From positions 2,232,001 through 2,296,000 of the forward strand of contig CM068769.1 in NCBI GenBank assembly GCA_035084275.1: DNA of 64,000 nucleotides, in the 5' to 3' direction. The stretch is from Hydrolagus colliei. Taxonomy: Eukaryota. The position numbers and the translations under genes are program-made. Shown piece after piece: positions 1 to 64,000 of this stretch. A model generated the notes under the pieces. The model was not told where the DNA came from. It saw only the letters and a list, made by a program, of their open reading frames with translations, and ran no database searches. Position 1 is the first letter of the stretch. Each line of letters starts with the position of its first letter.

Positions 1-836
1 ACGTCACTGTGTAGTTGACAGCACTGACAGCACTGACAGAGTTGACATGCACTGTGTGACTGAGCTCCTTCTGATGTCTGTATCTGCATGTTTCAGTGCA
101 ACATTTGGCCAAACCTTCGCCCTGCTGGGTCAATTTAAAGTCGTGACCCTGCAGTGAAGTTAGGACTGATACAAATGTTGTACAATTAATATTCAGGTTT
201 ATAAATTTCGGTTAATAATAGTTATAATAAATTAAACGTATTCTTTCCAAAAATGCTTACATATTTACACATGGCACACAATGTGTTGATCTATGTTGAA
301 CAAAAAAAGGGTCTGCTATGAGAGAGGTAGGGTAGTTCAGGTGGGGTGCTATACAAATGTAATATTGTTGTTGTTATTGTTTATTGGACAGTTTCTTTAC
401 TGCGGATTAGTTAGGAGTTTCGTTTTGGAAGAAATTTTGAATAACTTTGCGAGCTGGAGGTGAATATTTGCACATGCCTGGCAAACAGTACCAGAATTAT
501 TGTCCTTTACACGATTAGTCTACAGATAATATAATTTAAACATACATTGTATTTGCAAACTGACTTAAATGAATAGCATCTGGACCTGAAGGGCCTAACT
601 CGTTAACAACCTGCTGTCTCCATTTATTGTAAAGTATAATGAAGTGAGAGTTTAACTGACAAGCAGATTGGAAGGGAATGTGGTTTTCTCTGAGTCTGGC
701 TGCTGCAGTGTCTGCTCCCCGCACGCCCTCAATGCCTGACAAAGATTCAGCACATGTTTCAAACAGACATATCGTCCCCAATGTTTAATACGAAGACAGT
801 TTTTGTACGAGCCCTGCAGTGTAGTCAACCACAGTG

Positions 837-1623
837 GTGCGACTATAGGCACAGTAATACACTGCGCTGTCAGATACCAGCAGGTCAGAGATGGATAATC
901 TTGTGGAAGAACTAGATTTCTGTAGCTGAGCAGAGAAACGGTTTCCAAATTCTGTGCCTTTGACATGATCGTTATTCTGAGAATAGCTCCGGATTACAAA
1001 CTCTGGGTGTTTGTCTGGGTAATGTCTGTACCAGAAGAGAAAGTAATAGCTATTAGCCGTGGAGTATTTGCAAACCAAATCGACAGTATCTCCTTCTTTC
1101 TTAACCACCGTGGCAGCTTTCTGACTGACAGAATCGGCGTCACAGAGCTCTGTAATAAACGAGGGAAAGCATGGCTAAACATTCATGGAATCATAGAATC
1201 TTACGGCACAAAAGGAGGCCATTCGGCCCATCGAGTCTGTGTCGGCTCTTTGAGCAGAACAATTCAATCTCACTGTTCAGGTCTCTCTCCCCATAACTGG
1301 AAAAATGTCGTCCACAATTAAACATCTACGCCTCTTTTAAAATATAATTTGCATCGGCTTCCCACACCGTTTCAGGCAATGCATTCCAGATCCCAACAAC
1401 ACGATCAATGAAAAAACGTTTCCTCAACTCCCCTCTACTTAATTTAGAAAATAGTAGTTCATCTCAATTGCGGACTGATTGCTCTGTTCTCTCAGCTACA
1501 GGTCTCCTTCCAACAATTGTTGTTGATACGGAGCTGACAATCAGCAGCGACACTGAATTAGCTCAACACAATCTCACCTGCCGTAAAGGTTCCCAGCACT
1601 AGGCAGACAGCAAACAGCCTCAT
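837..1623 (-). CDS. TRAV/TRDV: TCR alpha/delta V segment V1, apparently intact
   Basis: Leader exon 1578-1623 (MRLFAVCLVLGTFTA, GTGAG donor). V exon 837-1149 with both Cys, WYRHYP and DSAVYYCAYS. RSS 798-836: CACTGTG-23bp-ACAAAAACT. Confidence 0.93.
1184..1445 (-). mobile_element. CR1-type LINE 3' fragment in the V1 intron
   Basis: Reverse complement of the CR1 3' end seen at 40830-40929 (tcatagaatc...ggaggccattcggcccatcgagtctgtg). An orthologous copy sits in the V4 intron (about 18175-18450) and a related copy at about 15345-15560. Confidence 0.7.
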
Positions 1624-1654
1624 TGCTGTTCCTCAGCCTTCGCTCTTGTGTCTG

Positions 1655-1662
1655 TGACATCA
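1655..1662. promoter_or_regulatory. CRE-like (TGACATCA) V promoter element
   Basis: About 30 bp upstream of the V1 ATG. CRE/ATF-like motifs also occur upstream of V3 (TGACGTCA 15116-15123), V7 (TGACGTCT 26877-26884) and V11 (45316-45323). CRE-like decamers are established TCR V promoter elements. Confidence 0.5.
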
Positions 1663-2530
1663 GTTTGTTGGAAACCAACAGCAATATGCATCGCTGGCAG
1701 ATCCCACAGTCCCGCGTCACCTCATTGACATCTCACACATGCTTCAACAACAGCAACGAATTGATTTTACCTCATTGACATCTCAGTTGCTTTTACATTG
1801 TGCAATACAACATTACTGTCTGTGTTATTGTGTTATTGTGGCCGGGGTGGGAGGAGTCATGGGCGGTTGGAAGGTGGGAGCAGGGAATCCTCCCACTCAG
1901 TAAACTTACAATCAAACCTGAACAATATACAGTCAATTCACTTAACCATATATATTCGAAGCGCGTTGGAACGTCGATATACTGTAAAAAGCGCTATCTT
2001 GCCTTTATAATCAAATGCAAGTATTATTCACATTATTCTAATCCAATAAATGATAGTCATGAACATCGGATTAGTTCACGTACACACAAATGGATAAAGC
2101 GTTTTTAATTTCACTCCAAGGAATGTTTTGTATTAATTCAAACACTTCCTCCATTTTATCGGTCAACGGCGGTTAGCACTTTTATTTAGATTGCTAAAAG
2201 TTGTAAATTTACATTGTTAATCCGTTCTAAGTTCTTCATTGATCCCCAGTGTTGATTTGCGCATTATTAAATTCCATAAACAGCAGTTTTAGAATAATCA
2301 TTCTTTGGTTTGTTAAAGTGAGGTTAAATAATTCCCTACATTAAGCCATGCGACTTGCTGTAGCCCTTGATTTATTGCATGTGGTTGGGAATTAATCACG
2401 TGGATATTCTGAGAGACACAGCAGCAAAGTCAAATAGGTCAACTGACAGTAATGACATCTGTGCTGTGAAACCCATTAAATCCTCTTTGTAGGTTTATGT
2501 ACGGTGTTGTAGCCTGAAAGTAACACTGTA

Positions 2531-2979
2531 CGAGTGATCCCACAATAGTATGTGGCTGAATCAGATAGAGCCGCAGCCAGCACAGTAACAGTGCATGTCT
2601 CGCTGGTCGTGTCCAAACTAGACGTGAAAAGACCTTCAGCTAATTCAGCTCTGAAAGTGTCCCCATCCTGATCGTGTCTCAGTGTGTACAAAGGAGGCAG
2701 GCCTGGATACTGACGGAACCAGTACATCAAAACACTGGCGAAACCAGCAGAGTAGTTCCATCTCAGGTTCATAGTCTGGCCTCCAGTGACAGACACTTCC
2801 CTCTGTGATGGTTCAACATAATCTCCATTCGCTGTGGCTGTAGCCAGAGATAACAAGTTATTCAATGCAACGCACTTACCAGAGATAAATCTCGAAATTG
2901 TCTTCGGAGCGAGAGTAAATTACTTACATAAAAGGACCAATAACATTGAAATATGCAAGGCAATGTGTTTACTCTCCAT
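2531..2979 (-). pseudogene. TRAV/TRDV: TCR V segment V2, open frame but defective
   Basis: Leader 2928-2979 (MESKHIALHISMLLVLL). V exon 2531-2837. First conserved Cys is TGG (LRW). RSS 2492-2530 is TACAGTG-23-ACATAAACC, with the essential first C of the heptamer lost. Confidence 0.88.
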
Positions 2980-3734
2980 GTTTCCAAGTGAGCAAGTAAA
3001 TCGATGGGAGCTTATTGTGATGAGAGATTGTGTACTGGATTGTGACACAAAGCAGAGTGAGGAGCAGTGTGGACCACAGCAATGATGGATACGCCTCTGT
3101 GTCAGTCGATTATAGTTACAACCCCCACCACCGCATTTTTGAAACCTAAGTCTTCAGATGACGCTTCGATCGTGTCTTCTGTTGCCCTCTCAACTCTCTC
3201 CACCTGCACCTCCCAACTCTCTCCCCTCTTCTTCCAGCTCTCTCGCCCTCCTCTTCCAAATCTCTCCCTCTCTCCCCTCTCGACTCCCAACTCTCTCTCC
3301 CCCTCCACTCAACTCTCTCCCTCCACTCCCAACTCTCGCCCTACCACTTCTCCCCCATTCATCAAAAATCTCTCCCTACCATCACAACTCTCTCCACCTC
3401 ACCCCCAAATCTCTCCCTCCCCTCGCATCTCTCTCGCTTCTCTCTCAACTGTCCAACACTGCATTTACATGTGCCATCGACGTGAAATATGTTATATGAA
3501 TGTAATTTTATTATTGTTGTTGCTTTATCTTAATATTGAAAGAAGTGCATGATCATCAAATTAACATTAATGCTTTCATTTCTCTTATCGCCATATCACA
3601 TCTTTGATATGATTCACAGTACCTCACAGAATATATCATAATTTTATTGCACTACATTTTGTCTGGAAATGTGGCAACCAGCTGAGTACTGGTGTTCAAA
3701 AAGCAGTCGTAGATTTTGTCATTTAAGCTTTTAT

Positions 3735-4510
3735 ATGGGATTACAAGGCTTGCGTTCGATATAGCGCTTTCAACAACTTCTCAAATACGTCTCAAAGCGT
3801 TTCACAGATTTCACGTCAGGAGAAAGTGCCAAGTCTCTGAAAAGTTGCTGCTTCAGGCACGAGCTGAGGACGGGGTGGGAAGGGGGGGGGAGCATAGGAG
3901 GTGTTATCGAAGTGGAAATTCTTGGGGCGACAATCGAAGGCGAAGAGGGAGACGCTGTAATGCCCTCATACCAAAATTAAAGATTACTATTGGTTCCTCG
4001 TCTCTTTCACTATGTTACAACACAGTTTTTTTAATATATTGATCGAACACCCTTCACGTCGGTAGGACGTCCCAAGACGCTTAACCGATAAGCCCGGACC
4101 CGAGCGGAAGAGGGTTTGTGGTGATTCAGTGCAGGAGAAATGAAAGTAAGCGAGCGGGGAGAGTAAGGAGTGGACCACAAGGCACATTCGACGAGGAAGT
4201 TCGTGAGACCGACCTTGAAGTAGGAACGGGAGGAAGTGAGGCGAAGGGATTGCGGGTTGAAGTTCCACAGTTTGTGGGCAGAGAGCCTGAAAGCCCGTCC
4301 AACGATGGTAGGGCGATTCGGGCGGGGATCGTGGAGCCGGGCAGAGCCCGCTGAATGGAGGTGACCAGTAGGTTCGCAGGGAGACAGCAGGTCAGAGTGA
4401 AAGGCGTGTGCAAGTTTGTGAATGGCCTTGAAAGTGAGGACGAAGATCTTGAATTTGACCCTCTGGGTCAAATTCTAGCTGGGTCTCCCCATCGGGTGCC
4501 AGTGGAGAAC
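3735..4510 (-). mobile_element. Two L2-type LINE 3' fragments
   Basis: ORF 4031-4471 (RVKFKIFVLTFKAIHKLA...) matches the C-terminal region of the L2 ORF2 at 34.6-35.1 kb. A second tail lies at about 3735-3950. Confidence 0.7.
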
Positions 4511-7076
4511 TAGCTAGCATTCGAATGTTAACTAAACGTTGCCTGAACGTCTGCTGGAAGTCGAACGTCCAATGTTCGCAGTCAACGTTCGCTGAACGTT
4601 CAGAGAACAACTTTCACCAGCGAAACGTAAATTTCATCTGCTTTCAATTTTTATTGATTGTCTATTCTTTTTACTTAAGCATGATGTGTCACTGTTGACT
4701 GAATGGCAGTTTTAGAATTTGATTTAGTTTTTGTTGATACGTTGCCTGAACGTTGCAAGAACGTTGTCTGAACGTTGCCTGAACGTTGTCTGAACGTTGT
4801 GCCTCATGTTAATAGCCTTGATATTGTTAAATAGTCTTGATTTGTTTGTGTGTGTGTGTTTGCAATAACATTGAATTACAACTTCAATGTTAGGATGTAG
4901 AGGTCATTTTGTATTTTTTCTTCATATTTTCCATAGTTTTGGGGACCAATGAAAAAGCAACGGCTGGACGTTCAGTGAACGTTCAGTTGACTATGTGTGG
5001 TTACTTTTCCCACTACTCGGAAAATAAAAAATCCCCACGAGCCGATTGTTGACCAGCAGGAATAATTGTCCGCGTGTGCCAACGAATGATGTCCTCTTTC
5101 ATGCTATTCGCGTTGGTCAAGCGTGTTTCCGGAGGAGGCTGTAATTTATGTTTAAATCTTGAATAAATTTATGCAACTTTTCCGGAGTTATTGATTTTAT
5201 TATAATTGCCACTAGAACATTAATGTTTTATTAAGATTTATAATTTTATCGACTTACACTGGAGGAAACGAGCGCGGCTGCGCCCGCGGCCGATTACCGC
5301 TATTTTCCTATAACAGTTACATTCAGAGTTTGCCACTTGGACGGAAAAAACCGGCCAAATTCGAGAAATCAGGCCTCACACAATTTCGTATGTCCGTGAA
5401 AAAAACTTTCTTACGGCGAAATTGATTTGGCCCTTTAACATTTGTTTGGCCGTGAAATGATTTTCTTTGGGTTTTCAGTGTTTATTTATTCATTCTTTCT
5501 CTATTTGTTTTATGACAGGCAGATGCCGCAGAAAAAAACTGAAAGCCATTGTAACTCTTCCGAAAAATATGGGGGGAGTCGTTGTCGAGCGTTGTTCTCG
5601 AGTTATGAGTCCAACGCATAGGAACTTCATTTTCGACCTCCCCATAGTGTTGCAATTAGTACATACGCGCGTGCGCACACATTATACTAGTACATGTATA
5701 CGTATACATACGAGCGCGCACACACACACATTATACTAGTACACGGGCGCGCATCGACCAAAAAACTCAGGTCGTGATTTGGCCGTGCCACGTGCCGCGC
5801 CGGACGTGAGTCGAAGTAGTCGTGGCCGCGCGCTCTCTGCCACATTAACAGGCCAGTACACAGGATTCTTAATGGGGGGTGCGAATTGCTAGTGAAGGGA
5901 CCAACAATGGCCGGGGGCTTGGGGGCTGCCGACGAAGCCCCCTTGAGGCTCCGATGTTTTACACAGTTTGAGTCAGGCCCGTACGCAGGGGGCGGGGGAT
6001 GCGACGGGTGAGTACGCACCCCTCCATATTATAAACGGTCCACATTTTCCGGGGTAGAGAATTTTATTTTTATCAAATTTAAATACCAAGTAAATTTATT
6101 GAGCATTTGTGCTACAATTAATTCTTCAAAACGATGTATTACTTATAAATACACATCTTTGAATGTTTTAGTATCAATATAAAATTACTCACTCACCAGA
6201 ATCGGCGTCTACCCAAAACATACCGCGTCAATAGACGCGCTAGTCAATGATGCGGCGAGTCTGTGACTCACCGCGTAAACATAGGCGCGCGCCAAACTCA
6301 AATCCATCCTCGTTTGGAAATCATCCCGTATACAGACACAAAGGTAGCACCACTTCTGGAAGTTAAAATCATCTTTTCATCTGATCACCGTAAGTAAAAA
6401 TTACTCAAGTTTTGAGAGGTGTGACTGTAAGATTAGGAAACAATGACAACATATTTACAAGCTTCTGAGAAATCAAAGCTTTTGAGAACCCACCAAAAAA
6501 GTTATATGTGTATACGGGAATGCCTATCTTTAAAAAAAATACTCATGGACGTAGGCCTATGATTTAGCGCCTATGTCTACCTGGTGTGTCAATTGGAAAT
6601 CATCCCGTATACAATCACTACACAAAAAGGTAGCACCACTTTGTGGAAGCTGAAATCATATTTTAATCTGATAAATGTAAGTAAAAATGACTTAAGTTTT
6701 GATAGGCGTGTTTGTGAAATATCATGTTTCTTGTTTTGTCTTGATTATCGCATTTGATTTATATTATTGAAAATGTATTCCTGTAATTAAAAATTGCATT
6801 TAGAGACGTCCACTGCCATGCAAAAACATATGACCGCAAAGATAAATACCTATAGCTACTTTATTTCACATTCAATTTTGTACCCAGAGTGAAGCAATTT
6901 TTAACCAGATTAATCTTCATATCATGCTCAAATTGTTTTTTAATTGTTTCCTCGGGGATATTTTTACCTTTTTACCACTTGCGGCCTCTTTACCAGACGA
7001 GGGCCTTATTTACCGGTGCAATTTTACCTACATTCCAAAAACATCAATGTCGCACGAATTTGGCCTAAAAATAGTT

Positions 7077-7375
7077 TCATCATCATCTGATCGAGCGAAC
7101 TCGGGCATTGACAACCACACTTCACCACTGATCCGTTTTCTCCATGCAGCCTGACAAATCCCGCCTGCCAATACTCGAATAGCGTCCAGATTATCGATGT
7201 AGGTTAGGGCCGGTCAACCTCGTATTCTGTGACCGTGCAATGGTTCCCATAGGATAGCACTATGGACAGTTTCCTCACGGCTTCTCCAGCTATGTCCGCT
7301 AAACCTAAGACGCCTCTGCAGTAATGACTGTGATACCAGTGTGGTAGTGTACCATATAGCTCACTATTTGTCAGA
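7077..7375 (-). mobile_element. RTE-clade LINE 3' fragment, mirrored at 9181-9394 (+)
   Basis: The mirror copy encodes ILWEPLHGHRTRGRPALTYIDTL and ends in (GAT)n. Its presence in both palindrome arms means it predates the fold-back. Confidence 0.65.
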
Positions 7376-7708
7376 TTCATTAGATGCTGCCTTTTGCATT
7401 CACTGTGCAATGATGGTCCAAAACAAGTGAGAGGAAACGGATGGGGGCATTTGTTGATGCACCCTTTGCCATGTTCTACAAACTAAACGAGAAGGCGAAG
7501 GAACATGAACGAAATGGTTATCACGTATATTCTACGATTAGATCGGCATCAATGCGCGACTCTGTTGCGAACTCACAACATAAGATAGACATTCGTTTGG
7601 TCGATGAAAAGAAGTAAAACATTGAAAGAAATCCACGTATCATAAGAACAGTTGCCGACGCTGTATTATTCTGTGGACGTCAGTGCATTGCATTTACAGG
7701 AGATAATG

Positions 7709-7816
7709 GGATTGAATCGCTCTTTTCAAAGAGCCGGCACAGACTAGATGGGCCGAATGGCCTCCTTTTGTGCCGTAAAATTCTATGATTCTATGATTCT
7801 ATGATTCCATGATTCT
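7709..7816 (+). mobile_element. CR1 3' tail inserted in the left palindrome arm only
   Basis: (CTATGATT)n tail flanked by duplicated ATAATG (7703-7708, 7817-7822). Absent from the right arm. Confidence 0.8.
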
Positions 7817-7830
7817 ATAATGAAAGATTC

Positions 7831-8223
7831 GTGGAAAGTAACACCCTTACGAGTGACGTCACACAAAACAATGGTAATCCGGGAAACATTGTGGCAGCCC
7901 TACAGATGATTGCGAAGCATAACGAGGTTCTTCGACATCACCTTGCTAGTATTGGACTCGCAAATAGGAATTCTAAATATACCTCACCTAGAATACAGAA
8001 CGATATCATCACAATAATCGGCCATGATATAATCCGCAGTGATTTGATTGATGAAATCATCAAAGCTGCTCGATGGTTTTGTGTACTTGCTGATGAGCTA
8101 AGCACGCACTTTGTTTCCGTTTCGTTGACAGAAATAAAGATATCAGGGAGGAATTTCTGTATTTTCTTAAATTGCCTAGGATCAACGGTGAAGTCATCGC
8201 CAGTACCATCTTGGACTTTCTAA
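7831..8223 (+). pseudogene. hAT transposase fragment (left arm)
   Basis: GNPGNIVAALQMIAKHNEVLRHHL...YTSPRIQNDII...WFCVLADE. The upstream part is disrupted by a stop and a CR1 insertion. Confidence 0.8.
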
Positions 8224-8450
8224 AGATGACGGGCTTTGAAGCTACTAACATCAGTGGACAAGGCTATAACGGAGACCGTCATCTTTGGAAAGATAAGGAC
8301 ATTCTAAAGATGACGGGCCTTACCTTTAGAAAGATGAGGCCTTTCTAAAGATGACGGGACTAACCTTTAGAAAGATAAGGCCTTTCTAAAGATGACGGGC
8401 TCCGTCATAGCCTTGTCCACGCATGTTAGCAGCATCAAGGCCCGTCATCT

Positions 8451-9143
8451 TTAGAAAGTCCAGGAGGGTAATGGCGATGACTTCACCGGTGATCCTCGAC
8501 AATTTAAGAAAAGACAGAAAATCCTTCCTGATATCTTTATTTCTGTCATCGAAACGGAAACAAAGGGCGAGCTCAGCGCATCAGGAAGTACACTAAACCA
8601 TCGAGCAGCTTTGATTTCATCAATCAAATCACTGCGGATTATATCATGGCCGATGATTGTTAAGATATCGTTCTGTATTCTAGGTAAGGTATATTTAGAA
8701 TTCCTATTTGCGAGCCCAATACTTGCAAGGTGATGTCGAAGAACCTCGTCATGCTTCGCAATCATCTGTAGGGCTGCCAGAAAGTTTCCCGGATTACCAT
8801 TGTATTGTGTGACGTCACTCGTAAGGGTGTTACTTTCCACGACTCTTTCATTATCTCCTGTAAGTGCAATGAACTGACGTCCGCAGAATAATACAGCTTC
8901 GGCAACTGTTCTTATGATATGTCGAATTCTTTCAATGTTTTTCTTCTTTTCATCGACCAAACGAATGTCTATGTTATGTTGTGGGTTCGCAACAGAGTCG
9001 CGCATTGATGCAGATCTAATCATAGAATTTACGTGACAACCATTTCGTTCATGTTCCTTCGCCTTCTCGTTTTGTTTGTAGAACATGGTAAATGGTGTAT
9101 TAAAAAATGCCCCCATCCTTTTCCTCTCACTTTTTTGGACCAT
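8451..9143 (-). pseudogene. hAT transposase fragment (right arm)
   Basis: 230-aa ORF with FCGRQFIALTGDNE and GNPGNFLAAL. The adjacent frame continues LDFLKMTGLDAANMRGQGYDGA, where it is truncated. Confidence 0.85.
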
Positions 9144-11802
9144 CAGTGCACAGTGAATGCAAAAGGCAGAATCTCATGAAGGACTGTAGACCATCCATTG
9201 GCTGTCCATAGTGCTATCCTATGGGAACCATTGCACGGTCACAGAACACGAGGTAGACCGGCCCTAACCTACATCGATACTCTGGAGCGCGATTCGTGTA
9301 CTGGCAGGCGGGAGTTGTCAGGCTTCATGGAGAGAAGGGATCAGTGGAGAATTGTGGTTGTCAATGCCCGAGTTCGCTCGATCTGATGATGATGAAACTA
9401 TTTTTAGGCCAAATTCGTGCGCCATTGATGTTTTTGGAATGTATGTAAAATTGCTCCGCTAAATAAGACCCTCATCTGGTAGAGATGCCGAAAGTGGTAA
9501 AAAGGTAACAATAGCACCGAGGAAACAATTTAAAAAAGTTGAACATTATATGATTATTAATCTGGTTAAAAATAGCTTCACTCTGCGTACAGAATTGAAT
9601 GGGAAGTAAAGTAGCACACTTTATCTTTGCGGTCATATGTTTTTTACAGGACAGTGGATGTCTCTAAAAGCAATTTTTAAGTACAGCAATACATTTTTAA
9701 TAATATAAATCAAATGTGATAATCAAGCAAAACAAGAAACATGATATTTCAGAAACACGCCTATCAAAACTTCAGTCATTTTTACTTACATTTAGCAGAT
9801 TAAAATATGATTTCAGCTTCCACAAAGTGGTGCTACCTGTTTATGTAGTGACGGTATACGGGATGATTTCCAATTGACACACCACGTAGACATAGGCGCT
9901 AAAGCATAGGCCATGAGTATTGATTTTAAAGATAGGCAATCCCGTCCAGACACATGTAACTTTTTTGTTGGGTTCTCAAAAGCTTTAATTTCTCAGAAGT
10001 TTGTAAATATGTTGTCATTGTTTGCTAGCATTACAGTCACACCTCTCAAAACTTGAGTAATTTTTACTTACGGTGATCAAATGAAAAGATGATTTTAACT
10101 GCCAGAAGTGGTGCTACCTTTGTGTCTGTATATGGGATGGTTTCCAAACGAGGATGGATTTTAGTCTTGGCGCGCGCCTGTGTTTATGCGGTGAGTCACA
10201 GACTCACCGCGTCATTGACTAGCGCGTTTATCGACGCGGTATGTTTTGGGTAGACGCCGATTCTGGTGTGCGAGTAATTTTATATTAATACTAAAACATT
10301 CAAAGATGTGTATTTATAAGCAATACATAGTTTTTAAGAATTAATTGTTACTCAAATGCTCAATAAATTTACTCGGTATTTAAATTTGATAAAAATACAA
10401 TTCTCTACCACCGAAAATGTGGACCTTTTACAATTTGGGGGTTGCGTACTCACCCGTCGCACACCCCCTGCGTACGGGCCTGATTATTACTGCTTAACTA
10501 ATCCTGATGAATACTGGTTACTGAGCTCCCGACGTGAAAGACGCTCTATATATGTAATTTGTTCTTGTTGTTATTTGTTGTCAGTGCCACCAAATTCCTG
10601 CCAAATTCGTTATACCGAACATGTTCAGCGATAATTCCGTAAGTTACCGATTGTGCATGATTACACATGTTCTGTTATTTATGGTAGATTGGCATTCATA
10701 AAATAATTCATGTATAAAATCACTGCTTTCTCGCAAACCATCCCACACGTGTCCGTTATTAAAATTAAAATGGAGACAAATTTCAGATCCATGTCAAGAT
10801 GGACTCGGTGGAGGCACACGTGCCTTGCTGCCAAGAGGAATTTTGACAATATTGATGATGGTGATGAACTTCAACATGTTGCAGAACAAGGTCATGAAAA
10901 GGATTTGGGCAATGACGAATCAATGCATAGGGCTATAGGCCTATTTGTTGAAGGAAGTGAAAATATTGAAGTGTTGGTGGCTGAAAATTCTGTCTCTGAT
11001 GATAGTGTCAGTCATGCTCTGGATATTGAAACTGATGCCATAATGAAGCAAATCTTGTGGTTGATGGATATTAACAGAATTTCACCTTTCTTGGATTTTC
11101 TAGTTTGGGAGAAAATACTACCAATTAAAGCATTGTCTACATGCACGCTAAATATTTTGGCTCATTTTGAAACAATTTTGAGATGTTTTCTACAGGAAAA
11201 TGTTAGATATTTAAGCATTTAAAAATTCAATTTGTGTTTGATCATTTGCATAGCGATTGTTAAGATCACACTCATTGTAATGATGTCAAAATTTATCAAC
11301 AAATGATGAAAAACATCAAGAAGTTTTCAATTATTTCATTAGTAATGTATATTTTGCTTTGAAGTCTGTTTCTGTCTTGTTGTTAACCCTATCTAGTCCA
11401 AACCGCAGGACAAAACAAAACAAAAAATACGCAAGAACACACACACACAAATCATTTTTTTTTGGTTTTTCAAGGCCATTTTTTTGCATGAAACATGATG
11501 TTTCGGGCTTTTATGTTTGCTGGATATTCGCTTAACGTTGGTTAAACATTAAATGGCATGTTTGGCAAACGTTCAGTGAACGTTAACATGACGTCATCCC
11601 GGAACGTTCAGTGAACGTTATTCCAGGGTGCAAATTGACGTTCAGTGAACATTGTAAGACGCCGTTCACCAAACGACCCGCTCAACGTTTGCTGAACGTC
11701 GGTTGAACATTGAATGTTAGCTGCGGTCGGGCAAGGGTGAGAGTGATGTGATTGCAGCGATGCATCCAGAATTTGTTTCAATGGCGAGAGTAGGTTACTT
11801 CC

Positions 11803-11854
11803 ATACAAGGACCAATAAAATTGAAATGAGCAAAGCAAAGTGTTTACTCTCGAT
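11803..11854 (-). pseudogene. Orphan leader exon of the V2/V5 family, V exon missing
   Basis: Aligns with the V2 leader and upstream promoter region. ATG is ATC and the donor GT is GG. The intron remnant runs into the AACGTT element. Confidence 0.75.
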
Positions 11855-13718
11855 GTGTCGAAGCGATGTATCAATTGATTCGATGGGAGCAGTTGAGATG
11901 ATTTGTTGTGTCGGATAGGTGCCTGGAAGCAGAGTGGGGAACAAAGTTGAATACAGCAGCGATAGATACGCCTCTGTATCAGATGACAGTAGTTTCAAAC
12001 CCCACCACCGGATTTGTGAACTGTTTGATAAGGTGACGAACCAACCCATTGGGACGTACAACTAGCAATCTAAATTGCTTAGTTTTGTTCTAACGCAATG
12101 CTGGCAGTTTAGTGCATTTTGCAATGCTATAGCTTTGTAGTTAGAATAGTCAGATAACAAGCGAGACGCAAATTAGTGCATTTTAATTACTTTTTTGGTG
12201 GAACATTTTGCTAATAATAGCAACAATAATAATCTTTTTTTATATTAATAGTATAAAACCATAATCATAATCCTAGTATGATGATTATTTTAATAATCAT
12301 TCTATTTTTATTATTGTTTTTTTTTAAAGATTATGATTTAGCGTGTTTGCGGAGTAAGGAAATTTACTCAAACTTTCGCTCTGATCTGCCTGTATTCGAA
12401 CACATGTCTCAAAGTTGTAAGGCAAGTGCTCTAACCACCGAGATACAGCAGCTCTACTATTTCAGAATGGAACTTGATTGGTTATGTTAGACCCAACTCA
12501 TGTAATGTGTGTCTTTAGTGCGCCATATGCTGGTAGATTAGATCTACAATGTCTTTCCAATTGTAGACATTTGATAGCAAACTTGTTTGAACCGTCCTAA
12601 TATTTGACTGCGATGTGCACTACATTTTTAAACACAATTGATAGACAGGTGAGTGTGACAGCATTCCCCAGAAACCATAATCGGTGAGGTTTTGTATGTG
12701 ATCGAGTAAGTATTACATGTAATAATAATCGTTGGGTTTCAGAATTTGCCATATCACAATTTTAAGTCGCTTTGAAGAGATTTTGAACAGGAGAATGTTA
12801 TTGAATTAATTTCATATTGTGTGGGCGAAAAACGGTAGAAAATGTAGGTCAACAGTGTCCTCATTCGCTTAGTGACCAATTTATTATTATTTTCAGCAAT
12901 CACTTATTATTAATTTATCGTGTCTTATAGCTCATTCCATAGAGCACACGCATTTGAGGCAAGAAAATTGACTTCACTTCTAGACAAGGGGAAAGGTTTG
13001 TGAAGTTTCCTTACCTCACACACCTAATACTATTAATCCCTTGTAAATAACTGCAATAAAGTGGTCGTTTCAATCCACGAGCGTTTGTGCCAGTTTTGCC
13101 TTGTTCAAATGGTTGCCGCGTTTCCCCCACAAAATATAACATCAATTCACTTTGTATGTTTATAAAGCAGTTTCAGGCGCTTAAAAGACATGAAGAAAGG
13201 TATATCGATGCAAGGATTATTACTAGTAGAGTCGTAGTAAAGTGAAGCAGTTAGGCGGAAGGAATGAGCCAAGGGAATTCCAGAATCAGTCTACGATTCA
13301 GTGACCATTTTTTGTGGGAAAATCATTATTTGGAAATACTTACTACTCGGAGTAAAGAGATGCACCAGTCGATCATCAACCCAAATCCTACTTACTGCTA
13401 GTTATATATCGGTGTGTTTAGTAAGAAAACTTGCCTAAGGTTTTGCCATGTCCAGCCCAGGAATCAAACGCTTGTCTCTCTTTTGTGAGACGAGTGATCT
13501 AACCCACTGAGGTTTTTGTTTCCGCAGTTCATCTCATGAGCAAATGATCAAAGACTTGTCTTGTCTTGAGTGCTGGTCGCTGCTGCTGGTGACTTTTATT
13601 TTTGCTTCATACTACAGTATTAAGCTACAGGGTCATCGAAAGAATGCATAGCAAAGAATGTAACTGACACAGGGCAAGGCAGTATTTGTACGATGCTGCC
13701 GTGCAATCTGTCACTGTG

Positions 13719-15013
13719 GTGAGAGTGTAGCACAGTAGTACACAGCGCTGTCAGACACCTGCAGATCGGAAACGGTTAAACTGGTGGATGTATTTGATTT
13801 GTATATCTCAGCAGATAATAGATTGCCAAACCACGTGCCTTTGACTGGATTATCATTGCCAGTAGAGTATCTCCGAACTTTAAACTCCGACTGGCTGTGT
13901 GAGTAATGCCTATACCAGTATAGATAGTAATTGGCTCCAATATTTGGATACGTAAAATCTACAGTTGCATTTTCTCCTTCTTTCTGAACCAACGCCGCAG
14001 CTTTGTAACTGACAGTGTCGCCAGCCTAGAGTTCTGTAATAGAAAAAGAAGAGTAGGTCCATACATTATCCACTATTCGCCTGAATTAGCTTTTCCTGAG
14101 CTTGGGAAATTATCTCGACTTTACCGGTATTATGAATAAGTCATTTGTTAAAAATACAATGATAATAGTTATTGAATTATAGACAGAACGTGATTAATTC
14201 GTTGTTGTTGTCCGAATTTGCTGCACAGAACCTGCTATCAAGCGAATTACAAAGTGTTATTGTGGACGATACAACACAGCCAAACATGCCCAGCAGTGGT
14301 TCACACACAACCGTGATTGCGTAGCAATCTAAATAAGAACAATAATCCTTGCATTTGATACCGCGCTTGTCACGCCCTCTAGACCTCACAATGCGCTTCA
14401 CTTAATATACTGCAAAGTGAATTGAATGTACATTATTGGGCGAAACGCGGCATGAGTTTGCGCACAAACAGTGTCCCCGAAAATATTCGTGATTGAAATG
14501 ACCAAACTATTTTCTTGCGTGATTTTGTTGGGGACGGATTATTGATAGGCGTATGGAGTAGAGACACTAGCCTAATGTTTCGCCTTGACAGACTTAGATT
14601 CGAACACATGTCTCACTCTTGTAACTCAAGACCCCTAATCACTCGGCTACTTTTATTATATTTTTCGTTATATTATTATCGAAACTTTTCGTTTCATTGT
14701 GTACGTTCCTCCACAAACTTAGCTACAAATCCACTGAAAAGGGTTTGAGTGGATAATATATTACCATTTCTATTTTAGTCCGGCAAATGAAAGAAGAGTA
14801 GTCCTAATTACCGCAGGTAAACCTGCCAAATGTTACCACCTGCCCAGAAATTAATCTCAGTTTATATCACGTGTGAGTCAAGGACAGATATCAATTGGAT
14901 AAAGGCCTCCGGCAACTGTTAATGTGCAGGTGGCAATCGGTAGCAAAAATATATCAACCCAACACGACCTCACCTGAAATAAGGTTTGCCAGTCAGGTAG
15001 TCAATAACCCCAT
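13719..15013 (-). pseudogene. TRAV/TRDV: TCR V pseudogene V3 (V1-related)
   Basis: Leader 14974-15013 contains TGA. V exon 13719-14033 has TAG at codon 3 and first Cys changed to Phe. RSS 13681-13718: CACAGTG-22-ACAAATACT. Confidence 0.85.
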
Positions 15014-16089
15014 TGTTGTTCTCCAGCCTCTATGGATATGTCTACGGCCTCAGCTGGCTCATATCCCACAATGCTTGTCGTCACTGGCAGAGACCATATT
15101 CTCACGACACCTGATTGACGTCACAGAACCGTTACAAGAAACAACGAACAATTGGATTGATACAGAGCCAATCGCTGCAGGAGGGAAACCTTCCACTCTA
15201 ATCCAGTTAACAACACAAACAAAGCCCTAATGTGCAGGCTGGTCATTTTATTAACACCATAACAATCTTTCCATTTCTGATAGCGCTATTTTCGTCGTCG
15301 ATATATCACAATGTGCAACAGAGTGAGTTAAGTAGAGTTCACAGAATCATAGATTCATACAATTATACGGCACAAAAGGAGGCCATTCTAGTAGTCTAGT
15401 AGGTGCCGTCTCTTTGAACAGAGCAACTGAATCCGACTGCCCAGCTCTCTCCCCATAACACACCTGCTCTTCCTAATTAATGATCTAATTCCCTTTGAAA
15501 AGCTGTTATGGAACCTGCCTCCACCACCTTTTTAGGCAATGCATTCCAGATTCGAACAACCCGCTGAGAGAACAAAAAATTCTCCTCAGCTCTCCTCTTC
15601 CTCAAGCCCGGTGACGTCCGCCCGACGTGAAAGTCGCTTTATGAATCTACTTCTGTTGTTGTTTACTCAATATTTTGTGAGTGAATCACAAGACCAATTA
15701 TGCACAGCCCTGTCCGGTGAACGATCGTGGATTGACCGATGGCCAACGAATGATCTATTTATTATCATTGTTTTTTGAAAGAATTATTCAAACGTAAATG
15801 CCTTTCCACCTATCGACAGGTAAACATACTTCCGTAGAGTATGGAAACTTGCCTAGTATTTCACTACCGTGGAAATCGAACCCACGTCTCTCATTTGCGA
15901 GACAATTCCTTTTGTCCCCGCTACTGTTGCGTGAGTGGTTGAGCTTCGCTGCCTCCATGGGATCATCGAGGTGTTTGTTTGACTGAAAGATCATACGACA
16001 ATGTAATTCACACTTGCTGTCGTTGTCTCCTTTCATAAAAAGGCACGCGCTGCAGCAATCTACCAAGAAACTATTAGAAACATACTGGA

Positions 16090-16490
16090 CACAGTGATTT
16101 TGTGTTGCAGTTTCTGTTTGTTTCGCAGCACGAACTTCTCTCTCCTCAAACCATTAACCGTTGCCTTCAATCCTCCGTTTCTGTTCTCCTCCTTGTCCCC
16201 CGACTCCACCGCTCCACCATCGTCGGCCGAGGCTTCATTCAATGCGCCTCGAAGCTGTGGAAATCGCTGTGATTCGCCCCACTCTCTTTCCAGTTTCAGG
16301 TTTCAGCTGAAGACCATTCTTTTCGACCGCGCATTCGATCAACTTTCTCCACCTGCCTTGGATCGGGCCCGGTATCAGTTATTGCAAAGCGCTCTGAGGA
16401 CGCTTTAGATAGCGCCCCCAGCGCGGAGGACGCTTTGGAAATCGAAGTTACTGTTGTTGATACTTGTAACAGGAAGCGGCTTTTATAGCA
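16090..16490. mobile_element. L2-type 3' fragments in opposite orientations
   Basis: Similar to the 3' UTR/tail of the 32-35 kb L2 (ttcaggtttcagctgaagaccattcttttcgaccg; gacgctttagatagcgc). Confidence 0.5.
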
Positions 16491-17828
16491 GCCAAAGAAG
16501 TCAGTTACAGAAAGCAACGTTGGCAACTTAAGTCAGTTGTTGTGATCGTACCATTGCTGCGTCATCTGCTGGTGGACTATAGCTACAACAAGTCTATAAT
16601 TGGTGACATTTCTGTTGAATTTTACCATTCCTGTTGAAGAATGAACATTGTGTTTTTTTAGAAAAAAAAAATTTCGTCTTATTTAAAAACATGTGCGTAT
16701 AACGGGACACCCGGGAATCACTATGTTATTTACTTGACAGAAACAATATTGTGTGTTATAGCATTAATAATCCCGCATATCAAATCATTCAGTTACTCAA
16801 GGTTTATTTCAAGTGGGCTGAAATCGCTTTCAGAAGAATGTATTAACAATGAATTGACTTCGGCACTTCAGAATTCCATGGGTTTGAGTGAATCATTCGA
16901 CGTTTTTGTAGTAATAATGTTAAAGATGCATTATTAGTTTTGAAGCGTGTATTGTCCCAGTAAACTGATATGCCAAGCGACTACCAAGTTAGTTGTTTGG
17001 TTTTAGAACAGAGGCGTGTGTATTAACGAAAGAATGCTTTGCTCTTCCATGACTGAACCAAAGTACTCTCATTTGCAAGGCAATCACTAATCACTGAGAC
17101 AACGGCCTCAGGAGTTGGGTCTCTCGACGGCACAAACGCTGATGTGCTGCCAAATATGCAACAGTATTGAGAAAGTTTTGCATCATTGTGCACTATACGT
17201 GATATCAGGTGAAGTGTAAGTGAATGTATTTTTTAGGCAATTGCACAGCGAATTCACGTGCAATGTAGTACATTGAGTCGTCTGGCAGCCGTGATAAGGT
17301 TCTGTGTCAAATAAAAGAATAATTATTATTATTAATTCCACTCTTTCTCGACTTGAACCACTCTATCAATTCTTCAGCTTGTGGTTGTAAATCAGACACG
17401 TATTGCCACTGAGACACAGCGGCAGAGTGAACAGATTGTCGAACAGGTCAAAAGTCAGTCCAGGCCTCTGTACTGAGATTAAACCATTTTTCTCCTTTTT
17501 GCAGGTTAATGTAAAATGGGGCAGGCTGACAGCAGTCTGATTGTAACATGGCTTGTGTGATCGCTTGGTAACACATGGTTGCGTTAGAAGCAGCCAAAGT
17601 GACAGACAATCTCCTCAGATTGTAACGTATAATGATGTGAGACTTTAGCTGACAAGCTGATGGGAGGGGAATGTGGTTTCCTCTGAGTTTGTCTGCTGAA
17701 GTGTCTGCTCCCCGCAGGGCCTCAAGACCTGACCAATATTCCGCTCAAATTTCAAACAGACGGATCGACCCTATGTATAAAATGAAGACAGTTTTTGTAC
17801 GAGCCCTGAAGGGTAGTCAACCACAGTG

Positions 17829-18627
17829 GAGAGACTAAAGGCACAGTAATACACTGCGCTGTCAGAAAGCAGCAACACAGAGATGGATAAATTGATGGAA
17901 AAACTAAATGTCTGTAGTTGAGCTGTGAAGCGGTTTCCAAATCCTGTGCCTTTGACTGGATTGCCACCCGTAGAATATGTCCGGACTATAAACTCTGGAT
18001 GTTTGTCTGGGTAATGTCTGTACCAGAAGAGATAGTATCTTTTTGCAGTGGTGGAGTATGTGCAAACCATATCGACAGTATCTCCTTCGTTCTTAACCAT
18101 CGTGGCAGCTTCCTGACTCACAGAATCGGCGTCACAGAGTTCTGTAATAAACGATGGAAAGCACAGCTAAACATTCATAGAATTAAAGAATCTTACGGCA
18201 CAAACGGAGGCCATTCCGCCCATCGAGTCTGTGCCGGCTCATTGAACAGAACAATTCAATCCAACTCCCCAGCTCTCTCTCCCCATAACTGTGCAAAACT
18301 TTACTCCACAAATAAACATGTACATCTCTTTTAAAAGATACTTTTGCATCGCCCCCCCTACCGCACCCCACCAGTTCAGACAATGCATTCCAGATCCGAA
18401 AAACACGATGAATGAAAAAACGTTTCCTAAACTCCCCTCTAATTCTTTTAGAAATTATTAATTCATCTGAATGTCGAACTGATTGCTCAGTCCACTCAGA
18501 TACAGATCTCCCTCCAACAATCGTTGTTGAAATGGAGCTGACAATCAGCAGCGAAACTGAGTTAGCTCAACGCGACCTCACCTGCCGTAAAGGTTCCCAG
18601 CACTAGACAGACAGCAAACAGCCTCAT
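17829..18627 (-). CDS. TRAV/TRDV: TCR V segment V4, apparently intact (paralogue of V1)
   Basis: Leader 18582-18627. V exon 17829-18141 with both Cys, WYRHYP and YYCAFS. RSS 17790-17828: CACTGTG-23-ACAAAAACT. Confidence 0.93.
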
Positions 18628-19488
18628 TGCTGCTCCTCAGCCTTCGCTGTTGTGTCTGTGACATCGGTTTGCTGGGAACCAACATCAATATGCGTCACTG
18701 GCATATCCCGCAGTCCCTCGTCACCTCATTGACATCTCAATTGCTTTTATATTGTTCATTACTCCATTACTTTCTGTGTTAGTGTGGCGGTGGTGGGTGG
18801 GGTCGTGGGCGTGTGGGAGGTGGGTAGCAGGGAATCCTCCCACTCAGTTCATGGTAACCTTACAATCAAACCTTACAAATGTACAGTCAATTCGCTTAAC
18901 AGTATATATTCCGTGAAGCGCTTTGAGACGTGGATAATCTGTGAAAAGCGCTATCTTGGCTTAATAATCAAATGCAAGTATTCTTCTTATTATTCTAATC
19001 CAATAAATGACTGTCATGAACATCGGATTAGTTTACGTATACACAAATGGATATAGCGTTTTTAATTTCACTCCAAGCAATATTTTCTATTAACTCAAAC
19101 ACTTCCTCCATCTTATAGCTCAATGGCGGTTATCACTTTTATTTAGATTTGTAAAAGTTGTAAAATTACATTTTCATCAATTCGAAGATCTTCATGTATC
19201 TCCAGTGTTGATTCGTGAATTACTTATTTCCTGAAAGATCATTGATTTATTAATAATTATTTCCTTTGTTATAGTTTGTTTAAATAATTCACTACACGAA
19301 GCCATGTGACTTGCTGTAGCACTTGGTTTATTGCATGCGGTTGCGAATTAATCACGTGGATCTTCTGAGTGTCACAGCAGTAAAGTATAAAAGGTCAACT
19401 GAAACGAATGACTTCTGTGCAGTGATTAAACCTTTAACTCCTCTTTGTATGTTTATGTACGGTGGTGTAGCCTGAAGGTAACACTGTG

Positions 19489-19937
19489 CGAGTGACGCCA
19501 CAATACTATGTGTCTGAATCCGATAGAGTCGCAGCCAGCACAGTTACAGTGGATGTCTCGCTGCTGGTGTCCAAACTAGTGGTGAAAAGATCTTTAGCAA
19601 ATTGAGCTCTGAAAGTGTCCCCATCATGATCGCGTCTCAGGGTGTACAGAGGAGGCGGGCCTGGATACTGACGGTACCAGTATATCCAAACTCTCGTGAA
19701 ACCAGCAGAGTAGGTTCATCTCAGGGTCACAGCCTGGCTTTCACTGACAGACACTTCCCTCTGTGATGGTTCAACATTATCTCCTTTCGCTGTCGCTGTA
19801 GCCAGAGAGAACAAGTTATTCACTGTAACGCACACAACAGAGGTAAATCTCCAAACCGTGCTCAGAACGAGAGTAAATTATTTACATAAAAGCACCAAAA
19901 ACATTAAAATGATCAAAGCAATGTGTTTACTCTCCAT
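19489..19937 (-). pseudogene. TRAV/TRDV: TCR V pseudogene V5 (paralogue of V2)
   Basis: Leader 19886-19937. V exon 19489-19795 has TGA at the first Cys and TAG in the YYC motif. RSS 19450-19488: CACAGTG-23-ACATAAACA. Confidence 0.9.
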
Positions 19938-20789
19938 GTTTCCAAGCGAGGAAGTAATTCGATGGGATCTTTTCGAGAAGAGAGACTGTGTCCTGAATTG
20001 TGAATCAAAGCAGAGAGAGGAGCAGTGTGGACCACTGCACTAATGGATACGCCTCTATGTCAGATGACAACAGTTTCGAACCCCACCACCGGATTTGTGA
20101 AACCTAACTAGTCAGATGACGCTCCAACGCCTTGTGACGTAGAAACAACAATGGAAATTTCTTCTTGTATAATTTTTCTACTCTCCTTTATCCTTCCTTG
20201 ATCAGTAACCCCGTGCTCTTGTCTCTATCCAACTGTACGTCGCCTTGGGACGTTCTCTCGACGTGAAAGTCGCTATATATATATATGTAAGTTTAAATTG
20301 TTTGATTTACTATATCGTGAAGCCCTATAGATCATTGGTTAAAAGCATCATATCACAAGCGAGACCCAAGGTGGTGTAATTAACATATTTGATGGAAACC
20401 TTGTGGTACTAATAAATATTATCCTTGCGTTTGAAATGGCGCTTTTCATGACGTGTCGACGCACAAAAGCGCATCATACAATACAAGTGAATTGACTGTA
20501 TACTTTTGGGCGAAACGCTGCAGCCAATTGCGAAAAACAGCGTCCCACAGAAACAGTCGAGCATGGAAATGGATAATTTTATTATTGCATTATCTTTGGT
20601 AGGATTACTATTATCCGTCTGGAGTAATGAAACTTGCCCAAGGTTTCTCACGCACCTACCTGGATTCAATCAATCAATGAATCAATCAAAACTTCCATTT
20701 CTATAGATCATTTGACGTCAAGAGTACGTCGCAAGGCACTGTACAGTTAGGTATGGACAAGAGTAGTGGGGGCGAGATCGGGGCAGGAT

Positions 20790-21200
20790 GAAGAACGTTA
20801 GGAAAGTTGCCTGTATATTTGTGGGCGAAACGCGTCATGCAAATTGCGCACATCAGCGTTCCAGAAACAGTAATAGAATTGGGACGAAGTGAAATGTGTC
20901 AGAAATATGGAAAGAGGAGGTGACGGTTTATGGGGCTGGGGGGAACGAGAGTAGGAAAACCGACGGTGGGTGAAACGCAGCAACTAATTGCGCAAATATT
21001 TTCCCGCAAACAGTCGCGGAAGCAAGTGGGAGAAAGGGTTCAAAGAGGGAATGGAAGGAGAGAGAGGGAAAGCTGGGGTGTGGAACGCTCCGGGTGGACG
21101 AGTGGGGAGAACAAGGGAGTAAGGGATAGTGGGATCGAAAGTTTGGTGTGTGACAAGATCAGGGAGAATCTGGGATAAGAGAGAAGAGGATGGGACTAGG
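20790..21200 (-). mobile_element. L2/SINE fragments
   Basis: Purine-rich reverse L2 3' sequence plus the SINE core (tgtgggcgaaacgcgtcatgcaaattgcgcac). Confidence 0.5.
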
Positions 21201-21451
21201 AAAACAGGGGAGAACACAGGTCTCACACTTGTAAGGCGAGTCCTACAAACATTGAGTTCCACAATAGCGTTTGTGAGAGAAAGGCAATGAAATACATCAA
21301 GTGCAGATTGCATTTTGATCAGCAAAAGCGTCGTGATAGAAGCAATTTCAACTGTAACAGGAATCACCTGTGAGAGCTGCCAATGACGTTAGTTACGGAA
21401 AAGCACATGGCAGTTATATCAGTTGCAGCTGATGTTGTATGTATGTTTAAT

Positions 21452-21465
21452 GCGCCAACTGGTGG
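21452..21465 (-). promoter_or_regulatory. CTCF-type motif CCACCAGTTGGCGC (representative of a co-oriented set)
   Basis: Matches CCASYAGRKGGCRS closely. Homologous sites at 12520-12533, 16559-16572, 29991-30004, 41180-41193 and 48917-48930, plus an independent site at 54092-54105. Confidence 0.65.
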
Positions 21466-22369
21466 TGATAAGCAGCTACAGCAGGTTTCCAATGGAGACA
21501 TTTGAAAGCAACTTGTTTCAGGACTGTCTTGAACTCTCTCGTGATTTCTCCTCCCGTTGAATGATACACATTCCTCTCGTTCGCGGATTCTTCCTTGTGT
21601 TTTCCTAGGTTTACTAGAAAATTTGACTCGTATTTAATCCACAAACTCTTGGCGTATTCGCGCTCACAATTGCGCCATCCAACCACCCACTCCGCCACCG
21701 CCCATCCACCCACCACACCCACCAACCCACCAATTATGTTAATTATTTGACTATTTCCTGTAACAGGTTATATTACGTGACTGAACATTGAGTTCACATT
21801 GGTCATGTTACAGAGTCGCAACAATCAGTTTACATGTATAAAGAATCTTTCCCATTGGGAGGAGTTCCAAAGGCACTTTATTCTCCAAGCAAATTATTTA
21901 TTATACAGTACTACCGAAATAAACAAACTATTTGCATTATTCTGTTTTACATCACGACTAAAATTTGTGTTCTCCCTTTCCTGCATCGCCGAATGGTAGC
22001 ATCGTGTGTTTAGTGTGGACTTTGAATCAAGGCGTTACTTGAACCAGTTATAGGTGGGCAACGTGAACTGAGTTAGTCAGTACTCCATGCCTCATTCGCA
22101 GAATATTCCGAATCTCATATTTTGGACAGAAGACAAAACAGGGAACTGCTTCAGGATTATGTTCATGTTACATCTTTAGCTACAACCAGTCTTCAAGCGA
22201 TGCATGTTTTTTGTCACTGTGAATAACACTGGGACCTAAGCTTTGCAAATTTCCGACTACATTCATCTCTCTTCCCCCCTCCGCCACCCCCTCAATTACC
22301 TCTCCTCACATTCGCTCTAAAAATCGTTCTAAACGACAATTCCTCCTGTCACCAGACTGTTCTGGAACA

Positions 22370-23435
22370 AGCTCCGTCACCGACTATCACTGTAGAACAC
22401 TGTCCAGCAAGAAATCTGCTTAATGGAAACATGAGACGTCCTCCTTACTCCCCGGAGACAGCTCGGAGATTCTGCGGACCGTTCAATACTCCTTGACCTC
22501 ATCTCTCCCCATCTTCGACCTACTAATTGGCTTCCCATCATCCAGACGATCCAACTGAAGACCATGGTCCTCACAGTTAAAGCCATTCACAGCCTCGCCA
22601 CACCCTACATCAGTGAACTTGTAACCTCTTACCTACATGCCTGCCCCTCCGATCAGCAGCCTCTCGCCTGCTCCAAGCTTCCCGACCCAAATGCCTAACC
22701 CTCGGCGAAATGGCAAGGCTTCAGTCACACTGCCCCCAACTTCCGTTCCCCAGTCACTCTGCCTGTCCTCCTTCATGTATCGACTCAACTCTCTCCTCTT
22801 CAATTGACGCAACGCAACACAATGTCTCCCCCCACCACCTCCCCACCACCATCCCCACCCCCCACCACGGGTCCTCAGCTCGATATAACTATCGATCGTC
22901 TCGGGACGTCGTCCTGACGTGAAAGGTGGAATACAAATGTAATTTTATTATTGTTGTTACACCGGGGCTGAACTGTATCTCAACTTAATTTACATTACTT
23001 TACGTCATATTGAACCATGCCTTAACATATATCGGTTGCCCTCAGTTTGGAAAAAGAAATGGATCCAGCATCCACCGCCTTTTGGGAAGAAGGCTCCAGA
23101 ATTCAACTATCATTCGCTTGAAATAAATGCCTCCCGATTTCTCTGCCAACGATTGCTATCACGCCATTAAATTTAACATGAAGCCCATTTCTGCCATTTT
23201 GCCCGCAACCTCTGGAACTCTATTCCAATGTCCCTTTGCCTCGCCACATCACTGGCTTTCTTCAAGACTTGCCTCAAGACTCTGCACTTCGATGGACCCA
23301 TCGGCAAATCTTTATCCCTCCCTTCCTCTCCCCCCGCCTCGTACTCAGCTCGGGTCTGAAGCAGTTGCTGCCCAGCGCCATGGGACGTCCACCTGACGTG
23401 AAATGCGTTATATAAAGGTAAACTTGTTGTTGTTA
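22370..23435 (+). mobile_element. Two L2-type LINE 3' fragments (about 22370-22960 and 23100-23435)
   Basis: Both end in the gggacgtc...gacgtgaaag...ttgttgtt tail. Both are absent from the paralogous block B. Confidence 0.65.
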
Positions 23436-24055
23436 TTCTGTATTCCATCCACTCACTGGTGGAAAGTTTCTCTGACACTATAGGACTTAAGTTATGTTTA
23501 ACCAACATGAACGTGGCTTCTTAATTTTTCAGATTTCCTACTGATTAATTTACCACAGAGAAGCACATGCATGTGACAGAGCACGTGCCATAAAACACCT
23601 GATGAAATGTATTAACAATTATTCTAATTCATGTAATGTATCACATATTCAAGACGACTCAAAATGAAATACACTGTATAGCAACTCATTACATATTGAG
23701 TGGGAGAAACGTGGCAGCCAATTCAGCACACCAGTCTTCCATTGGTTTGAATGACCAGTTGGTTGTTGGTTGTACAGGAGTCCTGTTCTCAAACAGTTAT
23801 TTATATTCTATTAACAAATGACTAACGCTAAGAATTAAGAAGCCAATCGACATCCAAGCGGGTTACTAGTTAACGCGAGGCAAACAGAGGCGTGTGGGTG
23901 AAATAAAGAATGTTTGTGTACAGTACAGAATGCTTTGATCTGCAATGAATCGAACCCAGGTGCGCTCGCTTGCAAAACGAATCCTGTAAACACTGAGCTG
24001 CTGGCCTCAGCATGTGGGATTTTGTACGGCAGGAACACTGATCTGTGCCTCTGTA

Positions 24056-24747
24056 GGGCTCAGCGCACAGTAATATACAGCAGTGTTTGTCTCTGTCACT
24101 AGTGATATATTCAATGGCACGGTTCGCCGCGCTTTATCCAAGTTAGTCGAGAAACGTTCTTTTGCAAATTCTGCAGGATATTCCTTGTTGTTGCTGGTGT
24201 ATACATAAAGGATATATTCTGGAGCTGTGTTGGGATAGTGACGATACCAGAATATATATGCATCGCTGCTGCTTGTAATTGTGTAATTACACAGCAGATA
24301 GGCATATTCCCCTTCATTCACTGTCACAGCAGGTTGGAGCTGTGTCACAAAGTCTCCTCCACAAAGCCCTGGAAACAAAAAATACATCATCATTTAATAC
24401 AAGAGCAACAATTCCAATCATACTTTTGTGTTTCACACGGCGCCATGTCGAGTCGTCGATACGTCTCCAAATAATTCACAGAATAAAATTAGCACAAAAC
24501 AATGTAGTGTGTGTAATATTTCGCCCTGTCCTGCCAGTGAATCGAACCATATTCCTCTCGACTGTGAAGCCAGTGCTATAAACACTGAAATAATGAACAC
24601 TCCAAATCCCGATGCTCTTTTTTGTATTATTATATAAATTATGCGATAAAACATAGGCATTGGATAATACTTTCGGTAACAAATACAGATAGAATGCTAA
24701 CCTAATAAGTTAACGATGGCTACTGCAACATGGATATACATTGTCAT
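24056..24747 (-). CDS. TRAV/TRDV: TCR V segment V6, open frame with non-functional-looking RSS
   Basis: Leader 24702-24747 (MTMYIHVAVAIVNLL). V exon 24056-24368 is intact (YYCALSP). RSS 24017-24055 is TACAGAG-23-ACAAAATCC. Confidence 0.88.
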
Positions 24748-26285
24748 TTATATTCAACGACACTTTTTGCAGAGAGAACGTTGATATTGTAGTTGGAGAA
24801 TGTTGCCTGGGAGGCTGTTAAGATACCGTGAGGAGGGCTGAACAGTAAATGGAATACAGTAGTTGCCGCACACTGTGCGGGAGCAGGTCAGAGGTTTATG
24901 TATAACCACGTTTGTTCATGTCATTCAGCGTCATTTGCTCTGCTCTGGCATCTCGCTCCTCCATTGGTTCTCCTCCAACACTGACATGTCTTTGATGAAC
25001 CAGGTGTCTGACACATGCACCAATTTACACCAATAATTCTGTTACAATTCCTCCAAACACATACATGATATTCACGTAAATGTACTATCTGCGCTTTCCT
25101 TTTGCTTAGTGGTAACAATACTCACTCCGCAAGCAACGTGCCTGTGTTAGAGTCTTGTAGAGCGAAATCTTAGATACGTTTCCTTACTATAACAAAACGA
25201 TTTTGTTTGCCCAGCTATCAGTAGCAGTTCGGCTATATTGTGATTGATCTGATTGTGTTCCAGTCTTAATAATCATTCATAAAATAAGCTGTGGAATACA
25301 ACACTGTTTGTGTGCAATTGCTGTGAACAATTGGCTGCCTGGTCACTACATTTTACAGAGTAGACTATGAAGCGATTATTGGCAAAATCTGGATCGAGGT
25401 ATTCAGTGGAAGCCACTGGGTATGTACACTGGGCTAGAAAATGGCCTGATGTTTTGGCTTCACATTCCCTGGGGCAGCTGGCAATTGGGTAGCGAGGAGA
25501 AACCAGCCACTGGGAGGGTTTCAAAGCAAAAGCGGAGGAGTCACGTGGCGTCATGATTTTCTCAGATGTCTCTGCCACAGTTGGTTGATCGTTTCCTTCC
25601 TGGTTTCTTGGCTACAGCATTTTGGACGTTAAACACACATTTTCTCAGCATACCTCATGCCTGCAAATTGCATGTGGTGCCTTTAATTTCGCTGTGCTCA
25701 GCTTCACATATTAACATTCGTATTTGTAAACCGTATTTCTGAAACATTGGGAAATCCATCTAAATACTTGTGTTTGGAGTATCTACATCAAACCGTGTGT
25801 TGCAATTATCCTTAGTTTTGATATAGCACCGTACCGTGTCTTTGAGTCGTCTCTAAGCGTTTCATGCAATATACTGCAAAGTATAGAATTGGTGTATTTC
25901 GTGGCAGAGAACTACAGCATCGTCTGCCAAAAAATGATGGATCGAGGCACAATTTTTGTTTCATGGAATATTACACGCTGGAAAGCTCTCCACTAAATGT
26001 CTGCCACCCTGGATCCAACTTACTGCTCGGCAGAGAAAGATTAATAATAATAATACTTGTATTTGATATAACACCTTATGAATTCTACGTGACATTACAA
26101 AGTGCTTTACTTGTTGTACAGGCTTGTGAGGTAACTGTACATGTTACCGGCTGTATGTGACAGCCAACTGCAGACAGCAGTGTTCCACAAACGCTAACGG
26201 ATCGAAAAGGCGAGTGCTATATCCAGTGAGCTACAGTAACATACAGCAGCATGTTTGTGTACAGGCTCCTCTTAGACACGCAGCG

Positions 26286-26714
26286 CTCTCTGCTGCACAG
26301 AAGTAAGTGGCGGTGTCTGTCACCCGCAAGTCTCTGATTGTCAGTGTGCTGTTCATCTCTTTTGTATCAGCCAAAGCACTTATCCTCTCCTCCACATTGT
26401 TCTCTCTGGTTCCCTTCACCAGCAAATGGATGGAGCGGTTTCCATACTGTTTGTACCACTGCAAGAAAGGCCTTTCCACAGTGGTTCTGCAGTCAATAGA
26501 TATATTTCCATTTCTTATAAGTAACTGAGGACTCTGTTGCACTTCGCTTTCAGCCAATACACCTGGGTAATAGACATGAACATTCATGGAAATAAATTAG
26601 GAAAACATCTCCAACAAAACTTATAATTATTTAACAGGAAACAAGGATGTATTTGTGCAAACTCACACTCTACTTACAGAAGAGCGACAGCATGAAATTA
26701 AAAATAATACAGGT
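26286..26714 (-). pseudogene. TRAV/TRDV: TCR V pseudogene V7 (paralogue of V11)
   Basis: V exon 26286-26562 is open but has a 6-nt FR1 deletion. The leader ATG reads ACC. A 5-nt deletion destroys the heptamer (AG-CG-CTGCG vs AG-CACAGTG-CTGCG). Nonamer at 26252-26260. Confidence 0.87.
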
Positions 26715-28104
26715 TGCTTGGTAGATTAGTTTTATTGTGAATCCTCGTCGACTCAAATCAGAAACTCTTGGTGAAATGCAAGTAGACACCAGCTAACTGC
26801 TGTTAAACGTTCATGAATGTTTGTCGAGTGCCGCTAACTGTGTAGGTTATAACTATACTCTCGGTGACGCCTCCACTGACGTCTCATTTCCTGTATGTTT
26901 GCTGGTGTGACATTCATTATCCAATCGGCTACCAACAGAGTTCGGTTAGCCCACAAGATAGGAAGTTACTGCACTTTTCACGATTGTCTTCCATTCCGTT
27001 TGAATCAACTGAATGACGTTATCTCGTGCTGCATCAAATTCAATCAAATATAGCTGTTACTGTTATTCATACTATTATTATAAGTTGCTAAGGGAATGCT
27101 CTATCGGACGAAATGTTCCTTCAATGAGTTATAGTGATTCACTAATAGCTTGCATATATCCTTATCAAGCCATTTGATGGAAGATTCTCACAGCTGCACG
27201 CATGCTTTTCTCTCTGAGGGCCGATATTGTGTGTTTGGCAACCCCAACAGTCAGCTTATGTAACACCGTGTTCCCTCAATTATCTGTGAAGTGAACAAAC
27301 AGTTGTGCTGATGGAATGTCTGCCAAGTCACAAGTAGAATCCCTGTTATTGCTCAAGCAGGGACATGGAATTATTACCTACCCTTACTAAAAACCGACTG
27401 GACTTCTGTTTGGTCGTTCAACAGAATGGCAACTTCTCTGACATTTCTAGACATCTCCCAAGCCTCCACTAGAGTGAAAGCCCAGTACATCCGTCAGGAA
27501 CCTAATATATCATACACAGCATGTCACTGTTAAGTGTATTACGTGGAAGTCAGAAGTTTGATTATTATTATATGGTACTGCACCAATAATTTTTAAAATA
27601 TCCGTGGATTTGATAAAGCGACAACATTTTCGCAATTCTCAAAGCGCTTCGCAGAATCTAATGACTTGACACTGTGGGTCTTAGTGGAAGAAACACTGGC
27701 AGGCCAATGCGTAAAGCAGTGTCCCACAAGTACACGTGGATAGAGCGATTGCATTTATATTATCGTGTTTATCTAACGGATTATAAACCCAGGGAAAGCG
27801 ATCCACCCAAGGACTAACAAGAAGGTTCTGAGCAACTGATATGTAAAGATAGATGTTATTCCAGGGTATGGAAAACTGCCTACGGATTCCCAACGCTTGG
27901 GAATCAAACCCAGATCCACTCGAGAGCAAGGCGAGTACTCCAATCTCTGCACTACAGGCCTGCACAGCCTCTGTACAGCACCCTCCCTGCTACAATATTG
28001 TAGCCAACTCAGTGTGTTCGCAGCACCAAGTTGAATGTGTGAGAGGAAGTCACGATTGTCTGCTGAGTTTTTGTACAGTGTATCTGGCCTCCTGTCACAG
28101 TGTG

Positions 28105-28980
28105 GGATGCAGGGCACCGTAATACATCGCGCCGTCACCCACATCAGCCCTGAGTATTTGCAAGTTAAATACTTTATTCTCCTTCTCCAGCTCGGCAGTG
28201 AATCGGTCTGGAATATCAGGAGCTTTGTCTACGGTTCCCGAGCTAAATATCCTGAGCAAGTACTGAAGATCGCCACTGGGATATTGCCTGTACCAGAAGA
28301 CAGTGTTTATTGTGGAATAATTGCAGTTTATTCTCACGTCTTGCCCTTCAAACTCCCTTATCTTAGGAGGATATTGGAATATTACATCTTTACCGGTAAC
28401 TTCTGCAATAAAAAACAACATATTTTACACAGCACAAACATTAATTTGCAATTAGAATAATACGAATGATTACTGCGTTATGTTTCGAGACTTTGCACAA
28501 GAATCAGAGCTTACACAAAACATGCATGCAAAGCACGCACAGAACATAATAACAAATGAATTGTCTCCATTCTTTGCAGGCGAAACATGGCAGGTAAGTG
28601 TTCAAGGCAATGTCGCGCACCCATTCATAGATTGAGAGCTCAAATTACTCTTATTGTAGATAACTGTTTTGGTGGCAATGGGCAGATCTGGAAAGCGATC
28701 CGCTTACTAATTACTGCTCGACTCACAAAGGCGTGTGTATGGTGCAAAGCGACTTGTTCAACAATTATCCATGCCGTCAATCAAACTAAGGTATTCACTT
28801 TTTCAATGGGTGTACAGTGCTCTAAACGCTACACCACCGATATTATCTAATAATAATACTGGCATTTGATATAGTGATTTTTTCACCTATTTTAAAGCGA
28901 ATCAAATGCACTAGGCATTTCCACACATACTTACTGTCTATGGTGAGGATTGCTATCAGTAACAGACAGTGACCTGTCAT
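28105..28980 (-). pseudogene. TRAV/TRDV: TCR V segment V8, open frame lacking the second Cys
   Basis: Leader 28935-28980 (MTGHCLLLIAILTID). V exon 28105-28402 ends MYYGALHP. RSS 28066-28104: CACACTG-23-ACAAAAACT. Confidence 0.87.
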
Positions 28981-30658
28981 GCTGACTGCTGAGGTGAGGG
29001 CAGATAGTGGAATCTCTCCCTGTATATGTCTGTTCGGCTGCTTCAGTTACAAGGAGCGAGACAGCGGCTGATCTGCTGTGTACAGGCAGTGAGTGATTCC
29101 ATAAAATTGTAGGCGTTTCACACTAACCAGAGTATCTTGTCCTTCATCAGCTTCCCATTGGCTACAGGTGGATCCAGGCTAGAACGGCGGGAATAAATAC
29201 ATGTTTTACCCACAAACAAAGGTTAACTATTTAAATTCAAGGACAACCTACCTCTGTTGCTGGTACGATATTTAACGAGTCAGAAAGGTTTTGGTTCAAG
29301 GCTCAATACGGTACATTGAGATGATGGTCCAGACTGAAATTCTAATTCGTGACTCTGTATCTGGGGTGTATTATCAAGAAAACTCAGATAGAGCCACAAT
29401 TCAGTTCATTGTATATTCGTGGGAGAGATTCTATGTTCAAACTGCCTATTGTATTTGTCTTCAAAATGCAGTCATTTATTTTTTAATTAATTCTTACTAT
29501 ACGCTTTACTAGCATCTCCTACATGAAGGCATGTTGTACAAGACATTGACTTTTATAATGACTATGTTTGCAATCCTGTTTCGAACTGCTTCCAAGGCAG
29601 GAAGGCCCAAACTAAGAAATATCTTTAAATGAAAAATTAAATTAAACTGAAACAATTTTATTCTCCTTCTCCAAATTGACCAAATAAAGTGCCCATGAAG
29701 CCATTGAGAAATCATAGCATGATTAATACTATAGTTAGAGCCATACAATGGTGGCTGATTATTTTGTGGAAATGACAATAAGACAGAAAATCTGTCACAT
29801 CAATTGATTCTGGAACAACAATAACATGATTCATGTTTAAGGAAACAAACGTTAGCACTTTTCAGCTGCAGAGGCCACAGTGAGTATGAACCTCCAATAT
29901 CAACTGTAACAGGAAGCACCTGCTACAGCTCACAAGGAAGTTAGCTCACAAGGAAGTTGCAGCTCATGTTAGATACGGTATGTGCTTAGTGCGCCATCTG
30001 CCGGTGGATTGCTGGTACAGAACGTGCACAATTGGAGACATTTCATAGTACATGGTTTCCAACCAGGCTCAACATTCACTTTCTGAATGGCGCTATATAA
30101 ACGCAAGCTATTGATTTATTTACTTTTTTAAATGTTTTACAATCCTTTAGAATACAATCTGTTAGGCACTCGTATGAGGCAGGTCTTCACGAAAGGATGG
30201 AATTTTGAGACTATCTCTGTGACAATACCAACATTGTGCTTAATAAAAATATAATTATGCCTTGCCTTTGATATAGCGCCATACCATATCTTAGAGGTGC
30301 AATAAAGTACTTTACAGAATGTACTGTAAACGATTTGACATGTTGTTGTGTTGGAGAAACGCGAGAACAAAGTTTGCAAATCAGAGATCCATTGGATTGA
30401 ATGACCAATTTAATAATATCATCAATATTCTGAAGGAATTCTTACACCCGGAATAGCGAATCACTAATCCGCTGAAAACATAATTCCGATTTACTGCCAC
30501 GTAAACAGCCATATATGTGTGGAGTAAGGAAACCTGCCCCACATTTCGCTCAGACGTGATTTCAAACCCTTGTATCTTGCCTGTGAGGCGAATGCTTTAA
30601 CCCCTGAGCTCCACATGGTAGTTTTGTAGGACGGTAACGCTGATCTGTGTCTCTTGTG

Positions 30659-31502
30659 GGGCTCAATGCACAGCAATACACCGCCGAGTCTGTGACTCTC
30701 ACTTGGGATATATTTAACGGGACGGTTCTCCCCACTTTATCCACTGTTGCTGAGAAATGTCCTTCGGCAAAGTATGCATATTGTGGTCTGTTGCTGGTGG
30801 ATGTGCTGAGGATATCTTCTGGAGCTGAGTTGGGATAGTGACGATACCAGAAAAAATATAGATTGATGTCGCTTGCAGCTGTATAATTACACTGCAATAT
30901 TGCATTCTCTCCTTGATCTGCTGTCACAGTAGATTGGAGCGGTGTCACAGCGTCGCCTTCAAACTGTCCTAGAAACAATATAAATACATAATAATAATAA
31001 TAAGAATAATAACGTGAATAAGAATGACAATAATCACAAAAATATTGATATTAATCCTTACATTTGCTACAGCGCCTTATTCCGTATCCGCGACAGCAGA
31101 AAGTGCTTCACAGTACATTAATTAAGCACATTTTTAGGACAAAACGTCAGAACAAATTGCGCATTTCCCCCAAAACACCAGTTAATTGATTGATTTATAT
31201 ACGACTTTATATTTTTGGAATTAAATACTTACGAGACGCGATCAGTAAGTTTAACTACAGTAGGGTTCATATCCAGGACTAATGAAACATGGACGTGTGT
31301 GTGGCGCAATAAACTTGCCTGTAGATTCGTCTCCCTACACACTGAGTTACAGGACGCTATCGCTTTTCAAGCCCTGTAGTTTATTGGTTAACTGGTGCAA
31401 TAAGAAAAATTACTCATTGGATAATATGTGCAGGAATATATTGATGTAATTTTGCGGCTTACCTACGAAGATAACGATGGCTGCTGCCAGGTAAATATAC
31501 AT
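30659..31502 (-). CDS. TRAV/TRDV: TCR V segment V9, open frame with degenerate RSS
   Basis: Leader 31463-31502 (MYIYLAAAIVIFV). V exon 30659-30968 (VYCCALSP). RSS 30619-30658 reads CACAAGA-24-ACAAAACTA. Confidence 0.85.
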
Positions 31503-32269
31503 TGTGATATGTGTGTTTACTGACATGTGGTGTTGCGGGAGCGTTGTTGGTGGAGTTCCACACCGTTGCCTGGGCGGCAATTAGATGCGGTGTGTGGTGC
31601 TGAACAAGCTATGGCATTCAGAATTTACTGAGCAGGTCTGAAGTCTACATGGTAAAGAGCTGAAAACGAACACTGAGAGGGTTCAGAGCCAATGGGCAGG
31701 AAACACGTTAAATCACCATTTTCTCAGATGTCTCTGCCCTAGTTATTTGCAAGATTCATTCCTTCCATATTTCCTCGCCGGGCTTTTGGTATACAGCCTT
31801 TTGCGTATAAAACACAAGTATTTGTTAGCACAATTATTCGCCACAATTTGGTTTGTTTCGCTGACTTGCATTGCGTATTTTACTAACCACGTGAAGAATA
31901 TATCTCAAGCTTGTGAGTGAACCAATCAAAAGTTGAGTTGCAGCAAATATTATTGTATTTGATATAGCATCTTATCGCATCTTCAAAACAGTTCTAATCT
32001 CTTTACAAGAAGAACTGCCATCGGTAGCTGTTGGAATGTAGCAGTTTTGTGTGTGACCCTGTAAAAACAACACGTTTGTGTTTACGTGGCAGTCTAGACT
32101 GATTTACACCAGATCAGAAGCTTGTGACCAAATAATTGTGTATTGTAGAAATATATCAATTGTGTGAGACCATTGGACAACGCTTCTGATATGGGCAAGT
32201 TGATTGGGCAAGACAAATCATATGTGTCAGTCCACACTGATTTAGACCAGATCAGAAGTTTCTGACCAG

Positions 32270-35121
32270 ATACACAGCCCCTGCTCCAGACTCGACGCGG
32301 GGACCCATAACACGGACACACGCAGCCCCGGCAACTGGCCCTAAAACCCACAACTCCAGCCTCGGCCGCAGCCCCGGTCAGGCTTCAGACCGCAACGCCT
32401 CTGCATCCCCCAGCCGCGGCCTCATATCTCTTGGGATGATGCCGCCCCATTGACCCTCGCTCCTGGTCCCACGCGTGCGCACTATGGCTGCCGCCATGAC
32501 CCGAGCTTCCCTCCCCCTATTCAAGCTTTTCCCCCCAACCCCCCATCTCCGTTATTTTTTCTACCCTTTGTTCTCTTCGCCCTCCTCGTTTATTGTCCCT
32601 GCTCGACCCTCACACCGCTTCCCTTTGTTCCAGTATTGGAATCCTCCGTCGGGCTCACCGTGGCACTCGGCGCTGGCTGTCCAATAGCAGCCACCCCAAG
32701 TGCCCTGTCCCCCACCATCACCGCCAGCCCCACCGGACACCAACCGGGTGGGTCAACCTCTCCTCCCTTATTCAGATCCCCACCCTCCCCGCCGACCATC
32801 CCAGCCCCCCCTCACACCCCTCGGACAACTGCTTTTTCCGCATCGGCATCCAAAATGTCCGCTCTGTCTGCAAAAAGGCACTGGCCATCAACGATCTCAT
32901 CCTTGGTGAGAACGTTGACATCATGGCCCTGACGGAGACTTGGATCACCCCAGGCGACACTTTCCCCCTTGTTGAAGCCACACCACCCAACTACACATTC
33001 CACCATGCTCCTCGACCCAAACGTCGTGGCGGTGGCGTGGCCCTCATCTCAAAGACATCCCTCGCCCTATCCCCCTATTCCTCCGGCTCCTTCCCCTCTT
33101 TTGAACAACTCACCCTTTCTCACTCCTCACACAGTTCTTTCAAAATCCTACTAGTTTATCGCCCCCCCAAACCCTCCCCCACTTTCATTTCAGACTTTTC
33201 TTCACTTTCAACTTCCCTTTGTGCCTCCTCTGATCCCCCCCCCCCGCCTCACCTCGCAGATCCTCTCCTCAAACGTTCGTTGCGAGGAGATGCTGGATTT
33301 CCTCGAGTCCAAATTTGAGAAAATCCGCTCTGCGGTTTCCTCTCCCCACCACTACTCCACCTCCGCGCCCTCATCAGCTACCTCAACCCCTACTCACCCC
33401 CCATTTCACACTTTCAACCCCACCACTCCGCTTTCAGTCACAAAAATAATCACCTCCATGAAACCCACCACATACTCATTGGACCCCATCACCACGCCCC
33501 TCCTCCGCACCCAGTTCCATTTGTTAGCCCCGCTCATTTCTGTCACCATTAACCTTTCCCTCTCCTCAGGAACCGTCCCTACCTCTCTTAAAACAGCCAC
33601 CATCACACCTATCCTGAAGAAACCCTCCCTTGATGCGTCGCAACCATCAAGTTATCGACCCATCTACAACCTCCCGTTTCTATCCAAGGTCCTTGAAATA
33701 GTGGTTGCCTCCCAGCTCCGCTCTTTCCTTTCAAATCACTCACTTCTTGAACCCTTCCAATCAGGTTTCCGCCCCATCCACAGTACAGAAACTGCCTTGG
33801 TTAAGGTCACAAATTACATCCTAACCGCCTGTGAACAGGGATCCCTCTGCCTCCTCGTCCTCCTTGACCTGTCTGCTGCGTTCGACACAGTCGATCACAC
33901 CATCCTCCTTCAACGTCTTTCCTCCCAACTCAACCTTCAAGACACAGTCCTTGAATGGTTCCATTCTTATTTGACCAACCGTTTACATTTTGTTTCTTCC
34001 AATGGCTTTTCTTCAAACCCCCGCACAGTTTCCCACGGCGTCCCTCAGGGCACTGTCCTCGGTCCCCTTTTTTTCACCCTTTACACGCTCCCCCTTGGCG
34101 ACGTCATCCGCAGACATGGGGTAAATTTCCACATGTATGCGGATGACACCCAGCTGTACATTTTTGCCTCATCCCTCAACCCCCAAACGATCGATGTTCT
34201 GACAGCATGTCTGTCTGACATCGAGTCGTGGACGAGGCACAACTTTTTGCAATTGAACGTGAATAAGACCGAGGCCCTCCTGATTGGCACAAGCCAGCGC
34301 CTCCGCACATCGGGAGCTGCCAGCCTCAACATCCAAGGCTGCACTCTCCACCTCACAAACCCAATCAGGAACCTCGTCATCATGTTCGATCAAAAACTTT
34401 CCTTCCTCCTCCACATCCGTGCCATGACAGGCACCGCCTATTTCCATCTGCGCAACATTGCCAGGCTCCGCAACTACCTTACCCCCCGCGCTGCCGAAAC
34501 ACTTGTGCATGTTTAAATCACCTCACGGCTGGAATACGGAAATTCTGTCCTAGTCGGCCTCCCCAGTTCCTCCATTCATAGGCTGAAGGCCATCCAAAAT
34601 TCTGCAGCCCGTGTACTGTCCCGCACCCGCCTCCGTGACCACATAACCCCCACACTCGCCCGTCTCCACTGGCTCCCCATCCTCCAGAGGATCGAATTTA
34701 AGATTCTCGTCCTCACCTACAAGGCCTTACACGGCCTTGCCCCATCCTACCTAACGGATCTACTCTCCTTCTACACGCCCACCCGGACCCTCCGTTCAAC
34801 AGAACTTGGCCTGCTCCAAGCCCCCCACCCGAACCGCCCCACCATCGGAGGACGGGCCTTCAGTTTCTCCGCTCCCACCTTATGGAATGCCATCCCTCAA
34901 TCCCTCCGTTTCGCTTCTTCCCTTTCCTCTTTCAAGGCCGATTTGAAGACTTTCCTCTTCGATCGTGCCTTTTGTTCCACCCCGAACTCTTTTACCTCCA
35001 CTACGTGTTTCACCCCTTCCCAAACACTCCCCTCCCAGCTCGGGTCACACTCCTGTTGTTCAGCGCCTCGGGACGTCCTCCAGACGTGAAAGGCGCTCTA
35101 TAAATGTAAATTGTTGTTGTT
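32270..35121 (+). mobile_element. L2-clade LINE, long but inactive
   Basis: APE endonuclease ORF 32593-33318 (GIQNVRS, LTETWI, GGGVAL, VYRPP). RT ORF 33221-34516 (LLDLSAAFDTVDH, GVPQGTVLGP, YADDTQLY). Internal deletion/frameshift at a poly-C run near 33235, stop at 34514, tail ttgttgttgttg. Confidence 0.93.
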
Positions 35122-35450
35122 GTGTATTGTAGAAATATAGCAATAGTGTGTGACCATTGGATAACGCTCCAATTATGGGCATGTTGTTTGGGCAAGACAA
35201 TTATATCATGCACTGTGCTGTCTTAACTGATTGGGTCCTGTAGGACAAAGAAAGGGAACTGAGTATATAAGTTGGCTGTTTCGTTTGTAAACTCTCTCTC
35301 GGGTCGACCTACCAAGCATTGTTCCTGTAGTATAACTGGTATGTAGTACTGAATAAAATTCATAAAACTCCATGGTGACTGAAGAGCGTTGCTTTGAGAA
35401 AACACCACAAGCAACACCCATTTCTTCCGAATCTCACAATTTGGCGTAGT

Positions 35451-35910
35451 CAGCAGGATCACAGAAGGTAACAAGGACAGACGTTCTACACGGATTGCCT
35501 AAGGTGAATCGGTAAAGCTCTACGGCTCGATTGCTAAGGGCGGAACACGGTCTACCCCAGAAACGGTAAAGGAGTACGACTTGATTAACAAGGGCGGAAC
35601 ACGGGATGCCCCAGATAAAGTTACGGAATCTTTGTGTTAAAATTCCTCGGCACGTGTGGAGCTGTTTGAACCTTCCCGTGATTCTTACAAGAAGGCGGCA
35701 GGATCACAGAAGGTAACAAGGGCAGACGCGGAACACGGATTGCCTACGGACTACCCTAGCAGCGGTAGTTACCCCAGAAACGGTGAGGGTGTACGACTTG
35801 ATTGACAAGGGCGGAACACGGGCTACCCCAGAAAGTTATGGAATTTTTGTGTTAATATTCCTCGGCACGTGTAGAGCTGTTTTAACCTTCTAGTGATTCT
35901 TACGGAAGAA
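35451..35910. repeat. Two about 245-bp direct repeats with internal aagggcggaacacgg...ccccaga sub-repeats
   Basis: gcaggatcacagaaggtaacaagg begins at both about 35453 and 35698. Confidence 0.8.
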
Positions 35911-36789
35911 CCGGATTCATCAATGAAGAAAAGAGCTGCAGAAGACGAGAACACAGAGTGCGGTTTGACATGATCGAGACATGTTGCTGACAAAAGGTGG
36001 AAGGATAGAAGGCTTGGATCAACGCTCCACTGTTAAGAACTTTCTGTTTATAAGTTTAAAAATGTTTAGAGTACTTTTATTTCATTGTCGCTTTTGCATA
36101 AGCAACATCAACAGTATCATGTTTAGATTGTTGTGACAGAGTCACAACAGGGAGGATTGTTGAAATGTAGCAGTGTTGTGTGTGACTTTGTAACAACACG
36201 TTTGTGTTTATGTGGCAGTCTTGTCTGATTTAGACCAGATCAGAAGCTTGTAACCAGATAATGGTGTATTGTAGAAATATAGCAATTGTGTATGACCATT
36301 TGAAAACGCTGCTATTATGGGCACGTTGATTGGGCAAGACAAATCATATGTGGCAGTCTAGACTGAATTAGACCAGATCAGAAGTTTCTGACCAGATAAT
36401 TGTGTATTGTAGAAATATAGCAATTGTGTGTGACCATTGGATAATGCTCCTAATATGGACACGATGATTGGGCAAGACAATCATATCATGCACTGTGCTG
36501 TATTAACTGACTTGGTCCTGTAGGACAAAGAAAGCGAACTGAGTATATAAGTTGGCTGTTTCGTTTGTAAACTCTCACTCGGGTCGACCTACCAAGCATT
36601 GTGCCTATAACTGGGATGTAGTACTGAATAAAAATCATATAACTCCATGGTGACTGAAGTGCGTTTCGTTAAGAAAACACCACAAGAAACTCCCATTTCT
36701 TCTGAATGCAACACCATGCCCTTTTGTTTCTCCCCTCGACGTCTTTGACACATAATCAATGCATCAGTTAACACACTCTTTTTTTCCTT

Positions 36790-36975
36790 TTCCTGCTTTG
36801 TCTCCTTTGTCCGTCATGTCCTGCCACTCCCCTGTAACGTCCTTCAGGAACTTCTCCCTCCAAACAAGCCCTAGTGCTGACGATGGTTTGTAGACCCGAA
36901 ACGTCAACACTTTTCAATTTCTCAATGGATGCTGCTTGACCTGCTGCGTTTCCCCAGCAAATTTTGTTTCCGTTC
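36790..36975 (+). mobile_element. Penelope-like element terminal fragment
   Basis: ctgacgatggtttgtagacccgaaacgtcaac...gatgctgcttgacctgctgcgtttccccagca resembles the common elasmobranch Penelope-type terminus. Recognised from memory, not searched. Confidence 0.5.
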
Positions 36976-37230
36976 CACTAGTATACTGATTATTGCACTC
37001 CTCTCACCAAAGCGAGAGGACAGTTTTACCATGGGAAAGGGCGAAACCACAGGACAGTTTTGATTCAATTTGAACCGTTTTTTCGGGGATTATTAACCCT
37101 TCCTAAGGATAGATGTTACGGAGCTGCTGCAGCTCAGTGGTTAGAGTTCTCGCCTTACAAGCGCGAGATCTGTGTTTGAATCCAGGTTGCTTAGTGCGAA
37201 ATCATCGACAAGTCCTAACTCCACACAATT

Positions 37231-37280
<50 letters not shown>

Positions 37281-37974
37281 CGGCATAATAATAGTCCATC
37301 CCGTAAAACCACACTCATAAAACTGGTCATTTTAATCCAATATTGAGGGACACTGGTGTGCGGCTTTGGCTGCCACGTTTCGCGCGCAAATATATACAGT
37401 CTATTCACATTGCAGTATATTCCGTGAAGTGATTACAGACATCAATAAAACATGAAACGAGCTAGATCAAATGGATGAATTATTATTATTCGAAATATAT
37501 ACAGTCACTAAGCTTTCTCGTTTATATATTTTAATGCCTAGAAGCTTCTCGGAGATGCGTTGTAGCAATATATCTGATGTATGGATTAAAATATGGATCA
37601 TTTCAAAGTAACAAGAAAGAAATATCGATTCAACCACACTGATGATAGAAATTACCTGTTAGAATAGCAGCCAGAGCCATATACACACTGGGTCCCCCCA
37701 TCTCCAGATCTCACTGCACAGCTCCGTTGTGTCGTTGTCAATAGATTGATTTTGATCTGGGACAAGACACTTGACAGACACTGGATCACTATGGCATCAC
37801 TTCCTGATCCCATGTCATGGCCATCGCCTGCTCAATGTGTGGGGAAGTTAATGTGTCACCATTTATACACTAGTGGGAGGAGATTGTGAAATGAGTCTCC
37901 TATAAGCCAATTCAGTTTGTTGTCAGGCTTGGCAGTGAATTGCAGACTAAATGAGATTAGATAGGTAATCAACG

Positions 37975-38560
37975 GTCGGTTGAATGCCGTTTTCAGCTCT
38001 CGGTAGGACAACGCAAATGCCGTCCTTGCTGGTCTCCCCTCCACCACAATCCATTCAAATCAGCTCATTGAGAATTCTGCCGCCCAGGTTCTCACCCCCA
38101 CCAAATTGCGCTCCACGATGACGCCAGTCTTTTCCAGACTTCACTGGTTCACTGTCTCTTTGACCATCGATTACAAGATCCTCACTATTGTTTTCAATAC
38201 TCTCCAATCCTCTGCAACACCCAACTCTTTGACATCCTCTGTCACCAACACAGCACCCATTGCCATCGATTCTCCGATTCTGGTCTCTCGCTTGTCCCCC
38301 GAGTCCTCCGCTCCAGCATCCGCGGCTGTGCATTCATCCACTATCCCACGACGCTCTGGAATCCATTCCCCCACTCCTTTCGCCTCGCTCCCTCTACCTC
38401 TAGTTTCAGGTCTCGGATGCAGACCTTAATGTTTGTCCGTGCCTTCGGTCACCTTTTAACCCCTGCCACCGGCCCGTCCAGGGATCCACTACTGTGAAAC
38501 GCTCTGAGACGCCGCTTTGCTTAAAGAGCGCAGCATAACTCGAAGCTGTGATGTTGTTGT
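37975..38560 (+). mobile_element. L2-type LINE 3' fragment
   Basis: ORF 38106-38429 TPVFSRLHWFTVSLTIDYKILTIVF matches the L2 ORF2 C-terminus. Tail ttgttgttgtt. Confidence 0.75.
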
Positions 38561-38809
38561 TGTTATTGGTTCCATTGCACCTTCAGCTCAGAGTCTAAAC
38601 TGAAATTCACAGTCAGTGCTATATAAGGTTCGCAGTGGCATCCAATGTTCACTCACTTGAGGAACAGTTCTGCTAACATTTCTGTATGGAAATTACCTAG
38701 AGTGATTGCCTACAAAGCAGAGTACAATACAATGAAAGTATTACAACTCTACAGTGCATCTCACTGAGGTCGCAATTGCCAAGTCCCTGGATATCAGAAT
38801 AATAATGAT

Positions 38810-39115
38810 AATTCTTATATTTTATAAAGCGATGTTCAAATCTTGTCGATTTCTAAAAGCGTTTCCCAGAAAATATCTCCTAATTGAGTTGACTGTATAT
38901 TTTGTACATAACGCGGCAGCTTTTTCCACACAGCCGTGTCCCCTCACAAACAATCGTGGAGTAAAATTACCTATTTTATTTTTGTGTTTTTTCTTGGAGA
39001 GATTACTGTTTTGCGTGTGGAGTAAGGAAACTTGCCTAAGGTTTCGCCCTGACCTGCATGGATTCGAACACATGTCTCACACTTTTAAGGCCAATGCTCT
39101 AACCACTGCGCTACA
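38810..39115 (-). mobile_element. Full-length tRNA-derived SINE (Deu-like core, L2-like tail)
   Basis: On the minus strand: A-box tagcgcagtggttagagc, B-box gtgttcgaatcc, core ctgccgcgtt, tail tataaa. A similar full-length copy at about 48935-49255 and heads at about 12330-12440, 13420-13510, 14545-14650 and 15820-15910. Confidence 0.75.
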
Positions 39116-39165
39116 GGATCTAAACAATAAGCAAATTTCTGCACCTGAGGAAGCTCCAGCTTAGA

Positions 39166-40929
39166 ATAGCTGAGCTGGAGTATCAGGTGGAGACATTGCG
39201 GTGCATCAGGGAAGGGGAGAGCTTCTTAGATAGTTTCATCCTAGAGCCAGACACTCCACCAAGGCCTAGGGAACAAGACTGCGCTGTTGCCAGCCACGGT
39301 CAGGACTGGGTGACAGTCAGACAACCGGGTATGCGGAGCCACAAGAGTGGTGCAGAGAAACCCCAGACTGTAACCATTTCCAACAGGTATGAAGTACTTT
39401 CAACCTGTTTGGATAAGGCGGTCTGTGAGAAGGTTGGACAAACCAACTCCATAAAGACCATTTTAATAGGAGATTCAATTGTCCGAGGTACAGATAGGCG
39501 TTTTTGTGAACGGAAACGCGAATCTCGGAAGGTGTGTTGCTTACCAGGTGCCAGGGTTGAAGACTTCACTGAGCGGGTGCATGCAATTCTGCTAGGGGAA
39601 GGGGAAAATCCACTTGTGGTGGTCCATGTTGGGACCCATGAAGTTGAGAGGAAAAACCTGAGATGCGCCAGGGAGAGTACCAGAGACTAGGGAGTAAACT
39701 AAAAAGTGGAACTTCGAGAGTGGTGATCTCTGGGTTGCTTCCAGTGCCTCGAGCAACCCAGTTCCAGAATGCTGGAATAAGGCACATCAACTGTTTGTGA
39801 AATTAAAGGCCCATGGCGTAAAAGGGACAGTGTCAGCGTGGATCCACAACTGGCTGCGAGACAAAAAGCAGAGAGTTGTAGTGAGCGGCTGTTTTTCAGA
39901 ATGGAGGGAAGTGAGCAGTGGTGTGCCACAGGGATCAGTTTTGGGACCATTGCTGTTTGTAATCTACATCAATGATCTGGACTTGGGTGTACGGAGTACA
40001 ATTTCCAAGTTTACAGATGACACTAAGTTAGGGAGAATAGTAAATAGTGAGGAGCATAGTGGCCATCTGCAAGAGGATATAGACGAATTGATAAAGTGGG
40101 CAGACACATGGCAGATGAAGTTTAATGGAGGTGATGCATTTTGGGAGAAGAAATGAAAGTAGGCAATATAGGCTAGATAGTAAAATTTTAAATGGTGTGA
40201 AAGAACAGAGAGACATGGGGATTTGTGTTAGTGACTCGTTGAAGGTGGCAGGACAGGTAGACAAGGCTGTTAATGAGGCATATGGGATACTAGGCTTTAT
40301 AAATAGGGGTATAGAGTACAAAAGTCAGGAAGTGCTGACTGACCTATGTAAGACTTTCGTGAGGCCTCAGCTGGAATACTGTGGTCAATTCTGGTCACCA
40401 CGTTACAGAAAGGATGTGAAGACATTGGAAAGGGTACAAAGAAGATTTACTAGGATGGTGCCAGGATTGAGGGACTTCAGCTATGAGGAGAGGCTAGATA
40501 GGTTAGGGTTATTCTCTGTGGAGAAGAGAAGATTGAGGGGAGACCTAGTAGAGGTTTACAAAATCATGAGGGGTTTCGAGAGGGCAAATAGAGATAAACT
40601 ATTTCCACTGGTGGGCGAATCTGTGACTCGTAGTCACAGATTTAAAATAGTTTCAAGGCGAAGTAGAGGGGAGCTGAGGAGAAATATTTTCACTCAGCGA
40701 GTTGTTCGAATCTGGAATGCATTTCCTGAAAAGGTGGTGGAGGCTGATTCGATAACATCTTTTAAAAGGGAATTAGATCTTTATTTAGGGAGAACAGGTC
40801 TATTAGGCTATGGGGAGCGGGCAGTGCAGTGGGATTAAATCGCTCTTTTCAAAGAGCCGTCACAGACTAGATGGGCCGAATGGCCTCCTTTTGTGCCATA
40901 ACTTTCGATGAATCTATGAATCTATGAAT
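39166..40929 (+). mobile_element. Internally deleted CR1 LINE
   Basis: ORF1 esterase part (ILIGDSIVRG, CCLPGARV, VVHVGT) is fused to the distal RT (GVPQGSVLGP, KFTDDTKL, RPQLEYC, RLRGDL). Ends in (CTATGAAT)n. Confidence 0.92.
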
Positions 40930-42368
40930 AGTGTATGTGAGTGAAAGGCACTAAAATATATCAAGTGACATAGAGATAGCATTTTGATGAACAAAAGCCT
41001 CGTGATAATCAGCTTATTGATAAAGCTTTGTGGAATGCGGATCAAGCAACAATAGTGTATGTGAGTTAAGCAATGTTAACTGTAACAAGAAACAACTGTG
41101 ATAGCTACCAATGAATTGGTTATATAAAAGCACGTGGAAAGTTACATCATTTGCAGCTGATGTTATAAGTATGTTCAGTTCGCCACCTGGTGGTGATTGT
41201 CAGCTACAGCATCTTTGCAATGGATACGTTCGAAAGCAAATTATTTTAGGACTGTCTTGAATTATCCCTTCCGTTCTCCTCTCTTGGAAGGATATACCTT
41301 TGTCTCGTTCCCCTGCTTGTTCCTCATGTTTTACTAGCTTTACTAGAAAATTGGACGCGAATTTAATCCACAATCTGTTGGCGTATTCGTGCTCATACTT
41401 GCGTCCAACTGACGCCCAATCTAAGCTAATTAGTTGATTATTTCCTGTAAGTGTTTATATTATGTGACAGAACATTGTGGTGACGTTGGTCATGTTACAG
41501 TATCGCAACATTACATTTATATTTACAAAGCGTTATTCCCATTGGTAGGAGTTCCAAAATTCACTATTTTCAATTGGCAAATTATTTATTAGAATAATAA
41601 ACTAAGCTAATAATTTTAATTCTACAGTAGAGTATTACATCAATAATACAATCTGCGTTCATTCTTCGAAAATAGCATTGTGGTTTTAGCATTCCAGGCG
41701 TTAATTGAACCAGTTTTACGTGGGCAACGTTAATTGAGTTAATCAGCAATCCACGCGTTATAATGAGAAAATTCTGAATCTCATATTTTAGACAGATGAC
41801 AGAGCATTGAACTTCAATGTGTTTCCGAGTTACAATCGTGCTACAATATTGGTTACAGCCAGTCTTGAAGCAATGCTTTTTTTTTGTGACTGTGAATAAA
41901 ACTGGGCCCTAAGCTTTGCAAATTTCTGACTAAATCCATCCCTCTTGCCAAACCACCACTCACCCTCCACTTACCTCTCCGCACATTCTCCCTGACAATG
42001 TACTTAAATTACAGTTCCTCTTGTTACCACACAGTTCTGGAACAAGTTCCATCATGGTTATTTACTGTAGAACACGGCCTTACACGAAATAGGATTAATG
42101 AGAACAGGAGAAGGCCATTCATCCCCATGCATAAGGGATGACTATTAAGGGATAATGATCCCTGATAACTATTAAGCTGGTTATTACTTACTGCCAGGAA
42201 AACAGAGGCGTGTGTGTAAAATAAAGAAGGCTTATGTACAGTACACAATGTTTTGCTCTGCAATGAATGGAAACCAGGTGCTCTTGCAAAGCCAATGCTC
42301 TAACAACTGAGCTGCAGGCCTCCGCATGTGGGTTTCGTACGGCAGTAACACTGATCTGTGCCTCTGTG

Positions 42369-43046
42369 GGGCTCAGCGCACAGTAATACGCAGCAGTGTC
42401 AGTCACTGTCACTAGGGATATATTCAGTGGCACGGTTCGCCGCGCTTTATCCAAATTAGTTGAGAAACGTTCTTTTGCAAACTCTGCAGGATATTCCTTG
42501 TTGCTGATGATGTGTAACTTAAGTATATATTCTGGAGCTGTGTTGGTACAGTGACGCTAACATAATATATATGGAGTGCCGCCGCTTGTAGCTGTATAAT
42601 TTCATAGCAGATAGGCATATTCTCCTTCATTTAGTTTCACAGTAGATTTGTGCTGTGTCACAGAGTCTCCTCCACAAAGCTCTGGAAAACAGAAACACGT
42701 CATAATTCAATACCATCACAATAATTTTAATCATCATTTTGTGTTTCATACGGCGCCTTATCAAGTCGTTGATCAGCCTCCAATGAATTTACCTAATAAA
42801 ATTAGCAAAAGCAATGCTGTGGGTGTAACATTTCGCTCTGTCCTGCCAGGGAATCGAACCATGATCCTCCTGGCTGTGAAGCCAGTTCTATAGAAACTGA
42901 TATAATGTACACTCTAACTCCTCTAGCTCATTTTGTAATATTGTGTAACTTATGCGATAAAACATAGGATAATACTTTCGGAAACAACTACTGATAGAAT
43001 GCTTACCTGAAAAGGCGATGATGGCTGCTGCCACATTGATATACTT
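42369..43046 (-). pseudogene. TRAV/TRDV: TCR V pseudogene V10 (paralogue of V6)
   Basis: The leader start reads AAG. V exon 42369-42681 has TGA at the first Cys and TGT TAG at the WY position. RSS 42330-42368: CACAGAG-23-ACGAAACCC. Confidence 0.9.
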
Positions 43047-44718
43047 TGCTATCTGTATTTAATGGCATGCGTTGCAGTGAGAGAGTTAATCGTGTAGTTG
43101 GAGAATGTTATTTGGGAGTCAGAAAGATGCAGTGAGGAGGGATGAACAGTGAATGACATATAGAAGTTCCCATATACGTTGCGGAAGCTTGTCTGAGGTA
43201 TACTTATAACAACGTTTATTTACGTCTCTCAGCGTCATTTGTTCTGCTCTGCCCTCTGTCTCATCCATTGGTTCTCCATCAACCCTGACATGTCTTTGAT
43301 CAATCAGGTGCCTCAAACATGCAGCAACCTACACCCAAAATACAATTTCAATTCGTCCAAACACATACATGTTATTCAATTATCTGTTCTGTCTGTGCAT
43401 TCCTGTAGCTTAATGGTATCAACACTCACCACAACATTTAGAACAACAACAACTTCGATTTATATAGCGCACTACACGCCGCACGGCGTCTCAGAGCGCT
43501 TCACGTTGCCCCACAAGCAACGTGCCTGTGTTTGATCCAAGTAGGGCGAAATGTTGCATACGTTTTACTACTCTACCCACCCACTTCTGTTTACTTATTA
43601 AGAAGTAGCAGTTAATTTATACATCAATCTAGCTGGTTGGTTTCCTGTGTTAAGTACCCTGATAGAATATGTAATTGAATCCACCACTGTTTGTGTGACT
43701 TTGCTGTGCACAACTGGCTGCCTGGTTTCGCCTGCAAATCGCCGAATCACTACATTTTAGAGTGTAGTCTATCAGGCGATCAGTGACGTCACAAGGCAGG
43801 CCGAGGTATTCAGTGGAAGCCACTGAGTATATACAGAGGGCTAGACACTGGCCCATTGTGTGTTGGCTTCACATTCCCTGGGGCAGCTGGCAATTGGATA
43901 TCGAAGTGAAACCAGCCATTGAGAGGATTTCAAAGCGAAAGAGGAGAAGCCCACGTGTCGTCAACATTTTCTCAGATATCTCTGCCCCAGTTGGGTGGAG
44001 GTTTCCTTCCTGCCTTGTTTCCGCTCCAGTCTTCTGGGTTACAGGAGTTTAGGCAATAAACTCACACTTTTCTAGCAGAGATCATGCTTGCAAGATATGT
44101 GCTGTGCATTTTATTTCACTGAACTAGGCTTCATATAAAGACAAACAGATTTGTAAACCGTGTGTCTGAAACATTGTGAGATCCACCGAAATATTTGTGA
44201 GATTCTACATGAAGCTGTTCGTCGGAATAACCCTTCATTGTGATAAGTCGCCGTATCATGTCTTCACAACTTCTCTAAACGCTTCACTTGTTATACTGTA
44301 AAGTGTAGCATTAGTGTATTGTGTGGCAGAGAACTGCACATAGCATCGTCTCACAAAAAATGGTGGATCGAGGCAAAAACATTTGTTTAATGGATTACTA
44401 CACTCTCGAAGGCTATCCACCAAATGACTGTCAACCGCGATCCAATTTACTGCTCGGCAGAGTAAGATTAATAAGATTAATAATACTTGCATTTGATATA
44501 ACACCTTATCAATTCTATGAGAAATTACAAAGCGCTTAGTTTGTTGTGCAGTGAAGTGAGGTAACTATATGTTACCGGCTGTATGTGACAGCCAATTTCA
44601 TACAGCAGTCTTCCACAAACGCTCATGGATCGCAAAGGCGAGTGGAATATCCACTGAGCTATAGTAACATACAGCAGCATGTTTTTGTACAGGCTCCACT
44701 TAGACACGCAGCACTGTG

Positions 44719-45153
44719 CTCTCTGCTGCACAGAAGTAAGTGGCGGTGTCTGCAACTCGCACGTCTCTGATTGTCAGTGTGCTGTTCATCTCTTTTCTAT
44801 CAGCCAAAGCACTTATCCTCTCCTCCGTCTTCATCTCTCTGCTTCCCTTCACCAGCAAATGGATGGAGCCGTTTCCATTCTGTTTGTACCATTGGAAGTA
44901 AGGATCTTCCATAGTAGTTCGGCACTCTAGAGATACATTTCCATTTTCGTTCTCTGTCAGTGCCCGAGCACTCTGTGATACTTCACTATCAGCCAAGGTA
45001 CCTGGGGAATACAAATGAACATTCTTGGAAAGAAATACGGAAAACGTCTGGAACTAACTTGTCATTAGTTACTAGGGTAACAAGAATGCTATTGTCCAAA
45101 CTCACACTCTACTTACAGAAGAGCGAAATCATGAAACTAAAAATAATACACAT
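44719..45153 (-). CDS. TRAV/TRDV: TCR V segment V11, intact with canonical heptamer
   Basis: Leader 45117-45153 (MCIIFSFMISLF). V exon 44719-45001 (SLEC...WYKQ...DTATYFCAAES). RSS 44680-44718: CACAGTG-23-ACAAAAACA. Confidence 0.93.
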
Positions 45154-46009
45154 TGGTTTGTAAATTGGCTTCATTTTCAATCCTCGTCGATTCATGTCAG
45201 AATCTCCAGGTGAAATGCAGATAGACACTAGTTAACTGTTGATGAACGTTCATGAATGTTTGTCGTTTGCCGCCAACTGTGTTGCTCATATCTATTTTCC
45301 TGGCGAGGCCTCCACTGACGTCTCATTTCCTGTATGTTTACTTGTTTGACATTCTTTCCCCAATGCATTACCAGTAGCGTTCATTTTGCCCACCAGGTAG
45401 GAGGTCACTGGATATTACAGTAGATTATTTCAATCGCGTTGAATCATCTCAATGATCGAATCAATTACAACAACAACAACCTGGATTCATATAGCGCCCT
45501 TCATGCCGGATAGCGTCTCGTCCAACTTCTATACTTTTAATGTAGGCAAATGTAGCTTTTATTGTCAGCAATTTTATTATAAGTTTTTAAGGGAAATGCT
45601 CTATCGGAAGACATGTGCCTGCAAACATTAGTTCTGTTTAGAAATCAAGTCAGTATCAATTCAATTGATGGAAGCGTCTCAAAAGTCCACCCAAATACTT
45701 CTCTCGATGGCAAGTCTGTGTGTTTGGCAACCTCAACAGCCAATTCATATACAGCAATATTCCCTCAATCTGTGAAGTGAACAAAAAAATTATCCTGATG
45801 GAATGTCTGTCCAGTCAACAGGACAAACCCTGTTCTTGCTCTCGCAAGAACATGGGTTATTTCTCTAAATTTGTAGAAACCGACTGGACGTCTGTTGAAT
45901 CGTTCAACAGAAGGACACCTTCGCTGACATTCTAGACACTTCCCCCGGCCTGCACTGGAGTGTCAGCCCAGTACAATAGTGAGGAATCAAATATTTCATA
46001 CAAAAGCAA

Positions 46010-46420
46010 AATTATATTTGTATATCGCCTTTCACGTGAGGAGGACTTCCCAAGTGTCTGGACAGTTGTTGATTCAGACCCGAGCTAAGGACGGTTGGGG
46101 AGTGCGTGTGGAAGGATATGCTGATGGTTCCATCGAAAAGAAGTGTCTTGAGGCGAGACTTGAAGGAGGCTAAGGAGTGGATGAGTCGGAGGGAATGCGG
46201 GATGGAGTTCCAGATGTTGCGGGACAGAGTGGCTGAAGGCTCGCCCGCCAAAGTTTGGGCGGGTGGGTCGAAGTACATGGAGCAGGCTAGAGCCTGTTGA
46301 ATGGAGGAGGTGGGCAGCTTGTTACGTGGATAGTAGATCACGGCTATCTGTTGGGGTGAGGTTCTGAAGGGCTTTAAATGTGAGAACCAGGATCTTGATT
46401 CGGAGACACATTCCGAATAT
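46010..46420 (-). mobile_element. L2-type LINE 3' fragment
   Basis: Encodes WNSIPHSLRLIHSLASFKSRLKTLLF. Absent from block A. Confidence 0.75.
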
Positions 46421-47023
46421 GTAAGTTGCTTTGAACGTATTAAGTAGTAGATCAATTATAAATGATTCTTGATTGTTATTATATGGTTCTCCAAGATGTT
46501 TTTAAAATACATCATTAGAATTGATCAAGCGACATGATTCACCTGTCCCATAGCGCTTCATTGTAATGTGTCGTGACAGTGACAGTGTGTGTCCCAGTGG
46601 AGGTGACAAAATACCTGGCAGGCCATTGAGCACAGCAGTGTCCCACAAATATGCGTGGATAGAGAGATTGCATTTATATTATTCTGATTGTTTGACGTTT
46701 TATTGTACTAGGGAAAGCGATCCACCCATGGACTAACAATCAGGTTCCGAGTAACTGCTAGTTGAAGAGTTATGTGCGTCCAGAGTATGGAAAACTGCCT
46801 AAGGATTCCCAACGCCTGGGAGTCAAACCCAGGTCCACTAGTGAGCAAAACGAATACTCCAACCTCTGCACTACAGGTCTCCACAGACACTGTACACCGC
46901 CCTCTCTGTTATAATAGTGTAGCCACCTCAGTGTGTTGGCAGCACCAAGTTGAATGTGTGAGAAAAAGTCACGATTGTCTGCTGAGTTTTTGTACAGTGT
47001 GTCTGGCCTCTTGTCACAGTGTG

Positions 47024-47895
47024 GGCTCCAGGGCACAGTAATACATGGCTCCGTCACGCACAACAGACCTGAGTATTTGCAAGTTAAATGTTTTATTCTC
47101 CTTGTCCAGCTCTGCGTTGAAACGTTCAGGAAGGCTAGGAGATTTGTCTACCTTTCCAGAGGCATATATCCTGAGCAAGTACTGAACATCTCCACCGGGA
47201 TATTGCCTGTACCAGAAGGCAGTGATCATTGTGGAATAACTGCAGTTTAGTGTCATGTTTTCGCTTTCAAGTTCCATTATCTCAGGAGGATATTGGGTGA
47301 CTACATCTTTCCCGGTAACGTCTGCAATAATAAAATAACACATTTTCTAAGCGAAGCTAAAGATTAATTTGCACTTGGAATAATACTAATTATTATTAAA
47401 CTTGTATTCGCGAATTGTCACAAAATTAGGACGCTACAAGTTACAAACAAAACACCAACAGAATAAAATATAAAATGAGTTGTTGCCAAACTGTGTAGGC
47501 GAAACGCGGCAGCCAATTTTAAACAGCAGCGTCCTACAGGTAGTAGTGGAGTAGTCCGCAAATTATAGTTAATATAAGTACTGTTTTGATGGCATTGTTT
47601 TAACTGCAAAGCGATCCGCCTTCTAATAACTGCTAAACTCACAACGGCGTTTGTTTGGTTTAAAGCAACTTGTCCAACCACTAGCCCTGCCGTGATTCAA
47701 GATAAGGTGTGCTCTTTTTCAAAGTGAGTACAGTACTCTAAATACTACACTTCCATTATTATTTAAGAATAATATAGGTATTTGATAGAGTGCTTTTCAC
47801 ATCTTATAATACCAAATAATATGCACTAGGCCTGTCCACACATACTTACTGGCTATGGTGAGGATTGCTATCAGTAACTGACAGTGACCTGTCAT
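47024..47895 (-). CDS. TRAV/TRDV: TCR V segment V12, intact (paralogue of V8)
   Basis: Leader 47850-47895. V exon 47024-47321 (LNC...WYRQYP...MYYCALEP). RSS 46985-47023: CACACTG-23-ACAAAAACT. Confidence 0.93.
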
Positions 47896-49931
47896 TCTGG
47901 CTGCTGAGGTGACGACAGATAGTGGAAACTCTTCCTTTGTATATGTCTATTCGATGCTTCAGTGAAATGTAGTGAGGCAGCGACTGATCTGCTGTATGCA
48001 GGCAGTGAGTTATTCCATAAAATTGTAGGCGTTTCACACTAACCAGAGTATCTTGGCCTTAACCGGTTGCTGATTGGCTACAGGCGGACCGTGGTTAGAA
48101 TGGGGGGAATAGATGCATGCTTCACCCACGCACAAAAGTTTACAGTCTATAATCAAGACTGAGCTGACAAACTGCCTCTTTTGCTGGTACTATATCTAAT
48201 GAATCAGAAAGTTTTGGTTCAGACATCACGTTGTTGCACTGAGATGATGCTTCGACTGCAATTCAAATTGATGACTGTGTCAGGGCGGTATTGTCAACAA
48301 AACTTAGATAGAGCCAACGATCGCTTCACGTATATTCGTGGGAGAATTACTGTGTTCAAATTACCTATTGTATTTCTCTTCAAAATTCCGTCACGTATTC
48401 TCACACTAACTCACATTAAACGCTTCGTTAGCATCTCTTGTATGAAGGCATGTTATAAAATGCAAGGATTCTTCTAATTATTATCCAAAGCAGGACGGCC
48501 CGAACTCAGAAATATCACGAGTTCTTTAAATCAAAAATAAAATTAAACTGAACAATGTTATTCTCCATTTCCAAATTAACCAAAGAGAGTGCCCCTGTAG
48601 CCCTTGAGAAAGCGTAACATGTTTAACACCACAGGGAGAGCCACTCAATGGAGCCTGATTAGTTTTTTGGGGACACAAATAGAAAAAGTAGTAAGATAGG
48701 AAAGATGTGACATCAAGTGATTCTGGAACAACAATATCATTAATTATGTTTTAGCTCAACAAACATAAGCACTTTTCAGCTGTAGTGGTAAGAGTGTATA
48801 TGAGGCAACACATCAACTGTAACAGGAAGCACCTGCTCACAAGGAAGTTAGTTACAGATAGGAACGAGGCTATTTATGTCAGTTGCAGCTCATGACAGAT
48901 ACTGTATGTGCTTAATGCGCCGACTGCCGATGCATTAAATCATTGCATTTGATATAGCGCTTGCCACATCTTAGTAACGTCCCAAAGCGCTTCACAGAAT
49001 ATACTGTAAAACGAACTGACTGTATATGTTTGTGGGCGAATCGATGCAGCCAATTGCACATAGCAGTGTCCCACACACAGTCGTGGATTGAAATGACCGA
49101 CTTTATAGTTGTGTTTCTTGGAGGGATTATTATTATGCGTGTGGAGTAAGGAAACTTGCCCACGATTTCGCCCTGACTCACCTGGATTCGAACACATGTC
49201 TCCCCAGCTTGGTTTCCCCAGCTTGCAAGACAAGTGCTCTAACCACTGGGCTACAGGAGATCCAAATTTCAGGTTCAGAACGTGTACAATTGGAAACATT
49301 TCACAGTAAATGGTTTCCAGCCACGCTCAACATTCCGTTTCTGAATGGCGCTGTATAAACGCAAAATATTGATTTAATTACTTTTTTTTAGATGTTTTGC
49401 AATCGACTCGAAATACACAGAAAGACTTGTATATGGTTAAGGTTTCCTCAAAAGCGGAATATTGAGGCTTTGTCTGTGACAATACCGTATTTAATAAAAA
49501 ACTATCTATATTCCTTTGATATATATTTGCCTTTTATATATAACCATATCATATCTTAGAGGTTCAACATAGCGCTTTATCGAATGCAATGTTAACGCTT
49601 TGAAATCTTATTGTGTGGGAGAAACGCGGAAGCCAAGTTTGCACATCAGATATCGATTGGATTGAATGAACAATTTATTAATATTATCAATATTCTGAAG
49701 GAATTCTTACGCCCGGAATAGCGAATCACTAATCTGCTAACAACATAGTTCCGAATTACTGCCATCTAAACAGCTACATATGTATGGAGTAAGAAAACTT
49801 GCCCCATATTTCGCTCAGCCGTGAATTCAAACCCTTATATCTTACCTGTGAGGCGAGTGTTGTAACCACTGAGCTATAGGACTCCACACGGTAGTTTTTG
49901 TACGACGATACCACTGATCTCTGTCTCTGTG

Positions 49932-50761
49932 GAGCTCAGTGCACAGTAATACACCGCCGAGTCTGTGACTCTAACTTGGGATATATTTAAAGGGACGGTT
50001 CTCCCCACTTGATCCACTGTTGATGAGAAATGTCCTTTCGCAAAGTCTGCACATTTTGGTCTGTTGCTGGTGGATGTCCTGAGGATATATTCTGGAGAAG
50101 AGTTGGGATAGAGACGGTACCAGAATAGGTAATATATGTTGTTGCTTGTAGCTGTATAATTACACTGCAATATTGCATTCTCCCCTTGATCAGCTGTCAC
50201 AGTAGATTGGAGTTGTGTCACAGCGTCTCCTTCGCAAAATTCTAGAAATAATATAAATGAATAATAATAATGTAAATAACGATAATCACAAAAATATTGA
50301 TGTTAGTAATCTTTTCATTGGCTACAACGCCTTAGCCTGTATCCGCGACAGCATGAAGCGCGTCACAGAATATTAATTAAGCACATTTTCTGGGCAAAAC
50401 GTCAGAAACAATTGCGCGTATCAGTTTCCCCAAAACACTAGTTAATCGATTGATATATATACGATTACATTTTTGGAATTCAATGCTTAGGTGACGCGAT
50501 CAGTAAGTTTATCTACAGTAGGGTTCCTATTTAAGACTAGTGAAACGCGGTCGTGTGTGTGCCGGAAGTAAACTTGACTGTAGATTCGCCTCCCTACACA
50601 CTCAGATACAGGACGTGACCGCGTTTCAAGCCCTGCAGTTTATTGGTTATCTCGTGCAATAAGAAAACAAACTCATAGGATAATACGTGCAGGCACATAT
50701 TGATCTAAGTTTGCGGCTTACCTTCGAATATAACGATGGCTGCTGCCAGGTAAATATACAT
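49932..50761 (-). CDS. TRAV/TRDV: TCR V segment V13, intact (paralogue of V9)
   Basis: Leader 50722-50761. V exon 49932-50241 (YYCALSS). RSS 49893-49931: CACAGAG-23-ACAAAAACT. Confidence 0.93.
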
Positions 50762-51931
50762 TGTGATATGTGTGTTTAGTGACATGTGGTGTTGAGGGAG
50801 AGTTGATGGTGGAGTTCCACATCGTTGGCTGGGCGGCAATTAGATGCGGTGTTGGTGGTTGAACAAGATATGGCATTCAGAATTTACTGAGTAGGTCTGA
50901 AGGTTATTCACAACACTTATATCTCTGTCAATTTGCATCATTCACTTTGTTCTGCCATCCTGCTCCCTCATTGGATCTCTTCCATCAATATGGTCAAGAG
51001 CTGAAACGGATCATTGTGAGGGTTCAGAGCCAATGGGCAGGAGACACGTTACATCACCATCTTCTCAGATGTCTCTGCCCTAGTTACTTGCAAGTTTCCT
51101 TCCTGCCCTAGTTCCTCGCCAGCCTTCTGGATGCAGCCGTTTTCGTATAAAACGCACGTATTTTGTAGCACAATTGATCGCCCAAATTTGGTTTGTTTCG
51201 CTGAATTGCATTACGTATTTTACTAACCAGTATGTAAACATGTGAAGAACACATCCCATGCTTGTAAGTGTACGAATCAAAATTTGACTAACAATAAATA
51301 TTATCGTTTGAAGTAGCATCATATCACAGCTGCAAAACATCTCTAATCTTTTCACAAGAAGAACTGCCAAGGGTTGCGATCATGTATTTTCTCTATAAAA
51401 TACACGGCAGCCAATTGCACACAGACTTGTCTAGCAAACCGTAATGGAGAATCATCCATTTTGTTATTGGAGTGCTGACCCAGGAAAGGCTATCGGCCAG
51501 TCGTGTAGCAGCCGGTTTCCTACATAATGCTCTGCATTAGTGTAATAATAATCCTTGCATTCAAAATTGTGACTGATTCTTTATTCAGAGTTCTGCTGTG
51601 AAGTGAATTGAACTGATATGTTGGGCTAATTGCAGCAGGCAATGTGTGCAGAGCAGCGTCTCACAAACAGTCGTGGATTGACGTGAATATTTGTATTTTT
51701 CAAATGTATTATGACCATCAGGAAAGTGATCCCTCAATGAATGGCGAAACAAATACCTATAAACAACTACTATTAGCAAAGGCGTGTGGAATAAGGATAA
51801 TCGCCCAATATTTCGTCCAGCCAAGCATCGAAACCCAGCTCTACTTGTTTGCGAGATGAGTTATGTATAGTATAACTACATGGACCTCATCCTGTTTTTG
51901 TACAGGCTCCTCTGAGACACGCAGCACTGTG

Positions 51932-52385
51932 CTCGTTGCACAGAAGTAAGTGGCAGTGTCTGTCATTCGCACATCTTTGATTGATAGTATGCTGTTTTTC
52001 TCGTTTGTGTTAGCCAAGGCACTTATCCTCGGCCCTTCCTTCATCTCTCTGGTTCCCATCACTAAGTACTGGATGGAGCCATTTCCATATTGTTTGTACC
52101 AATGAAAATATAGGACAGAACCAATGGACCTGCAATTCATAGATGCATTTCCATTTTCATTCTCTGTCAGTGCCTGAGGATTCTGTGACACTTCGCTTTC
52201 AGCCAAGATATCTGGGGATTAGAAATGAACAATCCTTGAAAGAAATGAGAATATTATCTCCAAATTTAATTTGTAATTATTCATCAGTGAAATTAGAAGG
52301 TCTTATGTTCAAACAAATAAACCCACTTACACAAAAATAATAAGAAGAAATTAAAAACAGCGTATGTTGCAGTGAAATTCTGCAT
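51932..52385 (-). CDS. TRAV/TRDV: TCR V segment V14, intact with canonical heptamer (V11 family)
   Basis: Leader 52331-52385 (MQNFTATYAVFNFFLLFL). V exon 51932-52211 (YFCATS). RSS 51893-51931: CACAGTG-23-ACAAAAACA. Confidence 0.92.
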
Positions 52386-54168
52386 GATTCTCAATCGGCG
52401 TTGACTCACGATGACGTGATAGTTCGAAATGCAACGATAAATGTGCTGCAACTCAGCACCTCGATTATAGCCTTTTATTCATTTCAGGAGTCGACAATGA
52501 GCCCTGCGTCATTACCTTGTCCCTGTTCATTGCTGGAGACGTTTTGCGACTCCCCCTATCGCTTTCCGTTGTGGTTAGAGTAACTCCGCTAACCTTGCCC
52601 CCCCCCCCCCCCCCCCCCCTTGCCTCATCCCCTTGCCACGTTGAAAGCACATCTCAGAACCTTCCTATTCGACTGGACCATTGGTAAATAAACTGTTCTC
52701 CCAGCCCTCCTTCCTCCCCAAAGTGACAAACAACTCTTGCCCAAATACCAGAATGTTAAGCAACTTTTGTTTCATATTGTAAAGGGATTCATTTGAATCA
52801 GCAGAAATGTCCTGTTTAAATGAAATGTCAACTTAGGTCTAATTTTGATTTAGGACTTTTTGTTTTTAACAAACGTGTGTTTTGTTTTGCCTTTCACAAC
52901 TGTTTCCCAGAAACAGAAACGAATAAATTGAACTGAAAAGTTATATCTGTTTCATCATCTTTTCTGTCAAAGTGACAATAGGTGTTTACCAAACACCTGA
53001 TGGACAGAAACCGCCTCTATTTGAAGTTTCGCCTTGGGACGTCGCCGGTGACATAAAAATCGCTCAATAAATGCAACGTTGTTGTTGTTTGATGATGTCG
53101 TACCAAACAAGAAGGCATATCCAAATAAATAGGCCCGTTATTGAGAATAACTTGGGGGGATTATATTAAATTCTATGAGTTCCAATTCATTAATCAGTGT
53201 TTGAACTCAGTATCATCTGACTCAGAGGCAAATGCACTGTAAATAGAGCATGACTGACTACATCAATGAAATACACTCTCCTTCAAGTTAAATTATCCTT
53301 AACTCAGTGTACACAGATTAGCATTATTCTGACTACCTGCCACCAGTATTAGAGAAAGGATTCCTGAAACATCGAGTGAAAGAGCATCTGTAGAAATATC
53401 TAATTACAAAGACTAAATGTTCGATAAAGACCGTGACAATGGGAATACGTGCATTGGATTGTTCGCATTATCATGTCTTCTGGGGGACTCGAAGCGCTTC
53501 ACTGATTATTTTCTAAGATGAATTTCCCATATATCTTGAGGGCGAAATCTGCAAGACGATTGTGCATATCAGTCTACCACAAACATTATAATTGGATGAA
53601 AGTCCCCTTTGCTCTTCATATTTATTATTTTTGAAATAATTGTTCCCACAGAAAAGCGATTCAGCAATTCAATAACAATTAGTTTCCTATTTATTGCAGT
53701 TGTAATTAGGGAGTCAGTGATTTAATATTAGGAGGTCAGCCTTTTCGCACAGAAGGACATGTTTCTTCACTCATATGGTAGTAATGAGTGAAGGTAGAAT
53801 TCCATAAATTCACTCATAAGATAGTGAATTTATGGCTTCTCGACGCCCCCAAAAGCTGCAGACGTTCGGTAGTTGAACATATTGCAAGACAGAAATTGAC
53901 AGATTTGCTATGGATAGAGGGATTAAGAGATGAAGGGATTAGGCAGGGGCAGTTTGAGTTAGATTAGAAGATAAATTATAAACTTTTTGAATGGCGGAAC
54001 AGGCTGGAGGTGTCAAATGGCCTGCTCCTGCTTGTTATTCTTATGTTCTTGTACATATAGAAACGCTTATTAATTTTTTCTTGCAGCAATGATGCCCCCT
54101 CGCGGTTTAGCAACAAATTAAACAGTTGATGTTTTTGTACGGAGCCCCCATAACACATCAACAGTGTG

Positions 54169-54456
54169 GGCGTCGTGGCACAGTACTAAACAGCAATGTC
54201 ACTGATCAGGACTGTGCCAATCCACGGTTCGAAACCTTCACTCATTTATTGACAGTGGAGGAACATCGAGCTGGGAAGTCAGGATTCCTGTGAACTTTAG
54301 TCGCTGTCCCCGAAATACACACACAGGAGCGTGGCTGGAAGCTTGTCTGTACCAGAAGATAGCATAGACATCACTGATTTGGTTGAAGCTGCAGGACAAT
54401 TTCACATCTTGTGCGTCTAGAATCGATATTTCAGTCATCGATTGTTTCCACATTTC
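54169..54456 (-). pseudogene. TRAV/TRDV: TCR V pseudogene V15 (distinct family)
   Basis: KLSCSF...FWYRQA in one frame and DIAV*YCAT in another (frameshifts, stop). RSS 54130-54168: CACACTG-23-ACAAAAACA. Leader not confidently found. Confidence 0.82.
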
Positions 54457-55129
54457 CTGTAGGCTGCTTCCTGTGATTGAAATCGACAAGGTTATTGAGC
54501 AGCAACTTTGTTTTATAAAGGGATTCTGCTGCTCGATGGTTATAACACTAGCCACATAAGAGAGTAGAGCCAGATTGGATTCCTGAGCAGCGCAATTTCT
54601 CAGCTAAAATTATTTTCTCCGCATGCCACTGTCATCCTACTAGTAACTAGAATGCCAGGTATTAGTCAATTCGCGGATTGCTAATCTGGTGCAAATCATT
54701 CATAAATATAAATAAATAAGAATAATGTTAATTTCGTCACTGAATCCGTGAAGGTTTCTCGGGTACTGTTGAGCGAATTTGGTTGTTATTTTGCACCCAG
54801 AGAATATTTTGTAAATTCGCTTTACGGTATATTGTGGAGCGCGTTGTGATGTCTCAAATTTGTGCACAAGCAATTCATAGAATCCCAACTATCATTAATA
54901 TTATTATTAGTTTTGCTCTACTGAAGCCTTTAGCAGATATTATGGGAAAATAGTAAAGGTATAAGAAGGTTACATACGAGAAATTATGCTGAAAATTACT
55001 GAGAGCACAGCACACGTTTTCCACAGGAGCATTTTCATCCTGTGTCTGACATCAACTCTCAAACGTGTGGCTGTTTATATAGTGAAAATGATTGAAATGT
55101 AGAGACACTCACTCACTGCCCCGCCCACA

Positions 55130-55345
55130 TTGACACAGCTACTCCCACACAGAGACCCGCCCACACAGAGCATCGCCCAGACAGATTCCCGTCCACATGT
55201 AACCCCGCCCACACGCATCTCCGCCCACACATAGTCCCAGCCACAGGGGGCCCCGCCCACAGAGAGTCCGGCCCACAAGGTGCCCCGCCCACGCAGTCAC
55301 TGCCACTCTCAGACAAAGCTCCTCCCACAGAAGTGAGTTGGACAC
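55130..55345. repeat. GC-box-like tandem repeat (CCCGCCCAC core, about 20-bp period)
   Basis: About eight degenerate units are visible. Confidence 0.75.
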
Positions 55346-55858
55346 CACCTCAACCCCCCACCTCCTCCTCCTGTGTCATATTCTGTGAAGCGTATTGTTC
55401 ATCTGGCGTGAAGCGTATTGTTCATCTGCATCTTGCACAGGGACACTCGTGATCACTTGATCAAGGAAACGTGGATTAGGGCTATAGTTGTAGTTTCTCA
55501 GGAATGTAGAAGAGTTAAAGGTAATTTCATACTAAACATTAAAATTGTTATTTGCCGATAAATGCGGCAGCAAATTCCCCACATCAGCGTCCCACAGGTG
55601 GCTTGTAGTGGAGAGGAACAACTTCTTCAAAGGAATTCTTATCCCCAGAAAGTTGATTCGGCCAATCCATCACAAACCGGGTTCTTACATATTTCAATGT
55701 AAATAGATGTGTGTGGAGTAAGGCGGTTTGCTGAGTGTTTCACGCTGCGGAGATTCCAGGTTAGGTTCTCTTGTTTGCAACGCAGGTGCTCCACCCATTG
55801 AGCTGCAGGAACCTCAGCAAATGTTTGTACTGATCCTTCGTAAACGCACATCACTGTG

Positions 55859-55950
55859 ATCTCCGCACAGAAGTAGGTGGCGGAGTCAGATATTCGCACG
55901 TCTCCGATCGATAACGTGCTATTTTTTCCAATCACCAAAGCATTCATCCA
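55859..55950 (-). pseudogene. TRAV/TRDV: 5'-truncated V relic V16 (FR3 only) with retained RSS
   Basis: KNSTLSIGDVRISDSATYFCAE followed by CACAGTG-23-ACAAACATT (55820-55858). A SINE lies immediately upstream. Confidence 0.85.
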
Positions 55951-56699
55951 CTCCTTCGGCGTCCCCGTCCTGCAACATTAACTCAGTAGGAGTGGAGTGC
56001 TGTAGCTTAGTGATCAGAGCAGTCGTCTTACAAGTGTGAGATATGTGTTCAAATCCAAGAAATTCAGAGCAGAATATTTGGCAAGTTTTCTTACTCCATA
56101 CCCCAATAGCAGCAGCTTCATAGCATCCCCCCGCTCACCCTTTTTCTCTTCCTCTCTCAGTCTCGTTCTCTACTATCGCTATCTCTCAGTTTCGGCGACA
56201 GATAATCCCTCTCAGCCACACTCACTCTCTCACAATCCTCCTGTCTTACATCCAATTCAGAGTCTCTCTTCTGTTATCTTTTCCTACTGTCACTCTCTTT
56301 CCCTTTCCCTTATTTACTTTGTCTCTATCCCCTGTGTTTTCCGCACATACTCGCTCTTCACTCTCACTTTCATTCTTTCCGTCTCTGGACTCCCACTCTC
56401 CCCATCTCTCTGATAATCTAGCTTTGTCGATCAATCAGATTCAAACACTTTCCTACCCGATCGTGTATGCAGTAAATACAGTAAAAGCATTTCTACTTCA
56501 ATCACTCACATTCACTCATTCGCGTTATCTTTTCCCTTCTCTCTGACACCCAATCTCTCCGATTGCCTCACTTTCTCATGCAATTGATCCCTCTCTCTTA
56601 CTTTCTCTCGCACATCCAATCTCTCTCTCCCATTCAGTCTCCACCACCCACTCCGTCACTCTCTCATTCTCTCTCTTTCACACACACAACCACATACAG

Positions 56700-57240
56700 T
56701 CCCTTTCTTCCTCTTTCTAAATCACACACTCACTCACTCACTCACTGCGTCACTCACTCACTCACTCAGTCATCACTCACTCTCTCACTCACTCATTCAC
56801 TNNNNNNNNNNNNNNNNNNNNNNNNNNNNNNNNNNNNNNNNNNNNNNNNNNNNNNNNNNNNNNNNNNNNNNNNNNNNNNNNNNNNNNNNNNNNNNNNNNN
56901 NNNNNNNNNNNNNNNNNNNNNNNNNNNNNNNNNNNNNNNNNNNNNNNNNNNNNNNNNNNNNNNNNNNNNNNNNNNNNNNNNNNNNNNNNNNNNNNNNNNN
57001 NNNNNNNNNNNNNNNNNNNNNNNNNNNNNNNNNNNNNNNNNNNNNNNNNNNNNNNNNNNNNNNNNNNNNNNNNNNNNNNNNNNNNNNNNNNNNNNNNNNN
57101 NNNNNNNNNNNNNNNNNNNNNNNNNNNNNNNNNNNNNNACTTACACTCAGTCACTCACTCAGTCACTCAATCAGTCACTCACTCACTCAGTCACTCACGC
57201 ACGCACGCACGCACTCGCTCACTCACACTCACTCACTTTA
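56700..57240. repeat. (TCAC)n microsatellite spanning an assembly gap (N 56802-57138)
   Basis: Direct observation. Confidence 0.95.
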
Positions 57241-57437
57241 TCAGTTTATCTCTCCCTGAAAGTTTCTCTTACTCAGTCTCTCTTTCTCAAACGGTCATAC
57301 GCAGTCTATGTGATACTCAGTTTCTCAGTGACAGATGCAGTGAGAGTAAATTGTGGTAACAGCGAAGTGCATTAACCAATGTGACGTTGGGAGTAGGAAA
57401 TATTAGTGAGAGCACCTCGCGGTCACCAGCCTCTGAG

Positions 57438-60400
57438 CTACACTCTGACCGTGGCGTAGACTATACCAGGGTCCACGTTGGTGTCACGGGCATTCTCACT
57501 CCTGTTTCCTAACACCAGATTGGCGTAGGTGATATCATCCTCCTGCAAACTGGTTAACAATTAGCAAACCTGCCGAAGGATAGTGGGAAACACCGATTCC
57601 TCCCTCTAACACCACTAACCCACCGCTGAGAGGCACCAAATTATAGATACTGTGTGTGTGTTTGGTTGCGTGAGTATTTCTCTCATTCATTCGTTCACTC
57701 ATTCAGTCTCCCAGTGTTTGTGTGAGTGTGTGCATTCGGCTTGCAGGATCGAACATTTGCATCCGCACAATCCAGTCCCCGTTTGCTTGTTCGCTTACCT
57801 GCGTCTCTCAAGGACGTGATCAAGACACCTCTCTGCTTCGACCAATGTCCTACCCATACCCTACCTGCCGACTGAATCCATATACCACAGCACAGGTCTA
57901 AATCCCTGACTGACTAGCGAATTGGGATGTACATACGCAGGTGCAAACATTTGCAGACAGGCACACAAAGACACACATGCATACAAATATGCACAAATAC
58001 ACGCACATATATATGTACAATTTAACACAAGTACACAGAAACAAACATACACATATAGGCACATACATACTCACAGATACAAACACAGAGACAAGCTGTT
58101 TCCTAGGCTATGCTGAGTCAGTCTCACACATAGCCTGAACTGTTCTTTATTCAGGTTTACACAGGGCGGTGCTCGACTGACACAGAATCGGATCTGGGCT
58201 AAGCCCGGCTGACACGGGGCGTGAGCTACACTGACAAAGCCTGCGCTGGCCTGATACAGGACCTAAGCTAGGCTAAAACAATGATTCTGTTACCACTCAC
58301 CTCTGGAGTCTCTGATCGTCGAGCTCTTCTCACTGTAGCACCTGAAACAACCACAAACGTGATTTATCAGCAGCAATGTTTCAGGAAAACTCACCGGTAA
58401 TGATTAATAATATTGACTATATCAATGCATACAACTTAGTATTATTAAAGAAAATAAGAACAATAATTATGCGACAGTGATTGAATATTAATTCTTGTAT
58501 TTAGAATAAATCCTTATAATATCGACAAACGATCCCAATGTGCTTCAGAATAGACGTGGTACAGTGGAGAGACCGTGTGTCCTCCCGATGGAAATGGCGC
58601 TCTGAAAAGTTGTTGGCGATTCTATTGTTGCCTTGTTATATAACAGATGGCCATAAATCCAATTTGCGCACACTAGGGACACACAGACACATAGTTAGAC
58701 CACATACAGACACACAGGTAGATACATACACACCCACAGCTTGACAAAGACAGACGGCAATGAGTCAGAAAGATAGAGTGAGGCTAACAGAACAATAATC
58801 ATAATAATCATCCTGGAATTTGATGTGGCCCTTTCCACATCTTCTAGAATTCTCAAAGCGCTAGACAGAATATACAGTGAATTTTGTGGGCGAAACGCGG
58901 CAGCCAATTGCGCACAGCAGTGACCACGAAAAGTCGGGGATTCAAATGCCCTCTCATTTGGAGGAGTTTGATGAGCAAGCGATGGATATGTATGGTGCTC
59001 AGTCCCATTGCTGAGCAGGTCTGTCTGTGACCGGCACCTTTCCTTCTCGGTTCAAACCCAGGAAACCTCTCACTCACATGTTATGTCTTCTGCGCCGCCT
59101 CCCGCAGGTACAATCCTGAAAAATGTATCATACAGGAAAGAGGAATACATTAACTGCTGTTTTATTCAAGAGGACAACAGAGCTCAGGTCTGGGCTTGTT
59201 TCGGCGCCAACAAAAAATATTGTCTGTCAACTAGGGAAAAATGGATCTGACAGGATTGATTCTGAATGAGCAACAAGGACACGAGGGGCTGAATGATCTG
59301 TGCATTATAGTATTGTGTGCAGTTATGGTCTCCGTTTGAAGAAAGGATGTACTCGCCTATTTGCGGCGGACGGTGGGTGGTGTACATAAACATAGATTCA
59401 CTAGGTTGGTACCTGGAATGAGGTAGGAGCTATGAGACTAAGTTGAGACATCTAGGCCTACGGTTTGTAGAATAATGAAGAATCAGAGGTGATCCTATAG
59501 AAACCTATAAAACTATTAAGGGGCACAACACATGAAATAGTGGGAGACAGTTCACCAGGTTGGAGAAAATATAACCAGGAACACAATATTACAATTATGG
59601 TTCAGCCCTTTCGCACAGAGTTACGGAAAAACTTATTTCAGGTATTCGTGAATTGATGGAAATCTCTACCCCCAAAGGGGTGTACATGCTCGGTCCTTGT
59701 AAATGAAAGTCGTGGTCGGGGTAAGTGGAGGGAGAGTATGAAAGGGTGAAGAATTAGAAGGATAACAGAAGGCACGGTCGAAGAGGATGTTCTTGAGACC
59801 GGCCTTGAAGGAGGAAAGAGAGGAAGTGAGGCAAAGGAATTGCAGGATGGAATCCCACTGGGTGGGAGCAGAGAGTGTGGCCTATTCCAGGACCACCGAT
59901 GGTGATGCGGTTGGGACGATGGACGTGGAGCAAGCAGTGCCTGATGAGTGATAGAGAGACATCAGTTCGGATCGATAGGCGGGGTTCAAGTCCTCGAATG
60001 GCCAGGAATGCGAGGGTGAAGATCTTGAATTCGTCCACAGACTGAATTCGTCTCGGACTCAAATTATGCATTTGGATAGCATCTCAAAAGCTCATCGCTT
60101 AAAATGGGAAAAAATGTCGCTCAACCTTATTTCTGCTTGCCCAGTTAGGACCACAGTTAGTGATTGCCTTGCAAAATGAGCGGCACAAATACATTATCTT
60201 CAATGCCTGGCCTGGACTTCTAAACCTTGACTGTGAGAGTTTTTTGATCACGATGGAGAGAGACCAATGAATTGTTTCAGAGTAGAGAGCTCAAGTTTCG
60301 AGCGAGAACAATGGGAGATATGTTGGGGGGAGAGAGAGGTAGAGAGAGTGAGCAAGGAATCAGATCAGAATAGAGAACTTCAGTGAGGGAGCTAGCAACA

Positions 60401-62787
60401 ACACAAACACGTTGCGGATACAACAAATAAAGGGGTAATTGAAGCAATGTACTTACATAGTGCTTTTATGTTTGCCTGTAAATACAAAATGTAATAAAGC
60501 TTAAAAATGATTAAGTAATTGCGGTGTATTGTTGCAAGATTAGCAATGATAACGCTTCCCTTTTTTCCAATGTCAAAATTCTTCATAAGCGATCGTTTTC
60601 AATAACACTTTCCTTTAAACAGCACCCCTACACCCCACCCACATACATTCACACAGAGACTCTGTCACCAGCTTGACAAGCAATAGATCTGAATATGTAA
60701 CCCTGCAGCACAAAATGTTGTGTAATTGTTCTCAATTCAGTCGCCTCTGTTTATCTAAAAACATCAACAACAGAAACAAATAAAAAACTACATCAGTAGG
60801 AACCCAGTTAGTGGATTTAGGGCGTCAATTTCCACCGAATAATAATCCCTCAAAACTAACAATGATAATAACAATCGGGTCATTCAATGCAAGGCTGTTG
60901 GTGGAAAACTGCTGTGCAAAGTTGGCATCTGAGTGAAAAAACATAGAGTCAGGTCACCTGCAAATATATCCTCTGAATGTTTTTTGAGAGATATAGAAGA
61001 AGTAGAGAGCACAATATCGAATGGAAGAATTATAACAGTAATTAACGTAATACTGATAATTATTACTATTGCTGGTTTTGTGGTATTACGATGAATATTT
61101 TAACGGCACTATTGTCATTATATTTATCAATATTTTCGTTATTATCATTAGTATTGGTGTCATTATTATTTCTGTGATCTTTGTTACTGAATTGTTATCG
61201 CAGTTCTCATGTAACAATCTACAGAAATAAACTGGATGGAAACAGATAGTGGTGTGCTCCAAATATGCCGCTTCCTTTATTTCCAACAATTCTACGCTAT
61301 ATTCCGTGACAATCATGAACACTCACCTCTATGATACACATAGAATCCAAGAATGATCACTATGATGATTATCGCAGTGAGAATCCCCACTGTCAGACCT
61401 GCTGTGTGCTTCCACGTCCAGTTTGCTGGAGAGGGAAATAGGCAAAGTGTTACTTGACGATTTGAAAAGCAAATGTCGAAACACAAATCATCATTTTAAA
61501 GATTTCAAAGAGGTACTATCTTCTCCTGACGTCTCAGGATGTGAAAGTGAATCAGAAATGTAAATGTGTGCTTTACGTTTCTCTGTTCTAATTGAAACAG
61601 TCGCATTCGCCACCAGCCTGACCTCATTATCAACGCGATTTGCTGAAAAAAAAATACTTGTCGAGCGCTATCACGTCAGGAGTACATTCCAAGGAGCCGG
61701 AACGTCACTGAGTCAGACGCGAGCTGGGGATGGGGGAAAGTAGGCATTAGGAGGTCCAGATGTGGCAAGCGAAGAGGAGGATGTTGAGGCGGAAATTGAA
61801 GGAGGCCAGGAAGGGGACGAGGCGTTGGGATTGCAGGATGGAGTTCCAGAGATGCGTGGCAGAGCAGCTAAAAGCTCGTCCACCATTGGTGGGGCGGATG
61901 AATCGCTGGACCTCGAGCAAGAGGCAGAGCCTGCTGAGCGGAGGGTGGCGGGCAGGTTGATAACCGAGTAGAAAGTCAGGGAATTAGGATGGGGCTAGAT
62001 TGTGGATTGCTATAAATATGAGGACCTAGATATTGAATTGGATCTTCTGGACGATGCAGAGCCAATGGAGTCGTGCGATTTTGGAGGAGATGGTGTCTCG
62101 AAGGTTGGAGCACTAGAGGGTACGGGCCGCAGAGTTCTGGATCATCTCCAACCTTAGCACGGAGGTTTGCGGAAGGCCGACAAACAGGGCATTGGCATAG
62201 TCAAGACGGGATTGAACAACAACAGCAACTTGGATTTAGACAGCGCCCTCCACGCTGAGCGGCCTCTCCAAGCGCTTTAGTGAAATAATCAATGCAAGAT
62301 TGAAGATTTTATCGGTCTTGTGTTGAGTTGGTTGCGGAGTCAGACAATATTGCAGAGTCAAATTGTTCATATGTTCATATGATCCACCGCTGTAAATGGT
62401 GTTTACAAGAGAAGCAGCTGCAAATTATCCAAAGGGAAACATGCTATTGTGTGAGAGTTTACTCAACTCTTATCCATTACAGAGATTTTACTCAACTCTT
62501 ATCCAGTACAGAGATTCCGACTCGATCACTCTCTCGTGAAGTGAATTCCCGGCCGCTTACGTGTATAGTATATTTACAGCAGTAATTTCTTGCCGTGACG
62601 TTCGATGAGGTGAATGTGGCCGTGTTGTTATTCTCTGGAGCTGGGCGTGATGCGCTAAACTCGCCGTCTCTGTAAAAAGAGAATGTGCTGCCACGATAAT
62701 TCCCAGAACCTGAGATCTGAGCGATATCTCCTTCCACAAATTCCCGGGTATCACTGTTCAGGGAAATGTTGGGTTTCTGCAGCGGAT
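57438..62787 (-). CDS. Inhibitory Ig-superfamily receptor (LRC/LAIR-like; C2 Ig + TM + 2 ITIM), 5'-partial, Ig exon possibly defective
   Basis: Four frame-compatible exons: 62503-62787 (Ig, phase 1-1), 61327-61425 (TM GLTVGILTAIIIIVIILGFYVY, phase 1-1), 58301-58341 (phase 1-0) and 57438-57542 (EDDITYANL...IVYATVRV*). All have AG acceptors; the TM and 41-nt exons have GTGAGT donors. Confidence 0.85.
59300..60060. mobile_element. CR1 3' fragment (about 59300-59690, +) and L2 3' fragment (about 59700-60060, -) in the receptor intron
   Basis: Similar to the 3' regions of the 39-41 kb CR1 and the 32-35 kb L2 (DEFKIFTLAFLAIRGL). Confidence 0.6.
61650..62250 (-). mobile_element. L2-type LINE 3' fragment in the receptor intron
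   Basis: gatggagttccaga...gagcagctaaaagctcg...gacctagatattgaattg is the reverse complement of L2 3' sequence. Confidence 0.65.
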
Positions 62788-63779
62788 CTGGAATTAAAAC
62801 ACAGTAATGTTGATCCCACTAGTAAGCGCTCTGCACCACAGACACGGATCAGATCAGAGTAAAAGTGACCATTTAGTCGTATCAAGGACTGGAGGGGAGG
62901 GAGTTGGGAATTGATTGGCAAGCGTAGTATTGTTGGGATTGATTGAGAAACCCCAGCGAGTTTTTCTTCACACAGAGAGAGGTGGCGCGACGGTTGGGAG
63001 ATGGCATTTGGGATTGGGCAGGGAAACAAGTGTAACACATAGCTCCAGACTAGGACAGGAGAAAGGGAATACAGAATGACCCTTGATCTACAAACGTCTC
63101 TTTATACAACAGAATGCAATTACAGCCAAGGAATTAATCGGAGAATTTAGGAGCAAAAGCTACACAAACTGTGGAGTGAGGAGAAGGGAATCATTGTCTG
63201 AAACTCATCTGAGACACAGCACCAGCTCAACCGCCAACCCAAGCTCAGCCACCAACGTAAGCTGCTCAAGTACCCGAAGCTCAGCTCCCAAAACCATCTC
63301 AAACGTAAAACTAACTTCAGTCCCGCTCCCAGGTTAGCGCTACCTCCAGCTAAGTGCCCACAAACAGCCCAACATCCAACCTCAGATTAGCTCATCACTC
63401 AAATAAGCACCTACCCCAGCTCAGTAGAACCCTACTTTAGCTCGGCTTCTATGTCCAGATCATGTGTTTACACTGGGCTGTTGAAAGCATATGGACATCC
63501 TCGAGGTAAATAGTTGTATTTTATGTACCTCGCAGGGTCCGATGATATATCGATATATGGGTTATATCCGGTATAATTTGTATATCGATACGCAGTTTTG
63601 GATCATTCAGAAAAAAATCCATATAACGTCGAAGTCTTTATATCGAAAACAATGGAATGCACGCGCACTCAACAACAACAGCAAGAATGCTCATCTCTAT
63701 ACACCATGCACAGACCGAGGTGCAAGACGCCATATTGTATTCATAGTCCTAGAATGAGATACATAGTTACGCAAGATGT

Positions 63780-64000
63780 AAGGGGAAAGAGACGTCGGGG
63801 GACATGGGGGCGAGCGAGTGACGGCGGGTGGGGGGGAGAGAGAGACGGGGGGGTGGGGTGGGTTGGGAGAGAGTGACGGCGAGTGGTTGGGAGGGAGAGA
63901 GAGACGACAGGGGTGTGGTGGTTTGGGGGGGTCGTAGAGAGAGACGGCGGAAGGTGTGGGGGGGAGAGAGAGAGGGCGCGGGGGTGGAGAGAGACGGGGG
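63780..64000. repeat. G/GA-rich tandem repeat (gagagagacgg-gggg units)
   Basis: Direct observation. Confidence 0.85.

What the first reader, a model, noticed from the sequence alone, without database searches (positions are those of the whole stretch)
12520..54105. Co-oriented CTCF-type motifs in a dispersed conserved module throughout the V cluster
Seen: minus-strand motifs CCAGCATATGGCGC (12520-12533), CCAGCAGATGACGC (16559-16572), CCACCAGTTGGCGC (21452-21465), CCGGCAGATGGCGC (29991-30004), CCACCAGGTGGCGA (41180-41193) and a SINE-disrupted copy (48917-48930). All point toward low coordinates, i.e. toward the presumed D/J/C end. Five carry TGTAG/TGTAC exactly 10 nt upstream of the core. They sit in a homologous module of about 150-200 bp, typically with aactgtaacaggaa...gttgcagct on one side and ttggagacattt on the other, found next to different V families. 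Known: mammalian Igh and Tcra/d V regions carry CTCF elements oriented toward the recombination centre that shape cohesin loop extrusion and RAG scanning. Inference: the same architecture may exist in a cartilaginous-fish TCR locus and be propagated as a duplicated module.
Basis: partly seen in the sequence, partly recalled or inferred. Interest (0 to 1): 0.78.

Follow-up and report, generated by a model that had tools for sequence, protein, structure and literature searches.

The report
Conserved CTCF-site module behind TCR V genes
A roughly 170-base non-coding block carrying a good two-part CTCF binding motif sits 0.6-1.2 kb behind six T-cell-receptor V segments of a chimaera and has been kept while the DNA around it decayed, so the loop-anchor layout known from mouse antigen-receptor loci probably exists in cartilaginous fish too, although binding is untested.

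Summary
Observation confirmed. All six motifs are at the stated coordinates on the minus strand. Five have TGTAG/TGTAC exactly 10 nt upstream of the core, and the sixth is split by a ~325-bp SINE-like insertion.

A profile of the module finds exactly six copies in 64 kb. All are co-oriented with the 15 minus-strand V segments and lie 3' of the RSS of V families A and B. Five cores are the only window matches to CCASYAGRKGGCRS at one mismatch or fewer (0.64 expected).

Between old cassette lineages only the V exon, the leader region and this module still align. A-versus-B modules are 58-66% identical, against 47-51% for the V exons.

Caveats:
- Co-orientation follows from tandem duplication. 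There are only four old lineages, or one to two origins.
- The module has other equally conserved blocks, including an ETS/E-box-like one.
- Recent duplicates show no clear constraint.
- The J/C end is not in view.

First readers noted similar co-oriented motifs in at least eight other windows of this ~2-Mb array; none of these was checked.

Verdict: probable V-linked CTCF element, a new member of a known kind.

The parts
12416..12582 (-). Module copy A1, core 12520-12533. Weak: T at core position 10, poor upstream motif, 3' half replaced by a SINE-like repeat. Lies 1147 nt 3' of the RSS of V13711, which has Cys23 replaced by Phe.
16461..16612 (-). Module copy A2, core 16559-16572, PWM score 16.4. 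Lies 1217 nt 3' of the RSS of V17771, which has an intact ORF.
21348..21512 (-). Module copy B1a, core 21452-21465, PWM score 13.9, upstream motif TGCTGTAGC. Lies about 2.55 kb 3' of the RSS of V24007, or about 1.15 kb without a 1.4-kb insertion at about 22450-23850.
29899..30052 (-). Module copy B2a, core 29991-30004, PWM score 17.0, upstream motif TTCTGTACC. Lies about 614 nt 3' of the RSS of V30562.
41076..41240 (-). Module copy B1b, core 41180-41193, the best PWM score in the window (19.2). Lies about 1136 nt 3' of the RSS of V42188, a pseudogene with two in-frame stops. A LINE abuts its low-coordinate side.
48812..49310 (-). Module copy B2b, split by a ~325-bp SINE-like insertion (48941-49265) between the upstream motif and the core. 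Core remnant 48917-48930 has decayed (PWM -1.1). Lies 3' of V49874.
54090..54108 (-). Separate CTCF-like site, not homologous to the module (PWM 12.0; 13 of 14 to the H19-type consensus CCGCGNGGNGGCAG). It starts 21 nt after the RSS nonamer of pseudogene V54238 and is co-oriented with that V.
   Evidence: PMC6746451 for the consensus and for the mouse RSS-associated class
785..55947 (-). Array of 15 V exons, all on the minus strand, with 23-bp-spacer RSSs where one could be read. V-exon ORFs start at 785, 2476, 13711, 17771, 24007, 26231, 28095, 30562, 42188, 44700, 47014, 49874, 51841, 54238 and 55639.

Best explanation
The module is a conserved cis-regulatory block that belongs to the V cassette of two TCR alpha/delta V families. 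It was copied with those cassettes by tandem duplication.

Its centre is a two-part CTCF binding site: an upstream motif, a 9-nt spacer and a 14-15-bp core, read on the V sense strand.

Proposed mechanism (inferred, not shown):
- Bound CTCF would have zinc fingers 9-11 on the V side and its N-terminus on the side away from the V. That is the side where J/C is expected.
- Cohesin extruding chromatin from a recombination centre would then stall 0.6-1.2 kb short of the V's RSS. This could hold that V near the centre or insulate neighbouring cassettes.
- This is the role proposed or shown for V-region CTCF elements in mouse Igh, Tcrb and Tcra/d.
- Other conserved blocks in the module (an AAATGTC..CCAATTG block and an ETS/E-box-like block) probably bind further factors. 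The unit may therefore also act as a local accessibility or enhancer element.

Shown here: motif quality, spacing, conservation pattern, position and strand.
Inferred: CTCF occupancy, cohesin stalling, any effect on recombination, and the position of J/C.
For: 1. Motif.
- Five cores match CCASYAGRKGGCRS with one mismatch each. They are the only such matches in the window.
- Their PWM scores are 11.8-19.2, and four of them are the four best in the window.

2. Upstream motif.
- TGCTGTAGC (B1), TTCTGTACC (B2) and TGTTGTAGC (A2) match the published CTGCAGTTCC / CAGCTGTTCC motif.
- Each is followed by 9 nt before CCA. The published spacing is 5-6 bp plus TGG, or about 7-10 bp (PMC12885311, PMC9004084).
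- This spacing has no indel in any of the five intact copies, although the module has indels elsewhere.

3. Substitution pattern.
- Variation in the core falls mainly at matrix positions 7 and 11, the degenerate ones.
- If the 19-mer is mutated at the rate of the rest of the module, the simulated mean score is 6.3 against 15.7 observed (P about 0.003).

4. Conserved island.
- Between lineages B1 and B2, and between A and B, only the V exon, the leader region and the module align.
- A-versus-B modules are 58-66% identical. The V exons are 47-51% identical and their synonymous sites are saturated.
- Invariant columns are clustered: 22 runs against 39 expected.

5. The copy split by a SINE between upstream motif and core has lost the core consensus.

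6. There are no transposon hallmarks, and every copy is linked to a V.

7. A second, non-homologous CTCF-like site lies 21 nt after another V's RSS nonamer on the same strand. This resembles the mouse RSS-associated class at 17-19 bp (PMC6746451).

8. Literature.
- The two-part CTCF motif is shared from lamprey to human (PMC5504073).
- Loop-extrusion signatures have been reported in a skate (bioRxiv 10.64898/2026.10.19.759930).
- Mouse V-region sites point to D-J-C (PMC5859386).
Against: - There are no occupancy, accessibility or contact data.
- The copies are paralogues, so there are only four old lineages and one or two origins.
- The core is only marginally better conserved than the rest of the module: 11% versus 21% mismatch to consensus, P = 0.06. 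Mismatches do not track matrix information content significantly.
- In the two recent duplicate pairs the module diverged about as fast as synonymous sites: K about 0.22 against dS 0.20-0.23.
- Module divergence is almost star-like (A-B 0.53, B1-B2 0.40). This would also fit a later spread by conversion or transposition.
- Every core has one non-consensus base, and 12520 has a severe one.
- The best core sits behind a dead V (42188). Nine of the 15 Vs have no module.
- All five cores also fit CANNTG, with T fixed at a position where CTCF equally accepts G.
- J/C is not in the window, and earlier notes do not place it.
Confidence: 0.55

Rival explanations
1. The module is a V-linked enhancer, promoter or accessibility element read mainly by other factors. 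Candidates are an ETS plus E-protein pair at the AACAGGAAGCACCTG block, an unknown factor at AAATGTC..CCAATTG, and a bHLH or YY1-type factor at the core. On this reading the CTCF resemblance is secondary or coincidental.
For: - The longest invariant run among three lineages is TTCCTGTTACA in the ETS-like block, not the CTCF core.
- The AAATGTC/CCAATTG block is as conserved as the core.
- All five cores keep CANNTG with an invariant T.
- Conserved ~200-bp enhancers directly 3' of VH8 RSSs (V8E), and PAIR repeats that bind Pax5, E2A, YY1 and CTCF, are known in mouse Igh (PMC10390877).
Against: - The central E-box dinucleotide differs between copies (TA, GA, GT, GA, GG), so no single bHLH dimer fits. 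The conserved CC..CA and GGCGC flanks lie outside an E-box.
- The YY1 core ATGGCG is intact in only 2 of 5 copies.
- The E-box of the ETS/E-box block is kept in only 3 of 5 copies, and that block is absent from 12520.
- A 14-mer CTCF match plus an upstream motif at the right spacing inside about 170 bp is unlikely by chance, roughly 0.002 each by my estimate.
- This rival is partly compatible with the best explanation.
Confidence: 0.2
2. The module is a relic without function. It would be a fragment of an old mobile element, or plain cassette DNA, carried along by V-cassette duplication or spread by gene conversion, and it happens to contain a CTCF-like word.
For: - Recent duplicate pairs show module divergence equal to synonymous divergence.
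- Divergence between lineages is nearly star-like.
- Many vertebrate CTCF sites derive from retrotransposons (stated in PMC5504073).
- The window is full of SINE and LINE copies.
- Genome-wide copy number could not be measured.
Against: - There are only six copies in 64 kb, against about 30 for the local SINE. All lie in the same place and strand relative to a V.
- No terminal inverted repeats, tRNA-like head or tail.
- Flanking cassette DNA of the same age no longer aligns.
- Invariant positions are clustered in blocks rather than spread evenly.
- The motif score is kept well above what random substitution would leave.
- Four independent insertions into the 0.5-1.3-kb zone behind Vs, all in one orientation, would have a chance of the order of 1e-4 by my estimate.
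Confidence: 0.12
3. The module encodes a small structured RNA, for example a hairpin formed by CTGTAAC and GTTACAG in its 3' half.
For: The 3' half contains the short inverted words CTGTAAC and GTTACAG.
Against: - RNAalifold gives only 5 pairs, -2.5 kcal/mol and no compensatory change.
- No Rfam family reaches its gathering score anywhere in the window.
Confidence: 0.02

Closest known systems
V-region CTCF-binding elements of mouse and human Igh, and of mouse Tcrb and Tcra/d
   Same: - CTCF consensus sites are scattered through a V array on the V sense strand and point to the D-J-C side.
- Mouse VH: more than 98% in one orientation. Mouse Tcra/d: 129 of 144 (PMC6746451, PMC5859386).
- Presence is specific to V families and can be predicted from the V tree.
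- Both an RSS-adjacent class and a class 0.8 kb or more from the RSS exist. This window shows one candidate of the first class (54090) and six of the second.
   Different: - The sites here are in a holocephalan TCR alpha/delta-type array.
- The sites here are 0.6-1.2 kb 3' of the RSS. Mouse non-RSS sites are mostly described relative to the next leader.
- The site is embedded in a ~170-bp conserved multi-block module.
- Nothing is known here about binding, loops or V usage.
PAIR repeats and V8E elements of the distal mouse Igh V region (PMC10390877)
   Same: - Repeated, conserved non-coding elements tied to one V family.
- V8E is a ~200-bp conserved block 3' of the VH8 RSS.
- PAIR repeats (470 bp, 14 copies) bind CTCF together with E2A, Pax5 and YY1.
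- They act as local enhancers of V recombination within loop extrusion.
   Different: - No sequence homology to the module.
- V8E lies immediately after the RSS. PAIR has a promoter and a lncRNA.
- Here only motif-level hints of ETS or E-box partners exist, and transcription could not be examined.
CTCF sites spread by retrotransposons (for example SINE B2 in rodents)
   Same: A CTCF motif carried in a repeated unit and multiplied within a genome.
   Different: - Here the unit multiplies with the V cassette by tandem or segmental duplication.
- No SINE or LINE hallmarks were found.
- The local SINE family lacks the motif, and in one copy a SINE insertion destroys the site.

Membership tests
CTCF-binding element | Core motif CCASYAGRKGGCRS (zinc fingers 3-7) | tested here: met
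   Five copies have 13 of 14 matches and are the only such matches in the window. Their PWM scores are 11.8-19.2. The sixth copy has decayed.
CTCF-binding element | Optional upstream motif CTGCAGTTCC-like, 5-6 bp plus TGG (about 7-10 bp) before the core | tested here: met
   Against TGCWGTNCC (8 specified positions), the B1 and B2 copies match 7 of 8 and A2 matches 6 of 8. The spacer is 9 nt in all five intact copies (PMC12885311, PMC9004084). The match is weak in 12520.
CTCF-binding element | CTCF occupancy in vivo or binding in vitro | not testable with these tools
   No ChIP, CUT&Tag or EMSA data are available.
CTCF-binding element | Cohesin co-occupancy or a loop anchor convergent with a partner site | not testable with these tools
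   No plus-strand site scoring 11 or more is in the window, and J/C is not in view.
V-region CBEs of antigen-receptor loci | Located among V segments, in a fixed relation to them and specific to V families | tested here: met
   All six copies lie 3' of the RSS of family A or B Vs. Ancestral distances are about 0.6 kb (B2) and about 1.15-1.2 kb (B1, A). Families C-F have none.
V-region CBEs of antigen-receptor loci | Uniform orientation toward D-J-C | tested here: inconclusive
   All sites read on the V sense strand, but the copies are paralogues and the position of J/C is inferred from V orientation only. One non-homologous site (54090) agrees.
V-region CBEs of antigen-receptor loci | Influence on V usage or locus contraction | not testable with these tools
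   Needs repertoire, Hi-C or deletion data.
PAIR / V8E-type V-family regulatory repeats | Conserved non-coding repeat tied to a V family | tested here: met
   The module is the only non-coding island still alignable between old cassette lineages.
PAIR / V8E-type V-family regulatory repeats | Open or active chromatin, lineage factors bound, lncRNA | not testable with these tools
   Only motif-level hints: an ETS-like CTTCCTGT in 4 of 5 copies and an adjacent E-box in 3 of 5. No RNA or ATAC data were reachable.
Transposon-borne CTCF site | Motif lies inside a recognisable mobile element (tRNA head, TIRs, target-site duplication, tail) | tested here: not met
   No consistent inverted repeats, no head or tail, and no match to the abundant local SINE.
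Transposon-borne CTCF site | Many dispersed copies genome-wide, not linked to one gene type | not testable with these tools
   Only the 64-kb window is readable, and within it all six copies are V-linked.

The most novel reading that the evidence does not exclude
The module and the RSS-adjacent site would be two classes of CTCF anchors used throughout this ~2-Mb holocephalan TCR alpha/delta V array. Together with partner factors they would steer cohesin-driven RAG scanning. That would place CTCF-guided V(D)J scanning, including the 'RSS plus two helical turns' class known from mouse VH genes, at or before the common ancestor of jawed vertebrates.
Probability: 0.3. Interest if true: 0.7.

Novelty: new member of a known kind. 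Interest (0 to 1): 0.5.

Why it matters
CTCF elements in V arrays are central to current models of how RAG scans megabase loci, but those models rest on mouse and human data. My searches found no paper on CTCF sites in cartilaginous-fish antigen-receptor loci.

A conserved, family-specific, correctly oriented two-part CTCF site behind V segments of a chimaera gives concrete elements to test: five cores, one natural knock-out by a SINE, and one RSS-adjacent site. These can address whether loop-extrusion control of V(D)J recombination is as old as translocon-type TCR loci.

It is an expected result rather than a surprising one, and for now it rests on sequence alone.

Tried and rejected
- Structured-RNA reading: no consensus fold and no covariation; no Rfam hit in the window.
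- MITE or TIR element: no consistent inverted repeats around three copies.
- Part of the abundant local SINE: that SINE has about 30 look-alikes in the window, while the module has six and does not overlap them.
- YY1 site: the ATGGCG core is intact in only 2 of 5 copies.
- Single bHLH site: the central E-box dinucleotide is not conserved.
- Extra or degenerate copies behind V families C-F: none at nhmmer --max, E up to 10.
- Link between V integrity and motif quality: none. The best core is behind a dead V (42188) and a weak core is behind a Cys23-less V.
- Cross-species check:
  - The closest database Vs are Callorhinchus proteins at 62-71% identity, with no retrievable DNA.
  - Two bamboo-shark loci (L001, L002) have no module homologue. 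They show one strong co-oriented motif that lies in a lineage-specific segment, which is too little to count.
- Similarity look-up in earlier findings by sequence: blank.
Full report
**Setting**

The window holds 15 V exons, all on the minus strand, with 23-bp-spacer RSSs at their low-coordinate ends where an RSS could be read.
- Earlier notes of this scan place the window at the 5' edge of a chimaera TCR alpha/delta-type V array.
- The closest database proteins are Callorhinchus V domains at 62-71% identity.
- By sequence the Vs fall into six families, which I call A to F.
- The order from high to low coordinates is C, F, C, B, D, C, B, (LINE block), B, D, C, B, A, A, (hAT), E, A.
- About half look dead. 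Examples: stops in V42188 and V54238, Cys23 lost in V13711 and V2476, Cys104 lost in V28095, heptamer deleted in V26231.

**Observation**

TGTAG or TGTAC lies exactly 10 nt 5' of the core in the five intact copies.
- The copies are homologous over about 150-200 bp.
- A profile built from them finds exactly six copies, all on the minus strand, and nothing else in 64 kb.
- The sixth copy is split between upstream motif and core by a ~325-bp repeat (48941-49265). That repeat has about 30 look-alikes in the window.
- Each module lies 3' of the RSS of a family A or B V. Distances are 1147 and 1217 nt (A), about 1136 nt (B1), about 614 nt (B2), about 2.55 kb at V24007 because of a 1.4-kb insertion, and about 960 nt at V49874 because of the SINE.

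**Is it more than chance?**

- The consensus CCASYAGRKGGCRS, as quoted in PMC6746451, has five matches at one mismatch or fewer. All are module cores and all are on the minus strand. Expected 0.64; 0 of 100 shuffles reach five.
These include the window's four best scores. The expected count at 16.4 or above is 0.16-0.32.
- The copies are paralogues, so these are not five independent events. The fair statement is that one ancestral ~170-bp block contained a near-consensus CTCF site (chance about 0.002 by my estimate) and that four old lineages have kept it.

**The upstream motif**

- Published descriptions give a CTGCAGTTCC / CAGCTGTTCC-like motif bound by zinc fingers 9-11. It lies most often 5 or 6 bp before the 19-bp core motif that starts with TGG, which means a spacer of about 7-10 bp to CCA (PMC12885311, PMC9004084).
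- The modules read TGCTGTAGC (both B1 copies), TTCTGTACC (B2) and TGTTGTAGC (A2), each followed by 9 nt and then CCA.
- The spacing has no indel in any intact copy, although the module has several indels elsewhere. This fits one protein touching both parts.

**Conservation**

V-exon trees and module identities agree on two recent pairs (B24007/B42188 and B30562/B49874), on a B1-B2 split and on an older A-B split. The module therefore travelled with the cassette.
- Between B1 and B2, and between A and B, blastn at word size 7 aligns only the V exon, the leader or upstream region, the module, and SINE copies.
- A-versus-B V exons are 47-51% identical, with saturated synonymous sites and dN of 0.71. 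A-versus-B modules are 58-66% identical, K about 0.53.
- Invariant columns are clustered into blocks. There are 22 runs against 39 expected over four lineages, and none of 20,000 permutations gave as few. Over three lineages and the whole module the figures are 53 against 68, P = 0.006.
- Within the core, variation sits mainly at matrix positions 7 and 11, which CTCF tolerates.
- If the 19-mer is mutated at the already reduced rate of the rest of the module, the simulated mean score is 6.3 against 15.7 observed, P about 0.003.
- The SINE-split copy differs from its intact paralogue at 5 of 19 positions, including high-information ones, and scores -1.1.

**Weaknesses**

- The core is only marginally better conserved than the rest of the module: 11% versus 21% mismatch, P = 0.06.
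- In the two recent pairs the module diverged as fast as synonymous sites: K 0.22-0.23 against dS 0.20-0.23. One member of each pair is damaged or sits behind a dead V.
- Divergences between lineages are nearly star-like. Later spread by conversion or transposition is therefore not excluded.
- All five cores also fit CANNTG.
- Other blocks are as conserved as the core: AAATGTC..CCAATTG about 30-45 nt 5' of it, CATGAGCTGCAAC, and CTTCCTGTTACAG. On the plus strand the last reads like an ETS site next to an E-box. The module is more than a CTCF site.
- Nine of the 15 Vs have no module, and motif quality does not track V integrity.

**Rivals**

- RNA structure: rejected.
- Transposon hallmarks: absent. 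The module is not part of the local SINE.
- YY1 fits 2 of 5 copies, and a single bHLH specificity fits at most 3 of 5.
- A functionless relic is hard to reconcile with the island pattern, the blocky invariance and the exclusive V linkage.

**A second class of site**

A non-homologous CTCF-like site lies at 54090-54108 on the minus strand. It scores 12.0 and matches 13 of 14 positions of CCGCGNGGNGGCAG.
- It begins 21 nt after the RSS nonamer of pseudogene V54238.
- Mouse proximal VH genes carry CTCF sites at a fixed 17-19 bp after the nonamer (PMC6746451).
- By my estimate about 0.02 such hits are expected by chance within 100 nt behind the 15 RSSs. It is a single case.

**Orientation**

- The motif reads 5' upstream motif, spacer, core 3' on the V sense strand. 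The N-terminal, cohesin-facing side of bound CTCF (PMC12885311) would therefore face low coordinates, where J/C should lie if these Vs rearrange by deletion.
- Mouse Igh and Tcrb V-region sites all point that way, and 129 of 144 do in Tcra/d (PMC5859386).
- Here the position of J/C is an inference; earlier notes do not locate it.

**Comparison and novelty**

- The nearest known systems are V-region CBEs of mammalian antigen-receptor loci and the PAIR/V8E regulatory repeats of mouse Igh (PMC10390877).
- The two-part CTCF motif is shared from lamprey to human (PMC5504073). Loop-extrusion signatures are reported for a skate (bioRxiv 10.64898/2026.10.19.759930).
- I found no paper on CTCF sites in cartilaginous-fish antigen-receptor loci.
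- First readers of this scan noted co-oriented CTCF-like motifs in at least eight other windows over about 2 Mb of the same array. These are unchecked leads, not evidence.

**Verdict**

- It is a new member of a known kind, and function is untested.

Noticed in passing
window 54090-54108 (-): CTCF-like site beginning 21 nt after the RSS nonamer of pseudogene V54238 and co-oriented with it. Its position resembles the mouse RSS-associated VH CTCF sites. It is not homologous to the module.
   Followed up: partly
window about 49660-49890, 30510-30580, 13295-13530, 42290-42330 (-): A SINE-like repeat with a tRNA-type head starts within about 10-20 nt of the RSS nonamer in several V cassettes of families A, B and C. 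It seems to be an old part of the cassette.
   Followed up: partly
window 26281-26299 vs 44714-44732 (-): V26231 has lost the RSS heptamer through a small deletion relative to its paralogue V44700. The deletion by chance creates a moderate CTCF matrix hit (12.3) inside the V end.
   Followed up: partly
window 22450-23850: A 1.4-kb insertion between V24007 and its module, absent from the paralogous V42188 cassette. It has strong negative GC skew, and its nature was not determined.
   Followed up: no
window 32450-34520 and 39190-40840 (+): LINE-type reverse-transcriptase ORFs fill the gap between the B30562 and B42188 cassettes. The 3' end of one abuts the low-coordinate side of module 41180.
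   Followed up: no
window, all V exons: About half of the 15 Vs look non-functional: stops in V42188 and V54238, Cys23 lost in V13711 and V2476, Cys104 lost in V28095, heptamer lost in V26231, and only a partial ORF at V55639.
   Followed up: partly
L002:14655-14673 (+), Chiloscyllium punctatum BEZZ01003299.1: A very strong CTCF matrix hit (22.1), co-oriented with and about 1.85 kb 3' of a TRAV-like V. It lies in a ~4-kb segment absent from the paralogous locus L001.
   Followed up: partly

Follow-up and report, generated by a model that had tools for sequence, protein, structure and literature searches.

The receptors of the leukocyte receptor complex (LRC), including LILR and PIR-B, NKp46, OSCAR and chicken CHIR, are encoded by fast-evolving multigene families that contain pseudo-exons, and their Ig domains have a Trp-less C strand. 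In mammals and chicken, the inhibitory members carry ITIM tails, and others combine a short tail with an Arg in the transmembrane (TM) segment; ITIM-bearing and activating forms are similarly mixed among the FCRL and fish LITR-type receptors. In LAIR1, two ITIMs accompany an LRC-type Ig domain that adjoins the membrane. Pseudo-exon 3 of KIR2DL1-3 is an Ig exon that is in frame in an LRC receptor gene and is nonetheless omitted from the mRNA. In the human genome, the LRC maps to chromosome 19 and TRA/TRD to chromosome 14, that is, to different paralogons.

We analyzed a 64,000-nucleotide stretch of the genome of the chimaera Hydrolagus colliei (the window; contig CM068769.1, positions 2,232,001 to 2,296,000), in which four minus-strand exons make up the 3' end of a gene that is not annotated and belongs to a chimaera receptor family, in the neighborhood of a cluster of V segments. 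The relevant features are as follows.

62788..63166, minus strand: intron preceding the Ig exon; its counterpart before the Ig exon of the Callorhinchus milii paralogue P0020 is homologous
62503..62787, minus strand: membrane-proximal Ig (C2) exon, apparently of the LRC type; 285 nt, phase 1-1, wholly open
62501..62502, minus strand: expected splice donor, AT instead of GT (G to A at +1)
62495..62496, minus strand: sole in-frame alternative GT (AGA/GTTGAG), 6 nt past the expected donor
62453..62516, minus strand: tandem duplication with a 29-bp unit, 2.2 copies matching at 94% (Tandem Repeats Finder)
61327..61425, minus strand: TM exon of 99 nt; phase 1-1, acceptor AG, donor GTGAGT; tblastn match
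58301..58341, minus strand: cytoplasmic exon of only 41 nt (GATVRRARRSETPE); phase 1-0, acceptor AG, donor GTGAGT
57438..57542, minus strand: last coding exon with two ITIMs, phase 0-stop; stop codon TAG at 57438-57440
56802..57138, no strand: run of 337 N between the receptor gene and the V cluster
55864..55914, minus strand: V relic closest to the receptor gene (..NSTLSIGDVRISDSATYFCA), 1.5 kb past the receptor stop codon; tblastn
842..52191, minus strand: V cluster of 14 V segments, some of them pseudogenes (tblastn), several with a heptamer, 23-bp spacer and nonamer recombination signal (RSS)

Translation of the window reproduced exactly the four peptides that an earlier, sequence-only reading had proposed to be spliced together, and the product matches a C. 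milii protein annotated as 'alpha-1B-glycoprotein-like' (XP_007910588.1) with an E value of 3e-81, 57% identity and 98% coverage, a match that is not due to chance. The spliced frame is open across all 178 codons, and canonical splice signals are present at seven of eight sites, including an AG acceptor at each of the four exons and GTGAGT donors at 61327/61326 (TM exon) and 58301/58300 (third exon). The proposed splicing thus holds at the three later acceptors and at these two donors, but its first junction (..ISVL / ANWTW) lacks a GT donor, the Ig-exon donor being the sole exception. The same reading had noted that three of the four exons were absent from its list of open reading frames, consistent with a default cut-off of 60 aa, under which only the open reading frame of the Ig exon (81 aa) would be listed.

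Gene structure places these exons in the same family as their C. milii counterparts. The phases 1-1, 1-1, 1-0 and 0-stop are those of the C. milii paralogue genes; the TM exon matches in length and phases the TM exons of P0020 (locus L001, 15580-15678) and P0021 (L002); the short cytoplasmic exon has its counterpart in the HTTVRIPPRAVPPD exon of P0020, with identical phases; and the last exon shows DNA homology with its equivalents in L001 and L002. The likeness extends into noncoding sequence, with 70.6% blastn identity over 698 nt between 62482-63166 and L001 14736-14063. A tblastn search of the window with the family proteins yielded no other family exon from the Ig exon to base 64000, and neither a start codon nor a signal peptide or first exon of the gene is present in the window; its 5' end, with any further Ig or SRCR exons, lies beyond base 64000.

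The family is lineage-expanded and multigene and, apart from the window gene, has so far been seen only in C. milii, where 28 further members were found; in all, it comprises at least 33 chimaera proteins. Per-domain scores separate these 33 proteins (131-178 bits) from everything else (at most 61 bits). The window gene is absent from the protein collections searched; its Ig domain is 57-64% identical to the C. milii family domains, and the best annotated member is 58-60% identical to the gene. The window gene and the C. milii family share the Ig signature DPLQKPNISL..ISCSGNYPGSNFSLYRDGEF..AGNYxCKY..GRxFTSPESERVGISV, the TM exon beginning ANWTW.., the two-ITIM tail ending in ..YATVRV, the exon phases and homologous intron ends, so that both the signature and the characteristic gene structure (1-1 Ig exons, 99-nt TM exon, short exon, ITIM exon) are found in the window. 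Unlike the C. milii genes, the window gene lacks the first Cys of the Ig domain and has AT at the donor; without the canonical Cys pair and GT donor of an intact Ig exon, it is a damaged member. Family architecture is variable, with one to six Ig domains, SRCR domains present or not, B30.2 or SRCR domains added in some members, and a tail that either bears ITIMs or is short and accompanied by a charged TM segment, the same mixture of ITIM-bearing and activating forms as in FCRL and LITR-type receptors and the same two kinds of tail as in the LRC. Like the LRC families, it is a fast-evolving multigene family with pseudo-exons. The literature searched contained no dedicated description of this family or of an elephant-shark LRC/ITIM receptor.

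The TM segment, GLTVGILTAIIIIVIILGFYVY, is free of charged residues, and the tail carries ITYANL (57516-57533) and IVYATV (57447-57464, both on the minus strand), which fit the pattern (I/V/L/S)xYxx(L/V/I), with tyrosines 23 residues apart; an uncharged TM segment with two ITIMs, as claimed in the earlier reading, is thus borne out by the translated exons. The ITIM motifs are kept in paralogues P0012, P0015, P0020, P0021 and P0023, and the tail end ..YATVRV is common to the window gene and P0012, P0020, P0021 and P0023. Judged by its sequence, the window gene is of the inhibitory subtype of its family. The ectodomain of such a receptor would bind a ligand, Src-family kinases would phosphorylate both ITIM tyrosines, and the phosphorylated motifs would recruit SHP-1/SHP-2-type phosphatases, dampening activation; the activating counterparts would be the short-tailed family members in which the TM segment is charged.

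Placing the Ig domain required profiles because searches with the single sequence gave only weak matches: the window peptide alone had sub-threshold Ig matches in Pfam (Ig_3 at 0.035, Ig_C19orf38 at 0.033) and only CD166, at 0.018, in the PDB. Profile matches to solved structures comprise PirB, FCRL5, LILRB1-4, LILRA2/5/6, NKp46, KIR3DL1, OSCAR, FcalphaRI and GPVI, with FCRL5 second best (4.6e-40); when two-domain chains are compared, FcR score 48-50 bits and LILR 60-64 (10-15 above). In the fold search, the best 10 matches were all LRC proteins (query-normalised TM-score, TMq, 0.75-0.84), headed by CHIR-AB1, LILRB4, LAIR1 and NKp46, whereas FceRI and FcgRII, as classical Fc receptors, matched less well (TMq 0.61-0.63). 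Profile and predicted fold therefore support an Ig domain of the LRC type, probably nearest to CHIR-AB1, LILRB4, LAIR1, NKp46, OSCAR and PirB; by profile FCRL5 is also close, and the classical Fc receptors are more distant. Like these LRC receptors, the window gene has a Trp-less C strand. The description of the gene as an LRC-like ITIM receptor is thus upheld, with LRC members on top in both searches. The LAIR1-type layout of the same reading, if taken as a single Ig domain, would depend on the exons beyond base 64000. LAIR1 is not the closest relative by sequence: although LAIR1 has the same two ITIMs and membrane-proximal LRC-type domain and is the third fold match (TMq 0.78), it is not among the best 60 sequence-profile matches, and the nearest solved relatives by sequence are LILR, PIR and NKp46. 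The identity to these mammalian and chicken receptors is about 20%, and the surroundings differ from the LRC, namely, TCR V segments next to the window gene and SRCR/B30.2 extras in the family.

The Ig exon shows several lesions. The intron that follows it starts with ATAAGA (donor G/AT), whereas 10 of the 11 paralogous C. milii Ig exons end in g/gtaag or g/gtagg (donor G/GT), and the intron sequence after the paralogous donors is homologous, for example, gtaagagctcagtaaaatc as against g/ataagagttgagtaaaatc in the window. The 29-bp duplication covers the final 14 nt of the exon and the start of the intron, so that the GGATAAG junction of copy 1 is repeated in copy 2; the G to A change might reflect an error of assembly or an allelic difference within this duplication. 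A U12-type AT-AC intron was ruled out, the donor being ATAAGA rather than ATATCC and the acceptor AG. Within the domain, the first canonical Cys (position 27) is replaced by Gly (ISGSG for ISCSG), and the conserved Gly at position 67 by Arg. In a survey of 52 family domains, C27G, G67R and I45S each occurred in none; Cys27 is present in all 52 and Gly67 in 98%. The sequence-only reading is silent on the missing Cys. Departures from conserved family positions number 7 of 34, which is high, yet inside the family range, and dN/dS against the paralogues (0.42-0.72) is non-discriminating and does not demonstrate relaxed constraint, its values being like those among the C. milii paralogues (0.45-0.60).

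Given the AT donor, the duplication at the junction, the lost Cys and the Gly to Arg replacement, a pseudo-exon is the likeliest reading of the visible Ig exon; put more broadly, this exon is probably a pseudo-exon or part of a decaying copy. Decayed Ig pseudo-exons are known inside C. milii family genes (L002 6934-7227 and L004 9773-10057). Since Ig exons are of phase 1-1, such an exon can be skipped with the frame kept, and the gene may do so if good Ig exons lie upstream, beyond the window; skipping here is hypothetical, with pseudo-exon 3 of KIR2DL1-3 as the parallel. Alternatively, the gene may be a recently disabled copy with TM and tail exons still intact. The open codons, the seven canonical splice signals and the retention of both ITIMs imply that any inactivation is recent or partial. 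The competing explanation is an intact, expressed inhibitory receptor that uses the cryptic GT, or in which the AT is an error or an allele, and that tolerates a Cys-less Ig domain; it might then be a single-Ig, two-ITIM receptor resembling LAIR1, the third-best fold match. We regard this as unlikely, although it has substance. The frame runs open through four exons and would be kept by the cryptic donor (giving ..VLDK-T-NWTW), the remaining splice sites are canonical, the ITIMs are conserved, and the overall count of deviations stays within the family range; the AlphaFold model of the domain is confident (pLDDT 89.6), but this confidence derives from the alignment and says nothing about stability without the disulfide. 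Against an intact gene, AGA/GTTGAG departs from the consensus of vertebrate 5' splice sites everywhere except at -3 and GT, no family domain surveyed lacks Cys27 and nearly all have Gly67, the window holds neither a start codon nor a signal peptide, nor any first exon, and annotated relatives mostly have two to six Ig domains or SRCR domains, which speaks against a single-Ig layout.

The V cluster lies downstream of the receptor gene on the same strand, and the relic at 55864-55914 confirms the previously reported distance of about 1.5 kb. RSS were found at six V ends. One V type (44721-44987) best matches TCR alpha and delta chains, and a second best matches antibody V domains; the nearest proteins are C. 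milii V-set proteins, with at most 72% identity to C. milii V genes. J and C segments are absent from the window, as is any LRC framework gene, the neighbors of the receptor gene being V segments and repeats only. Only 1.2 kb of the window remain upstream of the Ig exon, and further V segments could follow beyond them, so that the earlier placing of the gene at the 5' end of the V cluster is not supported.

The adjacency itself can be read in three ways. A contig misjoined at the N run, which would make the linkage an assembly artefact, appears improbable: the 337-base run does fall at the very point that separates the gene from the V cluster, and C. milii family genes are mostly on small unplaced scaffolds, an indication that such regions assemble poorly, but the two flanks consist of one and the same (TCAC)n microsatellite, identically oriented (56722-56801, 20 copies; 57144-57237, 24 copies), as expected of an unresolved or masked stretch in one repeat. 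Still more improbable is a remnant of an ancestral complex of LRC-type receptors and rearranging genes, the linkage envisaged in the sequence-only reading. The shared strand and the 1.5-kb spacing to a V relic agree with such a remnant, as do published models in which Ig/TCR and NK-complex genes share one ancestral MHC-paralogous chromosome (PMC10751288). The papers on the primordial complex, however, nowhere mention LRC/ITIM receptors beside TCR alpha/delta. The LRC paralogon differs from that of TRA/TRD, the family is lineage-expanded (paralogue dS 0.28-0.59) and scattered over at least eight C. milii contigs, the window copy is damaged, and its link to the V segments crosses an N gap. Furthermore, no V-like sequence was found in the 10 kb on either side of five C. 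milii family loci or a relative in the catshark Scyliorhinus torazame, a sampling (+/-10 kb around six loci) beyond the reach of which a wider TRA/TRD regional association would lie. A GBP gene adjoins one of the C. milii paralogues. The simpler reading is a secondary landing, in which one copy of a dispersed, fast-duplicating family would have come to lie beside TCR alpha/delta-type V segments. Taken jointly, the 3' portion of a family member, an Ig pseudo-exon and a secondary landing beside V segments make up the explanation that we favor and consider reasonably probable.

A single copy of a scattered family beside V segments says little about an ancestral complex, and its position bears on the 'primordial immune complex' only if conserved across species, against which the present evidence speaks. 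There is accordingly only a slim chance that LRC-type paired receptors are a regular, conserved part of the holocephalan TCR alpha/delta region; if they were, that region would be a surviving link of NK/myeloid receptors to rearranging receptors, as primordial-complex models predict. Chimaeras carry a large set of paired receptors, in ITIM and charged-TM forms, with LILR/CHIR-like Ig domains, which helps to date the LRC/FcR-type receptors to the root of the jawed vertebrates, and the window copy adds one unannotated, probably crippled member. The family models have been named automatically and inconsistently (P0020 as 'DMBT1-like', P0021 as LOC121851362, and others as 'OSCAR', 'IGSF1-like' or 'M130-like'), and elasmobranch relatives carry the automatic name 'Fc receptor-like protein 5'.

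The exons, ITIMs and leukocyte receptor complex (LRC)-type Ig domain of the receptor gene in the Hydrolagus colliei window are real. When the minus strand of 56500-64000 was translated, the four peptides quoted in the sequence-only reading were recovered letter for letter, and all of the 178 codons across the four exons are open. The exons are the following (^ marks the exon end).

62787-62503, minus strand: Ig exon, 285 nt, phase 1-1, acceptor ttccAG
61425-61327, minus strand: TM exon, 99 nt, from ctccAG to G^GTGAGT
58341-58301, minus strand: third exon, 41 nt, from tttcAG to GAG^GTGAGT
57542-57438, minus strand: last exon, from ttgcAG to TAG

As described in that reading, the TM segment contains no charged residues, and the tail carries two motifs, ITYANL and IVYATV, each of which fits the ITIM consensus, with the tyrosines spaced by 23 residues; the reported absence of three exons from the ORF track is also consistent, since an ORF list cut off at 60 aa would contain the Ig exon and none of the other three. 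The proposed in-frame splicing holds in part: the frame is maintained across the four exons, but the Ig exon has no GT donor, the following intron beginning with ATAAGA, not GT. The 1.2 kb between the Ig exon and the window end upstream of it contains neither a signal exon nor an SRCR exon nor a second Ig exon. The window ends, upstream of the gene, in a G/C-rich low-complexity array (63800-64000) with periods of 24-55 bp.

The spliced 178-aa peptide matched XP_007910588.1 of Callorhinchus milii ('alpha-1B-glycoprotein-like'; E 3e-81, 57% identity, query coverage 98%) and three more C. milii proteins, and XP_007910588.1 as the query retrieved 28. A domain-profile HMMER scan of 1.84 billion representatives yielded 810 proteins at E<=0.001. 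In a set of 165 proteins re-scored per domain, the scores break sharply, with 33 proteins at 131-178 bits and all others at 61 bits or less. The 33 high scorers come from C. milii wherever they are named (5 have no recorded name). Next to them come receptors with several Ig domains from sharks, rays, bowfin, bichir, coelacanth and a lizard, automatically named FCRL5, IGSF1-like, A1BG-like, DMBT1-like or PECAM-like. The window gene adds a member to a receptor family of known kind; all of its closest proteins are from C. milii, yet the identity is only 58-60%. It agrees exon by exon and phase by phase with the C. milii genes for P0020 (locus L001) and P0021 (locus L002), and the ends of the introns flanking the Ig exon are homologous between the window and the paralogues.

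Family members contain one to six Ig domains, preceded in some by SRCR domains. The long-tailed members carry two or three ITIMs, and the tails of P0012, P0020, P0021 and P0023 end in YATVRV, identical to the window ending; the short-tailed members (P0003/P0026, P0018, P0016 and P0007) have Arg or His in the TM segment. Judged from the protein sequences, this combination is the pattern of paired inhibitory and activating receptors. P0003, P0026, P0018, P0016, P0007 and P0013 together include short-tailed, SRCR+Ig and one Ig+B30.2 (TRIM-like) forms, and the automatic names of the C. milii family are inconsistent (A1BG-like, OSCAR, IGSF1-like, DMBT1-like, M130-like and TRIM17-like).

The assignment of the domain to the LRC type passed both a sequence-profile comparison and a fold comparison of a predicted model. 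A six-domain family profile run against all PDB sequences matched NKp46, LILRB2, FceRI-alpha, OSCAR, LILRA3/B1, CHIR-AB1 and FcgRIII (E 1e-4 to 0.1). With a 60-sequence profile, the top matches were PirB (7e-42) and FCRL5 (5e-40), along with LILRB1/2/3/4, LILRA2/5/6, NKp46, KIR3DL1, OSCAR, FcalphaRI and GPVI; among two-domain constructs, LILR scored 60-64 bits versus 48-50 for FceRI/FcgRII. The AlphaFold model of the window domain is confident (pLDDT 89.6), and all of its ten best structural neighbours are LRC proteins, including CHIR-AB1 (query-normalised TM-score 0.84), NKp46 (0.83), LILRB4 (0.82), LAIR1 (0.78), LILRA5, OSCAR, PirB and LILRB1 D3D4; the scores for FceRI and FcgRIIa are 0.61-0.63. 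On these profile and fold scores, the separation from FCRL is modest. The more specific designation LAIR-like found no specific support: LAIR1 is among the ten best fold neighbours, yet lies outside the top sequence matches. Nor does the part of the gene inside the window support a LAIR-type layout with a single Ig domain.

The Ig exon itself appears to be damaged. Five C. milii loci supplied 11 paralogous Ig exons for alignment. In 10 of them the junction reads g^gtaag(a/t)g or g^gtagga, in many cases with agtaaaatc next, whereas the homologous window intron begins ataagagttgagtaaaatc, with a G-to-A change at donor position +1. The exon-intron junction is enclosed in a tandem duplication with a 29-bp unit (62453-62516, 2.2 copies), and the sole nearby in-frame GT, AGA^GTTGAG, would make a very poor donor. 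Within the domain, Cys27, present in all of the 52 family domains surveyed, is replaced by Gly, Gly67 of the G-x-Y-x-C motif (98% of the 52) by Arg, and Ile45 (90%) by Ser; none of these three replacements occurs in any of the 52. Several observations speak against damage: although the 7 departures at 34 conserved positions place the window domain in the top four of 53, they are inside the range, dN/dS against the paralogues (0.42-0.72) resembles that among the C. milii paralogues (0.45-0.60), and all codons remain open. Furthermore, the donor change might be a base-call error or an allele. We nevertheless consider that, judging from its sequence, the window Ig exon is probably non-functional and that the receptor gene as a whole is probably crippled.

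Decayed Ig exons, each with in-frame stops, lie between intact ones in annotated C. milii genes (L002 6934-7227 and L004 9773-10057), and in that of L002 the GT donor is also lost and Phe replaces the Cys. Pseudo-exons thus seem to be common in the C. milii family, such that a skipped pseudo-exon would be a family habit, and skipping is possible because the Ig exons are of phase 1-1. With a non-functional Ig exon, the window receptor gene would be either recently disabled or dependent on upstream exons beyond the window.

Downstream of the receptor, on the same strand, the window contains 14 V segments (842-52191) and one relic (55864-55914), the latter 1.5 kb from the receptor stop codon, as claimed. 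Further V segments may follow beyond base 64000, so the gene may lie at the 5' edge of the cluster, as proposed, or inside it. Six of the V segments end with a heptamer, a 22-23-bp spacer and a nonamer. The proteins closest to the V segments of the window are V-set proteins of C. milii; compared with eleven V genes of that species belonging to the same subgroup, the identity is at most 72%. The V type at 44721-44987 best matches TCR alpha and delta chains. A run of Ns (56802-57138) separates the receptor gene from the relic. Because this run is embedded in one (TCAC)n microsatellite, identical on both flanks (20 copies at 56722-56801 and 24 at 57144-57237), it fits an unresolved or masked repeat better than an arbitrary join, which falls short of proof.

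The adjacency had been put forward as relevant to an ancestral linkage of NK-type receptors with TCR genes; this is not supported, given that the sampled loci lack V segments, the family is scattered and the window copy is damaged. Five C. milii loci (L001-L004 and L006) and the nearest Scyliorhinus torazame relative (L005) were sampled, and no V-like sequence occurs within 10 kb of any of them; the C. milii family genes lie on at least eight different contigs, one locus adjoining a GBP gene. The antigen-receptor complex of cartilaginous fishes links IgH, some IgL, UrIg2 and PSMB5 to TCR alpha/delta, with no mention of an LRC or ITIM receptor (PMC12227049), and in an MHC-paralogon analysis the genes grouped with Ig/TCR are those of the NKC (C-type lectin), the LRC lying elsewhere (PMC10751288). 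A regional association of the family with TCR alpha/delta at the chromosome scale seems very improbable. The simplest explanation is secondary arrival: the family is young and scattered, and the copy next to the V segments is one only and damaged.

The V cluster includes a tandem duplication of blocks of about 9 kb (23856-32028 and 42174-51377, 75-83% identity), in which three V types recur in the same order. For the V type at 49934-50227 (related: 24058, 30661 and 42371), the best PDB sequence matches are antibody V domains, not TCR alpha; by sequence, this could be an Ig-like V, of which cases are reported from the TCR delta loci of cartilaginous fishes, or reflect database bias. Three V pseudogenes (19497-19781, 42371-42667 and 28113-28388) comprise two with in-frame stops and one with YYG for the YYC cysteine. 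A GC-rich (53%) stretch at about 31700-36000 contains LINE-like open frames on the plus strand, the longest being 453 aa; these share an IQNSAAR motif with a fragment in the receptor Ig-to-TM intron (about 61.7-62.3 kb, located partly by eye). A SINE-like repeat, about 330 bp long, is present at 38798-39128, 48938-49258 and 58791-58946, with many copies also in the C. milii family loci (72-80% identity).
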